A stretch of 64,000 bases of DNA. Origin: Bacteroidota bacterium (GTDB lineage: Bacteria > Bacteroidota > Bacteroidia > Bacteroidales > FEN-979). Numbering within the stretch: the stretch's first letter is position 1; every line of letters begins with the position of its first letter. The position numbers were made by a program, and so were the translations under genes. The notes under the pieces were generated by a model. That model had not been told where the DNA came from, did no database searches, and saw nothing but the letters and a program-made list of their open reading frames with translations. Location of the stretch: NCBI GenBank assembly GCA_037137455.1, contig JBAXKG010000007.1, forward strand, positions 12,036 to 76,035. The letters are read 5' to 3'. Shown in pieces: positions 1 to 64,000 of the stretch.

Positions 1-1
1 C

Positions 2-115
2 AGGGTTTCACGAAAGTGTAGCTATATTACACCGGTTCCGGGTGGCGTGGGGCCCATGACCATTGTTTCATTGCTCCAGAATACCCTGAAAGCAGCAAAA
101 AAACATATAATATAA
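2..115 (+). CDS. folD: 3' end of bifunctional methylenetetrahydrofolate dehydrogenase/cyclohydrolase (partial)
   Basis: Frame 2 is open from the window edge to TAA at 113-115. It reads ...[30 protein letters not shown], which contains the conserved FolD C-terminal [10 protein letters not shown] motif. It is too short to appear in the ORF track. Confidence 0.7.
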
Positions 116-138
116 ATTACTTGAACCAGTTACAGAAA

Positions 139-753
139 ATGTTATTGAAGGAAGGAAAAATGCTCCCTGTGATGGAAGCGTTCTATTCCCTTCAGGGCGA
201 AGGATTCAACACCGGTCAGGCTGCCTACTTTATAAGGATCGGTGGTTGCGATGTCGGATGCAAATGGTGCGATGTAAAGGAATCATGGAATTCAAGCAAT
301 TTTTCGCCGGTTTCTACCGATATTATTGTACAAAATGCCATCGCTTACCCGGCAAAAGCAATTGTTGTCACAGGTGGCGAACCATTATTATTCAACATGG
401 ATTACCTGTGCAGTGAATTACATAGCCAGGCTATTAAGTTATTTCTTGAAACATCGGGTTCACAGCCGCTTAGCGGTTTTTGGGATTGGATCTGTATCTC
501 ACCTAAAAAAGATGCACCGCTAATAAAAGAGGTAGCCCTACAGGCCAATGAACTCAAAGTTATTATTCATGATAATAGCGATTTTCAATGGGGAGAAGAG
601 AATTCACAATATGTCTCACAGTCTTGCATCCTGTATATGCAACCCGAATGGAGCAGACGGGAAATGATGATGCCCGGGATTATTAGTTATATCAAGGCGA
701 ATCCCAAATGGAGGATTTCTCTGCAAAGCCATAAATACATGCATATCCCATGA
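139..753 (+). CDS. queE: 7-carboxy-7-deazaguanine synthase (radical SAM, queuosine pathway)
   Basis: The ORF is 121-753 with a TTG start, and in-frame ATGs lie at 139 and 160. MEAFYSLQGEGFNTGQAAYFIRIGGCDVGCKWCD matches the QueE N-terminal signature and includes a CX3CX2C cluster. The size of about 200 aa is typical. The exact start is uncertain. Confidence 0.85.
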   Translation: MLLKEGKMLPVMEAFYSLQGEGFNTGQAAYFIRIGGCDVGCKWCDVKESWNSSNFSPVSTDIIVQNAIAYPAKAIVVTGGEPLLFNMDYLCSELHSQAIKLFLETSGSQPLSGFWDWICISPKKDAPLIKEVALQANELKVIIHDNSDFQWGEENSQYVSQSCILYMQPEWSRREMMMPGIISYIKANPKWRISLQSHKYMHIP

Positions 754-2696
754 TCCCTAAAAGGCTCCTTTTCTCATTTCTCATTTGTCAATTTTCATTT
801 GTCATTTGTTTTAGCCAGGGACAGCCTCTTTCGACCCAGAATAAAAAAGCAGAAAAATTATTTTACCTGGCAGTTGATTCATACCAGGCAAAAAATTATG
901 ATAAAGCCATTGCCGAGATAAAAAAAGCGATAGAACAGGATCTGCAATTCACCGAGGCATACATATTGAAAGGCGATGTATTAGCTGATAATCAGCAGTT
1001 TGACGATGCCATTATTTCTTACAATGCAGCTATTAAAACAAACAATCCCTTTTCTCCCGGCTTGTATTATATCCTGGCTAACATTCAGCTGAGTACTGGC
1101 AAGTACACCGATTCCCGCATGAATTTTCGACGCTTCCTGGAATTTGAGCAACTTCCTGAGCAAAAAAGGCAATACGCGGAAATAGGGATTATTGCCTGTG
1201 AATTTGCTATCGAATGCATGGCTCACCCGATTCCCTTTGAACCGGTAAATATGGGAGATAGTATAAATACAATTAATGATGAATACATCAATTTGATCAC
1301 TCCGGATGAAGAATTACTCTATTTCACCCGATTAAATCCAACAGATAATCAAACTTCAGGTCAGAGCCAGAATGGTGAAGAGGACTTTTATCTTGTGCAT
1401 CGAATTGATTCATCCTGGTCGGGCGCTTTGAATCTTGGCCCACCTATCAACACACGTGGAAATGAAGGCGCGTTAAGTATTTCGCCTGATGGCAAATATC
1501 TTTATTTTGCAGCTTGTAACCGGCCCGATGGCTACGGGCGGTGCGATATTTATTGGGCCCATCGTATGGGTGATCATTGGACTGTTCCTAAAAATCTCGG
1601 ACCCGTAGTCAATTCAACCCAATGGGATTCACAACCATCATTCTCATCTGATGGAAAAACACTGTATTTTGCAAGCAACCGTAATGGTGGTAAAGGAAGT
1701 TCGGATATCTGGAAAACGGAACTTCAACCTGATGGCCAATGGAGTGTGCCGGTCAACCTGGGCGATTCCATAAATACACCTTCCGAAGAGATGGCCCCGT
1801 TTATCCATCTGGATAACCAAACACTGTACTTTTCCTCAAAAGGCCATCTGGGATTGGGTGGACTCGATCTTTTTTATTCCCGGATATCACCGGAAGGAAA
1901 ATGGAATAAACCAGTAAATTTAGGATTTCCGATCAATACTTATGCCGATGAAATATCCCTGATAGTAAATGCGAAAGGCAATGTTGCATATATTTCTTCC
2001 GACAAACTGGGAGGCAAAGGGCGTCAGGATATATATAAATTCCCGCTTTATCCTAAAGCCCGTCCTTTGCCTGCTACCTATTTTAAAGGTATCGTTTTTG
2101 ATGAAAAAACCAAGACAAAGCTAGAGGCCCGGTTTGAACTTATTGACCTGATGACCTCAAAAACTGTTGCCGAGTCGGGATCAGACCAAATTACCGGTGA
2201 ATTTTTATTGGTATTGCCAATTGAGAGAAACTATGCATTGAATGTATCCAAAGACGGATATCTCTTTTATTCTGAAAATTTTTCACTCTATGGAACCAGT
2301 TCCCAGACCAGGCCATTTATAAAAAATATCCCGCTTAAGCCGATAATGACAGGAGAGGCGGTTGTTTTAAAGAATATTTTTTTCGATACAGACAAATACC
2401 TCCTTAAGGATGAATCGCTTGTTGAGCTGCAGAAATTATTGGGACTCCTGCAGAGGAATCCTAAATTAAAAATTGAAATCAGTGGACATACTGATAATGT
2501 TGGCGCTGAAGAATATAATATTGAACTATCCGGGAACCGGGCAAGCGCTGTTTATAATTACCTTGTTCAGAATGGCATAACAGCATCAAGACTCTCTTTT
2601 ACAGGTTATGGGTTCAATAAGCCAATTGATAACAACACAACAGATGAAGGTCGCGCAAATAACCGTCGCACTGAATTTAAAGTATTAAGTAATTAA
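750..2696 (+). CDS. OmpA-family outer-membrane/periplasmic protein with TPR-like N-terminus and PD40 (TolB-like) beta-propeller repeats
   Basis: It has a signal-like N-terminus. PD40-type motifs recur ([31 protein letters not shown]). The C-terminus is an OmpA domain ([29 protein letters not shown]...NNRRTEF). ATGA start/stop overlap with queE. Confidence 0.85.
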
Positions 2697-2739
2697 ATTT
2701 ATTCATACCTTTGCACCCCTTAAAATCACGCATTGTTAC

Positions 2740-4689
2740 ATGGTTAATATTACCTTACCCGATAATTCGGTACGTCAATATCCTGAAGGAGTTACCGGAG
2801 TCGGGATTGCAAAAAGCATAAGTGAAGGACTTGCACGCAATGTCCTTTCAATTCAGGTGAATGATGAGATTTGGGATGCAACCCGCGCTATTACAACGGA
2901 TGCCAGGATCAGATTATATACCTGGAGCGACCCGGCGGGGAAGGCTGCCATGTGGCATTCATCGGCACACCTTATGGCTGAAGCCATTGAATTGCTTTAT
3001 CCAGGTGTCAAATTTGGAATAGGTCCTGATATTGAAAATGGTTTTTACTACGATATCGATTTTGGAAATTATACCATCTCCTCTGATGATTTTGCTAAGA
3101 TTGAAAAGAAGATACTTGAACTGGCAAAGGAAAAGCAGAGTTTCATTCGCAAAAATGTTTTTAAGTCCGATGCCATTGATTATTTCACCGCGAAAGGGGA
3201 TGAGTATAAAATTGAATTGTTACAGGGTCTTGAGGATGGCCAGATTACTTTTTATGAATCGGGTAAATTCACAGATCTGTGCCGTGGGCCGCATATCCCT
3301 GATACCAGTTTCATTAAGGCTATTAAACTCCTTAATATTGCCGGCGCATACTGGAGAGGCGATGAAAAACGCAAACAACTAACCCGCATTTACGGTATCA
3401 CTTTTCCTAAACAAAAGGAACTTGATGACTTTCTCATCTTTCTTGAGGAGGCAAAAAAGCGTGATCACAGGAAACTAGGTAAGGAACTTGAACTCTTTGC
3501 ATTTTCTCAAAAAGTTGGCCTCGGACTGCCCCTTTGGTTACCCCGTGGCGCTGCATTGCGCGAACGTCTTGAAATGTTCCTTAAAAAAGTTCAAAAAAAA
3601 GCTGGCTACGAACAAGTTATTTGTCCTCATATTGGCAGTGTGGAATTATACAAGACCTCAGGCCATTATCAGAAATATGGCGAAAGTTCATTCCGCCCGA
3701 TCTCAACTCCCATCGAAGGTGAGGAATTCTTCCTTAAACCTATGAATTGTCCTCACCACTGTGAAATTTACAAGGTGAAACCAAGGTCGTACCGCGATTT
3801 GCCAGTGAGGCTTGCCGAGTTTGGCACAGTTTACCGGTACGAACAAAGTGGCGAATTGCATGGTTTGACCCGGGTCCGTGGATTTACTCAGGACGATGCT
3901 CATATTTTCTGCACACCCGAGCAGGTTAAAGACGAGTTCAAGGGTGTTATGGACATTGTGATGTTGATCTTTAAATCACTTGACTTCAAGGATTTTATTG
4001 TTCAAATATCCTTGCGGGACCCGAATAACAAAGAAAAGTATATTGGTTCCGATGAAAATTGGGATAAAGCTGAACGGGCCATTTTAGAAGTTGCAGAAGA
4101 ACGCGGATTGAACACTGTTATTGAACTTGGTGAAGCAGCTTTCTATGGGCCTAAAATGGATTTCCTGGTTAAAGATGCTCTTGGCAGAAAATGGCAACTT
4201 GGGACCATCCAGGTTGATTATAACTTGCCAGAACGGTTTGATCTTGAGTATATTGGAAATGATAACCAGAAACATCGTCCGGTAATGATCCATCGGGCTC
4301 CGTTTGGTTCAATGGAGCGGTTTGTTGCTGTTTTATTAGAGCACACAGCAGGTAATTTCCCGCTTTGGCTGAACCCGGATCAAGCTATTGTATTGCCAAT
4401 CAGTGAGAAATATCAGGAATATGCAAAAAAAGTTTTAAATTTGCTAAATAATTCCGAAATTCGCGCCCTTATTGATGACCGTAACGAAAAAGCAGGCAAA
4501 AAGATTCGCGATGCCGAATTGATGAAAATTCCCTATATGCTCGTTGTTGGAGAACGTGAAGAGCATGAAGGAACGGTATCAGTTCGCAAACATGGTCATG
4601 GAGACCAGGGACCGCAGAAAATAGAAGATTTTATTCACCTTGTTCAGGAAGAGGTAAAGAACGAACTTGGAGAGATAGTTCAATCGTAA
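2740..4689 (+). CDS. thrS: threonine--tRNA ligase
   Basis: 649 aa with a TGS-like N-terminus, [11 protein letters not shown], the class II core [14 protein letters not shown] and [13 protein letters not shown], plus a C-terminal anticodon-binding region. Confidence 0.97.
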
Positions 4690-4715
4690 TATTAACAAAT
4701 ATAGGAGACAGAACA

Positions 4716-5270
4716 ATAGTAACACAATTTAGCGGCCCGAGACGATATCCGAAACCGGGGAAAAAAGAAGAACCTTATAATATCAATCAATGGATCAAGG
4801 CCCCGGTTGTACGTGTGGTTGGTGAAAATATCGAACCTGGTATCTACAACATTCGTGAAGCCTTGAATATTGCTGAAGCCAAAGGCCTCGACCTTGTCGA
4901 AATATCACCAACTGCTAATCCTCCCGTTTGCAAGGTGATCGATTACAAAAAATTTCTTTACGAGCTTAAAAAGAAGCAGAAAGAAATGAAGGCCAAAACA
5001 GCAAAAATTGTTGTCAAGGAAATTCGACTTGGTCCCAATACCGATGAACATGATTTCAATTTTAAACTCAACCATGCGATCAAATTCCTTAAAGATGGCG
5101 CAAAAGTTAAAGTTGATGTCTTTTTCAAAGGGCGATCAATAATATATAAAGAACAAGGGGAATTGATTCTGTTGAAATTTGCCCAGGCTTTGGTTGAAGT
5201 TGGAAAAATTGAACAAATGCCCCGCCTCGAAGGTAAACGCATGATCATGATCATCACGCCAAAAAAATAA
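4716..5270 (+). CDS. infC: translation initiation factor IF-3, probable non-AUG (ATA) start
   Basis: The track ORF 4815-5270 begins at an internal GTG inside the conserved ...[12 protein letters not shown] region. The frame is open back to the thrS stop. ATA at 4716 lies 8 nt after AGGAG (4703-4707) and gives an N-terminal extension (about 31 aa before VRVVG) somewhat longer than the roughly 24-aa ones I recall for Bacteroidota IF-3. ATA at 4701 is an alternative start. Confidence 0.85.
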
Positions 5271-5310
5271 AATAATTCGACAATTCAATAATTCAATAAT
5301 TCAATAATTC
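5271..5310 (+). repeat. tandem 8-nt repeat (AATAATTC, about 4.5 copies) in the infC-rpmI spacer
   Basis: Read directly: aataattc gac aattc aataattc aataattc aataattc. The array ends 14 nt before the rpmI ATG. Confidence 0.8.
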
Positions 5311-5324
5311 AACAAAAAGGTAAC

Positions 5325-5519
5325 ATGCCAAAAATGAAGACCAAATCCGGCGCTAAAAAAAGATTTACTCTGACGGGTACCGGTAAAATCAAACGGAAGC
5401 ATGCTTACAAAAGCCACATCCTGACCAAGAAATCCATCAAGCGGAAACGTAATCTGACGTATTCCACAACGGTTCACAAGTCTGATGAAGCCAATGTAAA
5501 AGAGATGCTCCAGGGTTAA
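5325..5519 (+). CDS. rpmI: 50S ribosomal protein L35
   Basis: 64 aa and very basic. [14 protein letters not shown]...[14 protein letters not shown] is the L35 signature. It sits in the conserved infC-rpmI-rplT order. Confidence 0.95.
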
Positions 5520-5593
5520 TTATTCATTGTTTAACTTGTGATTAGCTTCAAAAGATCCCGATAACGGGGCGCTAACGCAAAAAATCAGAAATT

Positions 5594-5941
5594 ATGCCAA
5601 GATCAGTAAATGCAGTCGCCTCGAGAGAGAGAAGGAAAAAAATCCTTAAACGGGCTAAAGGGCAATTCGGAAGACGAAAGAATGTCCTGACCGTTGCGAA
5701 AAATTCAGTCGAAAAAGGGTTAGGCTATGCCTATCGCGATCGTCGCACCAAGAAACGCAATTTTCGTGGCCTTTGGATTACCCGTATCAACGCCGGTGTT
5801 CGCCAGTATGGAATGTCCTATTCAGTATTTATAGGTAAACTTGCTGAAAAAAATATTACTCTGAATAGGAAAACCCTCGCCGATTTAGCCATGAACCATC
5901 CGGAAGCTTTTAAAGCCGTTGTTGAAGAACTCAACAGCTAA
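5594..5941 (+). CDS. rplT: 50S ribosomal protein L20
   Basis: 115 aa. [28 protein letters not shown] and [21 protein letters not shown] are the L20 signature. Confidence 0.95.
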
Positions 5942-5953
5942 CTTTCGTTCCGG

Positions 5954-7384
5954 TCAAAGTGCCCCTGGTTTTTTATTTTGCCTTACATGGTTTTCGATAA
6001 GTTCCCCAATCTTGTCGGGTGGTAATTGTTTTGCAATTATCTCTTTACGCTCATTTAAAATGTAAATTACCGGGGTCGAAATAATGTCGTAAGAATCGTG
6101 GAAATCACCAGTCAGGGTGCGTGGACCGTTCACGTTGATCCATGTCATGTTATTCTTTTTGATTTTTTTCTTCATCTTTACCATGGAGGTATCAGAACAT
6201 ACCGCGAAAATCTCCAGGCCGTACTTTTTTTTATAAGTGTCATAGGTTGCCTTTATTTTGGGCATGTCCTGCTCACAATGACTGCAATCGGGGTCCCAGA
6301 ATAAAATCATCAGATACTTTGCCTTGATGTTATGCAGTGATACAAGATTAAAACTGGTATCCTGCATTATCATATCAGGTGCGGTCCGGCCAATTAATAA
6401 ACCACGGATCTTGTTCGCTTTCTTAATGATAGTTTCATTTGTGGTCTTATCAACCCACGATGCCTGACCGGTAACATAGTATTTGTCGATGATGTATACG
6501 AAAATCTCATCAAATCCCATAATATCCGAAGTTTCATACCGGTAAGTTGTGAACCATATAATATATTTGAACATTTCTTTATCAGGCCTGGCTTTCTCAA
6601 CCATAGCATCAACTTCACGTTTTATTGAATCAGGAATTTGAAGGACAACATAATCGAAATATTTCTTCAGTTTGTTATAAAAGACCGGTGTTCTCAACAA
6701 TCGCGAATCGGAGAAATCAACATCATCCCAGAAATGCGATTTATAATAACGATAAGAAAAGGTCGAATCTTTCCTTCCATTCGGCAGTATTGGCGCTTCA
6801 GGAACTTCAGGCTCTTTCATGGCATTGATCATGAATGATATAAAGGCATCCGGATAATTTTTTACAACGTCAAGCTTATATGAAATGAGCTCTTTGCTTT
6901 GGTCGGTGATAATTTTTGTATATATCTCTGTGGAGTCTTTTTTATCTGCAGCGTTTTTCAGTTTATTCTGAAAATCCTGAATAAAAGCATATTTTTCCCG
7001 GTTGAAATTCAGGTACTTGTAAAACAGTTCGTTGTCGGGGGAATTTTTGATAACCATTTTTTGAATCAGATCCCTCACATCCGTTTCAATTGTAAATTCA
7101 TGGTCCTTGTCGATGATAAAATCAAAATATTTTTTATCGGTAATTATAAAAATATATAAACCTTTAGGGAGATCAGCGGGCGCTTTAAATACACAATGCC
7201 CTGTGGCATCAACGGTAAGCGTATCCTTAATGTAGGTTCCGCTGCTATAATAATTGCCAATCAAACAGGTCGTGTCTTTTAACCCATTGATTTTGAATTT
7301 AATTAAATATTCCTGCTGCCCGTATGATGGTGAAAAAAAATTGAGCGATAATATTATAAATAAGGCAATCCGAAATTGTATCAT
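5954..7384 (-). CDS. secreted thioredoxin-fold (TlpA/ResA-like) protein with long N-terminal domain
   Basis: It has a signal peptide. The C-terminal region reads ILFWDPDCSHCEQ (a CxxC redox motif in a thioredoxin context). The size and architecture resemble Bacteroidota DUF5106/TlpA-type proteins. Confidence 0.7.
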   Translation of the reverse strand: MIQFRIALFIILSLNFFSPSYGQQEYLIKFKINGLKDTTCLIGNYYSSGTYIKDTLTVDATGHCVFKAPADLPKGLYIFIITDKKYFDFIIDKDHEFTIETDVRDLIQKMVIKNSPDNELFYKYLNFNREKYAFIQDFQNKLKNAADKKDSTEIYTKIITDQSKELISYKLDVVKNYPDAFISFMINAMKEPEVPEAPILPNGRKDSTFSYRYYKSHFWDDVDFSDSRLLRTPVFYNKLKKYFDYVVLQIPDSIKREVDAMVEKARPDKEMFKYIIWFTTYRYETSDIMGFDEIFVYIIDKYYVTGQASWVDKTTNETIIKKANKIRGLLIGRTAPDMIMQDTSFNLVSLHNIKAKYLMILFWDPDCSHCEQDMPKIKATYDTYKKKYGLEIFAVCSDTSMVKMKKKIKKNNMTWINVNGPRTLTGDFHDSYDIISTPVIYILNERKEIIAKQLPPDKIGELIENHVRQNKKPGAL

Positions 7385-7418
7385 AATTTTTTGCCTGATT
7401 AACGTAAATTAAATGGTT

Positions 7419-8111
7419 CTATTTTCCTGAGAACTCCTTTTCATAAGGACGAAAAAAATACCTTACGTAAAAGTAACCAATAGCCTCATTCATTGTCTCC
7501 CTGAAACCCTTACTCGATTTCCACCATGAATGGGGACCATAATAAAAATTCTCAACCGAGATTATACCAACCCTGATCGAATCTCCCAAGGCAGCCTGGA
7601 ATAATAGCCGGCTTCGACCGCCATGAACGCTCATGGTCATGAGATTGATGGCTTTGATATCTGGCCGGTTTGAACGTATCCATTTTTTTAATTTGATTGC
7701 TGAATTATATGTGCGGTCATTTTTGATTTCATCTGTTCCGATAATTACTAGTTTCGTAGAATCAAAACCAAGTTTGATCAGCGACATCCCTGCAACTCTG
7801 GCGGTATTGCGGTAGTGTGAGAGCAAATCTCCATATTCCAGTGGAGTTCCTGTTGTGATGAGGAGAGTGTAATGATTGTTTTTAAATTCCTCAATTGCAT
7901 CTTGTAAAACATAATCACTGATAAAACCTTCGAGAACCAGTATATCTGTTTTTTCACGCTGAACAGGGGAGAGGATGGAATATAAATTTCTGAATCCAAG
8001 ATAAACAGGTAAAATAATTAGAATAATAATGACTATCCAACCATAAATGGATAATCCCCATCGTTCTCTCCGGTTGATAAGAAAATAATTCTTTATTGGT
8101 TTATCATTCAT
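7419..8111 (-). CDS. DUF218 (YdcF/SanA/ElyC-like) membrane-anchored protein
   Basis: One N-terminal TM helix is followed by ILVLEGF...LLITTGTP...MTMSVHGGRSRLLF. I judged this pattern DUF218-like by eye. Confidence 0.5.
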   Translation of the reverse strand: MNDKPIKNYFLINRRERWGLSIYGWIVIIILIILPVYLGFRNLYSILSPVQREKTDILVLEGFISDYVLQDAIEEFKNNHYTLLITTGTPLEYGDLLSHYRNTARVAGMSLIKLGFDSTKLVIIGTDEIKNDRTYNSAIKLKKWIRSNRPDIKAINLMTMSVHGGRSRLLFQAALGDSIRVGIISVENFYYGPHSWWKSSKGFRETMNEAIGYFYVRYFFRPYEKEFSGK

Positions 8112-8113
8112 AA

Positions 8114-9667
8114 TTAAATGAAAATATGTTCATTACGTAATAAGTCATTGACTGTTTTAACAGGATTAAAAGTAATAATGGGCACTTCAATAAAAATAGT
8201 TATCCATTTGGCCATTGCCCCGTTCCAGAGTCCAGGTAGTTCCTGTGCTTTCAGCGTTATTCCTCCACTTGATTTCAATGAAATGAACCCGGTATTTTCA
8301 TCCACAAATTCATTTAAATTAAACCGCTTTCCTTCGAAATCTTTTGTACTGCAAACCAGATCAACCGGATTAAAGTGTGTTGATGCTCCGGCAATTGCAT
8401 TTTGTACCGGATCGCTCATGTTTATTTGAGATGTTTCAACAATTTGCAATGATCGCCTGTTGTCATCTCCCATTACCCAAAAAGGGCCTCCGCCTGGCTC
8501 ACCTTCATTTTTCACCATGCCGCAAACACGAATTGGCCGGTTCATAAGTGCAAAAAGAAAATCAGCCTTTTTCTCACTATTAAAAGAATCCCAATCATTG
8601 TGGATATCCAAAAACAGTTTTTCCTTTACAAATGAAGTTATCTCTATCAATTCATCATGTGTAACCTGCTGGTTTTTAATTTTTAAAAGATAATTTTGAA
8701 TCATATCTTTCAAAGATAAAAGATATCCGCCGAGGAGCTTTTTATATTGGAAGGTCACCTCTTTTAACCGGTCAGGAACAATATTGTCAATGTTTTTTAC
8801 GAAAATAAGGTCTGCATCCACTTCATTCAGGTTTTTCAATAAAGCGCCATGACCACCCGGACGGAAAAGGAGGGTGCCATCCTGATTTCGGACGGGCATA
8901 TTATTTTCATCTACAGCAATCGTATCGGTTGAAGGTTTTTGAATTGAAAAGGAAATCTCAAAATTAACACCAAGCCTTGACTCATAATCATTCCTTACCT
9001 GTTCAACCAAACCCATGAACTTTTCGCGGTGTTCAGGCGAAATTGTAAAATGAATACGTGCCTTTTGTGAAATATCCCTGGTGTATTCCGCAGCCTCGAC
9101 CATGTGCTCTTCTGCAGCTGTTCTTGCACCATCAGAGTATCTGTGGAACTTCAATAATGCCTTTGGCAAATTAGCATAATCCAATCCGAGATCAGTCAGA
9201 AGATAATCAATTAGTGTTGCATAGTCTTTGTTTACAAGGATTTGATCGATTGAAATTCCCGAATCGGACAACCGGTTTGAGAGCTCCTCGTAAAAAGCAA
9301 TTTGATTGAGATGGGTAATGAAATAATGCACCGAATTAAAACCTAAATCCTTTGAAAGTAAATCGTCTACGGTAGAAGAGGGGCCAATGTTTTCCCTGAA
9401 TTCAAATAAATGTTTGAACATTCTGCTCGCTGCCCCTGAGGCCGGAACAAATTTGACAACATTAATATTTGGTGCGGTATTGTTAAAATGTGAAATAAAA
9501 AATGCTTTTTCCTCATCATTGAAATTTAGCAAACCATCGCCTGAAATTGCAGGCCTGTCAAGCCGGATAAACGGGAAGCCCCTAATAAAATTATCAATTT
9601 GCTTCATGATTAAGAAAAGTTCAATTCCCTTAATCTTAAATTGCTTAGAATCGTTGATGCTAAACAT
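8114..9667 (-). CDS. DUF4301-like protein (nucleotidyl-transferase-like fold, function unknown)
   Basis: 517 aa. The N-terminus (...QIDNFIRGFPFIRLDRPAISGDGLL) and the FVKNIDNIVPD segment resemble the conserved Bacteroidota DUF4301 family. This is from memory only. Confidence 0.5.
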   Translation of the reverse strand: MFSINDSKQFKIKGIELFLIMKQIDNFIRGFPFIRLDRPAISGDGLLNFNDEEKAFFISHFNNTAPNINVVKFVPASGAASRMFKHLFEFRENIGPSSTVDDLLSKDLGFNSVHYFITHLNQIAFYEELSNRLSDSGISIDQILVNKDYATLIDYLLTDLGLDYANLPKALLKFHRYSDGARTAAEEHMVEAAEYTRDISQKARIHFTISPEHREKFMGLVEQVRNDYESRLGVNFEISFSIQKPSTDTIAVDENNMPVRNQDGTLLFRPGGHGALLKNLNEVDADLIFVKNIDNIVPDRLKEVTFQYKKLLGGYLLSLKDMIQNYLLKIKNQQVTHDELIEITSFVKEKLFLDIHNDWDSFNSEKKADFLFALMNRPIRVCGMVKNEGEPGGGPFWVMGDDNRRSLQIVETSQINMSDPVQNAIAGASTHFNPVDLVCSTKDFEGKRFNLNEFVDENTGFISLKSSGGITLKAQELPGLWNGAMAKWITIFIEVPIITFNPVKTVNDLLRNEHIFI

Positions 9668-9997
9668 AATTTCCTGATCTGTAATTATTGAACAAATTTA
9701 TTGAAAAAATGAAATCCCAGGGCATTTCTTTTGGCTGCTAACACAATCAAAAGATTGCCATTTGTATAATAAGTAATGATAAGAAATTAATTATATTATT
9801 GTAAGTAATTATATTTCAGATAATAAATATGGTTCATAAGAACTATTACTTGAATATAAATCAATTAATAAGAAGAATAATAATTTGTTATAAGGTAAGA
9901 TGAATCTATCAACCTGATGAACAAGGGGTGAAGAAAGGCAGAAATGATATTTGTAATAATAAAGAAGTGAGAAATATCAATAAAGTAGTTGTACAAC

Positions 9998-10025
9998 GTT
10001 TACAAATGTAATTACATTTGTAAAC
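9998..10025. repeat. perfect 28-bp palindrome GTTTACAAATG-TAATTA-CATTTGTAAAC
   Basis: I checked it base by base and all 14 positions pair. The architecture is 11-6-11. It lies 259 bp upstream of the HTH regulator gene. Confidence 0.9.
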
Positions 10026-10097
10026 AACACTAATAAATTTATAACATACGGAATATTAATAATATATATATTATTTATCATGAATATTGTATATTTA

Positions 10098-10130
10098 TTA
10101 CAAATGTAACAAATGTAAATTACAATGTTA
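10098..10130 (+). repeat. three tandem direct copies of the palindrome half-site (TTACAAATGTAA / CAAATGTAA / ATTACAATGTTA)
   Basis: Read directly. The core is the same as in the palindrome arms, and the third copy is degenerate. Confidence 0.8.
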
Positions 10131-10260
10131 AATTGAATTAATTATTTTAATATAAATTATCTAATACATTAAATATTAATTAAATAGAAGTTATATATGA
10201 TATATTAGTTTAATAAAGCATTTTTTTTTGGTTACTCATTACATAATATTATGTTTTTAT

Positions 10261-10268
10261 TACTTTTG
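10261..10268 (+). promoter_or_regulatory. candidate Bacteroidota sigma-A -7 box (TACTTTTG = TAnnTTTG)
   Basis: It matches the TAnnTTTG consensus and ends 15 nt before the ATG at 10284. A T9 run lies at 10221-10229 upstream. Confidence 0.4.
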
Positions 10269-10283
10269 TGAAAAGTACCAGCG

Positions 10284-10682
10284 ATGTTAGAGCGGATTTT
10301 AGAATTGTTAAAGGAAAAAAAATTCACTCCTTCCCAGTTTGCCGATGAGATCGGGATTCAACGTTCCGGAATGTCACATTTAATTTCAGGGAGAAATAAG
10401 CCAAGTTTGGAATTTGTGATGAAAGTGTTGCAAAGGTTTCCAGATATAAAACCAGAGTGGTTGCTTTATGGAACTACTGAATCAGAACCTGGAATAATAG
10501 AGGAAATGGTTATTACCCCAAAGCCTCCTGCTACATTATTTGATGAGCCTGGTTTACCCGAAAGCAAACAGGTAAGTAAACAACAACGAATTGTAAGAAA
10601 GGAAAAATCAGAAAATCGGGTAGAAAAAATTATCATTTTGTACGATGACCGGACTTTCAGGGAATATGAGCCTGAAAAATAA
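10284..10682 (+). CDS. XRE-family helix-turn-helix transcriptional regulator
   Basis: The N-terminus FTPSQFADEIGIQRSGMSHLISGRNKPSLEFVMKVLQRFPDIKPEWLLYG is a typical Bacteroidota HTH_3-type domain. The C-terminal tail is low complexity. Confidence 0.85.
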   Translation: MLERILELLKEKKFTPSQFADEIGIQRSGMSHLISGRNKPSLEFVMKVLQRFPDIKPEWLLYGTTESEPGIIEEMVITPKPPATLFDEPGLPESKQVSKQQRIVRKEKSENRVEKIIILYDDRTFREYEPEK

Positions 10683-11102
10683 TCAGGAGCGCTCAATAAA
10701 TGAAAAGAAGAAATTTGCTTCATGCTCAGCGCTTTCATCACTGTCTGATCCATGAATTGCATTTTCACCAAGGTTTTTACCATATAAATTTCGGATAGTC
10801 CCCTTTTCTGCTTTCGCAGGATCTGTTGCTCCAATAAATTTCCTGAAAGCTTCAACTGCATTTTCCTTCTCAAGAACAGCAGCTACAATGGGTCCCGACG
10901 ACATGAATGAGGTCAACTCATCATAAAATGGCTTCCCTGAATGCATTTCATAAAAATGACCTGCCTGGGCCTTGCTTAACCATATTTTTTTCATGGCCTT
11001 AATTATATATCCGCCCTCTTCAATCATTGCAAGAATTTTTCCGGTATAGCCAGCCTCGAATGCTGATGGCTTAATCATAGTAAAGGTCATGGAGCCTGTC
11101 AT
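10683..11102 (-). CDS. ndk: nucleoside-diphosphate kinase
   Basis: TFTMIKPSAF...GPIVAAVLEKENAV...TIRNLYG...NAIHGSDS are NDK signatures, including the catalytic His. The ATG at 11102 is preferred over the upstream TTG at 11129. The stop abuts the HTH gene stop with no spacer. Confidence 0.95.
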   Translation of the reverse strand: MTGSMTFTMIKPSAFEAGYTGKILAMIEEGGYIIKAMKKIWLSKAQAGHFYEMHSGKPFYDELTSFMSSGPIVAAVLEKENAVEAFRKFIGATDPAKAEKGTIRNLYGKNLGENAIHGSDSDESAEHEANFFFSFIERS

Positions 11103-11156
11103 TTTTCTCTTGTTTTTAAGACCGAACAAAATTACAATTATATTTTAAAATATCGT

Positions 11157-11164
11157 TAATTTTG
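11157..11164 (+). promoter_or_regulatory. candidate -7 box (TAATTTTG)
   Basis: A TAnnTTTG match 22 nt upstream of the TTG start of the DHH gene. Confidence 0.35.
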
Positions 11165-11186
11165 CATCCTGTAAACTTGACAATAC

Positions 11187-12206
11187 TTGGAAAACACCGA
11201 TTTTTCTGCTATATCTGAAAAGCTTTCTGTTCCTTTGCAGATATTGATCACAACACATACCAATCCCGATGGTGATGCCATTGGATCAAGCCTCGCACTT
11301 TCATCATATCTGAAAAAGAAAAACCATGTTGTGCAAGTACTGGTACCTGATCCCTTTCCTGATTTCCTTTCCTGGATGCCAGGGCACGAGAACATTTTGA
11401 TTTTTTCATCTGATAATGATGCATCTGTCCGTGCAATTGAAAATGCTGATCTTATAATTTCGGCCGATTATAACAGCCTCGACCGCCTTAATGAGGCTGG
11501 TCAAATTGTTCGCCAATCAAAAGCTATTAAAGTACTCATCGACCATCATTTATATCCGTCTGAAGAGTTCGATTTCAAAATTTCTATCTCTTCCATCTCC
11601 TCCACTTCTGAAATAATATACAATTTTATCAAGGAGAATGGTGATCTTCATTTATTGGATAAGGATATCGCAGAATGTATTTATACAGGTATCATTACTG
11701 ATACAGGTTCGCTTAGCTATTCCTGTAATTATGTCAATACATATTTGATCATCGCGGAACTATTTCGATTGGGCATTGATGGAGAACATATTCACAGGCT
11801 GATCTATGATACTTACTCTGAAAGCAGGTTGAGATTACTTGGCTATTCCATTAGCGATCAGCTGATTGTACTTCCTGAGTTTCATACCGCTTATATCAAA
11901 CTTACCAAAGAAGATTTGCAACGGTTTAATCATCAGATTGGTGATACTGAGGGAGTTGTAAATTATGCACTTTCCATCAGGAACATAAACCTTGCGGCTT
12001 TATTTATGGAAAAAGATGGAATTGTCAAGGTTTCATTCCGTTCAAAAGGAAATTTTTCTGTTGATAATTTTGCAAGGGAGTATTTCGGTGGTGGTGGACA
12101 TCGGAATGCCTCAGGCGCAAATTGTACTACTAGCCTTGATGAGACAATTCTCAAGTTCAAACAACTTTTATCACAATACCAGGCAAAGCTTAAAACTGTA
12201 TATTGA
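11187..12206 (+). CDS. nrnA: DHH/DHHA1-family phosphoesterase (NrnA-like oligoribonuclease/pAp phosphatase)
   Basis: HTNPDGDAIGS (motifs I/II), IDHH (DHH motif) and GGGGHRNASG (DHHA1 motif). A TTG start is required because there is no in-frame ATG before motif I. Confidence 0.85.
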   Translation: MENTDFSAISEKLSVPLQILITTHTNPDGDAIGSSLALSSYLKKKNHVVQVLVPDPFPDFLSWMPGHENILIFSSDNDASVRAIENADLIISADYNSLDRLNEAGQIVRQSKAIKVLIDHHLYPSEEFDFKISISSISSTSEIIYNFIKENGDLHLLDKDIAECIYTGIITDTGSLSYSCNYVNTYLIIAELFRLGIDGEHIHRLIYDTYSESRLRLLGYSISDQLIVLPEFHTAYIKLTKEDLQRFNHQIGDTEGVVNYALSIRNINLAALFMEKDGIVKVSFRSKGNFSVDNFAREYFGGGGHRNASGANCTTSLDETILKFKQLLSQYQAKLKTVY

Positions 12207-12207
12207 T

Positions 12208-12768
12208 TTGGAAACAAAAAATGGCATTGAAGTAAGAACTATCTCCTTGATTGTCTTTTCCCTGTTGATGTTTTACCTGATATCCTGCAGTGAATCGCCT
12301 GAACAAATACATTCTGCAAATAACATCCGCATGATGGATGATACCTTATTAAATTATAACAAGCAGGTTGTCAGGGAAGAAAGCCTGGAAATAGAAGATT
12401 TTATCAATCGATATCATTGGAAGATGAATACGACCCAAACAGGCCTTCGATATATGATTTACAAAAACGGAAAAGGCCCGTATGCCAGAAAAGGTGATTT
12501 AGTCAGCATAAAATATAACGTACGATTATTAAATGGAGATTTGGTTTATAAATCAGATTCATTGGCTCCTTTCAAATTTGAAATCGGGAAACGAAAAGTT
12601 GCCAATGGCCTTGAAGAAGGTGTGATGTTGATGAAACCCGGCGATATAGCTAAACTTGTCGTACCTTCGCACCTTGCATTTGGACTAATTGGAGATATGG
12701 ATAAAATCCCGAATAGGGCAATCCTGGTATATGATGTTGAAATTTGTTATATTAACAAGCCAAATTAG
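12208..12768 (+). CDS. FKBP-type peptidyl-prolyl isomerase lipoprotein (possibly GldI-like)
   Basis: The track ORF 11992-12768 overlaps nrnA. The TTG at 12208 gives a signal peptide plus lipobox (LISCS). The FKBP core reads GLRYMIYKNGKG...GDLVSIKYNVRLLNG...FEIGKRKVANGLEEGVMLMKPGD. The start is uncertain. Confidence 0.8.
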   Translation: METKNGIEVRTISLIVFSLLMFYLISCSESPEQIHSANNIRMMDDTLLNYNKQVVREESLEIEDFINRYHWKMNTTQTGLRYMIYKNGKGPYARKGDLVSIKYNVRLLNGDLVYKSDSLAPFKFEIGKRKVANGLEEGVMLMKPGDIAKLVVPSHLAFGLIGDMDKIPNRAILVYDVEICYINKPN

Positions 12769-12925
12769 TAAATTTACATCCGAATGCAATGATGGTTCAA
12801 AAAATGTTGAAAAAATAAATATTTGTTGTTAAGACAAATGCAGGACTTTATTATCTTGAGCAGGTCAATTTATTTTTTATCCGTTGAAATAATTAAATCA
12901 ATAAATATTAATCTAAAAGTTTAAA

Positions 12926-14233
12926 ATGCGAAGTATGAAAAAAGTGTTTGTGAATCCGTTGGTTATTGTGATGTTATTTGCTTTGACCATGTTAGCTTGT
13001 TCATCAAAGTATTCTGGTTATGACAAAACAGATACCGGATTATATTACAAGTTATTTAATGTTAGTAAGGATACGGTTAAAGCCAGGGTTGGGGATTGGG
13101 TTTCGTTGACAATGCGTTATTCCTACAAAGATTCTATTCTTTTCAACAGTAAATCATCAATGGGAAGTCCCGTGCGGTTCCAGTTGCCTCCTTCAGAGTT
13201 CAAAGGAGACATTTATGAAGGAATTCGGTTGATGTCGCCGGGCGATAGCGCCGATTTCATTGTGAATGCAGATTCCCTGTTCACGAAAACTTTTCGCCAG
13301 CCTAAACGTCCTCCATTTATCGATAGCAATAGTGTAATCCACTTTTATATTTCTTTAATTTCCGTTGACTCCCCATCAACCCTTATGAAAAATGAGGAGG
13401 TTTCGTTGAAAAAATATATCGATGATAAAAAAATCACCGTTACTCCAACAGTTTCAGGATTATACTTCATTGAAACAGTTCAGGGAAAAGGGATGAAGAT
13501 CGATTCAGGTTGTTGGGTAAAAGCCCAGTTTAAGGTATCTCTTATTGATGGGAAGCAGATTTTTTCAACCTTCGATCGTGGCGAACCGATGCAGTTTGAA
13601 TATGGCAAACGCTTTGATACTCCTGGCTTTGAAGAAGGTGTTGGAAAAATGATGAAAGGCGGCAAGGCAATGTTAGTTGTACCTTCAAAAATTGCCTTCG
13701 GTGAGATGGGCAGAGGCGCCATGGTACCACCCTATTCATCAATCATTTATGATATTGAAATTATCGATGTCCAGTCAAAAGCTGATCATGAAAAACAACA
13801 GACTCAGGAGAAAAAGAATGAACAACTTAAAATTGAAACCAATAAGAAACAGGAAGGAACCCTTATGAATAAGTATCTTAAAGATCATAATATCAGTGCC
13901 AAGCCAACAGCAAGTGGATTGATATATGTTGAAAAAGTGAAAGGAACCGGAGCGAAAGCCATAACAGGTAAAAAGGTCAAGGTACATTATACCGGAACAC
14001 TTCTTAATGGTACTAAATTTGATTCATCGCGTGACCGTAATGAACCATTTGAATTTACTTTAGGCCAGGGTCAGGTTATCAAAGGCTGGGATGAAGGTAT
14101 TGCATTAATGAATGTCGGTGGAAAAGCCACTATGATAATTCCTTCAAATATTGCCTATGGTGAACGCAATATGGGCTCAATTCCATCCTATTCTACCCTC
14201 GTATTCGATGTTGAATTACTCGATGTAAAATAA
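12926..14233 (+). CDS. multi-domain FKBP-type peptidyl-prolyl isomerase lipoprotein
   Basis: Lipoprotein signal (LACSS). There are three FKBP-like modules, and the last is canonical (VKVHYTGTLLNGTKFDSSRDRNEPFEFTLGQGQVIKGWDEGIALMNVGG). Confidence 0.9.
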   Translation: MRSMKKVFVNPLVIVMLFALTMLACSSKYSGYDKTDTGLYYKLFNVSKDTVKARVGDWVSLTMRYSYKDSILFNSKSSMGSPVRFQLPPSEFKGDIYEGIRLMSPGDSADFIVNADSLFTKTFRQPKRPPFIDSNSVIHFYISLISVDSPSTLMKNEEVSLKKYIDDKKITVTPTVSGLYFIETVQGKGMKIDSGCWVKAQFKVSLIDGKQIFSTFDRGEPMQFEYGKRFDTPGFEEGVGKMMKGGKAMLVVPSKIAFGEMGRGAMVPPYSSIIYDIEIIDVQSKADHEKQQTQEKKNEQLKIETNKKQEGTLMNKYLKDHNISAKPTASGLIYVEKVKGTGAKAITGKKVKVHYTGTLLNGTKFDSSRDRNEPFEFTLGQGQVIKGWDEGIALMNVGGKATMIIPSNIAYGERNMGSIPSYSTLVFDVELLDVK

Positions 14234-14249
14234 ATTAAAACCCTGAAAA

Positions 14250-15296
14250 TTGAAAAGCCTGATTTCATTTGTTATCATTTGTTTTCTTTCTGCTCAATCA
14301 TGGGTATTTGCAATAACAGTCGATTTTTCTGCCACACGGGTTTGCCTGGGTAATATAACCACCCTTATAAACACATCGATACCCGGTGATAGTGTTCAAT
14401 ACCGCTCATGGGATCTTGATGGTGATGGAAGATTTGTAGATGCCTATGATGACATCGTACAATATCAGTTCCCGTATCCTGGCGCCCATGAAGTTGGTTT
14501 AAGAATTGTTACACTTAGTGGCGAGGCAAGAGCTATTTACAAACTCGTCATGGTCGGAAATCTGTCGGTCGATTTTTTAGTACAAAATGGTTGTATCTCT
14601 CAACCAGTTCAGTTTTTTAACAGATCTACCATAATTGGCGATGTGATTAACGACTATACCTGGGATTTTGGCGATGGCAGTGCACAAAGTTATGAGAAGG
14701 ACCCGACTCACCAGTATTCTGCCCCGGGAACTTTTAATGTTACCCTCACGGTCAATTCAGCGTTTGGTTGTTCGGTAATTTCACAACCAAAAACTATTAC
14801 TATCGGAGATGCAGTTGTTATTGATCTAAAGTTTTCCGGAGATACCGTATTTGTCAAAGGCGGCAGCGTAACAGCTTACCTGCCTCCCGGCCTGTACGAC
14901 AGTGTTTTATGGTCGACAAATGATACAACCGAATCAATTATTATAACAAAAGGGGGGGGGTACTGGGTTAGAGCATTTGTTGGTGGTTGCTATGCTGAAA
15001 AAAGCTTTCATATCAGGGTTGAGGAATATGGTTCAACGCCTGTTATCATGACGATGATTACTCCAAATGGCGATGGAATGAATGATAAGTGGCAGATACT
15101 AAATCTTTTTAAGGTTGGCCCGTGCGAAGTGAATATGTTTAATCGTTTGGGTGAAAATATTTTATCAATTTCAGATTATCTCAACGACTGGGAAGGTACC
15201 TACAATGGAAAAGCATTGGCAAATGACACGTACTATTATTTTGTCCGTTGCTTGGATAATATCTTATTACAGGGAACAGTAAACATTCTGAAATGA
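14250..15296 (+). CDS. secreted PKD-domain protein with T9SS type B C-terminal sorting domain
   Basis: Signal peptide with a TTG start. PKD motif WDFGDGS...THQYSAPGTFNVTLTV. The C-terminal ITPNGDGMNDKWQI...FNRLGENI...WEGTYNGKALANDTYYYFV matches the gliding-motility-associated (type B) CTD. Confidence 0.85.
   Translation: MKSLISFVIICFLSAQSWVFAITVDFSATRVCLGNITTLINTSIPGDSVQYRSWDLDGDGRFVDAYDDIVQYQFPYPGAHEVGLRIVTLSGEARAIYKLVMVGNLSVDFLVQNGCISQPVQFFNRSTIIGDVINDYTWDFGDGSAQSYEKDPTHQYSAPGTFNVTLTVNSAFGCSVISQPKTITIGDAVVIDLKFSGDTVFVKGGSVTAYLPPGLYDSVLWSTNDTTESIIITKGGGYWVRAFVGGCYAEKSFHIRVEEYGSTPVIMTMITPNGDGMNDKWQILNLFKVGPCEVNMFNRLGENILSISDYLNDWEGTYNGKALANDTYYYFVRCLDNILLQGTVNILK
14952..14960 (+). repeat. 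G9 homopolymeric tract inside the type B cargo gene
   Basis: aaa ggg ggg ggg tac encodes KGGGY. This is the only G or C run of 9 or more that I found in a low-GC window. Confidence 0.9.
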
Positions 15297-16240
15297 GAAA
15301 AACCATATTCAGTTTATTTATTTTAATTGTTATTTGTCAGGAAATTTTCGCACAACAACTTCCTGTTCTTGATAATTATCTAATCAACCCTGTATCCATT
15401 TCTTCTGCTTTTTCAGGTAAATACTATTCATTTCAAACTATGGTGACCCATAGGAGTGAAGGAACAAGAATTATTGGTTCACCGGTTATCGGAAACATTA
15501 ACATCGATGCTGCTATCGCGAAAAAAATGGGAATAGGAGGGAGCATTCTACTGAATAAATCCGGAATTTATAAGCATCTTTCAGTCAACCTGAATTATGC
15601 CTACCATTTGCAACTTGCTAAATTACATTTTCTTAGTTTTGGTCTTAGTGCCACCATGTATCAAAATTCCATGGATGTTTCAGCTGTTATTGTGAAAGAC
15701 CCAAACGACCCGATGCTGGTTAATCCAAAAATAACCGAGTCGTATTTTAATGTAGGAACAAGTCTCCTTTATACCGGATCACTTCTTAATTATCAGGATT
15801 TTAATTTTAGTGTTTCCTTCCCTATACTCTTTAATAACAGGTCATTTTACGCTGATACACTGTATGAGTATGTACTTGCGATGAACAGAAATTTACTGAT
15901 CTATTCAAATTATTCGCTTGAGTTAAATGAAGACTGGAAATTGAAATTTGATCTTTTATTCAGATATACACAGCAAACTCCGTGGACAATTGAAGTTAGT
16001 ACCCTGGCAAAATTCCAGGACAGTTATTGGTTCGGGTTATTATACAGGAAACCCAGTATCATTGGAGTAACTGCTGGTTTGGCAATTATCAATAGCATTG
16101 TAATTAATTACAATTACGAATTCTTAGGTTTTTCTATGTTGGGAAATAGTGGAGGTAGCCATGAAGTTACTTTGGGATATCGTTTCGGAGGAATTGTAAA
16201 ACCTAAAAAGACCTTGCAAATAAAAGACTATGCCAAATAA
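15293..16240 (+). CDS. PorP/SprF-family T9SS outer-membrane protein
   Basis: Signal peptide followed by QQLPVLDNYLINPVSISSAFSG, the characteristic N-terminus. It is about 315 aa and beta-rich. ATGA overlap with the upstream type B cargo gene, which is the known cargo/PorP pairing. Confidence 0.8.
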   Translation: MRKTIFSLFILIVICQEIFAQQLPVLDNYLINPVSISSAFSGKYYSFQTMVTHRSEGTRIIGSPVIGNINIDAAIAKKMGIGGSILLNKSGIYKHLSVNLNYAYHLQLAKLHFLSFGLSATMYQNSMDVSAVIVKDPNDPMLVNPKITESYFNVGTSLLYTGSLLNYQDFNFSVSFPILFNNRSFYADTLYEYVLAMNRNLLIYSNYSLELNEDWKLKFDLLFRYTQQTPWTIEVSTLAKFQDSYWFGLLYRKPSIIGVTAGLAIINSIVINYNYEFLGFSMLGNSGGSHEVTLGYRFGGIVKPKKTLQIKDYAK

Positions 16241-19200
16241 AACAAGTAATTCTTTCCGGGGTCTCTTTGCATTAAGGGAGAAATGGGAAATAGGACTCCT
16301 TGCCATATTCTTTATCCTTATAAACCTTTTTGCCATTGGTCAGAACACATCAAAATCAGGTGGAGTTTGTTTCAGGGTTGACGATAATCCCGGCCTGATT
16401 AAGTTGAAACAGTTTGACTCAATATTTAGTAAATACCAGAAGAACTTTTGCCTGGCCATTACTTCGGGGGTTTTGCCACTTTCGCCCGATTATGTTTCTG
16501 CACTTAAAGGATTTACAGCATCGGGACATGAGATCATGGATAATACACCTAATTTGCAAACCCAGTCTTTTACTCTTCACAATATTCAGGATACTGCTCT
16601 TTATTCAAATGAATGGGGTGTTGATCATTTTAACGGACAAAAGGTTTGTTTAAAATATACCTCTATTGATCTTTCAAATCCACATGGAGAGGGGCCAATA
16701 AATGTTTTTGGCAACCAGATAATCAGTGAAAATAACGGCGAGTTTGCTGATCTTAATGGTGACCCCTATTTCTTTGCCATTTATATACCATATAAAGATA
16801 GTATGTACCTCTGGTACGATTTAAAAAATAAAAATCCAAATGATCCGGATAGTTTAAAAATTAAATCTTTTTGGGGAGAATCAGTGGATATTGGAACTCA
16901 ATGGTTTTTCAATTACAAAAAATTAACCCAGCGGGATGTTTACATGCATCCTTCGGCAATCAAGCTGCTGGGCAAGCAGTCTCGGAAAATTTTTGATGAC
17001 CTTCAGATGGATCGCCCGACAACCTGGATTCACCCTGTTGGCCAGGCGCCATGGCTCAATTCAAATGAAGTGAAGGTAAACCTTGGTGATTCACTGGGAT
17101 ATACGTGTGGATCGAATTTTAAAAATTTTGCATACTTTACCTATAATGAATACAATAACGATAAAACAAAGCAATTTTCCTTACAATCAGGTGATATTTC
17201 AATTGAGAAAAATACATTTCAATGGAATAAATCGAAAATTGCAGATGCCTTTGCGAAACATTTCGTGAAGGTCGATCTCTCTTATTTTTCTAATTCGGTT
17301 GGGGGCTGGAATGCATATCTTTATCGTTTAGACAGCCTTTTATCATGGTGTGTTGCAAGTAACATCCCGATTAAAACATTTCATCAATGGAGCGCCTTTG
17401 TCTACGACAGCCTTCCGAATCGTGGGGTAAACATATTTCCTAAGCTCCATGCTGACCTTGATGGCGATGGTTTCCCGGATGGTTACGACCAGGATACATC
17501 ATTAGAAGGTCACTATAGCCTCACTGATGGGGTTTCCGCCAGTGGAGGCCGTTGCTTCGAGCTCTTAGGAACCGGGAGTTTCTGCCGTGTGACAATGCTT
17601 GGCGGGGTTGAAAAAGGCAGTAATAAATTTACTTTATGGGTAAAACGTACCTCTGCCGATACCAGCAGAGTAGTTGTCGAATTTTCATTTCCTGAAACTG
17701 GAACAACTCAAACATTTGAATTTCTTGTTGATTCGACAATTTGGGTCAAGAAAGATGTGATTTTATCTATTCCTGTAACAGCCTCCCTTGTGAACATTTT
17801 GATTAAAAACGAAGGTCAAAATCTTGATATTGTGAAAATCAGTGGAATGGACCTGCGTTCCTCTGGGTTTTTAATGAAAACCAAGTACCCGGCACAGGAT
17901 GTCTTTGCTAATGTACAATTTGATAATGTCAATTTAAATGCATTGGTCAATGATTCAATATATGTTCCTTCAACCATCGAATGGTCCATCGGCAGTCATG
18001 ATACCATGAATTTATCTATCCTTCCGGGCAATATTCTCAGGGTTTTAAAACCATTATCATTTTGGACAGGCCGTGATAGTTCATACATTGTCGCACGTAG
18101 CCCTGAAGGAGTATTTGATAGCTGTTTCATGAACTTTATCTCTAGGCCTATTCCCAACGAGTGCAGCGGGGTGCCTATAATGTTATCGTTGCTTGATACA
18201 CTCAGTAACGATATAATTCAATGGACATCAACCCCACATGATTCATCCATGTCTGATACCACTGTTTATAATCCAGTTGTTGCTCCAAAAGTTACTACTA
18301 AATACATGGTTACCTGCACAAATCCGTTTAGTGGTAATATTAATATTGATAGCATCACGCTGGTGCGTTATCCTCTTCCAATTCCCGGGTTGCCGGCTGA
18401 TACTATGATATGCATCGGAGATAGTGTCAGACTTACTGTTCTTGATGGAACCCGTTTTTTATGGAGTACCGGAGATACTGTTGCCTCAATTGTTGTAAAA
18501 CCTACAGAATTGACTACTTATACAGTCGTTGTTTTTAACGATTATAAATGTTCCGTTACCGATAGTGCGCGGGTGATAGTTATAAATAAACCTGATGTAA
18601 TTTTGCATGGCTTGGCCCAGGCTTATTGCGTAAATGACTGGGCTGCAACAATATATGGCACTCCTTTCGGCGGAATCCTGGATGCCACGTCTGGGCTTTT
18701 TGGGAATCAGTTTTTTCCTGAGAGAGCTAATATCGGAATGAGTAAAGTTTGGTACACCTATACTGATCCAACAGGATGTAGCGCTACCGACACGGTTAAG
18801 GTTATGGTTTATGATCTTCCGCATATTTTGCCCCAACCCGATACAACCATATGTGCCGGAAACATAATTGTTTTGAACGCAGGCGCTGGTTTCGACAACT
18901 ACCAATGGTCAAATGGTAAAACCGAACCAATTATCATGGTCGATTCAACCGGATATGGAATTGGTATTTTTCAGATTTGGATTTACGTTACAAAAGACGG
19001 GTGTGCCTCTAAAGATTTTGCCCGAATTAAATTTGCACTTTGTCCGGGAATGGAAGAAAATTCGCTGGCTAAGGCATATACAGTATATCCAAACCCTGCA
19101 ACCATGGAAATATATCTTCAAGCAAAATCAGCCAAAGCAGAGCCGCTTGATGTCCAAATATTTAATTATAACGGGATTATTGTCAGCAAGAAAAGATATT

Positions 19201-19307
19201 TCGATATCCTCAATAAAATTACTATCTCCGATTTGCCAAAAGGCGCCTATATTATGAGAATATTAAAGGGAAATGAAGCAGCAGAGTATATGTTTATTAA
19301 AAATTAG
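16230..19307 (+). CDS. large secreted multidomain protein with T9SS type A C-terminal sorting domain
   Basis: 1025 aa. Cys-containing Ig-like modules recur (ICIGDSVRLTV...FLWSTGDT, ICAGNIIVLNAG...YQWSNGKT). It has a Ca-binding-like DLDGDGFPDGYDQD segment. The C-terminal YTVYPNPATMEIYLQ...GAYIMRIL matches a Por sorting domain. It overlaps the PorP/SprF gene by 11 nt. Confidence 0.8.
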   Translation: MPNKTSNSFRGLFALREKWEIGLLAIFFILINLFAIGQNTSKSGGVCFRVDDNPGLIKLKQFDSIFSKYQKNFCLAITSGVLPLSPDYVSALKGFTASGHEIMDNTPNLQTQSFTLHNIQDTALYSNEWGVDHFNGQKVCLKYTSIDLSNPHGEGPINVFGNQIISENNGEFADLNGDPYFFAIYIPYKDSMYLWYDLKNKNPNDPDSLKIKSFWGESVDIGTQWFFNYKKLTQRDVYMHPSAIKLLGKQSRKIFDDLQMDRPTTWIHPVGQAPWLNSNEVKVNLGDSLGYTCGSNFKNFAYFTYNEYNNDKTKQFSLQSGDISIEKNTFQWNKSKIADAFAKHFVKVDLSYFSNSVGGWNAYLYRLDSLLSWCVASNIPIKTFHQWSAFVYDSLPNRGVNIFPKLHADLDGDGFPDGYDQDTSLEGHYSLTDGVSASGGRCFELLGTGSFCRVTMLGGVEKGSNKFTLWVKRTSADTSRVVVEFSFPETGTTQTFEFLVDSTIWVKKDVILSIPVTASLVNILIKNEGQNLDIVKISGMDLRSSGFLMKTKYPAQDVFANVQFDNVNLNALVNDSIYVPSTIEWSIGSHDTMNLSILPGNILRVLKPLSFWTGRDSSYIVARSPEGVFDSCFMNFISRPIPNECSGVPIMLSLLDTLSNDIIQWTSTPHDSSMSDTTVYNPVVAPKVTTKYMVTCTNPFSGNINIDSITLVRYPLPIPGLPADTMICIGDSVRLTVLDGTRFLWSTGDTVASIVVKPTELTTYTVVVFNDYKCSVTDSARVIVINKPDVILHGLAQAYCVNDWAATIYGTPFGGILDATSGLFGNQFFPERANIGMSKVWYTYTDPTGCSATDTVKVMVYDLPHILPQPDTTICAGNIIVLNAGAGFDNYQWSNGKTEPIIMVDSTGYGIGIFQIWIYVTKDGCASKDFARIKFALCPGMEENSLAKAYTVYPNPATMEIYLQAKSAKAEPLDVQIFNYNGIIVSKKRYFDILNKITISDLPKGAYIMRILKGNEAAEYMFIKN

Positions 19308-19316
19308 TCACTCTGA

Positions 19317-20612
19317 TCATTCCCAATCAAGGCTTTCAAGTATCGATATTAATTCAAATGGGCGGTAGGGTTTTGCAATATATTCGTCCATTCCGGCAGC
19401 TAAACATTTTTCACGGTCAGTAACCATCACATGGGCTGTTACCGCCACGATCTTTATTCTATTTGACCCTGCTGTTTCCAATTCACGGATCACACGCGTT
19501 GCTTCAATCCCATCCATAATTGGCATAGCGATATCCATAAGGATCAGATCGTAATGAGAATTTTTAAATTTTTCAACCGCAATTTTTCCGTTTTCAGCAA
19601 GTTCAACGTGATGACCGGCACGCACGAGGCTTGTCATTGCAAATTTTTGATTTAAAAGATTGTCTTCAACAAGCAATATGGAAAGTGGTTTCAGTACTTT
19701 TTTTTGAGATATTCTTCCGAGCCGCTCATTGGCAAGCAGTTCATCATCTCCCTTTTCTAATAACAATGAAAACCAAAAGTTCGATCCATGACCTTTTTCG
19801 CTTTGAACACCTATTTTCCCATTCATCATACGAGTGAGATTTTTGGAGATCGAAAGTCCTAAACCTGTTCCTTCAAATTGTTTGACCAACGGATTTTCCA
19901 ATTGGGCAAAATCATTAAACAAGCTTACTTGTTCTTCAGGAGAGATGCCTATTCCGGTATCAATAACTTCAAATTTCAATAATACGGATTCTGGATTCAA
20001 ATTGGCACGATCTTTTAGATCGTCAGGAATAAATTCTCTGTTTTTATCGAAACTATTACTTTTAAGATCTATGGTTTCAACAGCTACCAAAACATGTCCT
20101 TGATTTGTGAATTTTATTGCATTATTAGTGAGGTTGATCAGTATCTGCTTTAATCTCACCGGATCACCAATTACACAAGTTGGAACCGTTGATTGGATCT
20201 TTGAAAAAAGATCAATACCTTTTCCTTTTGCTTTAATTGATAAAAGTTTTATAACCTGATAAATCTCTTCCTGCAGGAAGAATGGCTTCTGGTCTAATTT
20301 CAACTGGCCTGCTTCAATTTTCGACAAATCCAGGATATCATTGATAATGGTGAGCAGGTTTACACTGGAAATATTAATAATCTCCAAAAAATCGCGTTGC
20401 TCACTGGTAAGTTCTGTTTGGTTTAAAACATTATAAATGCCAATGATACTGTTCATTGGGGTCCTGATTTCGTGGCTCATATTTGCCAGAAACATGGTTT
20501 TTGATCTGTTGGCATTTTCTGCTTCCTGTTTTGCTTTTATAAGGGCATTGCGTACTTTTTCATGCTCTTCGATAGTAACAAAACCTTCTTTATTCCCTTG
20601 CAAGTCTTCCAT
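19317..20612 (-). CDS. cytoplasmic hybrid histidine kinase (HisKA-HATPase_c-REC) with no recognisable sensor domain
   Basis: H-box [13 protein letters not shown]1 and G2 boxes are NNAIKFT, DTGIGI and GTGLGLSI. The receiver reads [10 protein letters not shown]...[13 protein letters not shown]...AKPY. No TM helix, and only about 35 aa precede the H-box. Confidence 0.9.
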
Positions 20613-20613
20613 T

Positions 20614-22026
20614 TTATAATTTATTCAATTGATTTTTAATGATAGAGTACAATTCCTGCTGGTTGATTGGTTTGGATATATAGTCATCAAATCCGGCTTC
20701 AAGAAGCTTTTCTTTATCCCCGGCCATGGCATAAGCCGTTTGTGCTACGAAAGGGATTACCTTATATTCCTTCCATTTTTTTCTTATTTCCTGCATCAAA
20801 CGGATTCCGTCCCATGGAGGAGGAAGGTTTATATCAAAAAGCATAATGTCGAAGATTTTTCCATCCTTGTAAGTTTGCTCCATTATTTTCATTGTTTCAT
20901 CCCCATTGATTGATGTCACAACGTTACCAAGTGATTTTGTCATCTCGTACAGTACAATTTTGTTCATAAGGTCATCTTCGACAATGAAAATTTCGAGGCC
21001 TTGTAATGTTTTGAATTTTTGTTTTCGCGATGGTTCTTTTTTAAACTGATCATCTGTGCTTGCTTTTTCGGGAGGGAAAAAGATGGTGACAGTTGTGCCG
21101 ATCCCTTTAGCAGATTCGATATCAATTCGCCCCCGCATCAATTCCACAAGGCTTTTTGCCAGTGGCAATCCCAAGCCTGCACCTTGCGACTCATTAGAAT
21201 ATCCAAGGCTTTCCTGCCTGAATGGATCGAATATTACTGGCAGATAAGAAGGGTCAATACCTGTACCCGTATCTTTTACCCTGATACAGATCTCATCCTT
21301 TTCTTTAATAAATTCAGTCGAAACATTTATAAACCCATTTTGTGTAAATTTTATTGCATTTTCAACAATAGCGCTGATAACTTTAGTCAACCCTTTTTCA
21401 TCGACATATGCAGAAGGAACCTCATTGGTCTTTAAATTCAATTTCAGTTTTTGCTCGTTGGCTTTGAATATATATAACTGGGTTGCATTCGCCACGATAG
21501 TATTTATATCGCATGGTTTTAACATTACCTGCATATCGTTTGCCTCAAGTTTGCTGATATCAATGATATTGTTCAGCAAATGAAGCAACCTGTCACCACT
21601 TTCTGAAATAGCCCTTGCGTAATCAAATAATTCCTTGTTCTCAATCAATGATATTTCAGCTTCAAGCAAGCTTGAAAAACCTATGATGTTGTTTAACGGA
21701 GTACGGATTTCATGACTGATATTCGAAAGAAATGCATTCTTCATAAAGTTTGATTCCTCCGACCGTTTCAAAGCCCGTTTTAGGGTGAAATCAACTTTTT
21801 CGTCCGCTTCGTAGTCCTCCTTAATTGATCGTATTCTCTCCTGAACTGTCGTTTCAATCGATTCTTTAAGTTCTTCAATATGGGTAATTGTTTTATCAAG
21901 CTCGGCGCTCTTAGTTGCTAATAAATCAGATACTTGTCGATTTTTTTTGATGAATATAAAAACAAACGCCAGGCAAACGAAAAGTGCAAGAAGTAAAATA
22001 GATAATAAGATAATTGTACTTTGCAT
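20614..22026 (-). CDS. membrane-anchored hybrid histidine kinase (TM-coiled coil-HisKA-HATPase_c-REC)
   Basis: One N-terminal TM helix, then H-box [11 protein letters not shown], then ENAIKFT, DTGTGI and GAGLGLPL. The receiver reads [10 protein letters not shown]...MLFDINLP...SKPI. Confidence 0.9.
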
Positions 22027-22034
22027 GCGGTTAG

Positions 22035-22841
22035 CTATTTATAAACAACATATAAATCTTCGTCAGGATTAATTGCATATTGATGAATATTGTCTAACCA
22101 TTTTTCTTTTGTCGGATTAAATATTTTTACAATAAAACCACCCTTTTCAAGACGGCTTTTATAATCCTGTCCATAAATTCGTACGTGATCAAACTGGCCA
22201 AAAACACGTTCCCGGGTCTCCGGATCAATTGCTGTCGGATCTTCAAAAGTTTTTTCTAATATTTTAGAAATCGGAACTTGCAGAATAGCCCATCCACCAG
22301 GTTTCAGTACACGGTAAAGTTCTCTGATAGCTAATGCATCATCAAGTATATGTTCAAGTACATGATTACAAATGATAACATCGAATGTTTCATCATCATA
22401 AGGGATGAATGTGATATCCAAAAGGTTGGTTTGACGCGCATAATAATAGCCTTCAAGATATTTTACACCCGGAACGTAGTTGACATTGGAAATAGAATCA
22501 AGTAATGCCCGTAAGCAACCTTCGGGGGCCACGTGAAATAATGTTACCGGTGAGGTGAAAATAGTCGACTTCTCATGAAGGTAAAGATATACAAGTCTGT
22601 CTCTGTCTAATGAGTAGCAACGAGGGCAAACATTGTTTTGCCTGTATCCGGCTCCAACAATCTGTTTCTCATAGAGTACAGGAAGATCCGATCCGCCAGG
22701 TAAGAACTTGCGAAATGATCTCTTGCAATAGGGACAATAATAGGAGTCACCGGAGTAAAAGAATCCACTGATTTTTTGATAACCACCCCTCAACTTCCTG
22801 CCAAGCCAAAAAGGTATCAGATTTTTTAATGCACTTTTCAT
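22035..22841 (-). CDS. class I SAM-dependent methyltransferase with N-terminal Cys4 zinc-ribbon
   Basis: CPYC...CPRC in the N-terminus. The methyltransferase core reads FDVIICNHVLEHILDD...LKPGGWAILQVP. Confidence 0.75.
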   Translation of the reverse strand: MKSALKNLIPFWLGRKLRGGYQKISGFFYSGDSYYCPYCKRSFRKFLPGGSDLPVLYEKQIVGAGYRQNNVCPRCYSLDRDRLVYLYLHEKSTIFTSPVTLFHVAPEGCLRALLDSISNVNYVPGVKYLEGYYYARQTNLLDITFIPYDDETFDVIICNHVLEHILDDALAIRELYRVLKPGGWAILQVPISKILEKTFEDPTAIDPETRERVFGQFDHVRIYGQDYKSRLEKGGFIVKIFNPTKEKWLDNIHQYAINPDEDLYVVYK

Positions 22842-22852
22842 AGCATTGAATT

Positions 22853-24547
22853 TTAATGGTTTATCTTTATTAGTTTTGCGGTATGTGAAATTGTACCGGA
22901 TTGAACAGAAAGTGTATATATTCCCGGAATTAAAAAATCTCCCCTGACGACAAATTTAAACTTTCCGGGCAGCATTTTTCCAGATTTTTTTGTTAATATA
23001 TTTTTTCCTTCACAATTAGCTATGCTTATCGTAATTTCTGACTGTTTTAATAGTACATACGATATGTTGAAATCACTATAAGAAGGATTGGGGAAGACCT
23101 TCAGCATTAATTCTTCGGAATTTTCATATTCTATTACATTGAGCAACGATGAATCCTGGCATTCGAACGCTCCGATGTCAAAAAACGAAGCAAACGGACG
23201 TACCCTGTTTGATAAATCGAAATTAAGATTAAACCCTTCAATAGCTGAAGCGCTATTTACAGCCGGTGAGCTACGTTTTAAATCATAGTTTCCTTCAGAA
23301 TGGTTGACAAAATCAACAGAAAAAATATCCAATGTTTTGATATTATTTGAAATAGTTATCTGTATCGATGGTGAACCCAGGTTGATATAGGCATTTTCGC
23401 CCTCTGAAGGAAAAGAGCCGGGGTTTACAATGATGTTGTTTGAAATGAAGTTCTTTGTGCTTTGGGTGTCATCAAACCGTATTCCATAGCTTTTTGGCGA
23501 GATGATCGTATTGAACAGGATTATATTTGTATTTGCCGGAGAAGTATATTCTGCCCCGATATATATTCCATACTTCAGGTAGGGAGAATAATTTTGGTCT
23601 GGTTTAAAGGTTGATCCCGCGTTAACTATTAAGTTGTTATAAATTTTTTGGATTCCCAGGGAAATTACTTCTATGCCATCGCCTTTCCCATCTTTAATGG
23701 TGTTGTTAAATATATTGCCCTGTGTTCCGCCCCCGACCATAATTCCCGACATTTGATAATAATATTCCGACTTGCTGTCACTCAAAATCACGTTGTCATA
23801 AATGTAACATCCTGAATCTGCCGAACTAACCTGGATGCCATCCCATCCGGTTTCCTGAACCACGTTGTTATAAATTTCGATGCCCCGCAAAAGGTGAGGC
23901 AGAACAGTTGTATCTGTACTACCGCAACTTATCGTCTGCCCTTTGTACTTTGAACTGCCCAGATACATTCCTTCATACATGATATCATGAATAAAGGTAT
24001 CGTGGATTTTTAAATTTCTAAGGGTGAATTTTTCACGGGTCGATGTAAACTGGCAGTTTGGATCAGTTTTGGCAATTATTCCACTTTGGCCTGTGTTGCT
24101 GATTTCCACCCTTTCGATCTCAATATCTGTACTTAAACCGTCTACTGAAAGACCAACCCCCGCCGGGCTATCAACTAATATCCCGTACTGCAATGCATCA
24201 ACTCCCGCACCAGAGAATTTAAGGTAGGAGCAGGAATCAAATTTAACGCCATAAATAGAACTTTCAAGAATCGAAACCAATCCATCGGTATTTTGAATGA
24301 CTATGGGGTTTAATTTTGTACCATGCAGGTACGTTACAAGCAAAAAGAATTTTTGTCCTTTTTGCAGACAGATCGTATCACCTGGTCTGACACCGGATGC
24401 ATTTGTTTGGCCATTGATAATAGTTACTGTTGAATCGAATTGGAATTTGCAATTCCTGGTCTGAGTAAACCCGGTACAGGCAGTCATCATCAGTACGATA
24501 CCCGTTGAAATCGTTATAAATGTTCGGAAAATGAACATATTTATCAT
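22853..24547 (-). CDS. secreted right-handed parallel beta-helix protein with T9SS type A sorting domain
   Basis: Signal peptide. It has many repeats of the NN(V/I)I.....GI type (YNNVVQETGWDGIQV, IYDNVILSD, FNNTIKDGKGDGIEV, YNNLIVNAG). The C-terminal KVFPNPSYSDFNISY...GIYTLSV is the sorting domain. Confidence 0.75.
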   Translation of the reverse strand: MINMFIFRTFITISTGIVLMMTACTGFTQTRNCKFQFDSTVTIINGQTNASGVRPGDTICLQKGQKFFLLVTYLHGTKLNPIVIQNTDGLVSILESSIYGVKFDSCSYLKFSGAGVDALQYGILVDSPAGVGLSVDGLSTDIEIERVEISNTGQSGIIAKTDPNCQFTSTREKFTLRNLKIHDTFIHDIMYEGMYLGSSKYKGQTISCGSTDTTVLPHLLRGIEIYNNVVQETGWDGIQVSSADSGCYIYDNVILSDSKSEYYYQMSGIMVGGGTQGNIFNNTIKDGKGDGIEVISLGIQKIYNNLIVNAGSTFKPDQNYSPYLKYGIYIGAEYTSPANTNIILFNTIISPKSYGIRFDDTQSTKNFISNNIIVNPGSFPSEGENAYINLGSPSIQITISNNIKTLDIFSVDFVNHSEGNYDLKRSSPAVNSASAIEGFNLNFDLSNRVRPFASFFDIGAFECQDSSLLNVIEYENSEELMLKVFPNPSYSDFNISYVLLKQSEITISIANCEGKNILTKKSGKMLPGKFKFVVRGDFLIPGIYTLSVQSGTISHTAKLIKINH

Positions 24548-24557
24548 ATTGCTTCAG

Positions 24558-25739
24558 TTATCCTCTTTTCGCACGTTCCCAATTAACAGATTGTTGTTTT
24601 TTTATATATCTGAAAAAGCCCAGATAGACTGCAAGGTTCATAATAAAGAAATAATATGGAACGTAAAATATTTTAATCTTAATTTTTCTTTCTTCAAGGT
24701 ACCACCCCAATATAGTAATGGTATAAAAAAGAATTTGTCCCCAGAAAAACCATGTATAAATATTTGAAAAATCAAAGATGCCGGTTAAAAACGAGATAGC
24801 CAGATTGCACAAAAAAATAATTGGCAAACCTAAAGGAGCAAGTGTCCAACGCAACACGCGATGTGAGATATACTGAAATGAAAGAATACCGTATTTGAAA
24901 GGATTCAGCAGCTCTTTTAGCCTGATTATTGACTGGATACCTCCTGCTGAGATTCTTATTTTACGCTTTAGTTCTTCTTTTACGTTGGCAGAAGGATTTT
25001 CGATGGCATAAGCTTCAGGGTCATATTGTATTATATATCCCTGTTCGGCAATTCGAAGGGAGATAATAAAGTCGTCAAGTAAAGTGTCTTTTTCAATCGG
25101 ACTAAACAGTTCAGTTCGTAGGGCAAATAATTCTCCTGCGGCGCCCACTACTGAGTACAACCGGGCATCCAACTGTTTCAGTTTCGACTCATACTTCCAG
25201 TAAATGCCCTCAGTGGCCGCGGAAGTGTTTTTTAAGAAAATACGTTTTTCCCCTGAAACGCAACCAACCTTAGGATTTCTGAAGAGTTTGACAATCCGGC
25301 GAATGGATTCACTTCCGAGCATAGTATTCCCATCCGAAAAAATCACAACCGGTGTCTTAACGAATTTCATCCCACGGTTCATTGCAGCAATTTTACCGGC
25401 ACGTTCAGGTTGATGATAAACTTCAACCCCTTCGTATTTGCGCAATAAATCAGGTGTTCCGTCATCTGATCCATCGGTAATCCAAACGTACCTGACTTTT
25501 TCCTTCGGATAATCCAATGAAAAGGAATTTTTAAGTTTCAGATCAACAAAATCTTTTTCGTTAAAGGCTGTAACAAATAAAGTCACTTCTGGCTCATAAT
25601 CTTCTATTTCCACCATGATATCTTTTTTTGCAAACATCTCCTTCATTTTAACCAGGAGAAGCAGTAAAATGCCATATCCGATATATGAATAAAAAACCAA
25701 CAGCAGAAAAGTCCAAAAAATAATTTTTAGTGTGACCAT
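24558..25739 (-). CDS. membrane glycosyltransferase family 2 (synthase-like topology)
   Basis: N-terminal TM helix, a GT-A core (VTLFVTAFNEKD...ITDGSDDGT...FSDGNTM), and 3-4 C-terminal TM helices. Confidence 0.8.
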   Translation of the reverse strand: MVTLKIIFWTFLLLVFYSYIGYGILLLLLVKMKEMFAKKDIMVEIEDYEPEVTLFVTAFNEKDFVDLKLKNSFSLDYPKEKVRYVWITDGSDDGTPDLLRKYEGVEVYHQPERAGKIAAMNRGMKFVKTPVVIFSDGNTMLGSESIRRIVKLFRNPKVGCVSGEKRIFLKNTSAATEGIYWKYESKLKQLDARLYSVVGAAGELFALRTELFSPIEKDTLLDDFIISLRIAEQGYIIQYDPEAYAIENPSANVKEELKRKIRISAGGIQSIIRLKELLNPFKYGILSFQYISHRVLRWTLAPLGLPIIFLCNLAISFLTGIFDFSNIYTWFFWGQILFYTITILGWYLEERKIKIKIFYVPYYFFIMNLAVYLGFFRYIKKQQSVNWERAKRG

Positions 25740-25741
25740 CG

Positions 25742-27565
25742 TTATTTCCTTTCCCAGGCTTTAGTTTCTGCATTATATTGCTTTAACAGTTTGGCAGGGT
25801 TACCACCAACGATGGAGTATGGTGGTACGCTTTTCGTAACGATGCTGCCTGCAGCTATTACTGAATGTTTTCCGATTCTCACTCCGGCAACAATAACTGC
25901 ATTTGCGCCAATCCAAACCTCGTCCTCGACCACTATTTCAGCCATGGTTGTTTTTTGTTTGCTTGGAGGAATATCAATATCTTCATATCCATGATTTAAC
26001 CCTGAAAGCACAATATTTTGGGCAAACATAATATCATTCCCAATTGTTACCGGCCCAATTATCACGTTGCTCATTCCGATTCGTGTACGGTCGCCAATAA
26101 TTACATGGCCGACGCCATTATTTATCGTTGAAAAATCCTCAATGGTCGAATCATTTCCGATTCTGAAATCATTAAATGGGAAAACATCCATCCTCGTTCG
26201 CCGGCGTATTGTTGAATGCTTTCCCTTTTTATGCTTGATTGGGTTTATAAACAACTTTACCCAAAGCCTGGGGCGTGCCTGATTATTTGGAATGAGCATC
26301 CAGAGCAGGAATTTTTTAATTCTGGGATTTGACTTGAGTTTTGAAAGTAATGACCCTGAATTTTGCTCTTTAGGTTGGGGAGAGCTGCTTTTAACGAGTT
26401 CCATTGCTGAGTATATTTCATTGGCATTGGCTTCCCAGGTATGCCCGCGGGCAAATTTCTCACGCGATTTGGCTAGTTCAGGCGTGTTTTCTTTCATAGC
26501 ACGTTCGACCAGCGACAAATATTCTTCCTTTGTATTTGCCAGGTAGGTGAAGTCTTCAAATACCTGCATTGCCTCTGTCCTGGTTGCAACAACAGGCTTA
26601 CCCATTGAAAGGTATTCATCAATTTTCCGGGGATAATTCCCGATTGTTACTTCATTAAGAATCTGCGGGTTGATAGCAACGTCAAATGTAGATAAGTACA
26701 AGGGCAATTCTGACGGTTTTTTACTTCCAAGAAAATGGACGTTGCTCAACTGATGCAGTTCGCTATTTTTAAAGTTATCATCTTCTGGTCCAACAAGAAC
26801 GATTGACCATTCGGGGCGCTGTTTTGCAAGGTGAGTAATAATTTCAATATCCAACCGAAGGGTAAAAAGAGCACCGATATAGCCAATAACAGGCTTTTTA
26901 ATTTTCTGAATATCTTCAGGAACTGATTCGATCAGGTTCATATCGAAGGCACTCACATCGCAGCCCTGGCCTACATAATAGGATTGGGGGTTGAACTTTT
27001 TGAGGTACTTTGCCAGATAAACAGAATTGGCAACGGCGAGATCGGATTTACGGATTAGTTCAGCCTCAATTCGTATACCCTGAGTCTTCCACCAATCAAC
27101 AGCAATCATATTATCGCGTGAATAATAGATATACATATCCGGTCTTAAATATTCTTTCAGATAAAAACTTCTGAACATATCGCTGTCATTGAAAATAATG
27201 AAATTTTTGAATCCGAGTTTCTCAATGGCCCATGAAATTTGCTTTGCGAATCGCTTGTTATTTATTTTGTTAAAGAAATCGAATAAAGAATTATAAGGAA
27301 TCTGACTAATTGATTCAAGCATAGTTCTTGGATAAAAACTCCATAAATTATCCTGAATTTTTATCAGATTTTCCAGTTCCCCTTTGAGCATTTTTTTCCT
27401 TTTATGCAGTTTCGGGTCGTTTCGCTCTCTGTAAGCTGTTAACCGGTCCATAGGGTAGTTCACGTAAAGAACCCGATTATGTTTTGCAAATTCAAGAGCA
27501 AGATTGATGCAGTTGCTTCCAATGTCACTATCAAAAGCCTGTAACCCGGTTATTACAATATCCAT
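25742..27565 (-). CDS. fusion protein: GT1/GT4-type glycosyltransferase plus C-terminal left-handed beta-helix (hexapeptide) O-acetyltransferase
   Basis: The ATG at 27565 (MDIVITG...) avoids overlap with the upstream gene. The GT-B C-terminal part reads GKPVVATRTEAM. About 170 C-terminal residues carry hexapeptide repeats (IGDRTRIGMSNVIIGPVTIGNDIMFAQNIVL...VWIGANAVIVAGVRIGKHSVIAAGSIV...GGNPAK). Confidence 0.8.
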   Translation of the reverse strand: MDIVITGLQAFDSDIGSNCINLALEFAKHNRVLYVNYPMDRLTAYRERNDPKLHKRKKMLKGELENLIKIQDNLWSFYPRTMLESISQIPYNSLFDFFNKINNKRFAKQISWAIEKLGFKNFIIFNDSDMFRSFYLKEYLRPDMYIYYSRDNMIAVDWWKTQGIRIEAELIRKSDLAVANSVYLAKYLKKFNPQSYYVGQGCDVSAFDMNLIESVPEDIQKIKKPVIGYIGALFTLRLDIEIITHLAKQRPEWSIVLVGPEDDNFKNSELHQLSNVHFLGSKKPSELPLYLSTFDVAINPQILNEVTIGNYPRKIDEYLSMGKPVVATRTEAMQVFEDFTYLANTKEEYLSLVERAMKENTPELAKSREKFARGHTWEANANEIYSAMELVKSSSPQPKEQNSGSLLSKLKSNPRIKKFLLWMLIPNNQARPRLWVKLFINPIKHKKGKHSTIRRRTRMDVFPFNDFRIGNDSTIEDFSTINNGVGHVIIGDRTRIGMSNVIIGPVTIGNDIMFAQNIVLSGLNHGYEDIDIPPSKQKTTMAEIVVEDEVWIGANAVIVAGVRIGKHSVIAAGSIVTKSVPPYSIVGGNPAKLLKQYNAETKAWERK

Positions 27566-27587
27566 ATTATCTGATTTTTCAATTATA

Positions 27588-28724
27588 TCATTTTTTTTCA
27601 ACTTCCAGATAAAGGTTGAGCACGTTTTCAGCCATAGTTTTCCATGAAAACCTGCGTGCGTTCTCAAATCCTTTCAAAATAAGTGTGTCGCAAAGAGATT
27701 TGTCTGAAAGAAGTCTTTTCATGGAAGCAGTTATCTCTTCGGGTTTAAATGGGTCAATGAATAATGCCGCCTCTCCGCCGACCTCTGGCATGGAACTCGT
27801 GTTAGATGTTATTACAGGAATCCCACAGGCCATTGCCTCCAGCATGGGGATGCCAAAACTTTCGCGAAGTGAAGGATAGAGGAAAATCGTACTCAGTGAA
27901 TACAATGCAGGCAATTCATTATTGGGCACATAACCTGTGAGTTTAATGTAATCATTCAGGGCCGTATCACCTATTTCGCTGATGATTTTATTTAGCTCAT
28001 TCCGATCAAAATCAAGCATGACCAGGGGAATTTTTTCTTCTGAGGAATTGAGAAAAAGTGAAAGCGCTTTAAGTACTCCGGGCGTATTCTTTTTAGGATC
28101 GGTGTTGCCAAAGAAGAAGAAAAATTTATCTGGCAGATTATACTTGGTTTTTATCTGGCTCAGATATTCTTTATCGGAAATTGGTTTGAAATGTTCACTA
28201 ACACCATTATATATTGCTTTCAGCTTTTGATCATCCACATGAAAAAAATCACCAATACGTTTTTTTTCAAACTCGGAAACAGTAATGATCCTGGCGCTTT
28301 TTCGAACAACTTGTGGAACGACAAATCTTCGGTACATGTTGCCGAATTTCTGATAAGGAGTGAATCCTTTTTTCAAAACACTCAGGCTTTCCATGTAAAT
28401 TATGTCGTGTAATGTGATAATAAGTGGAACAGAAGTGAAAACAGGAGCTGTATTGCTGGTACAATGCAGGATATCGCAGTTGGCTTTTTTTGCGGCAGCA
28501 GGCAGGTTAATCTGCTCCCAAATGGGATAAGGCGCCTCGGCCACCTCCACAATATTGAAATTTGGAGTACTGTCGAGACAACGGTCGACATCATTTTTCA
28601 CAAAAACGAAAAATTCATTTGTTTTATCAATTTTCTGCAGGTTTCTGATTAATTCCAGGGCAACCATATCCATTCCATGTTTTTTTTGACGGAAAAGCCG
28701 TTGACCTTCAATTCCAATTTTCAT
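27588..28724 (-). CDS. glycosyltransferase family 1 (GT4-type)
   Basis: RESFGIPMLEAMACGIPVITSNTSSMPEVGGEAALFIDP is the canonical GT-B E-x7-E region. Confidence 0.9.
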   Translation of the reverse strand: MKIGIEGQRLFRQKKHGMDMVALELIRNLQKIDKTNEFFVFVKNDVDRCLDSTPNFNIVEVAEAPYPIWEQINLPAAAKKANCDILHCTSNTAPVFTSVPLIITLHDIIYMESLSVLKKGFTPYQKFGNMYRRFVVPQVVRKSARIITVSEFEKKRIGDFFHVDDQKLKAIYNGVSEHFKPISDKEYLSQIKTKYNLPDKFFFFFGNTDPKKNTPGVLKALSLFLNSSEEKIPLVMLDFDRNELNKIISEIGDTALNDYIKLTGYVPNNELPALYSLSTIFLYPSLRESFGIPMLEAMACGIPVITSNTSSMPEVGGEAALFIDPFKPEEITASMKRLLSDKSLCDTLILKGFENARRFSWKTMAENVLNLYLEVEKK

Positions 28725-29926
28725 CTTCCTGGTTTTGTTTGGTTACCATTACTATAACTGTGTTCTGTATGAATGAATTCTTTGTTGCCACCTCTTAATT
28801 TTAAAAGTATGAGTATCATCAGGAAGAAAACTTTCGGAAACGAAATCAGTGCTTTGAGGGTTTTGATGGTATAGAATTTTTTTGGAATTGATATGAGCAG
28901 GGTAAAAATAATCATGATTAAAATACCTAACCAGCAATATTGAAAATTCGGATTTGGTACAAAAAGGTTCAGAATGTTTAGTATAAAAAGTACCCCAAAA
29001 AGCATAGCGCGCGGAGGTAAGGAGAATTGCAGGGTTTTATCAAAGTAATCAAAGTTACGATGGGCGAGTAAATGCCATATCGAAACAATAAAATCCCTTC
29101 CAAAAAAGTAAAATTGTGCGTACATCCAACGTTTACGTTGTTTGTAAAAAACATGTGCATTCTGAACTTTTTCGTCCAATACGTAAGCATCCTGAAGATA
29201 TTCAATTTTCACTTTTTCGCGAAGAATGATAAGTTCAAGTTCTTTGTCAAAGCCCCCGATCGCACTTAGTTGCGGGATATATTTCCTGAACAGGAGTGCA
29301 TCGAAAACCATCGCTGAGCCTATCAGTGCAGATGAGATGCCAAGAGCACGATGACCACTCCTGAAAATATTATTATTGACCTCTTCGCTTATTGCATCGA
29401 GGAGGGCAAATGAAGTATTTGTGTTTTTGGCAATCCTGTGGCATTGAATTACTTTAAAGGAAGATTCAAAAGCCATATTTATTTTAGATAAAAAATGATC
29501 TTCCATAATGTTATCGGCATCAAGCACGAGAACCAGATCAGTTTGATCGGGGAGATAATTGAGTGAAATTTGCAGTGATTTAGCTTTGGTGCTGAATTCA
29601 AAATGTGCTTCAACAAGTTCTATTGGTAATAATTTCAAGGCTTGCAAAGTTTCTGTTTGAAAGGAATCAGCTACTACGATCACACGAAAAGAATCAGTTG
29701 GATAATCCTGATTCAGCGCCGACATAACTACATCAACAATCACGGGATCTTCTTTAAATGCCGGAATGACAATACTTATATGACGATTCCGCGATATTGG
29801 AAAAACATTATCCTTCTTATTAAAAAATCCTGCAAAAGCGTAGATCAATAAATAGAATGTTGCTCCACCAAAATATGCCAATATCAGAATCTGTAATATA
29901 TCCAAAATTGATTGAAATGAATTCAT
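28721..29926 (-). CDS. membrane GT2 with processive-synthase-type Q-x-x-R-W motif (paralogue A)
   Basis: SIVIPAFKED..., LDADNIM, the motif YKQRKRWMYAQ, and flanking TM helices. By eye it is roughly 45-50% identical to the next gene. Confidence 0.8.
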   Translation of the reverse strand: MNSFQSILDILQILILAYFGGATFYLLIYAFAGFFNKKDNVFPISRNRHISIVIPAFKEDPVIVDVVMSALNQDYPTDSFRVIVVADSFQTETLQALKLLPIELVEAHFEFSTKAKSLQISLNYLPDQTDLVLVLDADNIMEDHFLSKINMAFESSFKVIQCHRIAKNTNTSFALLDAISEEVNNNIFRSGHRALGISSALIGSAMVFDALLFRKYIPQLSAIGGFDKELELIILREKVKIEYLQDAYVLDEKVQNAHVFYKQRKRWMYAQFYFFGRDFIVSIWHLLAHRNFDYFDKTLQFSLPPRAMLFGVLFILNILNLFVPNPNFQYCWLGILIMIIFTLLISIPKKFYTIKTLKALISFPKVFFLMILILLKLRGGNKEFIHTEHSYSNGNQTKPGR

Positions 29927-31137
29927 GTCCGGTTATTTATATTTTGAACTTTTCCTTTTTGAACCGTATGTACTGTATGACCGAAACCACGTTTGGCTTT
30001 AAAAACCCGGAATAGGGAGCCCAGCATAAAAATGAACCCTTTCGGAAGAACCAGTAGCGCTTTAAATGTCTGCCAGTTGAAGTAAGGTAAAGGGACAGAG
30101 ATTAACAAAGTGATGTTGCAAAGAACCGTGAGCGCTATCCAGCAGATTGAAATAATTAATGGATTAAGGAAAAGCGAGACAATCGAAATGATGAAAAGAA
30201 ATCCCAACAGAAAAATTCTTGGAGGTAAAAACTGTTGAAATACCTTATCAAAATAATCAATATTCCCATTTACAAAAAGCTCTTTTAAACTTGAGCCGAA
30301 ATATTGCCTTGCATAGATAAATTGGTTGGCCAGCCATCTTGTTCGCTGCACCATAAATACATGTGATTTTTGGACTTTCTCATCGTAAACAAATGCCTCT
30401 TCACAATATTCTATGCATTGCCCATCCCGTAAAAGTTTCATTTCTAATTCTTTATCTTCACCAAACGAATCGATCGTTGCCATGTATTTTTTAAACATTG
30501 GATAATCGAATGCCATACCACTTCCTATCAGGGCAGAAGAAAGCCCAATAATGCGATGCCCTTTGCGGAAAATGTGGTTATTAATCTCTTCGCTTACTGA
30601 ATCTAAAACTGCGAAAGATGTATTGCGGTTTTTAGCTTTCCGGTGGCCTTGTATGGCGACGAATCCGCTGGAAAGCGCTATGTTCATTTTAGTAATGAAA
30701 TCTCTGGCCATGATATTGTCTGCATCCAGGATGATCACTGCATCATAAATATCAGGCAAAACACTCATTGTTTTATTTAATGCCCGTGATTTTGAACTTA
30801 TTTCAAATGATACTTCAACAACCTTAATGGGTAATTTGCGAAGTTCATCGAGGGTGGTTTGCTGAAAGGAATCTGCGATTATGATTACTTCATACCGGGA
30901 AGGCGGATAATCCTGATCCAGCGCTTGTTTTGCAACTTCAATAATAACGGCATCTTCCTTGTATCCAGGGATTAGCACCGCGAACTTTCGTAAACGGTCA
31001 TCTTTCCTTGAACGTGGGTGGTATCGAAAAAGTCCTGAAATTGAGAAAATTGAGAAATATAAAGCGGCAACAAAAAAATATAAAAATACTACCGCTTCCA
31101 GAACAAGGAAAAAAAGATACAGATAATACTTTGCCAT
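29923..31137 (-). CDS. membrane GT2 with processive-synthase-type Q-x-x-R-W motif (paralogue B)
   Basis: AVLIPGYKED..., LDADNIM, the motif MVQRTRWLANQ, and TM helices at both ends. The ATG at 31137 is preferred over the TTG at 31182. Confidence 0.8.
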   Translation of the reverse strand: MAKYYLYLFFLVLEAVVFLYFFVAALYFSIFSISGLFRYHPRSRKDDRLRKFAVLIPGYKEDAVIIEVAKQALDQDYPPSRYEVIIIADSFQQTTLDELRKLPIKVVEVSFEISSKSRALNKTMSVLPDIYDAVIILDADNIMARDFITKMNIALSSGFVAIQGHRKAKNRNTSFAVLDSVSEEINNHIFRKGHRIIGLSSALIGSGMAFDYPMFKKYMATIDSFGEDKELEMKLLRDGQCIEYCEEAFVYDEKVQKSHVFMVQRTRWLANQFIYARQYFGSSLKELFVNGNIDYFDKVFQQFLPPRIFLLGFLFIISIVSLFLNPLIISICWIALTVLCNITLLISVPLPYFNWQTFKALLVLPKGFIFMLGSLFRVFKAKRGFGHTVHTVQKGKVQNINNRT

Positions 31138-31219
31138 AAGATAATTTATTTTTAAAAAATCCGCAGAATGCCTCTGAAGCAAAGTTATATATAAATCAAA
31201 CCGAATACAAAATCAGTTT

Positions 31220-32143
31220 CTATAAAAAGGGATTATCATGTATTTCGGCGCTGATTGATCTTTTCAGATGCCAACCGATTGCCCTGACATATGCATAAAA
31301 TAATGACAATTTGCCTTTTGCAAGAAATTTAAGGGCATTTCGGGGAATTGCAATAAAAAGTTGGTAAAGCAAGCCAATGATGAAATCGGTACCAAATACA
31401 TTTCTGCGCATGAACACAATCCGGTTGCGGTTGAGATAGTATATTTTCATCGGGCTTAATTTTCCCACTGATATTGATTCTTTATGGTATACAAGTGAAT
31501 TGTGGACATAATATATTTTATACCCGGCATTTTTAATTCGGTAACTCCAATCGGCCTCTTCGTAGTAGAGAAAAAAAATGTATGACATCAAACCGATCTC
31601 TTTAATAACCCGCATAGGCACCATCATTGCAGCGCCGTGTGCATATGAAGTTTCATAATCACGGTCATACTGGCCTTTATCTTTCTCCTTATAGCCTATT
31701 GAAAAATTGCGCATTGTACGATGGTTAATAGGTGTATAGCCGGCGTACTGGATAATTTTGCGATCGTAATAAAAATGAAGTTTGGAGCTGACAGCGCCAA
31801 TGGTTTTATCAGATTCCAATTTGTCAACAAGTGGTTCAAGGAATCCTTTTTCAACAATCGTATCATTATTCAACAGCAGCACGTAATCACCTCGCGCCCG
31901 CATTATGCCCTGGTTATTGCCTCCGGCGAAACCATAATTGATGATACTCTCGTAGAGTATCACAGATGGAAAACGTTGCTTAATAATTTTCGGATTATCG
32001 GAAGGGGAGGCATTGTCGATGATGATAATTTCAATATTCGGATAAGAAATTTTAGTCAGAGATTCAATAAATTCACAAGTATCCTCTGATCCGTTGTAGT
32101 TGACCGAGACAATAGAAACGAGAGGATAGTGTTTTCGTGCCAT
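31220..32143 (-). CDS. soluble glycosyltransferase family 2 (tandem paralogue 1)
   Basis: VSIVSVNYNGSEDT...IIIDNASPSD...GFAGGNNQG...LLLNNDT...FLYYEEADW. Confidence 0.85.
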   Translation of the reverse strand: MARKHYPLVSIVSVNYNGSEDTCEFIESLTKISYPNIEIIIIDNASPSDNPKIIKQRFPSVILYESIINYGFAGGNNQGIMRARGDYVLLLNNDTIVEKGFLEPLVDKLESDKTIGAVSSKLHFYYDRKIIQYAGYTPINHRTMRNFSIGYKEKDKGQYDRDYETSYAHGAAMMVPMRVIKEIGLMSYIFFLYYEEADWSYRIKNAGYKIYYVHNSLVYHKESISVGKLSPMKIYYLNRNRIVFMRRNVFGTDFIIGLLYQLFIAIPRNALKFLAKGKLSLFYAYVRAIGWHLKRSISAEIHDNPFL

Positions 32144-32176
32144 ACAGACTGGTACTATTTGTTTCGGTAATCATTT

Positions 32177-33112
32177 TCAGTCAAGGCGAGGGCTTTTATG
32201 CAATTCCGGGTTAAATAAATTCTTTAAATGCCAGAACATGGCATTGGCATATGCAAAACAAAGTTTAAATTGTCCCTTCAAAAGAAAAACAGACAGGTTT
32301 TTGGGTATAGCAATTATTAATTGGTACAGCACAGATGCGAGGGCTTTCCAACCATGAACATTTCGACGCATGTAAAGCAATCTGTTACGATTCAGATAAA
32401 AAATTTTCAACTGGCTCATTGTTCCGGTAGTGATTGAATCTTTATGAAATACCAATGAGTTGTGAACGTAAAAGATCTTGTATTTTGCATCCTTGATACG
32501 TTGCATCCAATCCATCTCTTCATAGTATAGGAAAAAAATGTCGGCCATTAACCCTACCTCCTTCAACACCTTCATTGGGATGACCATAGCTGCCCCAAAC
32601 GCGTAATTTGTCTGAGAATCTGAATCATATTGCCCACTGTCAATTTCGTTAAACCCAATCCCACTATTACGTATCGTTATAGGGTTGATAGGTGTAAACC
32701 CGGCATACTGGATAGTATCACGATGGAAAAAATATCTGATTTTCGGGCTTACAACACCAATATCAGGGTTGTTCTCCAACTTGCTGATGAGTGGTTCCAG
32801 GAATCCGGGATCAACTTCTGTATCGTTATTTATCAGTAAAAGGTATTTCCCTTTGGCTACTCTGATGCCAATGTTGTTACCTCCTGCAAATCCAAGGTTT
32901 TGATCACTTTTAATTAAAGTGATATAGGGGTATGTTTCAATAATTATATCAGGATTTTTCGAAGGCGATGCGTTATCAACTACAATAATTTCAATGGAAG
33001 GATAGGTAATAAAGGATAGAGATTTAATCAGATCACAGGTAATTTCAGGCTGATCCCAATTTACCGTAATGATGGAGACCAATGGAAAAGTGGAAAGTGA
33101 TTTCCCGGTCAT
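32177..33112 (-). CDS. soluble glycosyltransferase family 2 (tandem paralogue 2)
   Basis: VSIITVNWDQPEIT...IVVDNASPSK...GFAGGNNIG...LLINNDT...FLYYEEMDW. It is collinear with the neighbouring 307-aa gene. Confidence 0.85.
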   Translation of the reverse strand: MTGKSLSTFPLVSIITVNWDQPEITCDLIKSLSFITYPSIEIIVVDNASPSKNPDIIIETYPYITLIKSDQNLGFAGGNNIGIRVAKGKYLLLINNDTEVDPGFLEPLISKLENNPDIGVVSPKIRYFFHRDTIQYAGFTPINPITIRNSGIGFNEIDSGQYDSDSQTNYAFGAAMVIPMKVLKEVGLMADIFFLYYEEMDWMQRIKDAKYKIFYVHNSLVFHKDSITTGTMSQLKIFYLNRNRLLYMRRNVHGWKALASVLYQLIIAIPKNLSVFLLKGQFKLCFAYANAMFWHLKNLFNPELHKSPRLD

Positions 33113-33156
33113 AATGTCTGATATTTAATCATGTAATTTATATGACAACCTTTTAT

Positions 33157-33303
33157 TTATGAAAATCCTTGTTCATTTAAACGTTTTTGTTCCTCTTCTT
33201 TTGCTTTGGATTCAGCTTTTCTATGTTGATATAATGCCGTAATGAATCCAATGGGAGTGAAAAGGATTAGACCAATGACCATATGAACAACAACGCCTTC
33301 CAT
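33157..33303 (-). CDS. unannotated 48-aa single-pass membrane protein
   Basis: Translated manually: MEGVVVHMVIGLILFTPIGFITALYQHRKAESKAKEEEQKRLNEQGFS. It has one hydrophobic helix and a charged tail. The ATG overlaps the Wzy-like stop (TAATG). It is below the 60-aa track cutoff. Confidence 0.45.
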   Translation of the reverse strand: MEGVVVHMVIGLILFTPIGFITALYQHRKAESKAKEEEQKRLNEQGFS

Positions 33304-34796
33304 TATATTTTTTTATCTGATAATTCAGGTTGCATTCCACTTGACTTTTCGGCTAATTGTTTCTCCAATTCCGGAGCAATGAACACATAGGCCATACTTG
33401 CATATATCAAAACACCGGTTGGGAACTGCCCAAGGACTGAATTTCCGTAACTAGCCACTATTATACCGAAAATCCCGGATAAGAGCGCTCCAATTTTAAC
33501 GAATATTTCAGGATTTTTTAATTCATACATACAAATAAAAGATCCCTTTCCAATGATAAATCCAAGAACAAACAGGTGCAAGTACAATCCGACAATACCG
33601 TTTTCAGCCCAAATCATAACAAACCAGCTATCCGTGGCTGTATTTGCAAGGAAGGTATCGGGTGTATATTGTAATGCCCTGTTTCCGGCATGGCCAATAC
33701 CTCCTCCGAAAGGTCTGGTTTTCAAATATTCCTCAATCAGCTTTTGATTGGCAATACGGACCAGGTACGAGGCATCTTCTTCAGGTCTGAATGCCGTTCG
33801 CATACGATAAATCTGATAATTGGTATTGCCAATATATGTATACCGGAAGAATGAATAAAAAATCAGCAATACTATGCCCCCAATAAAAATTACCTTTATA
33901 TTCTTACGTAATATCATGTAAAGAAATAGTCCTCCCAAAGGAACAAAAATAGCGCCCCGGGTACCGGAGCTTGACATTCCATAAAAACCGGCAATCATAA
34001 CAACTATCCAGAAAATACGTTTCTTGATATTTTTTTCATTCATCATCAGGATAGAGGCAATTAATCCAATTTGTCCCTGGGCTGCTCCAAACTGTCCGGC
34101 ATCAGTATAAAACGAAAAAGCCCGAAGGTTACCAAGGAGAACATGGGTAACGGCTCCACCCTCATCAAGCCATCTTTGTTCCCATTGATCGGGCCCGATA
34201 TTTATTTGCATCCATGCTTTAATTGAGGCAAGAATAGAGAATATACCCCAAATCATCAGAAATTTATCGAGATGGCGTGGTGTACTGTACAGCATAAAAA
34301 CCAAGGGTATAGTCAGGATCATATAAAATCCTATTCCGCGAAATGCAGAGAACCAAGCGGCTTTACTAATGGCTTCAGGATTAAAAAATTCCAGACATAT
34401 ATATGCAAACCAAATAGCCGATAATAAGATCAGGTCTAATTTTAAGGATTTGAGAGGAAATTTTTTATCAAAATAATGGAAGAACACAGCTATGTAAATC
34501 ACGATTAGAGTGATGTCCATTACATATCCCAGCCTAATAGGCAAATACCGGGTCAACCCCATCAGGATGAAGTTGATAATAAATGCAAAGGTGAGTCCGA
34601 TTTCAGGTTTTATTATCAACCGGTTAAGGGCATAAACCATAAATGGTAAAACCATCAATGCAGAAGCCACGGTTAACCCGCCTTTTGCAATAACATACCC
34701 GATTCCAACAGCCATTACTAGCATGGATCCGATCAAGAATGGATCTTTAAGGCGTTCGGCGCCTGTTTTGGAGAGAAATGGGTTAGCCTGATTCAC
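33303..34796 (-). CDS. wzy: O-antigen ligase/Wzy-family polysaccharide polymerase
   Basis: At least 10 predicted TM helices with a large loop (NLRAFSFYTDAGQFGAAQG) typical of Wzy_C proteins. The track ORF (to 35021) overlaps wzx by 217 nt. The GTG at 34796 lies 8 nt after the wzx stop. Confidence 0.7.
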   Translation of the reverse strand: MNQANPFLSKTGAERLKDPFLIGSMLVMAVGIGYVIAKGGLTVASALMVLPFMVYALNRLIIKPEIGLTFAFIINFILMGLTRYLPIRLGYVMDITLIVIYIAVFFHYFDKKFPLKSLKLDLILLSAIWFAYICLEFFNPEAISKAAWFSAFRGIGFYMILTIPLVFMLYSTPRHLDKFLMIWGIFSILASIKAWMQINIGPDQWEQRWLDEGGAVTHVLLGNLRAFSFYTDAGQFGAAQGQIGLIASILMMNEKNIKKRIFWIVVMIAGFYGMSSSGTRGAIFVPLGGLFLYMILRKNIKVIFIGGIVLLIFYSFFRYTYIGNTNYQIYRMRTAFRPEEDASYLVRIANQKLIEEYLKTRPFGGGIGHAGNRALQYTPDTFLANTATDSWFVMIWAENGIVGLYLHLFVLGFIIGKGSFICMYELKNPEIFVKIGALLSGIFGIIVASYGNSVLGQFPTGVLIYASMAYVFIAPELEKQLAEKSSGMQPELSDKKI

Positions 34797-34804
34797 ACTT
34801 AAAA

Positions 34805-36223
34805 TTATGAAAAATATTTGAATTTCGATTTTTTCACTAAAAGTCGAATTGCATTTTCTTTGTAAAAAATATATCCTTTCCTGAATATTTCCCAAAAGGA
34901 GATTTCGATTTCCTGTCGCAAGAACCTGTAACCAACAAAAATACCGATTAGGGAAAATACGATGGATGCCAGGGCAACAAATAACAGCAAGGTGGTTACG
35001 GGCAGTTCGGGAAACAGCCAATGCATTCCGAATACAGCAAATATATCGCCAAGGATATTGGCGGTAGTCATATACAAGACTTTCTGAAAGTTTCGCTGTG
35101 GTTTATTTAAACTGTCCAGGGCGACTCCGGTAAAACGGTCAAGTGGCAATAAAGTACAATATATGATAAACACTACCATGACGTATGAAAGTGCGGTTAG
35201 CGATTCGATATATTTACTGCCTCCGATAATCAGAATAAAATATTTATTCAGGAAAAGACTAATTATGGCTATACCAATAAACAGGAAAACGACTATTCCC
35301 GTATAGGAATAAAAAATATCACGGAAACGATTCTGGTCATTATCAAGGCTAGCTTTTGACAATTTGGGAAAAGCGGTAGTCGCAAAGCTTATAAGAGGAA
35401 TTTCGATGAGTTCGACATATTTTAAAGGTATTGCGTATAATGCAACACCAATCGGACCGCAAAACGCGCTAAAAGAGATAATAAAGCTGTCAGCTCCTTT
35501 CAGAAGGCTGCTGCCGACTTTGGTGCCCATTGAAAACTGGCCATATCTCAGTACCTCTTTCATTTTTGCAAATGATATATATTTGATAAATTCAATTCCG
35601 GTCCATTTTTTTACAAGGCAGAATGCTGAGGTTGCAAAATTTGTAAGTAAGTAAATAATTACGACCACAGTAATATCAATTTTAAAAAGGAAGTATGAGA
35701 TGAAAATAATTATCAGAAAAGAGCAGAGGTTAAAAAAACGGATCCAGAAAATTTTCTTAAAATTCAGTTCAGCCTGAAAGATTGTCCAAGAGTAATTCCA
35801 CGGCAGGTTAATCAATGCCAATACCGGATACCAATAACAAAAAACATCATAACCGCTGTTATTCAGGGCTTCGGGGATAATGAATGTTAAACTCCACAGG
35901 ATAACTGTAAGCGGGATCAGAATCAAGAGTCCGATAGCCCAGCTGGAACCGAGGTAGTACTTTCTGTCGGACACGGTAGGAGATGATAAAAATCTCACCA
36001 GGGCCTCTTTACTTAGTCCAAAACGCATCATATCAATTAGCGAGGCAGGAGCGGTAAACAAAACCCATTTACCGAAATCCGGAATTGATAGCATACGCAT
36101 CAGGATCATAAATGACAAAAGACCCATAATGGCTGTAGAGAAATTAGCCGCTAAGGATAGAAAGTTCAGATCATTGACTAATTTTGAAAGAGTCTTTTTC
36201 AATCTAGGGAGTATTCTTTTCAT
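34805..36223 (-). CDS. wzx: polysaccharide/oligosaccharide flippase (Wzx, MOP superfamily)
   Basis: 472 aa, about 12-14 TM helices, and a flippase-like N-terminus (LSLAANFSTAIMGLLSFMILMRML). It sits next to the polymerase gene. Confidence 0.8.
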   Translation of the reverse strand: MKRILPRLKKTLSKLVNDLNFLSLAANFSTAIMGLLSFMILMRMLSIPDFGKWVLFTAPASLIDMMRFGLSKEALVRFLSSPTVSDRKYYLGSSWAIGLLILIPLTVILWSLTFIIPEALNNSGYDVFCYWYPVLALINLPWNYSWTIFQAELNFKKIFWIRFFNLCSFLIIIFISYFLFKIDITVVVIIYLLTNFATSAFCLVKKWTGIEFIKYISFAKMKEVLRYGQFSMGTKVGSSLLKGADSFIISFSAFCGPIGVALYAIPLKYVELIEIPLISFATTAFPKLSKASLDNDQNRFRDIFYSYTGIVVFLFIGIAIISLFLNKYFILIIGGSKYIESLTALSYVMVVFIIYCTLLPLDRFTGVALDSLNKPQRNFQKVLYMTTANILGDIFAVFGMHWLFPELPVTTLLLFVALASIVFSLIGIFVGYRFLRQEIEISFWEIFRKGYIFYKENAIRLLVKKSKFKYFS

Positions 36224-38885
36224 GAAACTGGAAAGTCAAAATCTGTTTCATTGTTCTTCTGAATTTCGATCTATGGCGGGGAAGTTCTCCAAATATGGCA
36301 TCCAGGTATAGCAATTCAACCCCGTTAAGAACGATTTGAGTAGCATGCTTGAATAGTGGAATAAAAGCATTCAAGGCTGAATTATCAGCATCGGTCCATG
36401 AACGGTTAGCCCTGGTTATGAGCAGGGAAAGATCAAATTGCCGGATGAATTCCAGTGGGTATGGATTATTAATCAATGAAGGGATTTCGACAAAAATGTA
36501 GTCAAAGCTTTCCAAATCAATATGTTCATACCCAACCATTAATGATAACAGGTCTTTTGTTTCAAAGAAATTCTCTTTTATCGAGTACTGAATTTCATCA
36601 TCGGTAGGGGGTATCAGTTCTCCTCCCGTCATGTAGAAGGGGTTTCCTTCAATTTCTTTGATATAGTTCAAAAACAGTACGTTTTCACCAAATGATTTAA
36701 GTTTCCGGCTAAGTTCTCTTCCTATACTTGTCTTTCCTTCTGCATCACGTGTGCTGAAGAGCAGGATCATCACTGGTTTTATATGTTGGTCCACATTTGC
36801 CCTGACTAAGGTCAGTTTAACGTTTTGGGCCAGAATTTCAACAAGCCTTGGAATAATGAAGCCAATATCAACAGCATATATTTGCTTAATTATCTGTGGA
36901 TAGACGCCAGCGACTTTAAGTTTGATAAATCGTTCGGCCCTTTCCGGTGTTTTAATGGTTGTGTCGAAGAACTCCATTGCAAGCAGAATGGCTACAACCA
37001 GCACAAAGCCGACAATTGCAGCAAGGAGTACAAGCATAAGCGCTCTTGAACGAATAGGGTTCAACGGGTAGTATGGCGCATCAACAACCTTTATATTGGT
37101 TCTTAATTCATCATCCTGTTGACGGAGTTTAGCGAGGTTTAAATCGTGCAGGAGTTGTAAAAACTCACTTTCATTAACGCCGATCAGCCGTTCCATCCTT
37201 TTCAATTCAGCGCCAAGAGGGGCGAAAACTTCGTAAACATGTTGAAAATATTTTTTCCGCTCGGCCAGAACCCTGAATGCTGCTTTACTCTCTTCGTAAG
37301 CAATGACATTTTTAAGCCAGGCATCCAACAACTCTTTTGTAGGCAGGCCTTCCACGCTGTTTGTCACCACGTAAAGACGGTCGATATTGTCTTTTATAGC
37401 TTGTTTTATATTCTCAACCCTCGATTTAAGACTGGCAAGTTGCAGTATTGTTGCAGAATCGTTTCCAAGATCGATCTCTATATTTGCAATTTGCATTGTT
37501 GTTTCAGACAATTCGTTACGTAAACGAAGTATAGCGCTGGTATTTAGCGAAAGTTTGGCATGTGTTTCCAGTTTTTTTTCAATGATTTTTATCGCGGCAT
37601 CAGACGAGGCAAATGCAATCTGTTTGTTTTGAAGTGAAACATCAAGTTCTTCCTTGGTTATTGCGATAATTTTTGTTTGTTCGTAGTAGTTGATAATATT
37701 ATTTCGTTCATTAAAGTCCAGCAATTCAGTCTCGGCTTTTTTCAACCTGCGTGCAGCATTTTCCAATTGACGTTTAAAATACTGGATAACGGCATCTGTT
37801 TGATTTTGCTTCAGGAGTTTATAATTAACTATAAAAATCCGCGTCAAAAAAATGAGGGTCTGCTGACATATACCCGGGTCGGGGTTTGTGTATGTAAGCT
37901 TTACAAGGTCACTGCTCTGGATCCGGAATATACCAACTGTTGAAAGGGCTTTAATACTGTAAAACCTGTCGTCCTGGGAACTCCACAATTTATATATAAA
38001 GTTGTAATCGTTTTGGTGTCCGTAGGCAAGCAGCAGCTTAACGATTCTGTCAAAAGCAGAGGAAGAGGTACTCTGGGTTCCCCGTGTCAAGGAGATCAGA
38101 GTATCGCTGCTGGTAAAAGCATCTGTTATACGTGAAATTGAGTCTCCAACGAGAGATTGGGAGGCAGGGGAGGGTTCCGGATCAAAGGTTTGCTCAGGTG
38201 TGGGCGAGGCTTCCGGTAAATCTTCTCTGTTATTGACTATTAATTTTTGTCCGACCGAAATGTCATTTCCTCTTAAATTATTATAAGACATTAATTCGTC
38301 AACACGTAACCCATTTGTTTTGGCAATAGAGTACATTGTTTCACCACTCCTGACAACATGAAATTTTTTCGTTCTGTTTAACCGGGAATGGGATTCAGAA
38401 TATTCTGCTATCTCATCCTGTAAATCGTTTTTGTAGAGTGATGTATCAAGGCTGGAAGATTGTTTTGTGGGAGGGCGGTAATATCGTTTATCGCTTCGTT
38501 TTGCTTTTTTTACGATATCAATTATATCGGATGGAACTTTTGCAAGCAGCTCATCATAATTTTCTTTGGAAATATATCGTGGATCGTAATGATCCAGTAG
38601 AAGATGTTGTGCAAGCAAACTAACAGAAACTTCTTCAAGGGTTTGCCTTGATTTGATAAGGTTGATCAGATTGTCGAACAAAGCGGCGGTTACCATATAA
38701 TCGACATTGGCTTGCTGTTGCACAGAATAGCCAGATGTAACGCCGGTATATATTGTGGTTTCAGAACTGTATGACCATTGACTTTTCCTTGTAAGAATGA
38801 ATACAACAGTAGCAATAATCAAAGGGACCAGAATCAATAATATAATGTGTCGCTGAAGTAATTTTATGAAATAAATAACTTTCAT
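36204..38885 (-). CDS. polysaccharide co-polymerase (Wzz/GumC-type) with a LysM domain in the periplasmic loop and a degenerate BY-kinase-like C-terminal domain
   Basis: TM1 is at residues 12-32 and TM2 at ALMLVLLAAIVGFVLVVAILLAM, with a long coiled-coil periplasmic region between them. LysM reads HVVRSGETMYSIAKTNGLRVDELMSYNNLRGNDISVGQKLIV. The C-terminal FSTRDAEGKTS is Walker-A-like, and there is no terminal Tyr cluster. Confidence 0.8.
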   Translation of the reverse strand: MKVIYFIKLLQRHIILLILVPLIIATVVFILTRKSQWSYSSETTIYTGVTSGYSVQQQANVDYMVTAALFDNLINLIKSRQTLEEVSVSLLAQHLLLDHYDPRYISKENYDELLAKVPSDIIDIVKKAKRSDKRYYRPPTKQSSSLDTSLYKNDLQDEIAEYSESHSRLNRTKKFHVVRSGETMYSIAKTNGLRVDELMSYNNLRGNDISVGQKLIVNNREDLPEASPTPEQTFDPEPSPASQSLVGDSISRITDAFTSSDTLISLTRGTQSTSSSAFDRIVKLLLAYGHQNDYNFIYKLWSSQDDRFYSIKALSTVGIFRIQSSDLVKLTYTNPDPGICQQTLIFLTRIFIVNYKLLKQNQTDAVIQYFKRQLENAARRLKKAETELLDFNERNNIINYYEQTKIIAITKEELDVSLQNKQIAFASSDAAIKIIEKKLETHAKLSLNTSAILRLRNELSETTMQIANIEIDLGNDSATILQLASLKSRVENIKQAIKDNIDRLYVVTNSVEGLPTKELLDAWLKNVIAYEESKAAFRVLAERKKYFQHVYEVFAPLGAELKRMERLIGVNESEFLQLLHDLNLAKLRQQDDELRTNIKVVDAPYYPLNPIRSRALMLVLLAAIVGFVLVVAILLAMEFFDTTIKTPERAERFIKLKVAGVYPQIIKQIYAVDIGFIIPRLVEILAQNVKLTLVRANVDQHIKPVMILLFSTRDAEGKTSIGRELSRKLKSFGENVLFLNYIKEIEGNPFYMTGGELIPPTDDEIQYSIKENFFETKDLLSLMVGYEHIDLESFDYIFVEIPSLINNPYPLEFIRQFDLSLLITRANRSWTDADNSALNAFIPLFKHATQIVLNGVELLYLDAIFGELPRHRSKFRRTMKQILTFQFHEKNTP

Positions 38886-39685
38886 TAATCTATTTTATTT
38901 ATTACATTAAACTTGATACCGGCAAACTCCTGAAGGAGCATGTAGGCATTGTAGAAGGCGAACCGGGATTCTTCAAAGTCAGTAACTGCTTTACGGTACA
39001 TTTCATTAATATATGCTAACTCATACAAGGTTATTTGCCCGTTTAAAAATTCTTTATCTCCCATTTCCTTTTGCAGCGCCTGGGCATATATGTTTTCATT
39101 TGCAATTTTCAGAATACGCTGGTTAACAATTAACTGGTTATATTGTACAATAATTAATTTTCGCAATTCAATGATTTGATTGTCCCTGATAGCCATCGAT
39201 TTTTCAACCTCTTTCGTTGCGGTTTTAATTCTGTTTTTCCTGTCCCAAAAATCATCCATAGGTAAACGAAGGCTTACGCTAACCAAGGCCCGATCACTAT
39301 TTTGGGTGGATTGCATAATATTTCCTATTATTACATTGTCACTAGATGAACCAGAATTATCTGTTCCGGAAAACCAATAATCCTTTTGTAACAATCCATC
39401 GATGTAGAAATTTTGCATCCATTCCCTTTTTGCTGTTTTAATTTTATATTTCCAAATGGCAATATCTGCATCCTGTGATCTCAGAAGCGGGGAGTTTACA
39501 ATGGCAGAGTCAATCAGGTCTTCGAGGGGAGGAATGCGTAATGTGATATCATCCACAAACGGGTTGAAGGTCACTGATGAATCCTGGGCGTTTCCACTTT
39601 TAAAAAATCCTTGTCCAAAAAAAAACAGTGGAGAATTCAAGAGAAAAATAACCAAAAAAAGTGAGCATCTTGTTTTCATATCCAC
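38885..39685 (-). CDS. secreted 266-aa protein resembling a single TolC/OEP repeat (half-size outer-membrane factor)
   Basis: Signal peptide. LEDLIDSAIVNSPLLRSQDADIAIWKYKIKTAKREW plus later coiled-coil heptads resemble one OEP repeat. It occupies the slot upstream of the co-polymerase where Wza/OPX usually lies. Confidence 0.4.
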   Translation of the reverse strand: MDMKTRCSLFLVIFLLNSPLFFFGQGFFKSGNAQDSSVTFNPFVDDITLRIPPLEDLIDSAIVNSPLLRSQDADIAIWKYKIKTAKREWMQNFYIDGLLQKDYWFSGTDNSGSSSDNVIIGNIMQSTQNSDRALVSVSLRLPMDDFWDRKNRIKTATKEVEKSMAIRDNQIIELRKLIIVQYNQLIVNQRILKIANENIYAQALQKEMGDKEFLNGQITLYELAYINEMYRKAVTDFEESRFAFYNAYMLLQEFAGIKFNVINKID

Positions 39686-39706
39686 TTGTTGATTTTTATC
39701 GAATTC

Positions 39707-40939
39707 TTAGACATTTTCTTTTTGAATGAATATTGTAAACGTTCTAAAAATTAGCTTTATGTCATTCCAGAATGAATTGTGTTCTGCATAATAATTATCC
39801 AGCGCAAATCTTTCCTCTTCAGACATTGTTCCTTTTTTTCCACGTTTTTCCACTTGCCAGAGGCCGGTTAAGCCTGCAGCAGCTCTGAAACGGCGGCTCC
39901 ATTTCTTTTTTGTCAATGCTTCAGCTTCGTTAAGGGGCAGGGGACGGTTACCTACAATCGACATATCTCCTTTAATAATATTAAAGAGCTGGGGTAATTC
40001 ATCAATACTGGTCATCCGGATGAATTTTCCTACTTTGGTTATTCTTGGATCATCCTTGATTTTCAGAAAAGCTTTTTTTGCACTGCGCCGATTATTAGCA
40101 AGCCGTTCACAAATTTCTTCGCCATCGTAGTATACCATTGGCGAGCAGTTTTGGCCTGAAGGTAGCTTTGCGCATTCCGAACAGGTTACCTCAACCGATT
40201 CATTGATATACTGGTTCAAATGGGCAACGTCTTTGATGCGTGAGTCAGCATCGGGGTACATTGACCTGAACTTATAGAAATCAAATATCTTATAGTTAGA
40301 CCCAACCCGTTTGGCAATATAGTAAACCTTACCGCGCGACTCAACCAGGATGGCTATTACGGTAAGAAGCATAAATGGCGACAATATCAGCAGTGCAGAA
40401 AGAGCGACAACCATATCGAAAATACGCTTGGGTAAAGGTGTTTTATATGGAGTCATGTCTTCATCCTGTAGCGACATTGGCTTTGGAACGTATTCTGCCT
40501 TAAACTTATTCAGGAAAAGAATCCGGCTATAAATATTATTAATATTTATTTCTTTATGATAAAAGTCATCAATTCCCATGTTGAAAGCCTCCTGTTTGAT
40601 GCCATTATCCCGAAAAAAGGAGATAACGATAAAGGGAGTTTTCTGATAAACCTTGTTTAATTTGAGTTTCAAGTAAAACAATAAGCCATTTATTCCAGGA
40701 AGAATAAATTCGCAGATGATGGCATCAATCTTATGCTCTTCTTGATAAACCTTATCAAAACGAGTATCCTGGTCCAGGTCAAAAAGGTTAAATTGGTAAT
40801 TTGTTAACCAATAGAGTGCAGCCAGACCATTCGATATTTGTCTAACACTAAATAAATCGCTTTTATCGAACTGATCAATAGTTGGCTGATCATTTCCAAT
40901 ATAAAGGATTTTTAAAGGTGTGAAAGCATTTTCATCCAT
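39707..40939 (-). CDS. degenerate receiver domain fused to a bacterial sugar transferase (undecaprenyl-phosphate hexose-1-phosphate priming transferase)
   Basis: The C-terminal part reads PKRIFDMVVALSALLILSPFMLL...KFRSM...DDPRITKVGKFIRMTSIDELPQLFNIIKGDMSIVGNRPL, which are the WbaP/WecA-unrelated PGT signatures. The N-terminal ~140 aa has a CheY-like pattern with ND in place of DD, and E in place of the phospho-Asp (IDAIICEFILPG). Confidence 0.8.
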   Translation of the reverse strand: MDENAFTPLKILYIGNDQPTIDQFDKSDLFSVRQISNGLAALYWLTNYQFNLFDLDQDTRFDKVYQEEHKIDAIICEFILPGINGLLFYLKLKLNKVYQKTPFIVISFFRDNGIKQEAFNMGIDDFYHKEININNIYSRILFLNKFKAEYVPKPMSLQDEDMTPYKTPLPKRIFDMVVALSALLILSPFMLLTVIAILVESRGKVYYIAKRVGSNYKIFDFYKFRSMYPDADSRIKDVAHLNQYINESVEVTCSECAKLPSGQNCSPMVYYDGEEICERLANNRRSAKKAFLKIKDDPRITKVGKFIRMTSIDELPQLFNIIKGDMSIVGNRPLPLNEAEALTKKKWSRRFRAAAGLTGLWQVEKRGKKGTMSEEERFALDNYYAEHNSFWNDIKLIFRTFTIFIQKENV

Positions 40940-40945
40940 AAAACA

Positions 40946-41344
40946 CTAATTACCTCTTCGTTGCGAGTACAATTCCTTGAATTCCAGGCGTCGTTTAATT
41001 CTTGCAATGAGTTCCTTGGGATTAAACGGTTTAAGAACATAATCATCGGCACCCATTTCAAAGCACCTGATCTTATCAGCGCTCTCTTCTTTACCTGAAA
41101 GCATTATCAATGGAATCTCGTCAAAGAAGCCGCTTTCCCGAATTCTTCGGATAAATTCAAAGCCATTTAAAACAGGCATTTCGACATCACAGATAATCAC
41201 ATCAGGGAGATTTCCGGTTTGCAAATAGAATAGTGCATCCATTCCGTTGCTGATCGAAGTAACTTCAAAATCCTTGTTAAACGTATTTTCGATTATAAAC
41301 CGGATACTTTTTTCATCATCAATAGCGAGTATCTTTTTCTTCAT
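40946..41344 (-). CDS. single-domain (CheY-like) response regulator
   Basis: ILAIDDEKS...DVIICDVEMPVLNG...LIMLSGK...VLKPF contains all canonical receiver residues. There is no output domain. Confidence 0.9.
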   Translation of the reverse strand: MKKKILAIDDEKSIRFIIENTFNKDFEVTSISNGMDALFYLQTGNLPDVIICDVEMPVLNGFEFIRRIRESGFFDEIPLIMLSGKEESADKIRCFEMGADDYVLKPFNPKELIARIKRRLEFKELYSQRRGN

Positions 41345-41363
41345 AACGTCTTATTTTGCTAAG

Positions 41364-41371
41364 CAAATATA
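41364..41371 (-). promoter_or_regulatory. candidate -7 box (TATATTTG on the minus strand) heading the polysaccharide locus
   Basis: A TAnnTTTG match 19 nt upstream of the response-regulator ATG, in the 77-nt gap after uvrB. Confidence 0.35.
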
Positions 41372-41421
41372 TTCAAATATGTATGAAATGCAGAAAATAG
41401 ATATTAACAAAAAAGAAGAAG

Positions 41422-43479
41422 TTATTTATCATAACGTTCCGATTGATTATTCTCAATGGTCATTTTTTCAACCATTTCTTTAAGTATTTTTAATTCATCA
41501 CGTAGCCGGGCCGCTTCCAGGAAATCCAGGCTTTTTACTGATACCTCTAAAGCTTTACTGATCTTGCTGACTAATTTCTGCAGTTTTTCTTTCGAAAGGT
41601 ACTGAATTATCGGGTCTGCCGCGATATCTGAATAATCTTTTTCAATATAGGCTACAGGCATTTTCGTTTTACCGTCTGCAACAGTTGTTTGCCCAAGTAT
41701 TTCATTTGTACTTTTAATGATCTGGGAGGGTGTAATGTTATTCAATAAATTATAAGAGATTTGCCTTTCTCTACGGCGGTTTGTTTCATTCATCATTCGT
41801 TTCATCGACTCGGTGAGCTTGTCGGCATACATGATCACTTTACTGTTAATATTTCGTGCAGCACGCCCTGCCGTTTGAGTCAATGAACGTTCAGAACGAA
41901 GGAACCCTTCCTTATCGGCATCGAGAATAGCAACCAATGAAACTTCAGGGAGATCAAGTCCTTCGCGCAGCAGGTTAACGCCGACAAGGACATCGAATGT
42001 TCCAAGCCGTAAATCCCTTAAAATTTCGACCCGTTCGAGGGTCTCGACATCAGAGTGGATGTAACGGCAACGGACGCCAATCCTGGTAAAATAATTTGTC
42101 AGTTCTTCCGCCATCCGTTTTGTCAGGGTTGTAACAAGGATCCGTTCATTCTTTTGTATCCGCTGATTAATTTCTTCCAGAAGATCGTCTATCTGGCGCA
42201 GGCTTGGTCTGACTTCTACGTATGGATCAAGCAACCCGGTTGGACGAATTACCTGTTCCACCATAACACCTTCGCATTTCTGCAGCTCAAAATCAGCAGG
42301 AGTCGCACTGACATAGATAGTCTGATTGACCATTGTTTCGAATTCATCAAATTTTAATGGTCTGTTATCCATTGCAGAAGGAAGCCTGAACCCATATTCT
42401 ACCAGGGTTTGTTTGCGTGAACGGTCACCTCCAAACATGGCCCTTATCTGAGGTATAGTTGCATGGCTTTCATCAATCACCATCAGGAAGTCATCAGGAA
42501 AAAAATCGAGCAGACAGAAGGGACGGGAACCAGCAGTTCTGCCATCAAAATACCTTGAATAGTTTTCGATGCCCGAACAATAACCAAGTTCGCGCATCAT
42601 TTCAATATCATAGCTAACGCGATCTTCTAAACGTTTTGCTTCCAGTTCCTTGCCGTTTTCTTTGAAAAACTCACATTGTTTTATAAGGTCATCCTGTATC
42701 TGAATCAATGATTCGCGCATCTTATCCTGAGATGTTACGAAGATATTCGCAGGGTATAATGTCATCAATTCCATTTTTTCAATTTTCCGTCCGGTCACGG
42801 GATCGAATGATTCGATAGACTCTACTTCGTTTCCACAGAAAATCAACCTGTAAGCGATGTCGAGATAGGCAGGAAAAATATCCACAGAATCTCCTTTTAC
42901 CCTGAAACGGCCACGGGTAAAATCACCTTCAGTTCGTGAATAAAGACTGTTGACCAATGATTGCAGGAGTTTTTTCCGGCCAAGCTGGTCTCCGGAATTC
43001 ACCCGAATCACATTCTGGTTAAAGTCGTCAGGATTACCGATGCCGTAAATACATGATACCGAGGAGACGACGATAATATCACGCCTGCCTGACAACAGGG
43101 CTGAAGATGCGCTCAATCTAAGCTTTTCGATCTCTTCATTTATTGAAAGATCTTTTTCAATGTAGGTATTAGTTACAGGAATAAAAGCTTCTGGTTGGTA
43201 ATAGTCATAATATGAAACAAAAAATTCTACTGAATTTTCAGGAAAAAACTGTTTGAATTCCCCGTACAATTGCGCTGCAAGTGTCTTGTTATGGCTGAAT
43301 ACAAGCGTCGGCTTCTGAACTTGTTGGATTACATTGGCAATAGTAAATGTTTTACCGGAACCAGTCACCCCATTTAATACTTGCGAAGGATCACCCCGTT
43401 GAATACCTTCAACGAGTTGTTTTATGGCCTCGGGCTGATCTCCGGTTGGCAAAAATTCGGAAGTGAGCTTGAAATCCAA
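41422..43479 (-). CDS. uvrB: excinuclease ABC subunit B
   Basis: FKLTSEFLPTGDQPEAI, GVTGSGKTFT (Walker A), helicase motifs, and a C-terminal UVR domain (LEAARLRDELKILK). TTG start. Confidence 0.97.
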   Translation of the reverse strand: MDFKLTSEFLPTGDQPEAIKQLVEGIQRGDPSQVLNGVTGSGKTFTIANVIQQVQKPTLVFSHNKTLAAQLYGEFKQFFPENSVEFFVSYYDYYQPEAFIPVTNTYIEKDLSINEEIEKLRLSASSALLSGRRDIIVVSSVSCIYGIGNPDDFNQNVIRVNSGDQLGRKKLLQSLVNSLYSRTEGDFTRGRFRVKGDSVDIFPAYLDIAYRLIFCGNEVESIESFDPVTGRKIEKMELMTLYPANIFVTSQDKMRESLIQIQDDLIKQCEFFKENGKELEAKRLEDRVSYDIEMMRELGYCSGIENYSRYFDGRTAGSRPFCLLDFFPDDFLMVIDESHATIPQIRAMFGGDRSRKQTLVEYGFRLPSAMDNRPLKFDEFETMVNQTIYVSATPADFELQKCEGVMVEQVIRPTGLLDPYVEVRPSLRQIDDLLEEINQRIQKNERILVTTLTKRMAEELTNYFTRIGVRCRYIHSDVETLERVEILRDLRLGTFDVLVGVNLLREGLDLPEVSLVAILDADKEGFLRSERSLTQTAGRAARNINSKVIMYADKLTESMKRMMNETNRRRERQISYNLLNNITPSQIIKSTNEILGQTTVADGKTKMPVAYIEKDYSDIAADPIIQYLSKEKLQKLVSKISKALEVSVKSLDFLEAARLRDELKILKEMVEKMTIENNQSERYDK

Positions 43480-43490
43480 AAGAGTTCGTT

Positions 43491-44615
43491 TTAGTGGTTA
43501 AAAGCCATGGTTGCGGTAATCGGATAATGATCTGATAATTCCACATCAATTTTTTTATATGTCAGCGCCTGAAATTCCCTGGTATGAAGTATATAATCAA
43601 TTCGGAAGGAGGGCAGTTTTCCGGCATATGTCCCCTCAAATAATTCATTCCCAGCTTCCTTGAATGAGTCGAATAAACCGATGGTTAATTGATGATATGT
43701 ATAAGAGGTGGGGGTATCATTAAAGTCACCTGCAAGTATTACAGGATAAGGGCAAGCAGCAATGTGGGTGGCAAGATTATGAACTTGTTTTGATCTAAGG
43801 ATAAACGATTTACGAAGTTTCCAGATCATGCGTTTTGATCCTTCCCTGAGCGGGGTTCCCTCAGTATCGGGATCAGTAAGTCGAGAATAAAATGAATAGT
43901 CATCATTTCCAAATCTAACCGATTCAAGGTGCAGATTGTACACGCGAATAGTATCCTTTTTGATTAGAATATCCGAAAAAAGTGCAAATAAACTTCCGTC
44001 CTGAAGCTTAAAATGGCCCGAGTTCAGAATGGGGTAACGCGAAAATGTAGCGATTGCATTGATTTTCCGTTTGTTCCAAAAATCTTTGTAATTTTTAAAG
44101 GAATAATAATCCAATTGTATAGATTTGGTAAATTTTGTCAGGGTTTTAGAAAAGTCTTCACCTATGGCAAAGAATTCCTGGATACATATTATGTCACCTT
44201 TTTGTTTAGCAAGAAATTCAGTGACTTTACTTCTGGTTTCGGGAATACTTTCAGCACGTTGACTACCGTAAAGACTGTGAACATTAAAACTGACCACTTT
44301 TATCTTCAACCCGGTGGGGGCAGTTTGTTTAGAAAAATGGAATGGATATATTGACAGAAGGCTGTTCCACCCCACCAGAATTGAAATAAGTGAAAGGAAG
44401 ATGAATCGTTTCCACATTATTAACCATAAGGTTACAAATACCAAATTGATGATCAGTAAAACAGGGTATGCAAGGCCAAAAAATGCAAAAAACCAAAATT
44501 TTTCCGGGCTTATATAACCGGCGCAATAGGATGCGAGCAATCCGATCACAGCCATTAAATTAATGAATAACAGAAACTTCAAAAAAAATGATCGGTTCAT
44601 TTTCATTGAAAACAA
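43491..44615 (-). CDS. membrane-anchored endonuclease/exonuclease/phosphatase (EEP) family protein
   Basis: 3-4 N-terminal TM helices, then KVVSFNVHS...ICIQEF...LAGDFNDTP...SDHYPI (EEP catalytic motifs). Confidence 0.8.
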   Translation of the reverse strand: MFSMKMNRSFFLKFLLFINLMAVIGLLASYCAGYISPEKFWFFAFFGLAYPVLLIINLVFVTLWLIMWKRFIFLSLISILVGWNSLLSIYPFHFSKQTAPTGLKIKVVSFNVHSLYGSQRAESIPETRSKVTEFLAKQKGDIICIQEFFAIGEDFSKTLTKFTKSIQLDYYSFKNYKDFWNKRKINAIATFSRYPILNSGHFKLQDGSLFALFSDILIKKDTIRVYNLHLESVRFGNDDYSFYSRLTDPDTEGTPLREGSKRMIWKLRKSFILRSKQVHNLATHIAACPYPVILAGDFNDTPTSYTYHQLTIGLFDSFKEAGNELFEGTYAGKLPSFRIDYILHTREFQALTYKKIDVELSDHYPITATMAFNH

Positions 44616-44623
44616 GTTTTTGG

Positions 44624-45562
44624 TCAGCGTTTATATGATGTTTTAAATAAAAACTCTTTCTCAGCTTTAGTCAGGCAATCATAACCCCCTTTTGAAATTT
44701 TCTCCAGGATGTCATCGACTTTTTTCTGATTCTCCTTTTTTTTCTTGTTATAATCTTCATCAGACACTGTTCTGGAATATTCCGGATGTGGATTATAGGC
44801 CTGTTGTTTTTTTTGAAATTTGTCTTTTATGCCAGCGAAAAATGCAGATGAATTTTCGTTTGCATATGATGCATTTTTTGTAACGCGAATAAACTGACTG
44901 AAGATGACGCCGAACAATGCGCCACCGATGTGGGCAAGGTGACCTCCTGCGTTGCCTGAAGGAATCATAAAAAAGTCAAAGACAAACAGGATAATAGCAA
45001 GGTACAGGATTCTGATTTTCCCGAAAAGGAAGAGCTGTATAGTATAATTCGGCAGGTAAAATGAAATTGCAGTTACAATGGCCATAACCGAGGCGGAGGC
45101 GCCCAAAGCAAAGGATAATTTAACTATCCCGGAGAAAACGGGAAATGTGTTAAATGCGAACACATATACCAGGGCTCCTGCAATTCCACCCAACAGATAG
45201 ACCAAAATCAATTGCCTGGAGGATAAAAATTCGAGGAATATTCTTCCAAACCAATAGAGCCAAACCATATTGAAAAGCAGGTGCCAGATATCAATATGCA
45301 AAAACATGTATGTTAATAAAGTCCACGGTTTGGCCATTAATGCAGGAACAGATGCCGGAATTGCCAATAATTGCAAAACCATGGTGTTAGTAGTGGCGCC
45401 ATCGGGATCATTATAAATGAATAGTATGACCTTAAGCGACTGGATAAAAATCCAGAGCGCCACATTGACGATTATCAGCACAGACAAGCTTGATCCTTGT
45501 CTGAAAAAATTCTTGATTTCCTCAAGAGGGTTTGATGGTTGTTGATATGAATATTTCATCAT
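44624..45562 (-). CDS. rhomboid-family intramembrane serine protease
   Basis: YMFLHIDIWHLLFNM (HxxxN) and GASASVMAI (GxSx) motifs, 6-7 TM helices, and a charged C-terminal tail. Confidence 0.85.
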   Translation of the reverse strand: MMKYSYQQPSNPLEEIKNFFRQGSSLSVLIIVNVALWIFIQSLKVILFIYNDPDGATTNTMVLQLLAIPASVPALMAKPWTLLTYMFLHIDIWHLLFNMVWLYWFGRIFLEFLSSRQLILVYLLGGIAGALVYVFAFNTFPVFSGIVKLSFALGASASVMAIVTAISFYLPNYTIQLFLFGKIRILYLAIILFVFDFFMIPSGNAGGHLAHIGGALFGVIFSQFIRVTKNASYANENSSAFFAGIKDKFQKKQQAYNPHPEYSRTVSDEDYNKKKKENQKKVDDILEKISKGGYDCLTKAEKEFLFKTSYKR

Positions 45563-46395
45563 GATGTAAAATAATCTGTCTTTTTCTTCCAGTACACAAT
45601 TAAAAAGAACCCAAATATCATGCCTCCCAAATGAGCAAAATGAGCAACATTATCACTTGGATTGTTCGAAATGCCTGAGAAAAGTTCAATTGCGCCATAA
45701 AGGATAACAATCCATTTTGCTTTAATCGGGAATAGAAAATATATATACACCAACATATTTGGGAACATCATTCCGAAAGCAAGCAGGATCCCATAAACTG
45801 CGCCTGAAGCCCCGACTGTCGGGATATCCATTTGCAATTTCATTAATTGGCTTATATATTCCAGTGATTGAGGTATATATCCAGGACTGTTCCTGGCTAG
45901 TGACCATTCGCTGATAAAATTCCTGATAGTTCCTTCTGCTTCATAATGTCGGGGATAATTATGACGGACAAATGAGATAAAGCTATCCAATGTCGGATTT
46001 GCGGTATATGATTGAGCGGCTGCCTGAATAGATGAAATATCGAGCCAATTCACAAAGGTTTGCACCATTGCAGCGCCAATCCCGGTTATTATATAATAGG
46101 TCAGAAAACGCTTTGATCCCCATACGTTCTCAAGCAAATAGCCGAACATCCAGAGTGCAAACATGTTAAAAAGGATATGCGAAAAATTCGCGTGTACAAA
46201 CATGTATGTAACAAACTGGTATGGGCGGAATAAATCGGACTGAAAATAATGCAAACCGAACAGATTTTCCAATTCAATCCCATAAGCTGAATTTAAGGAA
46301 ACTGTTGCAAGGAAAAATAACCCGTTGATAATCAGAAGATTTTTTACTACGGGCGGGAGTAGGCTGAAGCCTGCCGGGCTATATTGTTGAGACAT
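45559..46395 (-). CDS. rhomboid-family intramembrane serine protease
   Basis: YMFVHANFSHILFNM, GASGAVYGIL and AHFAHLGGMIFG motifs. 4-nt overlap with the downstream rhomboid gene. Confidence 0.85.
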   Translation of the reverse strand: MSQQYSPAGFSLLPPVVKNLLIINGLFFLATVSLNSAYGIELENLFGLHYFQSDLFRPYQFVTYMFVHANFSHILFNMFALWMFGYLLENVWGSKRFLTYYIITGIGAAMVQTFVNWLDISSIQAAAQSYTANPTLDSFISFVRHNYPRHYEAEGTIRNFISEWSLARNSPGYIPQSLEYISQLMKLQMDIPTVGASGAVYGILLAFGMMFPNMLVYIYFLFPIKAKWIVILYGAIELFSGISNNPSDNVAHFAHLGGMIFGFFLIVYWKKKTDYFTS

Positions 46396-46409
46396 ATTTC
46401 GTTATGGTA

Positions 46410-48182
46410 CTAGATTTTAAATTTTCTGTTAAGTTCGTCAAATGAGATAATTATCATAGTTGGTTTACCGTCAGGGGAGGTCTCCGGGATTTTGCAGGCG
46501 AAAAGATTTTCAACCATTGAATCCATTTCCTGTTGATGTAACCTCTTTCCTCTTTTCGTTGAAAGCTTTCTGGCCATGTTTTTGGCCAGTACCTGGCATT
46601 GGTTCATCTTATTCTCATTTCCTGGTAATTTAAGTGATTCAAGAACAGATTCGATAAACGACCCGATGTTTCCAGTTTCCATGTTCATTGGGATTGCCTG
46701 CACAACGAATGATCCTTTTCCAAAATCATTGATTTCAAATCCAATTTCTTTAAAATATTCCATCCATTCCAGCAAAAACTGTGAATTATCAGGACTTAGC
46801 GTGATTGTTTGCGGAATCAGCTGAATTTGGCCAACCAGGTTATTTGATTGATTATAGCTAAGCATGCGTTCATAAAGGATACGTTCATGAGCATGTTGCT
46901 GATCAATGATGATTATCCCTGTTTTGTTATGAGTAACGATGAATGAATTTTCAACCTGGAAACAATTTTTTCTTTCTGAAAAAGATTCTTCTTTGTGATA
47001 TAATTCCTGCCATCCCTGAAATGAAGGGGGATGTTTTGCTGATGATGTAAACTTAGGCTGGGGTTCTCTTTGTTTTTCAAATGGGTTATACTCAGGGTTT
47101 ATAGTAATTGTAGGTTGTATGACCGGCTGATTATCGGGAAATGGTGGAAAATTCATGCTTTGTTCCACTTCAAAATCCAATGTTGGTGAAATATTAAATT
47201 TACCGATGGATTGCTTGACAGCGGCGTGAAGGATGGAATATATACTTTTAATATCCTGAAAGTTAATTTCAGTTTTTGTCGGATGAATATTAACATCAAT
47301 TGTTTGAGGGTTCACTTCCATGTAGATGAAATAGGATGGAATTGAATCATCTGGAATCAATTCCTTGAATGCGTTTTCAACGGCATGGTGAAGGTAAGGG
47401 CATTTTATAAACCTTCCGTTTGTGAAGAAATACTGTTCTCCCCTTGTCTTTTTTGCGAATTCGGGTTTGCCGAGGAATCCGGAAATATTAACAAGATCGG
47501 TTTGTTGTTCAACCGGAATAAGGCGTTGACTGTAAGATGAACCATACAGCTTGATTATCCTTTGTTTGAGGTTGGCTTTTGGCAACTGGAACAGGAGTTT
47601 CTCCTGATTGTAAAAAGTAAATGCAATATCAGGATTCACGAGTGTTACGCGGAAGAATTCTTCAATTATAAATTTTAATTCCAGAGTGTTTGATTTCAAA
47701 AAGTTACGACGTGCGGGAACATTGAAAAACAGGTTTTTCACACTTACCGATGTGCCGTTCTGACAATTCACAGGGAATTGGCCTTTAAACTCAGTCCCTT
47801 CTATTTGAATGCATGTTCCTATTTCATCATCATGACGTTTTGATTTAAGTTCTACCTGGGCAACGGAGGCGATTGATGAAAGGGCTTCTCCACGAAATCC
47901 CAGAGTTCTGATTTCAAGAAGGTCATCGGCCTTCTGAATTTTTGATGTTGCATGACGTTCGAAGCACATGCGGGCATCACGTTCCGACATTCCACAACCA
48001 TTATCAATAACCTGGATGAGCAATTTACCAGATTCTTTAATAATCAGTTTAATATCGGTTGAGCCGGCATCGATGGTATTTTCCAATAATTCTTTAACAG
48101 CAGAAGCAGGCCGCTGGACAACTTCTCCTGCAGCGATCTGGTTTGCGACAGAATCCGGTAAAAGGCGAATGATATCAGTCAT
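46410..48182 (-). CDS. mutL: DNA mismatch repair protein MutL
   Basis: IRLLPDSVANQIAAGEVVQRPASAVKELLENTIDAG and GFRGEALSSI are GHKL ATPase/MutL signatures. 590 aa. Confidence 0.97.
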   Translation of the reverse strand: MTDIIRLLPDSVANQIAAGEVVQRPASAVKELLENTIDAGSTDIKLIIKESGKLLIQVIDNGCGMSERDARMCFERHATSKIQKADDLLEIRTLGFRGEALSSIASVAQVELKSKRHDDEIGTCIQIEGTEFKGQFPVNCQNGTSVSVKNLFFNVPARRNFLKSNTLELKFIIEEFFRVTLVNPDIAFTFYNQEKLLFQLPKANLKQRIIKLYGSSYSQRLIPVEQQTDLVNISGFLGKPEFAKKTRGEQYFFTNGRFIKCPYLHHAVENAFKELIPDDSIPSYFIYMEVNPQTIDVNIHPTKTEINFQDIKSIYSILHAAVKQSIGKFNISPTLDFEVEQSMNFPPFPDNQPVIQPTITINPEYNPFEKQREPQPKFTSSAKHPPSFQGWQELYHKEESFSERKNCFQVENSFIVTHNKTGIIIIDQQHAHERILYERMLSYNQSNNLVGQIQLIPQTITLSPDNSQFLLEWMEYFKEIGFEINDFGKGSFVVQAIPMNMETGNIGSFIESVLESLKLPGNENKMNQCQVLAKNMARKLSTKRGKRLHQQEMDSMVENLFACKIPETSPDGKPTMIIISFDELNRKFKI

Positions 48183-48262
48183 CTAAAATTTAAGTAGTTA
48201 ATTTCCAATATCACTAATTTTTTGGATATTTTTTCACCAATGGAGCCCACTGATAAAACGAA

Positions 48263-48290
48263 GCGTCATCGAAATAATTTTCAATGACGC
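48263..48290 (-). terminator. weak candidate rho-independent terminator after the small membrane-protein gene
   Basis: A 7-bp stem (GCGTCAT...ATGACGC) with a 14-nt loop, followed on the minus strand by TTCGTTTTAT. The large loop and poor U-tract make this uncertain. Confidence 0.25.
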
Positions 48291-48353
48291 ATCGAATTTT
48301 TATTGTTTCTCAGAACTCAATTCCTTTCCTTAAGAGGAATGAAGAGTTACCTG

Positions 48354-48914
48354 TTAAAATCTGGACTTATCCAGAACGGGGAACCTCATTTGAGCAAGAA
48401 AGAAGGCCCCGTAAAATACCGCACTGAAAAAGGTGGTTCCGAGGAGATCATTCAAAAAGAATGAGAATCCATTTGTAGTATCACGAAAAAACATCAAACC
48501 TGCGATGTAACATTCAGCAAGGCCTGTAGCATTTTGTGGATAGAAGGGGCTGGCAACCCATGATGCAAAGTTGGTTATCAAAAAGAAAATAACCGACGAT
48601 GAAAAAGAGGCCAGCACAACTGATCCCACGTTCACTTTATTTCGGATCGCGATACCAATCAGAACCGTGATAGCAAAACTTACATAAACAGCAGGCATAT
48701 TAGCGTGCAGGCCTATAACGAGATCGCTTATGAACATTGCGGCAATCGGAATGGCGAAAGCATATTGCTTTCTGTCGAAATAGGTACCGGCAAAAAGAGC
48801 CATAGCTGCAATTGGTGTAAAGTTTGGCCAATGCGGCAGCAGCCGAATAAGGGCGGCAACAAGAATAACTGAGAAAATAACAATAAATCTAGGGTTGATA
48901 GATTTATATTTCAT
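48354..48914 (-). CDS. small polytopic membrane protein (DUF6580-like putative transporter component)
   Basis: INPRFIVIFSVILVAALIRLLPHWPNFTPIAAMALFAGTYF resembles the DUF6580 N-terminus as I recall it. 5-6 TM helices. The ATG at 48914 is preferred over the TTG at 48941, which would lie inside the predicted -7 box. Confidence 0.5.
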   Translation of the reverse strand: MKYKSINPRFIVIFSVILVAALIRLLPHWPNFTPIAAMALFAGTYFDRKQYAFAIPIAAMFISDLVIGLHANMPAVYVSFAITVLIGIAIRNKVNVGSVVLASFSSSVIFFLITNFASWVASPFYPQNATGLAECYIAGLMFFRDTTNGFSFFLNDLLGTTFFSAVFYGAFFLAQMRFPVLDKSRF

Positions 48915-48939
48915 GAATATGTTGTATTTAGAATGATAC

Positions 48940-48947
48940 AAAAATAA
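48940..48947 (-). promoter_or_regulatory. candidate -7 box (TATTTTTG on the minus strand)
   Basis: A TAnnTTTG match 25 nt upstream of the ATG at 48914. Confidence 0.35.
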
Positions 48948-48990
48948 TAAATCATTTTAATAATCGCTAAGCCAAATGAAAAATAGTTTC

Positions 48991-48998
48991 TATTTTTG
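48991..48998 (+). promoter_or_regulatory. candidate -7 box (TATTTTTG)
   Basis: A TAnnTTTG match 29 nt upstream of the amidohydrolase ATG at 49028. It forms a divergent promoter pair with the box at 48940-48947. Confidence 0.35.
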
Positions 48999-49027
48999 GT
49001 GAACAATCATTAAACCAATATCTTAAA

Positions 49028-50686
49028 ATGAATTATAAAGGTATAATTTTCTCTCTTTTCGTAGTCTGTTTTTTAAATTCGTGCGGACAAATGAAAAAAA
49101 AAGTTGATTTAATTGTCACGAATGGCGTGATTTACACTGTTGATTCCGTTAATACCCGGGTGGAGGCCATGGCGATCAGCAACGGCAAGATTATGGCTCT
49201 TGGTAGCAACCAGAATATTGCAGCTGGTTATCAGGCTGATGAGACTCTCGATTTGAAAGGGAAGGCGGTTTTTCCGGGGTTTATTGATGCACATTGCCAT
49301 TTCATAGGTTATGCATTGGGATTACAATATGTTGACCTTGCCGGTTTGGGTTCGTTCGATGAAGTATTACTACGCCTTAAAGATGCAGACAAGCCAGGTA
49401 AGGGAAAATGGCTTGTAGGCCGGGGGTGGGACCAGAATTTATGGATAAGCAAAATCTTCCCTGACAACAGAAAGTTAAATGAATTATTTCCGGATATCCC
49501 GGTAATGTTAATCAGGATTGATGGCCATGTTGTTCTCGCGAATCAGGAAGCTTTGAAGAGGGCAGGCATTAATGAAAATAATCGTTTCAGGGATGGGCAA
49601 GTTGAGATGAAAAACGGACAATTGACCGGAATATTAAGTGAAAACGCGGCAGACCTGATAAGAGGAATAGTGCCACAACCTCAGGGCGAAGATCTGGCTA
49701 CCTTAATAAAACGGGCTGAGCAGCAATGTTTTTCAGTAGGCCTTACTGTTGTGAGTGATGCAGGGCTTGAGTACCCTCAGATTATTATTTTGGATTCGCT
49801 TCAAAAGAGCGGTAGAATCAAGATGCATGTTTATGCCATGTTGACCCCAACGGAAGAGAATATTAATGAATTTGTCAAACATGGACCATATAAAACTGAC
49901 AAACTGCTTATTAGATCGATAAAGATTTATGCAGATGGAAGTCTGGGAAGCAGGACAGCGAGATTAAAACAACCCTATAGCGATGCCAGGGCTACCTCAG
50001 GGATTAGCGTAACATTGCCTGATTCAATTAAATTTTTATGCAGTCTCGCTCTTGAGAATGGATACCAGGTAAACAGTCATTGTATAGGAGATTCAGCAAA
50101 CAGGCTGATATTGGACATATACAGAAGTTTTTTAAAGGAGAAGAATGATCTGCGTTGGAGAATAGAACATGCCCAGGTTGTTGATCAGAATGATTTTCAT
50201 CTCTTTGGCGATTATTCAATAATCCCTTCTATTCAGGCCACGCATGCCACTTCTGATATGAGGTGGGCGGAGGAGAGGGTTGGACCTTTGCGAATTCAGG
50301 GAGCCTATGCCTATAAAGAGCTGATGAACCAGAACGGATGGATAGCCAATGGTACAGATTTCCCGATTGAAAATATTTCTCCGTTATTAACATTTTATGC
50401 CTCGGTTGCAAGAAAAGATATGACCGGGTTTCCTGAAGGTGGTTTTCAGATGAAGAATGCACTTACACGTGAGGAGGCTTTACATTCCATAACCATTTGG
50501 GCGGCAAGAGCAGATTTTCTTGAAGGGGAAAAAGGCAGCCTTGAAGTTGGCAAGGATGCAGATTTTGTTATTCTCAATCAGGATATTATGGGGATTCCTG
50601 AGCAGGAGATTTCCAAAACCAGGGTTTTAAATACTTTCATCCGGGGAATGAGTGTTTTCTCAATCGTTTCGCAACCTACAATTTAA
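49028..50686 (+). CDS. metal-dependent amidohydrolase (Amidohydro_3 / YtcJ-like), secreted or lipoprotein
   Basis: Signal peptide with Cys (LNSCG). VFPGFIDAHCHF is the HxH metal motif. IYADGSLGS, NSHCIGD and GTDFP are further amidohydrolase-superfamily motifs. Confidence 0.85.
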   Translation: MNYKGIIFSLFVVCFLNSCGQMKKKVDLIVTNGVIYTVDSVNTRVEAMAISNGKIMALGSNQNIAAGYQADETLDLKGKAVFPGFIDAHCHFIGYALGLQYVDLAGLGSFDEVLLRLKDADKPGKGKWLVGRGWDQNLWISKIFPDNRKLNELFPDIPVMLIRIDGHVVLANQEALKRAGINENNRFRDGQVEMKNGQLTGILSENAADLIRGIVPQPQGEDLATLIKRAEQQCFSVGLTVVSDAGLEYPQIIILDSLQKSGRIKMHVYAMLTPTEENINEFVKHGPYKTDKLLIRSIKIYADGSLGSRTARLKQPYSDARATSGISVTLPDSIKFLCSLALENGYQVNSHCIGDSANRLILDIYRSFLKEKNDLRWRIEHAQVVDQNDFHLFGDYSIIPSIQATHATSDMRWAEERVGPLRIQGAYAYKELMNQNGWIANGTDFPIENISPLLTFYASVARKDMTGFPEGGFQMKNALTREEALHSITIWAARADFLEGEKGSLEVGKDADFVILNQDIMGIPEQEISKTRVLNTFIRGMSVFSIVSQPTI

Positions 50687-51320
50687 GCTGTTTGCAAATA
50701 AGTTTACCAGCCTGTTTGCCTGCATTTGCAAAGCATTCCGAAATCCTGAGCATTGCATCATAGGAGGCCTTATCTACTGAAACACCACCTACAGAAGTTT
50801 TCCAGGTTGCTTTGGGTTTTATTCTATCACCCTCAATTGTGGCAATTACTTTGTCGGGAGCAGCTGTTTCAACCAGGTCGATCAGCAAGTCAAGGGATGC
50901 CGATTTTGCAGTTCCCATTACAGCCGTTTCAACACCCTGTTCAACAAAGGTCACATGTAAAACAAGTGTATACTTAGCAGCAGGGTCAGATTTTCCTGTG
51001 AGTCCGCAATCATTAGCCTGATCGTTAAAGTCAGCCTCAAATGCCGGCTGGCATTTTTCAGCTTTCCCGGCATTCCATTTAGCGGCCCATTCATCACCAG
51101 TTCCGGGTTTTTTAGCATTCCTTTCATCGATACCTTTTTTCAGGTATGCAGCTTCAGAATCAAATTTGCCAACAGCCATCTTGTTGTAATCGTAGGTGAC
51201 GTTGATCACCTTTTCACCTTTAAGCACATTCAGATCTCCTGATTTAAGTTTCTGGCCAAACAAAACTCCGGTTGATGCCAAAAAGGCCAATGTTAATGCT
51301 ATTATTCCTATCTTTTTCAT
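50676..51320 (-). CDS. secreted hypothetical protein
   Basis: Clear signal peptide (MKKIGIIALTLAFLASTGVLFGQ). I recognised no motif. It overlaps the amidohydrolase 3' end by 11 nt (convergent). It appears somewhat more GC-rich than its neighbours. Confidence 0.6.
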   Translation of the reverse strand: MKKIGIIALTLAFLASTGVLFGQKLKSGDLNVLKGEKVINVTYDYNKMAVGKFDSEAAYLKKGIDERNAKKPGTGDEWAAKWNAGKAEKCQPAFEADFNDQANDCGLTGKSDPAAKYTLVLHVTFVEQGVETAVMGTAKSASLDLLIDLVETAAPDKVIATIEGDRIKPKATWKTSVGGVSVDKASYDAMLRISECFANAGKQAGKLICKQLKL

Positions 51321-51406
51321 GAAAATTGAATTTATAATTATGACTAATTGATTATTTAGACAAAATTAAAATAATGAAAGGAGAATACAAAATTTTCAAG
51401 AGAAAT

Positions 51407-52717
51407 TTACATTTTTTCGCGATGATCAATGAATTTGACAGGTTTTCGGCTGGTTTCAGGGTATTGCATTTTCTGAATACTAGCTTCATCGGTGAAGCTG
51501 ATTAATGGTGCAACCCTGAGTTTAGAGCGGAAATGGTCTTTGATATCTTTTTCTTTTTCTTCTCCGATACCTTTTCCACTTACGTAAATCATGATTTCAT
51601 CTGTTCCTATCTGATTTGTATAAACTTCAACGATATAATTAGTTATATAGTCAATGTTATCGAGGATATCGTACAGAGCAGGAGGGAAAAGGGTAGTACC
51701 TTTGTATTTGATCATCTGGTTTTTCCGGCCAACGACAGGACCAAGACGGATTGTATTGCGTCCGCATTTGCATGGACTCGAATAATGATGGCATACATCA
51801 CCAGTTTTAAAGCGAAGTAGCGGCATACCTTCAACACCGAGGGTAGTGATAGTGACTTCCCCGGGTTCACCTTCTTTTACAGGATTATTGTCATCATCAA
51901 GAAATTCAACTATAATTAATTCAGGATGATGATGCCCTCCAATACCTTCTTCACATTCGGTAAAGGAGGTTCCCATCTCAGTAGAAGCATAGGTTGAAAA
52001 CAATTTCAGCGGCCATTTTTCCAGAATTTTTCGTCCAAGAGTATTCAATGTGAGATCATTTTTTCTCAAAGGTTCTCCGATACAAATGGCCTTTTTAATG
52101 CTACATGTCTGGAAATCAATTCCATGTTGCTCAGCATATTCAATGATTTTAAGTATGAAAGATGGCACGGCAACAATGGCATTGGGTTTTATTCGTTGAA
52201 TCGTATCCCATTGCAGCTCAGGTATACCATTTCCAACGCGGACGATGCTTGCTCCCAACATCCGGATGCCAAGAAAGTATGCCAAACCAGCCATAAACCG
52301 CCGGTCGATGGTAGTCATCAGTTGATAAATATCGGTTGGCGCTCCCCGGGCACAGGTGAAAGAGATGGCTTCATTGTATGCCAGCCTGTCCAGATCACTG
52401 TTAGTCATGGCAAAGGTAACCGGATCGCCGAGGGTTCCGGAAGTAGTGATATAATCAATAATTTGTGATTTAGGAGTGCATAAAAAATCAAAATTTCTTA
52501 CCTGGAGATCCTTTTTTGTTGTAACGGGAATATGAACTAAATCAAGGGTTTCCTTGATTCGGGTAATATCAATATTGTGTATTCGGAAATGATCCTGATA
52601 AAAGGGAGATTGGTTCTTAAGATAAACCAGCGCCTTTTGGAGTAGGGAATTCTGAAATTTTAATATCTCAGGCAGAGCAGCGCTTTCAATTGCAGGTAAA
52701 AAAGGTAGTCCGGTCAT
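51407..52717 (-). CDS. PaaK / coenzyme F390 synthetase-family adenylate-forming acyl/aryl-acid ligase
   Basis: YITTSGTLGDPVTFAMTNSDL (P-loop-like motif of the PaaK family), STYASTEMG, LRFKTGD and GRKNQMIKYKGTTLFP. 436 aa is the typical size. Confidence 0.8.
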   Translation of the reverse strand: MTGLPFLPAIESAALPEILKFQNSLLQKALVYLKNQSPFYQDHFRIHNIDITRIKETLDLVHIPVTTKKDLQVRNFDFLCTPKSQIIDYITTSGTLGDPVTFAMTNSDLDRLAYNEAISFTCARGAPTDIYQLMTTIDRRFMAGLAYFLGIRMLGASIVRVGNGIPELQWDTIQRIKPNAIVAVPSFILKIIEYAEQHGIDFQTCSIKKAICIGEPLRKNDLTLNTLGRKILEKWPLKLFSTYASTEMGTSFTECEEGIGGHHHPELIIVEFLDDDNNPVKEGEPGEVTITTLGVEGMPLLRFKTGDVCHHYSSPCKCGRNTIRLGPVVGRKNQMIKYKGTTLFPPALYDILDNIDYITNYIVEVYTNQIGTDEIMIYVSGKGIGEEKEKDIKDHFRSKLRVAPLISFTDEASIQKMQYPETSRKPVKFIDHREKM

Positions 52718-52779
52718 TCTTGGTTTTTAGCTATTTATCGAAAATTTATGTGAAAATCATAATAAGAATTTATTTTCCA

Positions 52780-53862
52780 TCAGCGATAACCATATCGTTC
52801 CATATGAACCTTAAGCCGATACTTAATGATAAGGTTTTCTTCTTCTGTCAGGCTAAATCCATTTTTTTTAAAAGTTTGAATTTTATAAAAGAAATTAAGG
52901 ATATTTATTTCAAATTCAGGTAAAAACTGAAGTCCAAGTTTTGCGTAGAGTGTTTGTAAAACCGGGACAGGATTTTTTTCCAGTTCATCGAAACGGATTT
53001 CAGCCCAGGAATCCGAAGGAAGAATCTGTAAATCTTTATTGATAGTAGTCAGCACACTGTCGATGACAGTCAATACTTCATCTATTGTTGGAATGTGAGC
53101 ATTTGAATTCAGGCAATTTTGTTTCTGAACGATGTCCCACATATGAATGGTAGATGGTACCACATCGTAAGGGTGTCTGTGGATGTGAATAAATTTAGCT
53201 TTAGGAAATAATTGATATAAAAGTTGAATGCGATATGAATTGAAAGGATTTTTCGAAACAATTTTTCTTTTTCCTTTCAGACGTAATTTTTTATAGAAAT
53301 GTTGAATTTTTCTTTGCCAGTTTTCGAGTTTATCATCAGGTGGGATGAAGTTATCGGATTGCAGCAGAAAATAGGCTTTTGATTTTGGAAATACCAGATC
53401 TTCCAGAGGTGAAATCCCGGTAGTACGGTAGATGGCATATTCGTCTTCCTGAGGCTCATCCATGCCTATTTTGACTTGATCCATTGGCCTGTGTTCGGAG
53501 ATTATCCGTTTAAAAATCGGACGATAATATGGATAGGAGACAAGGAAACTATCGGGTAAAGCAACCTGAAAAAGCGTGGGGGCAATTAATTGAGGATCAA
53601 GACACATGAGTTGATGCAACAAAGTGGAACCAGTTCTCCAATGTCCGATTATGAATATTGGGTCATCAGGAACAGGTTCATTTTTCAAGGCTTTTGTGAA
53701 TTTTGCTTTTTCAATCAATGAAAAAAAGGAAGACCAGAAAGAGCTTTGAAAAAGAAAGGCAAGTCGCAGAATGTTTTTCCAGGTATATGATAATTTGTTC
53801 CGCTTTAAAAGCCGAAACAATTGATCAAGTTTGATTCCGGCAGTAATATAGGAATCTTTCAA
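52780..53862 (-). CDS. PAPS-dependent sulfotransferase family protein
   Basis: IIGHWRTGSTLLHQLM is a 5'-PSB loop and FIHIHRHPYDVVPS is a 3'-PB-like motif. TTG start. Confidence 0.75.
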   Translation of the reverse strand: MKDSYITAGIKLDQLFRLLKRNKLSYTWKNILRLAFLFQSSFWSSFFSLIEKAKFTKALKNEPVPDDPIFIIGHWRTGSTLLHQLMCLDPQLIAPTLFQVALPDSFLVSYPYYRPIFKRIISEHRPMDQVKIGMDEPQEDEYAIYRTTGISPLEDLVFPKSKAYFLLQSDNFIPPDDKLENWQRKIQHFYKKLRLKGKRKIVSKNPFNSYRIQLLYQLFPKAKFIHIHRHPYDVVPSTIHMWDIVQKQNCLNSNAHIPTIDEVLTVIDSVLTTINKDLQILPSDSWAEIRFDELEKNPVPVLQTLYAKLGLQFLPEFEINILNFFYKIQTFKKNGFSLTEEENLIIKYRLKVHMERYGYR

Positions 53863-53888
53863 AACAATGGCATTTAAATAAAGTTATT

Positions 53889-54173
53889 TTACAATTTATT
53901 ATTTGATTTTTGTTCTGAAATGAACTTTGCGATACTATTTACAGAGCGAACTACTTCTCTGGCCAGGTTCTGATCGGCAATACGTATGCCGTAGTTACGT
54001 TGGATTGCCATAATGATCTCAATAGCATCAACAGAATCGAGAGTGAGGGCATTATCTCCTCCAAAAAGTGGTTTTTCATCATCCACATCATTCGGGTCGA
54101 CATCATTGATTGACAAAGTGGTCATTATCATTTTCTTGATTTCCAGTTTCAGTTCTTCTGATTGTGTAGACAT
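53889..54173 (-). CDS. acyl carrier protein (stand-alone)
   Basis: 94 aa and acidic. LTLDSVDAIEIIMAI contains the DSxD/phosphopantetheine Ser context. Confidence 0.85.
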   Translation of the reverse strand: MSTQSEELKLEIKKMIMTTLSINDVDPNDVDDEKPLFGGDNALTLDSVDAIEIIMAIQRNYGIRIADQNLAREVVRSVNSIAKFISEQKSNNKL

Positions 54174-54194
54174 ATTTGAATACTTTATTTCCGT

Positions 54195-55202
54195 TTATTT
54201 AATGGCTTTGGAAAGTGTCTTAAAAAATCGTTCTTCCACATCAGCCCTGTCATAGATCATCTCACTCAATTGTTTCAATTTTTCAGGGCCAAGGTCTCTG
54301 TTTTTGCCTATACGTGCAGAGAACAGGGAGATTTCCCTCCATCCATCCCCGATATTCATGAGTTCACCAGAAAGTTCTTTCAATCCAGGTTTATTGATTA
54401 TCGCGGCAGCCTGCTGAAGGAAGGTGGCATAGATGAAACGAAATCCGGCCCCACCGGTTCCCTGGTCTTCAAGCAGAATGTTAATTTTCATGATTTCATG
54501 CGACAAATGTTCGATATCTCTCGCAAACTTTGGCCATTCAACGACTTTTTTGGCAAACATCCGCATGCCTTTTATGCCAAGGAATGGAATCGGGATGTTT
54601 AACATGTAAAAGCAAGCTTTTTTAATGCCTTTTGTAATGGCTTTATTGTAATCAATTTCAACGGGGAGTTTATCCAAATGGAAAATAAATCCCTTAGGCG
54701 ACATGGTACCACCCGCGAATCGTCCCTTTTCAAGTGAAGCAGCGTCAAGTTCAACCATCTTCGGGAAATATGCATCGCTGATGGTGTACTTGCCATTTTC
54801 CTTGCCTGCAACTACCAAAAAATGAACATTGATATGAACACGTTCCCATGATGGAACGTAGTCCATATAGAAAAAATCAACCTGTGCGGCTGTGGGGAGA
54901 TTTTGCATCAGAAGATAATCGAGTGTTTGTTGCCCTTTGATATTATCATTAAAATCAAAGGTTTTGAACTTCACACCGATTCGCTTTTCAATGTTTGTAC
55001 GCATATGTCCCGGCTTATTCCTAACTATGAAGGTAGGGAATGCAAAGGATTTCATTTTGTGAAAATAACCGAAAAAGATTCCACTGGCGATGCCAAAAAC
55101 CAAGGGTTCAGTGATGTTGAGGCCCCCGTGATTCAACAAGGAGGTGATAGACCCCGATTCGCAGTGAGCGGCCATTTTATGGTTGAAGTTCTGTATGATC
55201 AT
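54195..55202 (-). CDS. BtrH N-terminal-domain/DUF4872-like protein (putative ACP-dependent acyltransferase or papain-fold peptidase)
   Basis: The N-terminus NFNHKMAAHCESGSITSLLNHGGLNITEPLVFGIASGIFFGY matches my memory of the BtrH_N pattern, with a candidate nucleophile Cys. The ~335-aa length fits BtrH_N plus DUF4872. Confidence 0.6.
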   Translation of the reverse strand: MIIQNFNHKMAAHCESGSITSLLNHGGLNITEPLVFGIASGIFFGYFHKMKSFAFPTFIVRNKPGHMRTNIEKRIGVKFKTFDFNDNIKGQQTLDYLLMQNLPTAAQVDFFYMDYVPSWERVHINVHFLVVAGKENGKYTISDAYFPKMVELDAASLEKGRFAGGTMSPKGFIFHLDKLPVEIDYNKAITKGIKKACFYMLNIPIPFLGIKGMRMFAKKVVEWPKFARDIEHLSHEIMKINILLEDQGTGGAGFRFIYATFLQQAAAIINKPGLKELSGELMNIGDGWREISLFSARIGKNRDLGPEKLKQLSEMIYDRADVEERFFKTLSKAIK

Positions 55203-55709
55203 CTATTTTCTTTCTTCAATTTTAGTCAGTACAATGTAAGGGTTGTGGGTTGATGTATGATCGACAGAAATTTTTTCAGCTTTATTTTCAAGTATAAGAT
55301 TGGATTCGAAACTACCATTGCTATTCACCAAAACAATCTGTAAAAGGTTGGCCACGTGAATATTAAATACCGATGCATATTTAACAAGTTCATCAGCTGT
55401 CACCAAACCAAACAGTTTAGGATCAAGATGTTTCTTTACCCGTGATTTCCTGACTCCTGCCCTCGCCGATAATTCGGAGAGAGAGAGGTCTTCAAAGACC
55501 ATATAATATTTTATCGGGCTTATTTTGCCTGAGATCAATTGCTCCCGAAGTTCCAACTCCAGGTTCCTGCGTTTGGCTATGTAATCATCCATATAATTTG
55601 CCGAGATATAAGAACCTGTCTGCATAGGGCCATATTTCCCATCATCCTTTTCTACATAAAGGATCATCTGTTGTTCAGGATAATCCACAAAACCTTCTTT
55701 TTCTTTCAT
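55203..55709 (-). CDS. hypothetical 168-aa protein with possible HTH-like segment
   Basis: LSLSELSARAGVRKSRVKKHLDP resembles a helix-turn-helix. I recognised no other motif. Its stop directly abuts the BtrH-like start. Confidence 0.45.
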   Translation of the reverse strand: MKEKEGFVDYPEQQMILYVEKDDGKYGPMQTGSYISANYMDDYIAKRRNLELELREQLISGKISPIKYYMVFEDLSLSELSARAGVRKSRVKKHLDPKLFGLVTADELVKYASVFNIHVANLLQIVLVNSNGSFESNLILENKAEKISVDHTSTHNPYIVLTKIEERK

Positions 55710-55732
55710 TGGATGAAATTAGGAATTTCCTC

Positions 55733-56962
55733 CTATTTCTGTCTTGCAAAAATAGCAATGCTGCTGATCATTGCAAAACCAAAAAAAAGGATCATTAAAA
55801 TTGTATTTGGAAGTATATCAAGGAGATTTCCTTCGCGTATAAACAGGTTCAGGTAATTATCAATCCCCCAGCGGATAGGAGAGAGGCAGCTAATATACTG
55901 AATAACTTCCGGCATAAGGTGAATTGGCAGGAATGTTCCGCTGATCACACCGAGCAAAACCACCATTACGGATCCAAACAAAGCGGCCTGGTTATGTGTT
56001 GTAGCTGTTGCACCTACAATAATCCCGAAACCAATGGCAGCAAGGGAGGCTGAAATTGTAGCAATAGCAATAGCCGGATATTGATGACCAATTTGAAGTT
56101 GAGGGAAACCGAAAAAGGCAGGAAATATCCAGATTCCGATTGCCAGCATAAGGATAAATTGAAGTAGGCATACAGCCAGGTAAGCGATTACTTTTCCTCC
56201 AAGAATTGAAGACAATCTTACCGGGAGCGAACGCAGCCGTTGAAAACTTCCTTCATTTTTTTCTGTAATCAGGCTGCCAGCCAGGGGAATAACAATAAAA
56301 AACATAGCAAAAAGGATAAATCCCGGAACGTTGTTTTGAATCACATTTGGCTGAATGGCTGATTTCTCCTTCAGTGCATATGTTTCCTTTATCGGAGACA
56401 GATCATGCATTATTTCTGACACCTGTGCCTGAATTACAGGCTTCATAGTCACCGGGAGCCTGCCCAGTATATCATTCATTGCCTCTCCTGTCTGTGTCCC
56501 CTTGATGATATATTTGAGCGAATTTGTGACCGGAGTTTTAAAGGTTTCCTGCAGGGTCGGGTCAATAATCAGGATAATTGCAGAATCGACAGGCTTAATG
56601 ATAACTCCAAATTTGAAATCACCCTTTCCAATCAGTGTTTTAGCTTTGAAGTAATTCACAGGAATCTTGTCAATTTCGGTCACAGGATGAAAGAAACCTG
56701 ATGAATCGAAATTTGCCATAAGCCTGGCGGAAAAAGGGCTATTCGACTCATCGACAAAAAGGATCTGAGTTTTGGCATTCTGACTTTTCAAGGCATTTTC
56801 CTGTGCCAGGGTTACCACGAAAATCAGCAGGACAGGCATCAGGAAAAGGATGATTAATCCGGGGATGTCTCTGAAGAGCAACAAGAATTCCTTATTTAAG
56901 ATAAACCACAGTTTTCGCACAGAGCAAAAATAGGAAGATTTATCAATTCTTTTTTGCTTCAA
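55733..56962 (-). CDS. ABC-2-type transporter permease
   Basis: An N-terminal TM helix, a large extracytoplasmic loop and 5 C-terminal TM helices, which is ABC-2 topology. TTG start with a 20-nt overlap on the methyltransferase gene. No ATPase gene is adjacent. Confidence 0.7.
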   Translation of the reverse strand: MKQKRIDKSSYFCSVRKLWFILNKEFLLLFRDIPGLIILFLMPVLLIFVVTLAQENALKSQNAKTQILFVDESNSPFSARLMANFDSSGFFHPVTEIDKIPVNYFKAKTLIGKGDFKFGVIIKPVDSAIILIIDPTLQETFKTPVTNSLKYIIKGTQTGEAMNDILGRLPVTMKPVIQAQVSEIMHDLSPIKETYALKEKSAIQPNVIQNNVPGFILFAMFFIVIPLAGSLITEKNEGSFQRLRSLPVRLSSILGGKVIAYLAVCLLQFILMLAIGIWIFPAFFGFPQLQIGHQYPAIAIATISASLAAIGFGIIVGATATTHNQAALFGSVMVVLLGVISGTFLPIHLMPEVIQYISCLSPIRWGIDNYLNLFIREGNLLDILPNTILMILFFGFAMISSIAIFARQK

Positions 56963-58043
56963 TCAGGCTGACCGGTGCGATGGTAGGAATTATCCGTGAA
57001 AGAGAGAATCCTGATTTTTCCAATAAAGTCCGGTATTCGCTGCCTGTGCGTTCTTTACCTCCCGGCATGGTGGCCATCATCTGAATATCCAACAATTTAG
57101 CCAGTGATGGTCCATTCCCTGATGGAACCACCATTTCTATGATAAGCAGGAGTCCATTTGGTTTAATAACCTGATGAATTTTTTGTAACAATTTAACCGC
57201 CTGTTCATCACTCCAGTTATGGATAATATTTTTGAGTATATAAAGATCGCCAGAAGCGGGGATTGAATTAAAAAAATCACCTGAAACGATTTCTGTACGG
57301 CTTTCGACCTTATGCATGGCAAACATTTCAGAGGCCTTTTCGAGCGCTACATTCGTATCAAAAAGGATGCCCCGGCACCCGGCATTTTCGCGAAGTATAT
57401 TGGCCAGGAGAAATCCTTCGCCGCCACCTAAATCAATAATCAAAGGAAATTTTGAGAATTCATATGCATTAAGAATCGGGGCAAGTCCCAATTCTGAAAG
57501 ATTTGACATCGATTTGTCAAATAAAGCATTTTCATCTTGATGATCCTTAAGAAAATCCCAAATTTCCTTTCCATATTTATCAGTAAAGGCATTCTTTCCT
57601 GTTCGAACCGAAACTTCAAGATTGCTCATCAGATTCCAATTGATTGGTCCCAGATGATGGAGGATCATATAGCGCAGTGAGCCTGGTTCATCGAGGAGGC
57701 CTTTGGCCATTGAATTTATCGCGAAACGCCCATCGCGGGTCTGTTTAAAAATACCCTGGCTGGATAGTGCTCGAAGGATCCGTGATACGTTAAGTGGGTC
57801 AACATCAAGACGTTCAGCGATTTCAGTGACAGTAAGCGGATTATCCTTAAGAAGTTTGGCTATATCGAGTTTTGCTGCAACGTAAATCGAGGGTAACAAC
57901 CAGAAATTTTGAAACTGTTCGTAAAGTACTACATTGCCGGGGAACAGTTTTCGGTTCAGATGTATTAAGAAAGTGCGAAAAGCTGTAATGACTTTGATAA
58001 GCCATACCGGAGGAAGTTTCTGATGGGATTGGTATTTACTCAT
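56943..58043 (-). CDS. SAM-dependent O-methyltransferase (COMT/Methyltransf_2-like, with N-terminal winged-helix dimerisation domain)
   Basis: LTVTEIAERLDVDPLNVSRILRALSSQGIF is the winged helix. IIDLGGGEGFLLANIL is motif I. DLYILKNIIHNWSDE is the characteristic OMT motif. The ATG at 58043 is preferred over the TTG at 58082. Confidence 0.8.
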   Translation of the reverse strand: MSKYQSHQKLPPVWLIKVITAFRTFLIHLNRKLFPGNVVLYEQFQNFWLLPSIYVAAKLDIAKLLKDNPLTVTEIAERLDVDPLNVSRILRALSSQGIFKQTRDGRFAINSMAKGLLDEPGSLRYMILHHLGPINWNLMSNLEVSVRTGKNAFTDKYGKEIWDFLKDHQDENALFDKSMSNLSELGLAPILNAYEFSKFPLIIDLGGGEGFLLANILRENAGCRGILFDTNVALEKASEMFAMHKVESRTEIVSGDFFNSIPASGDLYILKNIIHNWSDEQAVKLLQKIHQVIKPNGLLLIIEMVVPSGNGPSLAKLLDIQMMATMPGGKERTGSEYRTLLEKSGFSLSRIIPTIAPVSLIEAKKN

Positions 58044-58101
58044 GGCTATTACCTCTTGCAGTTTGGCAAAACCTGATCGCAAATTTACACTGATTTTAAT
58101 A

Positions 58102-59895
58102 TCAGGCTTTGTGAACCGGGAGGTTCTTCAGCTGAAGCTCAAATTTCTCAAGGTCTGAGATTAGTTTGGCTTTTTTATCACGGAGATTTACCTTCACATT
58201 TGAAAAAAGCTGTTTATAATATTGAATTCCTTTTTCAAGGTTATCACTGAATGTGGTGAAGTACTCCTGTTGTTTTTCCGACCAGGGACGGGCAGTCTGG
58301 TCCATTTTGCTTTTCAGGTAATCGATGTAAATTATCAATTCTTTCATGAACAGGTTTGGCCGGTCTTTTCGTTTGATTACGTTAATTTTGCCGTAGATAT
58401 GATCAACCATCTCCTTTAGTGTCATCACATCTGAAAAATAGGCCATATTAGGTCCCGGGCAAACAGAAACACCAGCTTTTTCTTTTTTAATATCAAGGTT
58501 GTTTACAAGAAGGGCAGAAGTTCCAAGGCCAACACAGATACAGGCTTTATCAACAATTTTATTGAATTCATCCTGAAATTCGACTTTGCCAAGACCCTTT
58601 GATTCCAATTCCCCAATTTTCAGCTTCTGATATTTTCTTGAAGCTATGCAAAGCATTGGTTCTCCAAACTCATTACTGAGTGCTGCATACTTTTTCGGAC
58701 AGGGATTACCAGGTGTATTGTTTTCAATGTATTCTTCCTTTTCGAGGTCTTTCGTGTTGCCCCTCAGGTTATTGAATGGAACGCCTAATGGGCTGATATC
58801 GCTTACAAACAGGTCGTCTTCTTTGGCATTACACAATAGGTCAAGTGTTTTCTCATCTACATTGACCACTTCGGGAACCAGCAGGAATGGTGTTCCCCAG
58901 CCAACAGAGTCAAGGTTGTAATGCTCAGATAGAAACTGATGCTCCTCTGCTGTTCCAACGCCGCCCTGGGCTGTAATTTTTATATCAAAAGGTTCAGCGG
59001 GGCAAGGACGATTTTTCGATTTGAGGGCCACCTTCAGTAATTCGAATGTTTGTTTTATCAGATCTTCGCGGTTGCGATTGATCTCTTCAAGTACCGGACC
59101 AAGCAGGTAACCGGTTGTAGGGAAGGCATGGCCCCCGCAGTTCAACCCTGATTCAATACGATATTCAGAAACCCATAATCCCTTTTTGGCCAAGTACTTA
59201 CCTTGGATCAGCGCAGACCTGTAATCACTCACCTTGAGGGTGATTTTCTTTTTCAAATTGAAATCTTTGTCAGGAAAGAATTCATCGAAGGTCTCAATAT
59301 AGTTATATAAACGTGGGCTCATCCCAGCTGACAACACGACTGAAGAAGAGAGGTCGCTGTTGACAAATCCTCGCAAAGCAGCGTGTCCATCATTGAATTC
59401 GACAGGAAGCTTTTCATGGTTGCGGTAATTTTCCTTATCCACCTTGGTCATGATGTTCACATCAATGCTTCCCATTGAGAGGTTTTCCTGGATCCATTCA
59501 CGAACATCCAGGTCATTCCAGTTCTGTTTCAGTTGTTCAAACTTCTGTTTCAGTTGCGATGAATCCTGCAGCATCTCAATATATTTTGAGAATTCACTGC
59601 TTTTTTGTTCGAAGGATGTCTTTAGTTCTTCAAATTTTTCTTTTGCAATTTTGTCAACAAGGTTCAGGTATGCGGTAATCCTTTTCGCCCTGAAGTCTTC
59701 AATTTTATCGGAAATGCCCTGGAATGGCAGGTCAAATTTATGACTGTAAAATTCGCGTAGTTTTTCCATCAGCATATCATCGAGCAATGAAATCACTGAT
59801 GAAATACCAAGATGGGCCACCTTCACCGGAGTGTCGATGGAATATCCAATGCCCAATACAGGGATATGGAAAGAATGCGGGGTTATTTTATTCAT
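58102..59895 (-). CDS. 597-aa protein of unknown function, possibly an FMN-dependent TIM-barrel (nitronate monooxygenase/enoyl-reductase-like) enzyme with large insertions
   Basis: ESGLNCGGHAF, AQGGVGTAEEHQFL and GWGTPFLLVPE resemble the GGH, GGI and GT.F motifs of NPD-like barrels. The N-terminus HIPVLGIGYSIDTPVKVAHLGISSVISL is unfamiliar. Confidence 0.35.
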   Translation of the reverse strand: MNKITPHSFHIPVLGIGYSIDTPVKVAHLGISSVISLLDDMLMEKLREFYSHKFDLPFQGISDKIEDFRAKRITAYLNLVDKIAKEKFEELKTSFEQKSSEFSKYIEMLQDSSQLKQKFEQLKQNWNDLDVREWIQENLSMGSIDVNIMTKVDKENYRNHEKLPVEFNDGHAALRGFVNSDLSSSVVLSAGMSPRLYNYIETFDEFFPDKDFNLKKKITLKVSDYRSALIQGKYLAKKGLWVSEYRIESGLNCGGHAFPTTGYLLGPVLEEINRNREDLIKQTFELLKVALKSKNRPCPAEPFDIKITAQGGVGTAEEHQFLSEHYNLDSVGWGTPFLLVPEVVNVDEKTLDLLCNAKEDDLFVSDISPLGVPFNNLRGNTKDLEKEEYIENNTPGNPCPKKYAALSNEFGEPMLCIASRKYQKLKIGELESKGLGKVEFQDEFNKIVDKACICVGLGTSALLVNNLDIKKEKAGVSVCPGPNMAYFSDVMTLKEMVDHIYGKINVIKRKDRPNLFMKELIIYIDYLKSKMDQTARPWSEKQQEYFTTFSDNLEKGIQYYKQLFSNVKVNLRDKKAKLISDLEKFELQLKNLPVHKA

Positions 59896-59934
59896 TTAGA
59901 TAGATAAAGATATTGCAAAGGTACAACATTTTAC

Positions 59935-62322
59935 CTAGAATTGAATCCTCCAGGTTCCCATTGGGAAAAAGGCCATGGTGAAAAAATCCCTGATCTCTCC
60001 TGTTTTGGGGTCGATTCGCTGGACGGAAATATTAGTAAAACTTGTACGATATTGCAGATCAACAAAAAATTCGATATTGTAACCTGGCAGGTTTCTCCTG
60101 ATCCCAAAACGGAAAGCGAAACGTTTATATTCGGGAAAGCGTTGGCTGTATGCCTGTGACCATTCATACACAGGCTCTCCGGAGGCTACGGTTGCTGTTA
60201 CATCAAATGGAATGTAAGGGCTTCCTCCGTTCCACGTGGCCTTTATCCCAAATGACATTACCCCCCATTTGCGTTTTCCCATGATAAATTCGTACCCACC
60301 TGCAGCATTCAAGGCATAATTCACATTAAAGGCCGAATTGCGCGCAATGTCATCGTACCCGTTGTATTTGGAATTAAAAACAGAAGCTGAGAGCAGGAAA
60401 TAATAGTTTTTTCTGAAAAAACGTTCAAAGGTGCATTCAAGGCCATAGTTCTGTCCGGTTCCTTTATTAACAAGACTATCGGCATACTGTCGATCGATGA
60501 AAAACTCATGGCCCTGGTTGCTAAGCGAGTACTGAGGGATGGAGGCTTTGACCGGTATATCGAACAGATACTGGTAATATATCTCGGTTTTGAACCTAAG
60601 GTCTTTGTTCAGAAGGTAATTATATCCAAACGCTATCTGTGCGCTTCGGGTGAACCCAAGGTCAAGGTTTGGCTGAATGGCCTTTCCGCAGGGCAGATGT
60701 GACAGGATGAAATAGATCACCCTGGGTTGCATCTGACTGTAAAGGCCTGTTCCAAAATTGATCGAATGTTGTTTGCTGATGTTCCAGTCAAAGCCGATCC
60801 GTGGTTCTAATGACCAGGAATTGTTTAGTGATAGCCATGATCCGTAAAGACCCTGTGTTGAGGAGAATTTTTCACTAAAAATGTGTTGCCATTGTGTGAA
60901 TCCACGCATCATTTGCATGTTTTCCTTTGAACCGGTATTCGCAATGAAAGCTCCTTTGGAAATTATGCTGTCGGCGAATGACATCTGGAAAAAATCCCAG
61001 TAAATGCCTCCATTCAGAGAATTTTTCGAGGAAAATTTTTTTGTCAGTACTGAAGAAAAGGAGTATTTGATTTCAGTTGATCGCTCGCCGGCCCAGGGTG
61101 ATGGTAATTGTTGAATATTGTTAAATGTGTCGATTTTTGTTCTGGTATCTGAAGCTACCAGATAAATAATGTTTTTCCACATCAAGCTCTTTGCGAGAAA
61201 AATCTGGTGTGAAATGCCCAAAACTCCAAGGTTTGAACCATTTGACAGGTCCTCGCCATAATCGGGGAATAGCCATTTCGATTGTTCCTTCCGGCTGTCA
61301 AAAAGTTCAATAAAACTGAGTCCGCCTATGGCCGTGATGGTGAAATTGCCTGCTTTCCGGGTGGGGATATTTATTTTGATGTTCAGGTCCTGGTATTTTG
61401 GCACGATACCGATATTGATATTAAACAGGTTGAGAAATTGCAGTGGTGAATAACGATAGGAGACAAGAAAGGAGGCCCGGCTATTTTTTGAGAATGGGCC
61501 TTCAGCGCCGAATTCCAGTCCATTCCATCCAATTTCGAACCAATATTCATGTTTTTCCGCGTTTCCATTTCGCATTTTCAAGTCAAATATTCCCGCGAGA
61601 GTGTTGCCATATTGAGCAGGGAAAGCGCCGGTGAAAAAATCGGAATTTGTAACGAGGTTGTTATTCAGGACTGTTACCGGTCCACCTGTTGTTCCTACTG
61701 CCGCAAAATGGTTCGGGTTAGGAATTTCCATGTCGTCGATGCGCCATTGCAGGCCGGTAGGCGAGTTGCCACGCACGATGATATCATTCCGGTTGTCGAT
61801 GCCACTGGTGACGCCTGCGAAGTTGGCAACCATTCGTGCCGGGTCATTGTAGCTCCCTGCAAACCTGAAGGTTTCATCAACACTGAAAGATCGTACACTC
61901 ACCGTTGCCATTTTGTTGATGGCTTCATTTTTCCGGTAACCAGCCCTGATTTCGACTTCGGGAGCATTCAATGTGGTTTCTTCCAAAAATATAGTGGTCA
62001 TGGTTTCTTTACCACTGGTCACAATAAGCGGTTCTGTGATAAAAGGGGCATATCCCATGAAGGTAACCCGGAGTTGATATTGGCCGATTTTAACATGAGT
62101 AAGCTTAAAGCGCCCCAGGGTGTCGGTAACTGCCCCAACCAACGAGTTTGTATCAAGAATGGTAACTGTTGCACCCGATAGTGGTGACTGGGTTTGATTA
62201 TCGAGGACAATGCCCTGAATGCCCGATTTGAGAATCGTTTGTGCAATTCCGGGATGGCCAGGCAGGAAAAATATAAACAGTAAAAAAAATAAGAAATTTT
62301 TCCGGGAGAAGTTGAGAAACAT
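59935..62322 (-). CDS. TonB-dependent receptor with N-terminal carboxypeptidase-regulatory-like domain
   Basis: Signal peptide, then GIVLDNQTQSPLSGATVTILDT...GRFKLTHVKIGQYQLRVTFMGY (CarboxypepD_reg), then a plug (IIVRGNSPTGLQWRIDDMEIPNPNHF), then a beta-barrel ending in an aromatic residue (WRIQF). Confidence 0.85.
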   Translation of the reverse strand: MFLNFSRKNFLFFLLFIFFLPGHPGIAQTILKSGIQGIVLDNQTQSPLSGATVTILDTNSLVGAVTDTLGRFKLTHVKIGQYQLRVTFMGYAPFITEPLIVTSGKETMTTIFLEETTLNAPEVEIRAGYRKNEAINKMATVSVRSFSVDETFRFAGSYNDPARMVANFAGVTSGIDNRNDIIVRGNSPTGLQWRIDDMEIPNPNHFAAVGTTGGPVTVLNNNLVTNSDFFTGAFPAQYGNTLAGIFDLKMRNGNAEKHEYWFEIGWNGLEFGAEGPFSKNSRASFLVSYRYSPLQFLNLFNINIGIVPKYQDLNIKINIPTRKAGNFTITAIGGLSFIELFDSRKEQSKWLFPDYGEDLSNGSNLGVLGISHQIFLAKSLMWKNIIYLVASDTRTKIDTFNNIQQLPSPWAGERSTEIKYSFSSVLTKKFSSKNSLNGGIYWDFFQMSFADSIISKGAFIANTGSKENMQMMRGFTQWQHIFSEKFSSTQGLYGSWLSLNNSWSLEPRIGFDWNISKQHSINFGTGLYSQMQPRVIYFILSHLPCGKAIQPNLDLGFTRSAQIAFGYNYLLNKDLRFKTEIYYQYLFDIPVKASIPQYSLSNQGHEFFIDRQYADSLVNKGTGQNYGLECTFERFFRKNYYFLLSASVFNSKYNGYDDIARNSAFNVNYALNAAGGYEFIMGKRKWGVMSFGIKATWNGGSPYIPFDVTATVASGEPVYEWSQAYSQRFPEYKRFAFRFGIRRNLPGYNIEFFVDLQYRTSFTNISVQRIDPKTGEIRDFFTMAFFPMGTWRIQF

Positions 62323-62342
62323 GAGGTAAATATAGGGAGAAT

Positions 62343-62729
62343 TTACGCTTCCATCATTTCTTCAACCTGTTCAAGGGTAAGGCGCGACCATTTGGGGTTT
62401 ACAAGATTTTTATCCTTCACCTCAAAAGTAACAAGGTCGAAGGTCTCCTCGTAAAAGGTAAGTTTGCTATGCAGGTCAGGAGTATGTTCAATGAAGATAA
62501 AGTTTTCCGGGGTACAATGTAATTTATTCATTATTTGTGTTGCGAGCTGGGCACACCATTCAGTAACCGGCGTTCCGGGGTTTTGACGGTAGATTTCGGT
62601 TGCAATTGCCAATGTTTTGTTATCTTTCCGATTGATGATCTTTAATCCGCATTTAGATGGACTTTCCCATTGTCCTGAATAGTTGAAGTAGTGGTCCATG
62701 TATTTGTCGAAGTCGGGATTGGTCTCCAT
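62343..62729 (-). CDS. hypothetical 128-aa cytoplasmic protein
   Basis: An intact ORF with an ATG start and no signal peptide. I recognised no motif. It is wedged between the radical SAM and receptor genes. Confidence 0.5.
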   Translation of the reverse strand: METNPDFDKYMDHYFNYSGQWESPSKCGLKIINRKDNKTLAIATEIYRQNPGTPVTEWCAQLATQIMNKLHCTPENFIFIEHTPDLHSKLTFYEETFDLVTFEVKDKNLVNPKWSRLTLEQVEEMMEA

Positions 62730-62741
62730 TTATAGATTCTG

Positions 62742-62770
62742 AATGAGTGATTGAGTGAATGAGTGATTGA
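62742..62770 (-). repeat. tandem 8-nt repeat (plus strand A[AT]TGAGTG, about 3.6 copies; minus strand CACTCA[AT]T) in the spacer upstream of the 128-aa ORF
   Basis: Read directly: aatgagtg attgagtg aatgagtg attga. It fills most of the 47-nt gap between the radical SAM stop (62777) and the ATG at 62729. Confidence 0.8.
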
Positions 62771-62776
62771 TATTTT

Positions 62777-64000
62777 CTATGCGACTTTTGGGACTTTTTT
62801 TCCAAAGCTGAGATCGGCGATGTCGCGGCGGCGCGGGGAGTAGGTACCATCTTCAATTTCGCGTGAAACGACTTTGTTTATAAGGTTGAACATCTTCATA
62901 GTCTGGGGTTCATCCTTGTAAAATGTATCCCAGGCATACTGATAGAGTTCTGCCAATCTTTCAGCCGACATATGTTTGGGGTGGTAAACAACTTTCCCGG
63001 CATTGTAATGGTTCCAGTCGGTATCGAATATACGACCCTGTTTCAACAGGTCGCTGTAGGCTTTCGTATGGGGAAATGGAGCAAGAACAGTGAATTCGGC
63101 AAGATCAAGCTCAATTTCGAGCAGAAAGTCAACCAAACGCTTGATATCATCTTCAGTTTGGTTGTCGAGGCCCAAAAGGATCGTGCCTTCAACTGCAATG
63201 CCATATTCATGGTACTGCTTAATTCGATTTTTTATATAATCGGATGTATCGAACACAGCCTGATAAACATACCATGCTCCGGCCTGGGCTGCCAGATCTA
63301 ATACTTCATCTTTATCTTCGATAGTGTGGCTAACCCACTTTTTCTTTAAGGGGATCATAGCTTTGAAAAGATCTTTTTCCCATTGGGTATCGAGGGCAAG
63401 GGAATTATCGACAATGAAAAGGCGGTTGTTGTCCATTTGTGACAGTTCCTCAACAACGCGATCGATGGGGCGGGGCCGGAATCCACGGCCACCAAGGTAA
63501 CGTACGGCACAGGGATAGCAATCATAAATGCAGCCACGGGAAGCATGGAAGAGGTCGACCATTCGAAATCCCTTGTGGTAGTATAAATCTTTTTTCAGTA
63601 TATCTCGTTTTGCCGGGCCAATAAGTCCCATATCGGGTGGCTTGCTAATGAAGTTGTAGATCTTTTTCAGGTCATTTTTTTGAAAATCCTGAAAAAGTTG
63701 ACCAAGGCGACCTTCCACTTCGCCAAGAAATACAGAATCGGCATGTAACATGGTTTCTTCGGCATGCAACATTGTTGAAATTCCACCGAAAATGACTTTT
63801 TTCCCAAGCCTACGGTACTGGTCGGCAATTTCCCATCCCCGTTTGACCTGGGTGGTCAGCATCATCGAAATACCAACAAAGTCAGGGCTTTCATCAATTA
63901 TCAGTTCCTCCACATTTTCATCGGTAAAGTCGATATCGATATTTTGAGGAATGTCGGCGGCCATAACCACCGGACCGTGGGGTGGCAGGTTAAAAATGGT
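62777..64000 (-). CDS. B12-binding-domain radical SAM enzyme (5' end outside the window)
   Basis: PDFVGISMMLTTQ...KVIFGGI is the cobalamin-binding Rossmann-like domain. ASRGCIYDCYPCAV is the CX3CX2C radical SAM cluster. The frame stays open to the window edge (...TIFNLPPHGPVVMAAD...), so the track start at 63970 is internal. Confidence 0.85.
   Translation of the reverse strand, partial: TIFNLPPHGPVVMAADIPQNIDIDFTDENVEELIIDESPDFVGISMMLTTQVKRGWEIADQYRRLGKKVIFGGISTMLHAEETMLHADSVFLGEVEGRLGQLFQDFQKNDLKKIYNFISKPPDMGLIGPAKRDILKKDLYYHKGFRMVDLFHASRGCIYDCYPCAVRYLGGRGFRPRPIDRVVEELSQMDNNRLFIVDNSLALDTQWEKDLFKAMIPLKKKWVSHTIEDKDEVLDLAAQAGAWYVYQAVFDTSDYIKNRIKQYHEYGIAVEGTILLGLDNQTEDDIKRLVDFLLEIELDLAEFTVLAPFPHTKAYSDLLKQGRIFDTDWNHYNAGKVVYHPKHMSAERLAELYQYAWDTFYKDEPQTMKMFNLINKVVSREIEDGTYSPRRRDIADLSFGKKVPKVA

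Follow-up and report, generated by a model that had tools for sequence, protein, structure and literature searches.

A Bacteroidales surface-polysaccharide locus in which a response regulator may act on the priming transferase

Gene content and packing of the locus

An uncultured freshwater Bacteroidales bacterium carries a surface-polysaccharide locus of 19 genes at positions 19317-41344, minus strand, of the window (the whole 64,000-nt stretch of DNA that was analysed). All 19 open reading frames (ORFs) were recovered on the minus strand in an ORF check of the window, and their coordinates and Pfam/NCBIfam domain matches bear out the order given in the first-pass annotation: a single-domain response regulator (RR), a receiver fold fused to a priming phosphoglycosyl transferase of the small monotopic class (PGT), a TolC-like protein (OEP), a LysM co-polymerase, Wzx, Wzy, a 48-aa ORF, seven glycosyltransferases, a T9SS beta-helix protein, a methyltransferase and two hybrid histidine kinases. 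The features are as follows.

41361-41410, minus: putative promoter region of two blocks, within the 77-nt uvrB-RR spacer
41410-41401, minus: promoter block 1, TTGTTAATAT, kept in 9/9 relatives save the last base or two
41374-41361, minus: promoter block 2, GAATATATTTGCTT, invariant in 9/9 related genomes, containing the TAnnTTTG box
41371-41364, minus: TAnnTTTG box, TATATTTG, 20 nt ahead of the RR start codon
40946-41344, minus: single-domain RR, 132 aa (Pfam Response_reg, E 2e-28)
39707-40939, minus: pseudo-receiver::small monotopic PGT, 410 aa (Pfam Bac_transf, 3e-58; Response_reg, 4e-10)
40493-40915, minus: receiver fold of the PGT (residues 9-149), E77 at the acceptor position
Within the same PGT gene, minus: re-entrant helix and catalytic domain (residues 169-410), Cys4 insertion C253/C256/C265/C277
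38885-39685, minus: TolC-like OEP, 266 aa, one repeat (Pfam OEP, 4.5e-15, profile positions 1-185 of 187)
36204-38885, minus: LysM co-polymerase-like protein, 893 aa (LysM, 5e-13)
34805-36223, minus: Wzx flippase (Polysacc_synt, 9e-12)
33303-35021, minus: Wzy polymerase (Wzy_C, 3e-9)
33157-33303, minus: 48-aa ORF, 1-nt overlap with the wzy stop, one hydrophobic stretch by eye
24558-33112, minus: seven glycosyltransferase genes (Pfam/NCBIfam), all syntenic in relatives, namely
32177-33112, minus: GT2
31220-32143, minus: GT2
29923-31182, minus: membrane GT2
28721-29926, minus: membrane GT2
27588-28724, minus: GT4 (Glycos_transf_1, CAZy GT4)
25742-27667, minus: GT4::hexapeptide acetyltransferase (Glycos_transf_1 and hexapeptide)
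24558-25739, minus: membrane GT2
22853-24547, minus: right-handed beta-helix protein with T9SS type A C-terminal sorting domain (Beta_helix, 1.6e-10; NosD; Por_Secre_tail, 2.8e-7)
22035-22841, minus: SAM-dependent methyltransferase (Methyltransf_11, 3.6e-13)
20614-22026, minus: hybrid histidine kinase 1, 470 aa (Pfam HisKA, HATPase_c, Response_reg)
19317-20612, minus: hybrid histidine kinase 2, 431 aa (Pfam HisKA, HATPase_c, Response_reg)

With the longest ORFs, the spacing between genes ranges from -217 to +44 nt; if the third GT2 gene starts at its first ATG (31137) the largest gap becomes 82 nt, the figure given in the earlier description. The overlapping junctions number five to seven depending on start choice. 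The start of wzy is uncertain: taken at full length its ORF runs 217 nt into wzx, and 34796 and 34724 are further candidate starts. The RR-PGT gap is 6 nt, and spacing at the kinase end is 1-11 nt, with the kinases 8 and 1 nt after the genes that precede them. No terminator-like hairpin was found between uvrB and the RR gene. The TAnnTTTG box had been singled out as heading the locus, and its position there, inside a block invariant in 9/9 genomes, stands; the motif is not enriched in itself, with 12 copies on the minus strand of the locus against 11.7 expected, which alone is not significant. The uvrB 3' end adjoining GAATATATTTGCTT has diverged, and the DNA flanking both blocks is variable among the nine related genomes.

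Profile searches (Pfam/NCBIfam) of every ORF on either strand of the locus gave no match to Hpt families or to DNA-binding families, in agreement with the initial reading, and the 19 genes include neither a NusG-like or UpxZ-like protein nor an OPX gene. The usual place of the OPX/Wza exporter is occupied by the TolC-like OEP; a 266-aa OEP likewise comes next after the PGT in Parabacteroides goldsteinii, and OEP relatives do so in many other loci. The co-polymerase-like protein has weak Wzz and GNVR matches (21 bits each, under Pfam cut-offs) and a partial TIGR03007 match (E 2.5e-12), while its C-terminal 258 aa match nothing in Pfam or the PDB. The 48-aa ORF had no family match in domain searches and is found at the same position in 8/8 syntenic genomes with 40-75% identity (tblastn). 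Five of the glycosyltransferase genes are GT2, three being synthase-like membrane types, and the beta-helix T9SS protein is a candidate polymer-modifying or polymer-cleaving enzyme.

Phospho-acceptor sites and the locus-encoded kinases

Alignment of the free RR with CheY places its phospho-site residues at D9/D10, D53, S83, Y102 and K105. D57, S/T87 and K109 are kept in all 23 RR orthologues from distant loci, and the acidic pair across these is DD in 20 and ED in two, the remaining sequence being truncated there. Within eight syntenic genomes the RR has the highest identity of any gene of the locus (82-99%, compared with 69-85% for the PGT and 74-90% for UvrB). Because every phospho-site residue is kept, the free RR is the likely phosphate acceptor.

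The domain content assigned to the second gene in the first-pass annotation was correct, but its fused "receiver" lacks the phospho-acceptor Asp. The AlphaFold2 (AF2) model of the PGT (pLDDT 79.8 overall, about 90 over the N-domain) resembles PglC (Foldseek TM 0.79-0.83) and receiver domains (TM about 0.8). E77 ends strand beta-3, where a receiver has its acceptor Asp. Across 110 homologues this position is occupied by E in 97, D in seven, N in three and S in three; G15 replaces the first acidic residue and is invariant, and just 51 retain the Lys. D313/E314 of the PGT are invariant. With Glu at the acceptor site and Gly at the first acidic position, the fused domain is better described as a pseudo-receiver that is unlikely to accept phosphate, and its earlier designation as a phosphotransfer target is not supported. 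It would have to be the acceptor if the kinases phosphorylated the PGT directly, through the Asp-keeping minority or some unusual Glu chemistry. The intact receiver fold and the seven homologues with Asp speak for such a route, which we nevertheless regard as very improbable given the Glu found here, the invariant Gly and the poorly kept Lys; further, receivers are not known to form an acyl-phosphate on Glu. An AF2 model of the natural in-frame read-through RR-TAG-PGT chain showed no confident arrangement (pLDDT 68.8, pTM 0.35); as its alignment was shallow over the RR, this does not count as evidence against a contact.

Neither kinase has a sensor domain or an Hpt domain by Pfam and sequence. 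By eye, kinase 1 has one N-terminal hydrophobic, transmembrane-like stretch and a Glu/Lys-rich, coiled-coil-like segment before H105, while kinase 2 has no such N-terminal stretch and only about 46 residues ahead of H47. Orthologues of kinase 1 occupy the same position in eight genomes (57-85% identity), and those of kinase 2 are found in 8/10 relatives, 18-41 kb downstream of the PGT and on the same strand (63-86% identity), the contigs of the other two ending early. Three Hpt domains are encoded elsewhere in the genome, in a CheA-receiver protein of a chemosensory cluster and in two PAS/GAF hybrid kinases; as the locus itself has none, the label "built-in phosphorelay" overstated its content.

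Conservation of the RR-PGT pair

All 19 genes are syntenic in eight related genomes, despite insertions of 7 kb and 20 kb elsewhere in the locus, and the signalling genes are retained in 8/8 full-length related loci. It is therefore highly unlikely that these genes are mere neighbours, functionally unconnected with the polysaccharide. These genomes are rich in two-component genes, which would favour such a coincidence, yet the complete synteny around the insertions, the shared strand, the 1-11-nt kinase-end spacing, the 6-nt RR-PGT gap and the phylum-wide RR-PGT adjacency all argue against it.

Beyond the clade, the RR lies directly upstream of a PGT in 22 of 24 distant loci, with pairs in Parabacteroides goldsteinii DSM 19448, Mucilaginibacter, Cyclobacteriaceae and Imperialibacter among others. 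Among the 30 genomes that hold the closest RR relatives within a 401-genome Bacteroidota sample, 23 have a PGT less than 700 bp downstream of the RR orthologue on the same strand. In four of these 23 the partner is a plain PGT of 255-271 aa; since the RR also pairs with PGTs that lack it, the pseudo-receiver is, on these sequences, not required for the pairing. A receiver that some lineages fuse to the PGT and others encode separately forms the Rosetta-stone pattern expected for interacting proteins.

The expectation that homologous loci keep the signalling genes was borne out for RR and kinases within the clade; distant loci (Parabacteroides and others) keep the RR, but most have no kinase at all. 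Where an input is encoded beside the pair it differs: an H-NOX protein with an HNOBA-PAS-kinase-receiver-Hpt protein in one case, a kinase-receiver-Hpt protein encoded 17 nt ahead of the RR in another, and a CHASE3-GAF hybrid kinase accompanied by CheR and CheB in a third. The RR-PGT gene pair is thus kept across Bacteroidota, while the adjoining kinases are variable or absent.

This distribution bears on the possibility of an RR that serves, as Spo0F or DifD does, as a phosphorelay intermediate or phosphate sink, with output passing through an Hpt protein elsewhere to a distal DNA-binding regulator and control being transcriptional. In favour of this, hybrid kinases such as these two normally depend on an Hpt, of which the genome offers three, and a regulator could bind at the conserved promoter block ahead of the RR. 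Against this, the RR stays beside the PGT gene in lineages without a local kinase, and also where a kinase-receiver-Hpt protein directly precedes it, which indicates that the RR is the terminal acceptor there; no DNA-binding regulator is conserved near any inspected locus, save that one genome has a sigma-54 activator upstream of its H-NOX gene. Overall, we consider transcriptional control of this kind unlikely.

The RR could also act post-translationally on another target (the LysM co-polymerase/TolC-like pair, Wzx/Wzy or a synthase-like GT2), the pseudo-receiver serving in constitutive oligomerisation or scaffolding. In many loci the OEP and co-polymerase genes come after the RR-PGT pair, a receiver with Glu as its acceptor residue can behave as if permanently "on" and do without a partner, and the N-domain of the PGT evolves faster (36-78% identity) than the catalytic domain (70-90%). 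However, in several sampled genomes the genes after the pair encode glycosyltransferases, and the 18 kb fetched there holds no recognisable OEP relative and, in some of these genomes, no co-polymerase relative either; the PGT alone is the invariable neighbour of the RR. A target other than the PGT is accordingly unlikely.

Predicted control of the PGT and comparison with known systems

The locus opens with an RR beside the PGT and closes with two sensor-less kinases, and for this reason the switch for polysaccharide synthesis probably lies in the enzyme and not in the promoter. We favour, with moderate confidence, a scheme in which a variable kinase input feeds a fixed, post-translational RR-to-PGT output analogous to Myxococcus EpsW/EpsZ. 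The genes would form a single Wzx/Wzy-type exopolysaccharide or capsule operon controlled on protein, not DNA. The phosphorylated RR would bind the PGT and alter the rate of the first, lipid-carrier-consuming step, with contact most likely at the pseudo-receiver, or at the catalytic domain where a lineage's PGT has none; by analogy with EpsW~P, activation would be expected. In this clade the phosphate would probably come from the two locus-encoded hybrid kinases, of which the first appears membrane-anchored and the second soluble, neither with a sensor domain. The kinase His might hand phosphate straight to the RR, in which case the receivers of the kinases would serve as sinks or gates; alternatively, an Hpt domain encoded elsewhere in the genome could relay it. 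The post-translational output proposed at the outset keeps its footing in the lack of a transcription-factor output, the phylum-wide adjacency and the position of the single-domain RR, the only free output protein of the locus, right before the PGT; the part that gave way is the fused receiver as acceptor.

Canonical Bacteroides capsule loci use UpxY/UpxZ anti-termination, invertible promoters and Wza/Wzc-type export. The present locus resembles them as a Bacteroidota Wzx/Wzy polysaccharide locus in one long (here predicted) operon, but two-component parts and a TolC-like protein replace the NusG-like/UpxZ-like and OPX genes. Pseudo-receiver adaptors beside a true receiver are known from PleD (D1/D2), in which phosphorylation repacks the receiver/pseudo-receiver interface and so switches the attached enzyme, and plant pseudo-response regulators have Glu at the acceptor. 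The likeness to PleD lies in pairing a non-phosphorylatable receiver-fold domain with a phosphorylatable one, whereas here each domain belongs to a different polypeptide, the enzyme is a PGT of the membrane and the interface is putative.

For Myxococcus xanthus, Schwabe et al. (mBio 2025, PMC12802240) showed that EpsW~P both binds the PGT EpsZ and activates it at the post-translational level. Both systems tie a phosphorylatable single-domain RR, without DNA-binding output, to a Wzx/Wzy pathway; the target of EpsW is the initiating PGT, as predicted for the RR studied here. EpsZ is a large monoPGT (transmembrane bundle and cytoplasmic DUF) for which RR-assisted dimerisation is the proposed switch, while the locus PGT is a PglC-like small monoPGT with an N-terminal pseudo-receiver, of a class reported to work as a monomer, so the EpsZ mechanism cannot be copied onto it. 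The kinases differ too, a CheA-like DifE against two sensor-less HisKA hybrids, as do the phyla. The arrangement had been put forward as not a described mode for Bacteroidota; its principle is known from EpsW/EpsZ (PMC12802240), and our literature search found no paper describing RR control of a PGT in Bacteroidota.

Receiver-domain fusions of small monoPGTs, with the receiver and Bac_transf architecture of the locus PGT, were noted in a sequence-similarity-network survey (O'Toole, Imperiali and Allen, PNAS 2021, as cited in PMC12802240), where, according to the citing text, the fusion is listed as a domain architecture. The Glu-for-Asp pseudo-receiver, the free RR as an obligatory neighbour and the kinases encoded in the locus go beyond that citing text.

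The two kinases also matched NCBIfam models for HrmK (253-286 bits, cut-off 725) and EpsF (98 bits); as these scores are far under the equivalog cut-offs, the matches are read from sequence as generic kinase-core similarity without orthology. In genetic setting, the Nostoc hormogonium polysaccharide (Hps) locus with HrmK has, as here, a hybrid kinase encoded with polysaccharide genes, and the same applies to the Myxococcus eps locus, whose further two-component proteins include EpsF.

Gene content and ends of the locus

The contig (C7) holding the window belongs to a 3.37-Mb genome that is 96% complete, whose nearest public-genome relatives are uncultured Bacteroidales and Prolixibacteraceae metagenome-assembled genomes, several with lake-derived isolate names. 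The gene list drawn up in the first-pass annotation for the 19 minus-strand ORFs at 19317-41344 was confirmed by Pfam and NCBIfam.

Features of the locus and its flanks, with the family assignments
41422-43479 (-): uvrB, upstream of the locus
40946-41344 (-): free single-domain response regulator (RR), 132 aa; Response_reg only (Pfam)
39707-40939 (-): phosphoglycosyl transferase (PGT), 410 aa; Response_reg and Bac_transf (Pfam/NCBIfam)
38885-39685 (-): protein of the TolC-like OEP family, 266 aa, with a single OEP (TolC) repeat (Pfam)
within the locus (-): LysM co-polymerase-like protein, 893 aa; LysM and weak Wzz/GNVR matches
within the locus (-): Wzx flippase (Polysacc_synt) and Wzy polymerase (Wzy_C) (Pfam)
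33157-33303 (-): 48-aa ORF, overlapping the wzy stop by 1 nt
within the locus (-): glycosyltransferases, namely five GT2 (three of the membrane kind), a GT4 and a GT4::hexapeptide acetyltransferase
within the locus (-): beta-helix protein with a T9SS sorting domain; methyltransferase
20614-22026 (-): HK1, hybrid histidine kinase; HisKA-HATPase_c-Response_reg (Pfam)
19317-20612 (-): HK2, hybrid histidine kinase; HisKA-HATPase_c-Response_reg (Pfam)
16230-19307 (+): T9SS cargo protein, 1025 aa, beyond the end of the locus

No internal gap exceeds 44 nt when the longest ORFs are taken, or 82 nt when one GT2 gene is started at its first ATG; five to seven junctions overlap, the spacer between the RR and PGT genes is 6 nt, and the kinase genes start 8 nt and 1 nt after their upstream genes, a spacing that fits a single operon. 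Scores for Bac_transf, Polysacc_synt and Wzy_C exceed the Pfam cut-offs, and the PGT, Wzx and Wzy of a Wzx/Wzy-dependent pathway are thus present. The co-polymerase-like protein scores 21 bits for Wzz and 21 bits for GNVR, each below the cut-off, with a partial match to TIGR03007 (2.5e-12); a BY-kinase identity for its C-terminal 258 aa finds no support at the sequence level, there being no PDB or Pfam match. The 48-aa ORF is found at the same position in 8/8 syntenic genomes, with 40-75% identity, and likely encodes a genuine small protein that belongs to the polymerase/flippase complex. Whereas a Bacteroides-type capsule locus opens with UpxY (NusG-like) and UpxZ, the present locus opens with the RR and the PGT, and NusG-like matches were absent among its ORFs.

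The uvrB gene lies 77 nt upstream of the RR gene, and all close relatives (L004-L020) have it directly upstream in the same orientation. Between uvrB and the RR gene there is no terminator-like hairpin, so read-through from uvrB, and with it co-transcription with a DNA-repair gene, is possible. The TAnnTTTG box TATATTTG is located 20 nt before the RR start, where the first-pass annotation had placed it as heading the locus, and is conserved in relatives, but the motif alone is not enriched, with 12 copies vs 11.7 expected on the minus strand of the locus; it was rejected as a statistical signal on copy number, and only its conservation carries weight. Within the uvrB-RR spacer, the block GAATATATTTGCTT is invariant across nine related genomes and the block TTGTTAATAT is kept in nine save for the last base or two; UvrB identity across those genomes is only 74-90%, and the adjoining 3' end of uvrB has diverged. 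There is decent comparative evidence that these blocks are a functional element at the head of the locus. Scans of the sequence for sigma-70 promoters and for intrinsic terminators both gave counts close to the shuffled expectation, with no intergenic terminator on the coding strand; for Bacteroidota promoters the scans are uninformative. At the opposite end, the T9SS cargo gene is convergent with the HK2 gene, and the 9 nt between the two stop codons leave no room for separate terminators.

The receiver-fold domain of the priming enzyme

The N-terminal domain of the PGT, the enzyme that primes polymer synthesis, was aligned with CheY, the free RR and the receivers of both kinases. The acidic pair (D12/D13), the phospho-acceptor (D57), the switch Thr/Ser (T87) and the conserved Lys (K109) of CheY correspond to G15-N16-D17, E77, S107 and K129, respectively. 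At the acceptor position, 110 full-length PGT homologues (54-100% identical) have Glu in 97 cases, Asp in seven, Asn in three and Ser in three; position 16 is N in 71/110, an acidic pair is missing, and position 107 is S or T in 89/110. In an AF2 model built on a 58-sequence alignment, residues 9-149 form a (beta-alpha)5 domain of five strands and five helices (pLDDT ~90) with E77 at the end of strand beta-3, and Foldseek matches this domain to the receivers of PmrA, KdpE and DctD (TM ~0.8). The C-terminal part matches the small monotopic PGT (monoPGT) PglC (8e37 and 8g1n; E ~1e-13, target TM 0.79-0.83; Foldseek) and Bac_transf (PF02397, 3e-58), and its Asp-Glu dyad D313/E314 is invariant in 58 sequences. 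The only hydrophobic segment of the protein contains LLILSPFMLL, with a Ser-Pro break, and there is no TM bundle; residues 169-200 are modeled as a helix, in keeping with a single re-entrant membrane helix. A receiver fold with Glu at the acceptor position, joined to a PglC-like catalytic part, makes the PGT a small monoPGT that carries a receiver-fold domain.

Judged by these residues, phosphorylation of this domain is very unlikely. The first-pass annotation had proposed phosphotransfer profiling of the fused receiver, a role as target that is not borne out by Glu in place of Asp at position 77, a G15 that is invariant in the 110 homologues and a K129 that is kept in only 51/110. Direct phosphorylation of the fused domain would draw on the fold itself and on the few homologues with Asp at the acceptor position; given the residues of the window's own enzyme at the phospho-site we rate it as highly improbable, and phosphotransfer from the kinases onto it is expected to have a negative outcome.

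The catalytic domain also carries a clade-specific insertion with four cysteines (C253/C256/C265/C277; residues 240-290), which is kept in 49/58 aligned homologues and absent from Parabacteroides-type enzymes. AF2 confidence is low in this region, which may be a metal site.

The free regulator and its pairing with the priming enzyme

Aligned with CheY, the RR has the phospho-site residues D9/D10, D53, S83, Y102 and K105, and all of these are kept in 23/23 orthologues from distant loci; on this pattern the free RR is the likely phospho-acceptor. All 19 genes and uvrB occur in the same order and strand in eight related genomes, and the contigs of two further relatives end inside the locus. Identity across the eight genomes is 82-99% for the RR, above even UvrB, 69-85% for the PGT and 57-86% for the kinases. 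Loss of the signaling genes from homologous loci had been named at the outset as grounds against a link between signaling and polysaccharide output; within the clade, these genes are kept in 8/8 genomes.

Two of these eight relatives (G008 and G009; L092-L096) carry insertions, of 7 kb and 20 kb, that separate the second GT2 gene from the third, while both ends of the locus are fixed (RR, PGT and export genes at one, methyltransferase and kinases at the other). This looks like a variable glycosyltransferase core in a constant regulatory and export frame.

A receiver-only gene of 120-135 aa is immediately upstream of the PGT in 22/24 more distant loci, drawn from many Parabacteroides species (including P. 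goldsteinii DSM 19448), Tannerellaceae, a Bacteroidaceae metagenome-assembled genome, Mucilaginibacter, Cyclobacteriaceae and Imperialibacter. These pairs are usually followed by the 266-aa OEP protein, a co-polymerase relative, Wzy and glycosyltransferases, and no kinase was found within 10 kb of the pair in 20/22 loci. An even phylum sample of 401 Bacteroidota genomes includes ~30 with a close RR relative, and a PGT is located <700 bp downstream of the RR on the same strand in 23/30 of them; the partner is a plain PGT of 255-271 aa without the N-domain in four sampled genomes, and one genome (G333) possesses two RR-PGT pairs ~154 kb apart on the same contig (C1; L101 and L102). Twenty regions around sampled pairs were fetched, and most of these pairs sit in polysaccharide loci. 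Two-component genes are abundant in these genomes, and the signaling and polysaccharide genes might be neighbors by coincidence; set beside the retention of the whole gene order in the clade and of the RR-PGT pair across the phylum, such chance proximity is very hard to credit.

The receiver is fused to the PGT in most lineages and stands apart from a plain PGT in a few, which, by the domain-fusion argument, points to a physical interaction between RR and PGT; since some RRs pair with a plain PGT, the pseudo-receiver would not be the sole contact surface. AF2 on a natural in-frame read-through RR-TAG-PGT chain, with a shallow RR alignment, yielded a low-confidence model (pLDDT 68.8, pTM 0.35) that is uninformative on their arrangement. 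A mixed alignment with RR-only rows was discarded, as MAFFT had placed the distant RRs on the pseudo-receiver. We lean towards the reading that the phosphorylated RR binds the PGT and modulates priming, and consider it somewhat probable. The post-translational output proposed in the first-pass annotation is retained as the best reading at the priming step, but its route would be the free RR rather than a phosphorylated fused receiver. The RR might instead act on the export or polymerization machinery, components of which usually follow the pair in distant loci; the gene immediately next to the RR is that of the PGT, with or without an N-domain, and this alternative is judged unlikely.

To our knowledge, how bacteria time the commitment of scarce undecaprenyl phosphate to one surface polymer is poorly understood, and the sole worked example of an RR acting directly on an initiating PGT is the Myxococcus system of 2025. 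In Myxococcus xanthus, the single-domain RR EpsW works at the post-translational level when phosphorylated: proximity labeling places it near EpsZ, the large monoPGT that initiates the polymer, and it raises EpsZ activity in a heterologous host, with RR-assisted EpsZ dimerization as the model (Schwabe et al., mBio 2025, PMC12802240). The passage of that paper citing O'Toole et al. 2021 notes receiver-domain fusions among small monoPGTs, a class to which the dimerization mechanism may not apply, and its authors guessed at a wider reach of the RR-on-PGT principle (PMC12802240). Full-text literature searches found no description of an RR-PGT module in Bacteroidota.

The present locus shares with EpsW/EpsZ a single-domain RR with an intact phospho-acceptor pocket and the co-occurrence of this RR with its PGT in a polysaccharide pathway. 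EpsZ is a large monoPGT with a cytoplasmic DUF that lacks a dimerizing beta-hairpin, whereas the enzyme here has one hydrophobic helix, a receiver-fold N-domain and a PglC-like catalytic part; likewise, the Myxococcus kinase DifE is a CheA-type chemosensory kinase, while the locus kinases are HisKA hybrids. By analogy, the locus would follow an EpsW/EpsZ-like logic in another phylum, but its PGT is small and joined to a pseudo-receiver, and its hybrid kinases are sensor-less and encoded in the locus. It adds sequence-level evidence for a related, structurally different solution (small PGT, pseudo-receiver and free RR) conserved across Bacteroidota, the carriers of which include culturable Parabacteroides and Mucilaginibacter that are open to genetic tests.

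Kinases, their inputs and the export protein

As read from its sequence, HK1 starts with ~4 residues and a single hydrophobic, TM-like stretch, and a Glu/Lys-rich segment of coiled-coil-like character precedes H105; HK2 lacks such a stretch at its N-terminus, and H47 is preceded by only ~46 residues. In both kinases the H box is complete, the receiver is intact and the protein stops directly behind it; Pfam detects neither a sensor domain nor an Hpt in them. As had been claimed initially, no Hpt or DNA-binding family was found among the locus ORFs on either strand, eight plus-strand ORFs being without any family match. The phosphorelay proposed alongside is not established, because Hpt is absent from the locus; hybrid kinases are present, but the sole free RR is receiver-only. 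The three Hpt domains of the genome are on other contigs, one in the CheA-receiver protein of a chemosensory cluster and two in PAS/GAF hybrid kinases. The best matches to HK1 and HK2 in Parabacteroides, Cyclobacteriaceae and others are only 31-42% identical and belong to much larger kinases far from the locus, and the two kinases are therefore clade-specific.

The kinase His could pass phosphate straight to the RR, the receivers of HK1 and HK2 then being sinks or gates; other routes would be a distal Hpt or a wholly different kinase. An RR that serves as a relay intermediate or sink and feeds a distal transcription factor would be compatible with the hybrid make-up of both kinases and with Hpt domains elsewhere in the genome; the constant neighbor of the RR gene is the PGT, and we consider such a role improbable.

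The window's genome also possesses a complete chemosensory cluster (G000:C17:3000-14000; L124) comprising CheR-TPR, CheW, MCP, Hpt-CheA-CheW-receiver, CheB and a receiver-kinase. Bacteroidota are a phylum without flagella, and the cluster belongs to the 'alternative cellular function' type. With Myxococcus Dif-EpsW as a model, its kinase is a candidate to act on the RR instead of HK1 and HK2; nothing ties the cluster to the locus.

Three fetched regions have kinases directly upstream of the RR. The first (L121; G305:C12:49000-57200) has an H-NOX protein and a 1547-aa HNOBA-PAS-HisKA-HATPase-receiver-Hpt kinase directly before the RR-PGT pair, with a sigma-54 activator further upstream, an arrangement that suggests NO- or haem-ligand-controlled polysaccharide priming. 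In the second, a 685-aa HisKA-HATPase-receiver-Hpt kinase ends 17 nt before the RR, and in the third a CHASE3-GAF hybrid kinase occurs with CheR, CheB and a receiver-kinase. Going by gene order, the RR-PGT pair is fixed and the kinase input is variable among lineages.

Action of the phosphorylated RR on the PGT could be part of a broader scheme, rather doubtful as a whole, that joins an RR/pseudo-receiver switch, pathway-sensing kinases and an RR-PGT output reused across Bacteroidota. A phosphorylation-dependent heterodimer of RR and pseudo-receiver would be the allosteric switch of the small monotopic PGT, driven in the clade by a membrane-anchored and a soluble sensor-less hybrid kinase whose signal would come from the pathway itself, be it lipid-carrier availability, lipid-linked intermediates or the export complex, and not from outside. 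The outcome would be feedback control of carrier commitment, and inputs would be interchangeable, such as the H-NOX (putative NO-sensing) kinase, with gut Parabacteroides included. Capsule/exopolysaccharide switching in gut Bacteroidales shapes phage susceptibility and host interaction, and if true, a protein-level switch would join the known promoter-inversion and anti-termination controls there.

The export part may pose a separate question, with a one-repeat TolC-like protein and a LysM co-polymerase in place of OPX. No Poly_export match, as expected of an OPX/Wza exporter, was found in the locus, where the one-repeat OEP protein holds the usual OPX place, and the sole Poly_export gene of the genome is on another contig (C3). 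A half-size TolC would need another oligomer, e.g., a hexamer, to close the barrel. The OEP gene overlaps the start of the LysM co-polymerase gene by 1 nt, and a 266-aa OEP protein is also encoded 3' of the PGT in many other loci, that of Parabacteroides goldsteinii among them (also L025:10797-11597).

Follow-up and report, generated by a model that had tools for sequence, protein, structure and literature searches.

The gene at 39707..40939 on the minus strand of the window (the whole stretch of DNA analysed here, 64,000 nucleotides) encodes a 410-residue protein that is, as predicted from sequence comparison and structural modelling, a small monotopic PglC-fold enzyme that starts Wzx/Wzy-type exopolysaccharide synthesis and bears a cytoplasmic pseudo-receiver at its N-terminus. 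The identification follows from Pfam and NCBIfam matches, from similarity to the solved enzymes WbaP and PglC, and from the fold matches of the model. Undecaprenyl phosphate and nucleotide sugars are scarce, and a priming transferase commits them to a single polymer. Judged by its homologues, the protein is typical of a large and as yet uncharacterised Bacteroidota family whose only annotation is "sugar transferase", and the view of it as an unusual fusion, taken in an earlier sequence-only reading of this DNA, has to be given up; a survey of 401 sampled genomes of the phylum finds a fusion-sized relative in 13 (about 3%). We give roughly even chances to the whole explanation developed here, in which a PglC-fold initiating enzyme would use its pseudo-receiver as a docking site for a phosphorylatable regulator and would carry, independently of this, a cysteine-containing insert. 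The gene and the parts of its product are:

39707..40939, minus strand: pseudo-receiver–transferase fusion gene, 410 aa, stop codon at 39707-39709 (Pfam PF02397 and PF00072, AlphaFold2 model)
40490..40939, minus strand: pseudo-receiver domain, residues 1-150 (alignments, AlphaFold2 model, Foldseek)
40340..40435, minus strand: predicted membrane-associated helix, residues 169-200, with Lys171-Arg172 and Ser187-Pro188 (model)
39710..40339, minus strand: catalytic domain, residues 201-410, with Asp313-Glu314 at 39998-40003 (Pfam, alignment, Foldseek)
40109..40255, minus strand: insert, residues 229-277, with Cys253, Cys256, Cys265 and Cys277 (alignment to WbaP and model)

Residues 1-150 of the protein form a receiver-fold domain and residues 169-200 a membrane helix; the third part is a PglC-type phosphoglycosyl transferase, in which sits a 43-residue insert with four cysteines. 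In an AlphaFold2 model built from a 150-sequence alignment (mean pLDDT 89.7), residues 9-149 form a complete (βα)5 domain, with elements β1 9-14, α1 18-26, β2 30-35, α2 38-45, β3 73-77, α3 85-94, β4 103-107, α4 112-120, β5 125-128 and α5 133-149, and with an extra loop at about residues 46-72 between α2 and β3. In Foldseek the model finds many receiver domains, among them 4qpj_C (TM 0.83) and ArcA (1xhe, TM 0.82), and the Response_reg profile (PF00072) scores above its cut-off on residues 67-140 (40.3 against 30.2 bits), a partial match that covers profile positions 39-110 only. The receiver fold that had been claimed for the N-terminus is thus upheld, as is the glutamate at its phospho-acceptor position: Glu77 (codon 40709-40711) aligns with Asp53 of the response regulator encoded next to it. 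The degeneracy of the acidic pair is likewise real, but its assignment to Asn16-Asp17 was off by one; the true alignment gives Gly15-Asn16, and Asp17 falls opposite the Glu just after the acidic pair of the neighbouring regulator. Ser107 does occupy the Thr position, yet it is no mark of degeneracy, since the canonical neighbour has Ser there as well. The receiver lysine is retained as Lys129, followed by Glu where the neighbour has Pro. Having lost both the acidic pair that binds metal and the acceptor Asp, the domain is predicted to be unable to accept a phosphoryl group. By these residues, domain 1-150 is a pseudo-receiver, recognisable computationally as a receiver without the residues needed for phosphotransfer, in the sense in which parts of PMC4395418 and PMC12632262 define aspartate-less receivers and pseudo-receivers.

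All five catalytic receiver residues are intact in only three of the 150 aligned family members (P0194, P0198 and P0237), and pseudo-receiver identity across the aligned homologues ranges from 34 to 79%. Of the 150, 121 have Gly at the first acidic position, 36 keep the lysine and 67 keep Ser or Thr, while the acceptor column holds Glu in 73 members, Asp in 38, Asn in 10 and other residues in 29; among 116 close homologues the same column reads Glu 103 times, Asp seven times, and Asn and Ser three times each. No close orthologue of P0194, whose receiver is fully canonical, was found in 401 genomes and metagenome contigs, where its best full-length matches are 41-50% identical and are all pseudo-receiver fusions with an upstream regulator. 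A search of 301 genomes of the phylum with the first 170 residues, which proved too insensitive, gave matches at E ≤ 1e-8 in nine; apart from the query's own genome these score at most 46 bits, and several lie in ordinary regulators.

In an alternative proposal, already put forward from the sequence alone, Glu77 might act as a phosphomimic, so that the pseudo-receiver is active-like and the enzyme permanently on. Glu is the commonest acceptor residue both in the close homologues and in the broader set, aspartate-less receivers in general likewise carry Glu as their most frequent substitution (26%, in the portion of PMC4395418 concerned; also PMC12632262), and Ser107 and Lys129 are both present in the fusion protein. 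The acceptor column is labile, however, having changed no fewer than 52 times on a quick FastTree tree of unassessed branch support, and the Lys and Ser/Thr with which a phosphomimic would engage are not conserved family-wide. Passages of PMC4395418 and PMC12632262 moreover report that an Asp-to-Glu change alone often fails to activate receivers, and a permanently-on enzyme would not need a strictly conserved partner regulator. A locked-on phosphomimic is weakly supported, and we consider it improbable.

The partner regulator and the rest of the gene string lie on the same strand as the fusion:

40946..41344, minus strand: canonical single-domain response regulator, 132 aa (PF00072, 99.1 bits, profile positions 1-111)
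38885..39685, minus strand: outer-membrane-efflux-like (OEP-like) protein, 266 aa (PF02321, E 4.5e-15), a conserved downstream partner of the module
36204..38885, minus strand: chain-length-determinant-like protein (Wzz/GNVR) with LysM, 893 aa (profile matches)
24558..36223, minus strand: rest of the Wzx/Wzy-type string, comprising a flippase, a Wzy-like polymerase, family 2 and family 4 glycosyltransferases, and a glycosyltransferase-acyltransferase fusion
19317..22026, minus strand: two hybrid histidine kinases of 470 and 431 aa (each HisKA-HATPase-receiver), the last genes of this string

The regulator has the key residues Asp9-Asp10, Asp53, Ser83 and Lys105-Pro106; Asp10, Asp53 and Lys105 are invariant in 28 of 28 orthologues, and the protein is 80-98% identical among 12 close orthologues (the first 12 rows of the comparison). 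Its stop codon is separated from the ATG of the fusion gene by 6 nucleotides, and no terminator-like sites were found in 38800-41600. A canonical single-domain regulator lies directly upstream of all 42 intact fusion genes examined, namely 35 of 35 fusion-sized genes (340-435 aa) from species genomes, four of four from an independent sample of the phylum, and three of three metagenome loci. A CheY-like regulator is absent from the 1.5-kb flanks of all four stand-alone relatives that lack the N-terminal domain, even though two of these (L087 and L090) still adjoin OEP-like and Wzz-like genes. The regulator tracks the pseudo-receiver, not the remainder of the module. Of the signalling link that the sequence-only reading had drawn between the fusion and the adjacent CheY-like regulator, what stands is this strict gene pairing; adjacency alone argues weakly for physical contact between regulator and pseudo-receiver, and the regulator could act instead on another product of the gene string.

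One such arrangement would make the pseudo-receiver a constitutive scaffold or dimerisation domain and let the regulator work elsewhere: it might, for instance, serve the hybrid kinases as a phosphate sink, or have the chain-length protein or some unlinked product as its target. The β5/α5 face is the dimer interface of OmpR/PhoB-family receivers. It is in β5 and α5 that the best-kept columns of the pseudo-receiver fall (Gly122 in 109 of 150 members, Asp124 in 89, Asp125 in 118, Arg139 in 116 and Leu143 in 113), and retention of these positions alongside loss of the catalytic receiver residues suits a scaffold, as does the statement, in part of PMC12632262, that many pseudo-receivers are dimeric without phosphorylation. 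Against a scaffold speaks the gene pairing itself, in which the regulator accompanies every fusion and is missing beside every stand-alone enzyme, including the two that keep their other neighbours. We therefore judge a pure scaffold to be rather unlikely, and favour a pseudo-receiver that serves as a docking site for the regulator.

The Bac_transf profile (PF02397) covers residues 171-405 with 196.7 bits, where its cut-off is 27 (E 3.2e-58), and Foldseek aligns the model to PglC (8e37_A, E 3.5e-13, TM 0.79 on the target), in agreement with the bacterial sugar transferase domain that had been recognised at first sight. TIGR03025 (NCBIfam) scores 231.5 bits; the match is confined to the C-terminal part of the model, which keeps it under the full-length cut-off of 295.55. 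Asp313 and Glu314, which on the strength of PglC work we take to be the catalytic pair, are present in 150 of 150 members and align with the Asp-Glu of WbaP. After the catalytic pair of a monotopic phosphoglycosyl transferase a Pro-Arg-Pro motif is expected; it is absent here, and Asn331-Arg332-Pro333 stands in its place, where WbaP has Pro first. Since Asn331 recurs in 149 of 150 members, the change is, as far as the alignment can tell, a family-wide variant rather than a lesion. Small monotopic enzymes have one N-terminal re-entrant helix with a Ser-Pro break, both ends being cytoplasmic, and helix 169-200 may play this part, as in work on PglC. Lys171 and Arg172 are invariant and Pro188 is found in at least 90% of the 150 members (Ser187 and Pro188 in at least 90% of 25 aligned rows), yet DSSP assigns an unbroken helix to residues 169-200 of the model despite the conserved Ser187-Pro188. 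The protein resembles Campylobacter PglC (PDB 8e37 and 8g1n) in its catalytic fold, in sequence (E about 1e-27), in the Asp-Glu pair and in the N-terminal helix with Ser-Pro, and differs from it in that PglC has no N-terminal cytoplasmic domain.

The four-cysteine insertion picked out earlier is genuine. Relative to WbaP, the sequence alignment gives an extra segment of 43 residues (229-271) that includes Cys253, Cys256 and Cys265, and Cys277 opens the helix with which the alignment picks up again; by the same alignment, the solved relatives are without this segment. The model places helices at 232-241 and 254-258 and a hairpin at 268-271/274-277, with pLDDT of about 92-95 over residues 250-280. 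Each of the four cysteines is conserved in at least 90% of 24 homologues, and across the 150 members they come as a set (all four in 80, none in 64, some in 6), a pattern which indicates that they act as one site. It is plausible that this site binds metal; redox sensing, the other role first suggested for the cysteines, draws no support from these data. No Pfam family matches residues 229-290 at E up to 1, nor was there a match to a described zinc-finger family of the zinc-ribbon or treble-clef type, and the literature searched gave no relevant report of a zinc or cysteine insert in small priming transferases. The insert is found also in enzymes that have no pseudo-receiver, which makes it a separate module. 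We considered whether insert and pseudo-receiver form one coupled innovation and rejected this, as each occurs alone.

Most likely, the insert is an independent structural module with a putative zinc site. A redox or iron-sulfur sensor that gates catalysis would share the all-or-none conservation of the cysteines, and would fit an insert that is about as conserved as the adjoining first part of the catalytic domain (49-88% identity, against 62-88% for that part and 71-94% for the C-terminal part). Catalysis is nonetheless independent of the cysteines, given that 40 of 126 long inserts have none. Their arrangement, one CxxC knuckle and two lone cysteines with no Pfam metal-cluster match, also tells against a sensor, and their free gain and loss (at least 27 changes of state on the quick FastTree tree) suits a structural site that packing can replace; we regard a sensor as very doubtful and retain the structural zinc site.

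Combining these elements, we tentatively suggest a split switch, with somewhat less confidence than an even bet would carry. In one lineage of small priming transferases the fused receiver would have given up phosphorylation chemistry to become a docking site for a diffusible regulator. A phospho-dependent heterodimer would replace the receiver homodimer and switch on exopolysaccharide synthesis at its first committed step, and a zinc-bound insert beside the active site would supply another element, structural or regulatory, that is independent of the switch. In the explanation to which we give even chances, the upstream single-domain regulator would be the phosphorylatable half of the switch, and would probably be phosphorylated by the two hybrid kinases that end the gene string. 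Once phosphorylated, it would dock on the pseudo-receiver to form a receiver/pseudo-receiver heterodimer, and docking may act on the transferase post-translationally, altering its activity or its oligomeric state, by analogy with the action of EpsW on EpsZ in Myxococcus.

The two hybrid kinases are candidate phosphodonors for the regulator. In three of three close relatives the strand of the fusion gene carries a kinase orthologue 17-26 kb further downstream (identity 70, 70 and 57%), and the earlier suggestion of kinases as signalling partners holds to the extent that two are present in the same gene string and are syntenic in these relatives. In Parabacteroides goldsteinii the kinases are not conserved beside the module, the best match reaching only 1.9e-49. 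No Hpt domain was found on the contig that carries the fusion gene, and a relay from hybrid kinase to regulator would thus need direct transfer from HisKA to the regulator.

A sequence-similarity network by O'Toole, Imperiali and Allen, in PNAS in 2021, reportedly notes receiver-domain fusions of small monotopic transferases, and the protein described here, a receiver domain followed by Bac_transf, is of the same architecture class. Our search of the literature for small monotopic transferases with receivers returned only the EpsW paper (PMC12802240, 2025), portions of which describe how phosphorylated EpsW activates the transferase EpsZ post-translationally in Myxococcus xanthus. Its discussion mentions receiver domains fused to small monotopic transferases, calling their mode of action unknown. 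The two systems are alike in that the genes of a Wzx/Wzy pathway are accompanied by one for a phosphorylatable single-domain regulator, and in the proposed post-translational control at the first committed step. They differ in the enzyme: EpsZ, as characterised in those portions, is of the large WbaP type and has, besides a four-helix bundle, a cytoplasmic domain without known function, and stabilisation of the EpsZ dimer is the role proposed for EpsW, whereas the fusion is of the small type, has 410 residues and one membrane helix, and aligns to WbaP in its catalytic part only. Accordingly it falls outside the EpsZ type, defined as large WbaP-type enzymes whose cytoplasmic domain lacks a β-hairpin. 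Unlike EpsZ, it has a pseudo-receiver of its own, on which the regulator would probably dock. Small monotopic transferases act as monomers, according to the discussion of PMC12802240, and so the EpsW mechanism of dimer promotion may not carry over.

Control of a small sugar transferase through an N-terminal domain has a parallel in the cyanobacterial STAS-Bac_transf proteins All4160 and XssP, which parts of PMC13555669 describe as regulated via that domain under phosphorylation-dependent partner control. There, however, the domain is a STAS domain that partner-switching kinases phosphorylate on Ser, and not a receiver fold. As a pseudo-receiver, the N-terminal domain is closest to aspartate-less receivers with Glu at the acceptor, such as ChxR and the plant pseudo-response regulators, which in the relevant sections of PMC4395418 and PMC12632262 combine a Glu acceptor and a degenerate second acidic residue with function independent of Asp phosphorylation. 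Most of those receivers belong to DNA-binding or clock proteins, while the output of the fusion is a membrane enzyme, and its first acidic position is Gly where aspartate-less receivers generally retain the acidic residue (65%, in the part of PMC4395418 concerned).

The joining of a receiver to Bac_transf has been noted before and is not new as an architecture class. What the present locus adds is that the fused receiver of this family is almost always a pseudo-receiver, and that it is paired with a canonical regulator at every one of the fusion genes examined. A 2025 review (PMC12632262) calls the activation mechanisms of pseudo-receivers a mystery in its abstract, and the present family offers the bacterial pseudo-receiver field a large and uniform set of such domains with an enzymatic read-out. 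The pairing of regulator and pseudo-receiver is also a concrete hypothesis about two small soluble domains. If true, the split switch would be the first mechanism by which a receiver controls a small monotopic transferase, and would suggest that bacterial pseudo-receivers generally serve as partners of true receivers.

The fusion gene sits in a same-strand string of polysaccharide genes, directly downstream of a gene for a canonical single-domain response regulator.

Genes of the string discussed here (window positions)
40946-41344, minus strand: partner regulator, a stand-alone receiver of 132 residues with a full-length Pfam match (99.1 bits)
39707-40939, minus strand: fusion ORF, 410 residues
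38885-39685, minus strand: short OEP-like (TolC-like) protein, 266 residues, downstream of the fusion
36204-38885, minus strand: Wzz/GNVR chain-length protein with a LysM domain, 893 residues
34805-36223, minus strand: flippase
33303-35021, minus strand: Wzy-like polymerase, listed with a TTG start
25742-27667, minus strand: family 4 glycosyltransferase fused to a hexapeptide-repeat acyltransferase, 641 residues
22853-24547, minus strand: right-handed beta-helix protein with a type IX secretion C-terminal sorting domain
19317-22026, minus strand: two adjacent hybrid histidine kinases (HisKA-HATPase-receiver) of 470 and 431 residues, closing the string

Pfam domains, a structure model and Foldseek matches together indicate that the fusion and both of its folds are real. 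Bac_transf (PF02397) spans residues 171-405 (E 3.2e-58) and Response_reg (PF00072) matches residues 67-140 with 40.3 bits against a cut-off of 30.2, covering only the second two-thirds of the profile; both domains named in the sequence-only reading are thereby recovered. By NCBIfam, the C-terminal half falls among the exopolysaccharide polyprenyl glycosylphosphotransferases (WbaP and WcaJ). Our model, built from a 150-sequence family alignment (mean pLDDT 89.7; a shallower alignment modelled the catalytic half poorly), contains a complete (beta-alpha)5 domain at residues 9-149, as that reading had proposed, followed by a linker, a long helix (169-200) and the catalytic domain. Its top PDB match is PglC (8e37_A, E 3.5e-13, TM 0.79 on the target), followed by WbaP and then by many receiver domains (TM 0.75-0.83 on the target). 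The original observation stands with two small corrections, to the strand, which is minus, and to the register of the acidic pair.

We aligned the fusion to the neighbouring regulator with MAFFT and BLASTP (28% identity, E 8e-14). The regulator's acidic pair, Asp9-Asp10, falls on Gly15-Asn16 of the fusion; the pair had been read as Asn-Asp, one position off, and Asp17 matches the residue after it. The acceptor Asp53 is replaced by Glu77, and Lys105 is retained as Lys129, both as first described, with Glu following the lysine in the fusion where the regulator has Pro. Ser107 does occupy the Thr/Ser position, but it marks no degeneracy, because the canonical neighbour also has serine there (Ser83). 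The alignment further places an extra loop of about 20 residues in the fusion receiver, at about residues 47-66. This loop (window about 40742-40801, minus strand) is acidic, modelled with low confidence, lies between alpha2 and beta3 and is missing from the regulator; W44, T46 and F53, at its start, are each conserved in 90% or more of the close homologues.

Loss of the phosphorylation chemistry is a property of the family. Across the 150-sequence alignment the first acidic position is Gly in 121, the acceptor column reads Glu in 73, Asp in 38, Asn in 10 and other residues in 29, Ser or Thr occupies the Thr/Ser position in 67, and the receiver Lys is present in 36; all five catalytic receiver residues occur together in only 3. 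In a set of 116 close homologues, 103 have Glu at the acceptor position, 7 have Asp, 3 Asn and 3 Ser. On a FastTree tree from the catalytic columns only, the acceptor changes state at least 52 times, a rough count since this quick tree carries no check of branch support. The best-kept pseudo-receiver columns lie in beta5 and alpha5 (of 150: G122 in 109, D124 in 89, D125 in 118, R139 in 116 and L143 in 113), and this Gly-x-Asp-Asp strand and helix-5 Arg presumably form part of the alpha4-beta5-alpha5 dimer face of OmpR/PhoB-type receivers. The closest solved receiver by sequence is the OmpR/PhoB-type ArlR, and KdpE, PmrA and ArlR of this type are among the top structural receiver matches, beside other receiver types. 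With catalytic residues lost and this beta5-alpha5 face conserved, the pseudo-receiver seems to have been kept by selection for interaction rather than for accepting phosphoryl groups.

The regulator's stop codon and the fusion's ATG are 6 nt apart, and no terminator-like site was found within 38800-41600. About 25 nt upstream of the regulator ATG (window about 41360-41370, minus strand) is the octamer TATATTTG, which we take to fit the Bacteroidetes -7 promoter box TAnnTTTG; this suggests that the transcription unit begins with the regulator gene. Our set of 80 loci from species genomes comprised 35 fusion-sized ORFs (340-435 residues), ten other ORFs of at least 340 residues and 35 shorter ones. 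A regulator lies directly upstream on the same strand in 35/35 fusion-sized loci. The ten others comprise a single read-through artefact from the edge of a contig, where a regulator-like ORF is present, and nine enzymes of 437-516 residues from records titled Myxococcales, Ignavibacteriales, Zixiibacteriota or Firmicutes-type, none Bacteroidales or Parabacteroides; among the shorter ORFs, a regulator accompanies only a truncated fusion copy. The regulator was also present at 4/4 fusions of an independent sample and at 3/3 further fusions on metagenome contigs, and within 1.5 kb of 0/4 stand-alone relatives. Two of these four stand-alone transferases, L087 and L090, keep downstream OEP-like and Wzz-like genes without a regulator in 1.5 kb. 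All 28 regulator orthologues keep D10, D53, K105 and the Pro-Phe after it; the 12 close ones, which head the comparison rows of the alignment, are 80-98% identical, and the pseudo-receiver is 34-79% identical across homologues. This pairing and conservation indicate that the regulator goes with the pseudo-receiver domain rather than with the catalytic domain or other parts of the module.

Of the 45 loci in which the transferase ORF has 340 residues or more, 32 have both OEP and Wzz/GNVR genes behind it; a Wza-type export protein was not found among the ORFs scanned in the string. The downstream string also holds seven glycosyltransferase genes and a methyltransferase gene. The listed Wzy-like ORF and the flippase ORF share about 217 nt, and the former probably starts further downstream than the TTG. 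A possible role for the beta-helix protein is that of a secreted enzyme that modifies or degrades glycans. Neither kinase has a recognisable sensor or membrane domain, HisKA beginning at residues 95 and 38, respectively. In 3/3 close relatives the first kinase has a same-strand orthologue (70, 70 and 57% identity) located 17-26 kb downstream of the fusion, and in two of them a second kinase-like frame adjoins it; Parabacteroides goldsteinii has no such orthologue. No Hpt domain occurs on the contig. Two other priming transferases are encoded in the genome, on contigs 13 and 19.

In the catalytic half, Asp313-Glu314, which we take to be the catalytic pair with its role as in PglC, is invariant in 150/150 relatives and aligns to the same pair of WbaP, and Lys171-Arg172 and Ser187-Pro188 are conserved in the membrane helix. 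In this family Asn-Arg-Pro takes the place of WbaP's Pro-Arg-Pro, with N331 in 149/150, and this residue may mark the family's substrate or mechanism; its codon is at window 39947-39949 (minus strand).

The four-cysteine insertion was correctly spotted: relative to WbaP it covers residues 229-271 and contains C253, C256 and C265; the fourth cysteine, C277, begins the helix from which the two proteins align again. The model is confident in this region (short helix 254-258, hairpin 268-277), and no Pfam family covers the insertion in searches to E up to 1. Identity among homologues is 49-88% for the insert, close to the 62-88% of the first part of the catalytic domain and below the 71-94% of its C-terminal part. 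All four cysteines are present in 80 of the 150 aligned sequences, none in 64 and some in 6; among the 126 long-insert members only, the counts are 80, 40 and 6. Cysteine state changes at least 27 times on a quick FastTree tree. By this all-or-none pattern the four residues behave as a single unit, in the manner expected of ligands in a structural metal site. The insert and the receiver module are independent of each other. A long insert also occurs in three enzymes without a pseudo-receiver (L087, L090 and L092), and 22/150 fusions lack it. These three are stand-alone transferases of 241-271 residues from genomes of the phylum, with four or five cysteines in the insert; the N-terminal domain is absent and no regulator was found in their 1.5-kb flanks.

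The fusion protein is unexceptional within its Bacteroidota family, which is sizeable but unstudied. Its best 120 matches in a 5.8-billion-protein collection are 54-100% identical and mostly 400-415 residues long; 110 carry both Pfam domains, and named sources among them are "sugar transferase" entries from Bacteroidota or Bacteroidales metagenome-assembled genomes. A library clustered at 50% identity yields 1,506 representatives at E <= 1e-30. Bac_transf starts at residue 130-203 in 100/100 top representatives scanned, so all have an N-terminal extension; Response_reg is detected at E <= 0.01 in 41/100 and reaches the curated cut-off in 18/100. The nearest ESM Atlas cluster is from Bacteroidota; of its 62 members, 100% carry Bac_transf and 39% Response_reg. 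Species-genome relatives with the N-terminal domain come from records titled Bacteroidales, Prolixibacteraceae, Parabacteroides, Tannerellaceae, Bacteroidaceae, Mucilaginibacter, Cyclobacteriaceae and Imperialibacter. In even phylum samples, the family profile matched 12/151 genomes (E <= 1e-45) and a family member matched 25/401 (E <= 1e-70), the latter with 13 ORFs of 400-458 residues and 12 of 253-291 residues, the catalytic domain alone; same-order genomes within these samples gave no match.

We found no description of the fusion family, its partner regulator or the cysteine insert in the literature searched. In PMC12802240, the phosphorylated single-domain regulator EpsW of Myxococcus stimulates the transferase EpsZ post-translationally and is proposed to stabilise the EpsZ dimer. 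EpsZ is a large enzyme, whereas the fusion is of the small type and carries its own pseudo-receiver; the discussion of that paper notes earlier reports of receiver-domain fusions of small monotopic transferases, in which the mechanism may differ because small enzymes act as monomers. PMC13555669 describes a STAS-Bac_transf fusion controlled via its N-terminal domain. According to PMC4395418 and PMC12632262, the acceptor Asp of receivers is most often replaced by Glu, and Asp-to-Glu alone often fails to activate them.

The receiver-Bac_transf architecture class is thus already noted in print; what we add is the family-wide pseudo-receiver character, the strict pairing of the fusion with a canonical single-domain regulator, and the all-or-none cysteine unit. 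Judged only from gene pairing and conservation, it is most likely that the phosphorylated partner regulator would dock on the pseudo-receiver and so gate polysaccharide initiation.

Follow-up and report, generated by a model that had tools for sequence, protein, structure and literature searches.

Results

Positions 51407 to 64000 of the window, the whole 64-kb stretch of DNA that was analysed, are filled by eleven open reading frames, all on the minus strand and tightly packed, with intergenic distances of 62, 26, 21, 0, 23, -20, 19, 39, 20 and 47 nt across the block. A preliminary description of this DNA had reported the same-strand, closely spaced or overlapping arrangement, had quoted nine motifs and had assigned domains to the ligase, sulfotransferase, ACP, BtrH-like protein, permease, methyltransferase and radical SAM enzyme; our ORF calls and gap list agree with the arrangement, all nine motifs are found in the translations, and a Pfam run agrees with the domain calls. 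Promoter and terminator scans gave matches at chance level only.

The gene at 51407..52717 (minus strand, as are all features below that carry window coordinates) encodes a FlxY-type aryl-acid ligase of the PaaK fold, which scores 702 bits on the NCBIfam FlxY equivalog (cut-off 520), with residues 11-433 aligning to model positions 2-424 of 424, and matches Pfam AMP-binding at 1.2e-12. FlxY of Chitinophaga pinensis is a characterised 4-coumarate-CoA ligase (PMC3992019). A dedicated acyl carrier protein is encoded at 53889..54173 (Pfam PP-binding, 4.9e-6), and its serine motif LDS[VI]DA is kept in relatives. The gene at 54195..55202 encodes DarH, an acyltransferase related to BtrH and known from dialkylresorcinol/flexirubin clusters, as judged from a full-length match to the NCBIfam DarH_acyl equivalog (319.9 bits, cut-off 300) and from the Pfam domains BtrH_N (2.2e-34) and DUF4872 (1.5e-41); its cysteine motif, AHCE[ST]G, is present in all 16 of the related loci checked. 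The DarH start codon abuts, with a 0-nt gap, the stop codon of a gene for a 168-aa DarG-like protein (55203..55709) that scores below the cut-off on both the NCBIfam DarG model (60.7 bits, cut-off 170) and the DarG family model (59.6, cut-off 70). This adjacency mirrors that of darG and darH in C. pinensis, where darJ and darI adjoin darH and darG. The darJ counterpart here is an ABC-2 type permease at 55733..56962 (Pfam ABC2_membrane_3, 4.5e-31) without an ATPase partner, and no ATPase signature of the LSGGQ type was found in the window or in the related contigs L086 and L087.

Two further genes encode candidate tailoring enzymes. The gene at 52780..53862 encodes a PAPS-type sulfotransferase that is extended at its N-terminus by a hydrophobic stretch (Pfam Sulfotransfer_3, 1.9e-29); its 5'-PSB motif GHWRTGSTLL is kept in every relative covering the gene, and the 3'-PB motif RHPYDVVPS in 11 of 14 loci. 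A small-molecule O-methyltransferase with an N-terminal dimerisation/winged-helix domain is encoded at 56943..58082 (Methyltransf_2 1.5e-47, Dimerisation 1.4e-10); it reaches just 24.5 bits on the FlxJ-family methyltransferase model, and is syntenic in relatives with its motif D[IL]GGGEG kept.

The radical SAM gene with a B12-binding domain (62777..64000; Pfam B12-binding 2.5e-10, Radical_SAM 9e-7; cluster motif CIYDCYPC) is still open at the window edge and lacks its 5' end; the complete gene, of 423 aa, is present in the sister contig L001/L086. The enzyme is 86-96 % identical across genomes in which neighbouring genes are 45-88 % identical. Its AlphaFold model (pLDDT 72.5) finds the radical SAM diol dehydratase AprD4 as best fold match (6fd2, TMq 0.70, E 1.7e-14), followed by MgmA, MiaB, TsrM and CysS. 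Directly after it comes a gene for a 128-aa protein (62343..62729) without a Pfam or NCBIfam match, which accompanies the radical SAM gene at all related loci, even at the distant L019, L168 and L169. The 128-aa family comprises 381 representative clusters, mostly of small stand-alone proteins, in which Cys27 and Trp114 are invariant.

The 795-aa product of 59935..62322 is a receptor-like outer-membrane barrel protein with a signal peptide and a C-terminus ending in WRIQF. It had been called a TonB receptor, a call that is weaker than it was stated: only CarboxypepD_reg lies above the Pfam threshold (5.5e-15), the Plug match is sub-threshold (17.7 bits vs 23.9), and a family profile hits the TonB-dependent receptor 6ytc in its N-terminal domain (1.6e-9) but finds the barrels of the solved TonB-dependent transporters YncD and PqqU at no better than E ~0.03. 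A TIM-barrel-like fold had been proposed for the 597-aa conserved protein at 58102..59895, and here we found no support, as the protein has no match in Pfam (PF03060 included), NCBIfam or PDB sequences and its AlphaFold model (pLDDT 64.6) has no significant Foldseek match. Its homologues number at least 8000, and among them the top 120 are 62-86 % identical and all named 'hypothetical protein'. The gene is in the cluster only among the closest relatives, its slot is held by an LpxL-like acyltransferase in L009, L010 and L017, and in another genome (L167) a homologue stands alone in a housekeeping context; it is probably a passenger or accessory gene.

Downstream of the ligase gene, and outside the block first described, 50676..51320 encodes a 214-aa secreted protein with a signal peptide and no lipobox cysteine, for which family searches gave no match. 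Homologues occupy the same position in L004, L008, L009, L010, L014, L017 and L019, and L168 holds one of 38 % identity. Past this gene lie a convergent amidohydrolase gene and then housekeeping genes (MutL, rhomboid proteases), and the 214-aa gene is the probable last gene of the cluster.

The sequence past base 64000 was read, outside the window, from the contig of a near-identical strain (L001/L086), which shares 99.855 % identity with the window over 15,899 nt; in addition, one 92,956-bp contig records both the 597-aa protein of the window and the upstream exporter-fusion protein. In L086 the eleven-gene row runs on without strand change into flxW/V/U/T-like genes, namely those for a C45 acyltransferase, a FAD reductase, a fusion of MMPL exporter, PlsC acyltransferase and methyltransferase, and a GT2/DUF2062 protein. 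These four match, in order and domain make-up, flxW-flxV-flxU-flxT of C. pinensis, which there precede flxX-flxY, and also Fjoh_1076-1079 of F. johnsoniae, which adjoin Fjoh_1075 (PMC3992019, Tables S4/S5). Ten genes lie between the flxW-like gene and flxY, among them those for the DarG-like protein, DarH, the ACP, the sulfotransferase, the radical SAM enzyme, the 128-aa protein and the receptor-like barrel. Further upstream are two B12-type radical SAM genes on the opposite strand and then genes for a FabD-like protein, an ACP and a FabF-type ketosynthase, the last 12.5-13.8 kb past the window edge (PRK07314, 458.5 bits vs 387), followed by a haem-binding-domain protein, a 3-hydroxyacyl dehydrogenase (3HCDH), a further radical SAM gene and a KAS III-like gene, whose product reaches 106 bits on the StlD/DarB family model (cut-off 450) and 85 bits on DarB (cut-off 550). 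In the close relative L087, genes for a hotdog protein, a thioesterase and two crotonases precede the KAS III-like end of the row; the first five upstream genes are known only from a relative, whose KAS III-adjacent radical SAM enzyme is 89 % identical. The whole cluster holds four B12-domain radical SAM enzymes, one of which lies near TIGR04072 (313.8 bits vs 360). On these grounds the eleven genes and the 214-aa gene quite likely form the distal part of a cluster of ~33 kb and ~29 genes, the eleven making up its downstream third.

The earlier statement that the locus has no ketosynthase therefore holds for the window, where tblastn with one query ketosynthase from a related cluster gave no homologue, but not for the cluster, and that of no flexirubin hallmarks is contradicted by the FlxY and DarH equivalogs within the window itself; both are artefacts of the window edge, because the cluster continues past base 64000.

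From the radical SAM gene through to FlxY, the block keeps its synteny in ~16 species-level MAGs, and the upstream half is kept in >25 metagenome contigs. Since the catalytic motifs are also kept in relatives, with a few loci lacking an individual motif, the gene arrangement is more than chance. FlxY is kept in nearly all loci covering its position. In the distant L168 and L169 (radical SAM orthologue 75 % identical), the module of DarG-like protein, DarH, ACP, sulfotransferase, radical SAM enzyme and 128-aa protein stands back to back with a divergent operon that encodes the tyrosine ammonia-lyase FlxA (846 bits vs 700), FlxB (407 vs 340), a ketosynthase, an ACP, an LpxL-like acyltransferase, an ApeP-like dehydratase and a TIGR04072 radical SAM enzyme (428 vs 360), the L168 orthologue of the near-TIGR04072 enzyme above. 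A 49 %-identical orthologue of the barrel protein also occurs in FlxA/FlxB-containing clusters.

Discussion

Our data suggest, with a probability of about 75 %, that the cluster builds a lipid by type II fatty-acid/polyketide-like machinery, of the flexirubin, aryl-polyene or dialkylresorcinol kind. It would be a new, uncharacterised flexirubin-type variant extended by a sulfotransferase and a number of B12-type radical SAM enzymes, and it belongs to uncultured, probably anaerobic Bacteroidales. Part of the gene set is thus found in characterised clusters, whereas the sulfotransferase, radical SAM, 128-aa and barrel genes are not: no characterised flexirubin cluster has a sulfotransferase or these radical SAM enzymes. 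Conversely, neither the window nor L086 nor L087 has a homologue of the FlxA, FlxB, ApeP-like and LpxL-like proteins of those clusters, no DarA was seen, and in place of their ketosynthase/chain-length-factor sets the nearest relatives have a single FabF-type ketosynthase, extra ketosynthase pairs appearing only in more distant contigs. These points, together with the sub-cut-off scores of the DarG-like and KAS III-like proteins, speak against the assignment.

The order of events proposed in the preliminary description, from ligase to ACP to BtrH-like transfer with methylation, sulfation and export, carries over as a working model for a cluster of this kind. The FlxY-type ligase would activate an aromatic, 4-coumarate-like acid as starter and pass it to CoA or ACP, and the upstream FabF-type ketosynthase and KAS III-like enzyme would extend the chain together with FabD, the second ACP, the 3-hydroxyacyl dehydrogenase and the hotdog/crotonase dehydratases. 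The four B12-domain radical SAM enzymes may then alter unactivated carbons, C-methylation being the default guess, although the one in the window could instead perform an AprD4-like dehydration. Hydroxyl groups would be decorated by the O-methyltransferase and the PAPS sulfotransferase, and a sulfated, undescribed product is possible. BtrH transfers an acyl group onto an amine; DarH, acting together with the DarG-like protein and a dedicated ACP, would move the ACP-bound acyl group to a hydroxyl acceptor via the conserved cysteine. Finally, the exporter/acyltransferase/methyltransferase fusion and the GT2 protein may deliver the lipid to the outer membrane, helped by the ABC-2 permease, the receptor-like barrel and the secreted 214-aa protein.

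The product could, with lower probability, be a structural membrane or envelope lipid instead of a pigment, with a radical SAM-remodelled alkyl chain, possibly aryl-capped, bearing methyl and sulfate groups and akin to the products of TIGR04072-defined "ladderane-type" clusters. The four B12-domain radical SAM enzymes, one of them close to TIGR04072, agree with this, as do the crotonases, 3HCDH, hotdog protein and thioesterase that replace FlxB/ApeP-type polyene enzymes; crotonase and 3HCDH genes are untypical of aryl-polyene clusters, and therefore the chain may not be a polyene. Moreover, no tyrosine ammonia-lyase was found in the ~47 kb visible, and, judging by the PlsC-type and GT2 genes, the product may be attached to a glycerolipid or glycolipid. 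However, FlxY is retained almost throughout, the sister cluster type does encode FlxA and FlxB, and such a lipid departs from the flexirubin-type reading only in the nature of the chain.

A role for ACP, sulfotransferase and DarH comparable to that of the ACP-ST-TE unit in CurM and olefin synthases (OLS) is improbable; there, a beta-hydroxyl on the ACP-bound chain is sulfated as a leaving group and decarboxylative release gives a terminal alkene and a product without sulfate. The best PDB sequence matches of the sulfotransferase are indeed CurM (4gbm, 6.7e-5) and OLS (4gox, 1.1e-4), with which it shares the PAPS motifs RSGSTLL and VRHPY.V..S, and its gene adjoins the ACP gene in every locus covering both. 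Yet these matches are weak and fall mainly over generic PAPS-binding parts, and the Glu/His region of CurM is not kept: the segment SPPELH, which we take to carry the catalytic Glu/His, aligns with APTLFQ. Furthermore, the sulfotransferase gene has no adjoining alpha/beta-hydrolase thioesterase, and DarH occurs without any sulfotransferase in the dar clusters of C. pinensis, F. johnsoniae and Azoarcus.

Also improbable is the self-contained, ketosynthase-free pathway first envisaged, in which an adenylated acid is loaded onto the ACP, transferred by the BtrH-like enzyme, methylated and sulfated to give a product that has nothing to do with flexirubin or aryl polyenes, either a small sulfated metabolite or a modification of the cell surface: the negative tblastn result in the window and the distant L019, which has the DarG-like/DarH/ACP/sulfotransferase/radical SAM/128-aa/barrel set with no FlxY or C45 gene within 10 kb, are in its favour, but the ligase and the transferase score as equivalogs of FlxY and DarH, the row runs on into flxW/V/U/T-like genes on the same strand with ketosynthase, FabD and ACP genes beyond the pair of radical SAM genes on the opposite strand, L168 and L169 have the module next to FlxA, FlxB and a ketosynthase, and the L019 neighbours (LpxL-like acyltransferase, O-methyltransferase, FAD oxidase) are themselves of flexirubin-cluster type.

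A flexirubin-related cluster that runs past the window edge

The locus is a flexirubin/aryl-polyene-related cluster with a conserved, uncharacterised sulfotransferase/radical SAM module. Eleven minus-strand ORFs fill positions 51407-64000 with spacings of 62, 26, 21, 0, 23, -20, 19, 39, 20 and 47 nt, in agreement with the preliminary description of eleven close-packed genes on one strand, a count that takes in the genes for a 168-aa and a 128-aa protein it had left undescribed. Its domain calls are borne out by Pfam, which finds AMP-binding in the ligase (51407-52717), Sulfotransfer_3 in the sulfotransferase (52780-53862), PP-binding in the ACP (53889-54173), BtrH_N (2.2e-34) with DUF4872 in the BtrH-like protein (54195-55202), an ABC-2 permease, Methyltransf_2 with a dimerisation domain in the O-methyltransferase (56943-58082), and B12-binding and Radical_SAM domains in the last ORF (62777-64000). 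As this ORF stays open up to the last base of the window, we read it as a 5'-truncated copy of a gene for a 423-aa enzyme. The ligase gene is followed by one for a 214-aa secreted protein (50676-51320), which recurs in seven loci.

The 597-aa protein of the block is on record in two contigs, one of 92,956 bp, which encodes NCBI protein MEI7499424.1, is probably the window's own and also has the exporter-fusion protein on record, and one of 88,408 bp (GCA_964523065.1), which over 15,899 nt matches the window at 99.855 % identity. The upstream continuation was read in the latter, near-identical strain (L086, also L001) and not in the window, with window base 64000 corresponding to L086 position 17137. 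Upstream of the truncated radical SAM gene L086 has, in order, genes for a C45 acyltransferase, an FAD-dependent reductase, a 1298-aa protein in which an MMPL exporter, a PlsC-type acyltransferase and a methyltransferase are fused, and a GT2/DUF2062 protein. Next come two B12-type radical SAM genes on the opposite strand, one of which scores 313.8 bits on TIGR04072 (cut-off 360), then a FabD-like malonyl transferase gene 11.3-12.2 kb past the window edge, a second ACP gene, and a FabF-type ketosynthase gene at 12.5-13.8 kb (PRK07314, 458.5 bits against a cut-off of 387). They are followed by genes for a haem-binding-domain protein and a 3-hydroxyacyl-CoA dehydrogenase (3HCDH), a fourth B12-type radical SAM gene and, farthest upstream, the end portion of a KAS III-like gene; the FabF-type and the KAS III-like gene are the only ketosynthases in the L086 part of the cluster. 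The close relative L087, whose copy of the radical SAM gene adjoining the KAS III-like gene shares 89 % identity with that of L086, has genes for a hotdog protein and a 4HBT thioesterase at the start of its gene row, then two crotonase genes and the KAS III-like gene. Together, the window block and the upstream genes of L086 and L087 give a whole cluster of about 33 kb and about 29 genes.

The preliminary description had seen no ketosynthase and no flexirubin or aryl-polyene hallmarks. Both statements fail, since a FabF-type ketosynthase, FabD and an ACP lie about 11-14 kb past the window edge in L086 and the ligase and the BtrH-like protein pass the equivalog cut-offs for FlxY and DarH; they stem from where the window ends and from protein families that the eye alone cannot recognise. 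Its enzymology remains plausible, but a ketosynthase-less cluster outside all classes is the wrong picture, and claims of ketosynthase absence need checking wherever a gene row leaves the edge of a window.

Relation to flexirubin clusters

The ligase, of PaaK/FlxY fold, is a FlxY equivalog (NCBIfam NF053551, 702 bits against a cut-off of 520, with the match spanning its full length), and the BtrH-like protein is a DarH equivalog (NF053550, 319.9 bits against 300). The 168-aa protein (55203-55709) falls below both DarG cut-offs (60.7 bits against 170 for the equivalog model, 59.6 against 70 for the family model), and its gene lies directly upstream of DarH, the same position as darG; the ACP gene begins 21 nt 3' of the DarH stop. 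In Chitinophaga pinensis, FlxY has been characterised as the 4-coumarate-CoA ligase by which the flexirubin polyene is primed (PMC3992019), and darG and darH adjoin darB/darA, the ABC transporter darI/darJ and the ACP darC (PMC3992019 Table S4).

The product that marks a flexirubin cluster is an aryl-polyene pigment esterified to a dialkylresorcinol. Known flexirubin clusters are C. pinensis flxA-flxY (Cpin_1853-1877) and Flavobacterium johnsoniae Fjoh_1074-1110 (PMC3992019). The present cluster shares with them a FlxY equivalog, a type II ketosynthase, an ACP, FabD and outer-membrane components, and it repeats the order GT2 (flxT), exporter/acyltransferase/methyltransferase fusion (flxU), FAD reductase (flxV), C45 (flxW) and flxY, matched in F. 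johnsoniae by Fjoh_1079, 1078, 1077, 1076 and 1075 (PMC3992019 Tables S4/S5). Where C. pinensis has only flxX, a holo-ACP synthase, between flxW and flxY, however, ten genes are found here, encoding the radical SAM enzyme, the 128-aa protein, an outer-membrane barrel, the 597-aa protein, the O-methyltransferase, the ABC-2 permease, the DarG-like protein, DarH, the ACP and the sulfotransferase. The sulfotransferase, the four B12-domain radical SAM genes, the 128-aa protein, the crotonases and 3HCDH have no place in the C. pinensis and F. johnsoniae flexirubin clusters, and the presence of crotonases and 3HCDH suggests that chain processing may be unlike that of a classical polyene. Conversely, FlxA, FlxB, DarA, a true DarB, a halogenase, LolA and multiple ketosynthase/chain-length-factor pairs are flexirubin-cluster features not seen here; homologues of FlxA, FlxB, ApeP and LpxL were absent from the window, L086 and L087, with the sister contig covered except for about 8 kb. 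No sulfotransferase or B12-type radical SAM gene is listed for the flexirubin, dialkylresorcinol and xanthomonadin clusters of PMC3992019 and PMC3949708, and full-text literature searches found no published description of such a variant of a flexirubin or dialkylresorcinol cluster.

Other known systems

Dialkylresorcinol (dar) sets comprise darA, darB, darC (ACP), darG, darH and darI/darJ (ABC transporter) in C. pinensis, with darD/darE in Azoarcus BH72 (PMC3992019, PMC3949708). The locus resembles them in its DarH equivalog, immediately preceded by a DarG-like gene, and in the nearby ACP and ABC-2 permease, yet differs in that DarA and an ABC ATPase are missing and the ACP gene is followed by an inserted sulfotransferase gene and radical SAM gene. 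No DarA-like gene occurs among the L086 and L087 genes, and no LSGGQ-type ABC ATPase signature in the 64-kb window, L086 or L087. The KAS III-like protein was considered as a DarB and rejected at 84.7 bits against 550 for DarB and 105.7 against 450 for the StlD/DarB family. The permease gene (55733-56962 (-)) has no ATPase partner gene in the cluster, while dar clusters pair darJ with darI.

In proteobacterial aryl polyene (APE) clusters, such as that of E. coli, a type II system is primed with an aromatic acid by an adenylating enzyme, the ACPs are dedicated, and acyltransferase, glycosyltransferase and MMPL exporter genes serve outer-membrane placement. All of these components recur here, and sister clusters in two related contigs (L168 and L169) have an ApeP-like dehydratase as well. 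The ligase fold, PaaK/FlxY, sets the locus apart, as do its BtrH-like, sulfotransferase and B12-type radical SAM genes, none of which is known from APE clusters.

Clusters with the TIGR04072 "lipid biosynthesis B12-binding/radical SAM" family, known to genome-mining tools as the "ladderane" class, likewise place B12-type radical SAM genes beside FabF, an ACP, a FAD desaturase-like gene, GT2 and an MMPL/acyltransferase gene. FlxY, DarH and the sulfotransferase distinguish the present cluster from them, and the window strain's radical SAM copy stays just below the family cut-off (313.8 against 360). We know of no product for TIGR04072-type clusters, or for clusters of the present kind, outside anammox bacteria.

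The likeness to butirosin BtrI/BtrH lies in the BtrH_N domain with its conserved cysteine and the ACP gene alongside, which together make acyl transfer from the ACP to an acceptor likely. In contrast to butirosin, the BtrJ, BtrK, BtrO, BtrV and BtrG partners and aminoglycoside genes are missing: the Pfam/NCBIfam annotations of the ~29 cluster genes hold no ATP-grasp, decarboxylase or monooxygenase partner and no aminoglycoside gene. The DarH acceptor is probably a lipid or phenol hydroxyl group and not an aminoglycoside amine. RiPP and polysaccharide-modification readings were dropped for want of any precursor peptide, peptidase or sugar-nucleotide gene.

Sulfotransferase, radical SAM enzyme and outer-membrane proteins

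The G[HN]WRTG[ST]T motif of the sulfotransferase is kept in related loci that cover the gene, and RHP...S in 11 of 14 loci. In a CurM/OLS-type activating sulfotransferase (ACP-ST-TE), sulfation would assist olefin formation, and the PAPS motifs GHWRTGSTLL and RHPYDVVPS do align with RSGSTLL and VRHPYSVIES of the CurM ST domain; PAPS motifs are also common to OLS. The CurM segment SPPELH, which carries the catalytic Glu/His, aligns at low confidence with APTLFQ, and no alpha/beta-hydrolase thioesterase lies beside the sulfotransferase as in ACP-ST-TE. As the Glu/His segment is not shared, we rejected the CurM-type reading and rate a stable sulfate ester as likelier than olefin formation assisted by sulfate.

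The 423-aa radical SAM enzyme (window 62777-64000 (-); L086 17089-18360) is 86-96 % identical across about 16 loci, compared with 45-88 % for its neighbours, and belongs to a family of more than 6000 homologues, the best 120 of which are all at least 73 % identical. Pfam finds an N-terminal B12-binding-type domain and a radical SAM core, with CxxxCxxC present as CIYDCYPC. By domains, motif and predicted fold the enzyme is of class B (B12-domain) type, and it may bind cobalamin. The solved fold closest to its predicted model is that of the diol dehydratase AprD4 (TMq 0.70, E 1.7e-14), followed by the B12-dependent methylases MgmA, TsrM and CysS and the methylthiotransferase MiaB. AprD4 is not known to use cobalamin, and its place as top fold match hints at chemistry other than methylation. 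The 128-aa protein (62343-62729 (-)) belongs to a family of about 381 representative clusters, mostly small stand-alone proteins, with Cys27 and Trp114 invariant; no Pfam domain or informative fusion partner was found among the 381 representatives. Comparison with the DarG-like protein gave no relationship. In one related locus (L012 9587-12352) the 128-aa and barrel genes form a single uninterrupted 922-aa ORF, either a true fusion or an assembly error.

The 795-aa barrel (59935-62322), labelled a TonB receptor in the preliminary description, does have a CarboxypepD_reg domain, but the rest of that label is weaker than claimed: its Plug match in Pfam is sub-threshold (17.7 bits against 23.9), and a profile of 20 homologues matches the TonB-dependent transporters YncD and PqqU only at E 0.03. 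The 597-aa protein (58102-59895 (-)) has no match in Pfam, NCBIfam or PDB sequences. It had been called TIM-barrel-like; its AlphaFold model has a pLDDT of 64.6, and Foldseek gives nothing below E 0.18, the weak top matches being mostly TIM barrels, which is too little to call the fold. Its family has at least 8000 homologues, the best 120 at 62-86 % identity, with the invariant motifs ESGLNCGGHAF, AQGGVGT, CICVGLGT and CPGPN and six invariant cysteines. In another genome (L167) a homologue stands alone among housekeeping genes.

Conservation and the travelling module

A search with the barrel protein, one genome per species, gave 80 loci, about 16 of which (L004-L017, L020) keep the gene order of the block as far as the contig extends. 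The MAGs of these syntenic loci are labelled Bacteroidota, Bacteroidales, Prolixibacteraceae or Draconibacterium, the label of L016 being Draconibacterium orientale. Wherever a related locus covers the gene, its motif is kept (DarH AHCE[ST]G, ACP LDS[VI]DA, radical SAM C.Y.CYPC). The 597-aa gene is in the cluster of the closest relatives only, and in L009, L010 and L017 an LpxL-like acyltransferase occupies its slot. In many relatives a further gene, of about 230 aa, separates the sulfotransferase gene from FlxY (L004 19468-20166, L006 19614-20333, L009 18428-19084, and others); its product has a signal peptide and an ...IGLKF end like that of a small outer-membrane barrel. The window lacks this gene, and its sulfotransferase and FlxY genes are only 62 nt apart. 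The upstream half, from the hotdog protein to the exporter fusion, is kept in more than 25 metagenome contigs, some of which add a FabF-like pair in front.

Barrel homologues at 45 % identity or less sit in other contexts, except in the more distant L019 (41 %), which retains the DarG-like protein, DarH, the ACP, the sulfotransferase, the radical SAM enzyme, the 128-aa protein, the barrel and a 214-aa-like gene, next to an LpxL-like acyltransferase, an O-methyltransferase, a flavodoxin and a FAD oxidase. In L168 and L169, whose radical SAM enzyme is 75 % identical, the module (DarG-like, DarH at 330 bits against 300, ACP, sulfotransferase, radical SAM, 125-aa protein) stands back to back with a divergent operon for FlxA tyrosine ammonia-lyase (846 bits against 700), FlxB (407 against 340), a ketosynthase, an ACP, an LpxL-like acyltransferase, a TIGR04072 radical SAM enzyme (428 against 360) and the ApeP-like dehydratase. 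These clusters also contain orthologues of the barrel (49 %) and the 214-aa protein (38 %) encoded in the window, as well as of the second ACP (70 %) and of one radical SAM enzyme (66 %) from the upstream genes.

Proposed pathway

Beyond the family memberships, the gene order and the conservation of the cluster, which we observed directly, a pathway can be proposed in which the FlxY-type ligase would activate an aromatic acid as starter, and the FabF and KAS III-like enzymes would elongate it with FabD, ACP, dehydrogenase and dehydratases. The radical SAM enzymes would alter unactivated carbons, the O-methyltransferase and the sulfotransferase would decorate hydroxyl groups, and DarH, acting with the DarG-like protein and a dedicated ACP, could move the acyl chain onto a hydroxyl acceptor. 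The exporter fusion, GT2, permease, barrel and secreted protein might then place the lipid in the outer membrane.

At a probability of roughly one in three, we tentatively propose that a widespread lineage of Bacteroidales and related Bacteroidota, putative anaerobes, has an undescribed version of the flexirubin/aryl-polyene pathway, whose DarG-like/DarH/ACP/sulfotransferase/radical SAM/128-aa/barrel module would lead to sulfated, radical-SAM-remodelled outer-membrane aryl lipids. Oxygen-independent B12-type radical SAM enzymes would here replace tailoring done in aerobes by oxygen-dependent or flavin enzymes, and the exceptionally conserved 423-aa enzyme, together with the 128-aa protein as its partner, would carry out new chemistry on a substrate that is either ACP-bound or a lipid. 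The carriers are all uncultured MAGs.

Aryl-polyene and flexirubin clusters are among the most widespread families of biosynthetic gene clusters in Gram-negative bacteria, and the roles of their late genes (DarG/DarH, C45 acyltransferase, exporter fusion) are still to be established. The present variant couples DarH and its ACP to a sulfotransferase and to a highly conserved radical SAM enzyme whose metagenomic homologues number in the thousands. A sulfated aryl lipid, if this is what the cluster makes, would add a new envelope lipid class to the Bacteroidales of sediment and freshwater, and the cluster would in addition offer new radical SAM chemistry.

Regulatory signals

Scans of window positions 48000-64000 stayed at chance level both for sigma-70 promoters (42 against 38.4 expected) and for intrinsic terminators (18 against 14.5). 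A search for sigma-54 -24/-12 elements near the cluster start in L087 was likewise at chance level, with none in the 170-nt intergenic region. Divergent from the first cluster gene in this relative lie two genes (L087 2742-6501 (-)), one for a sigma-54 response regulator and one for a PAS histidine kinase that includes a receiver domain.
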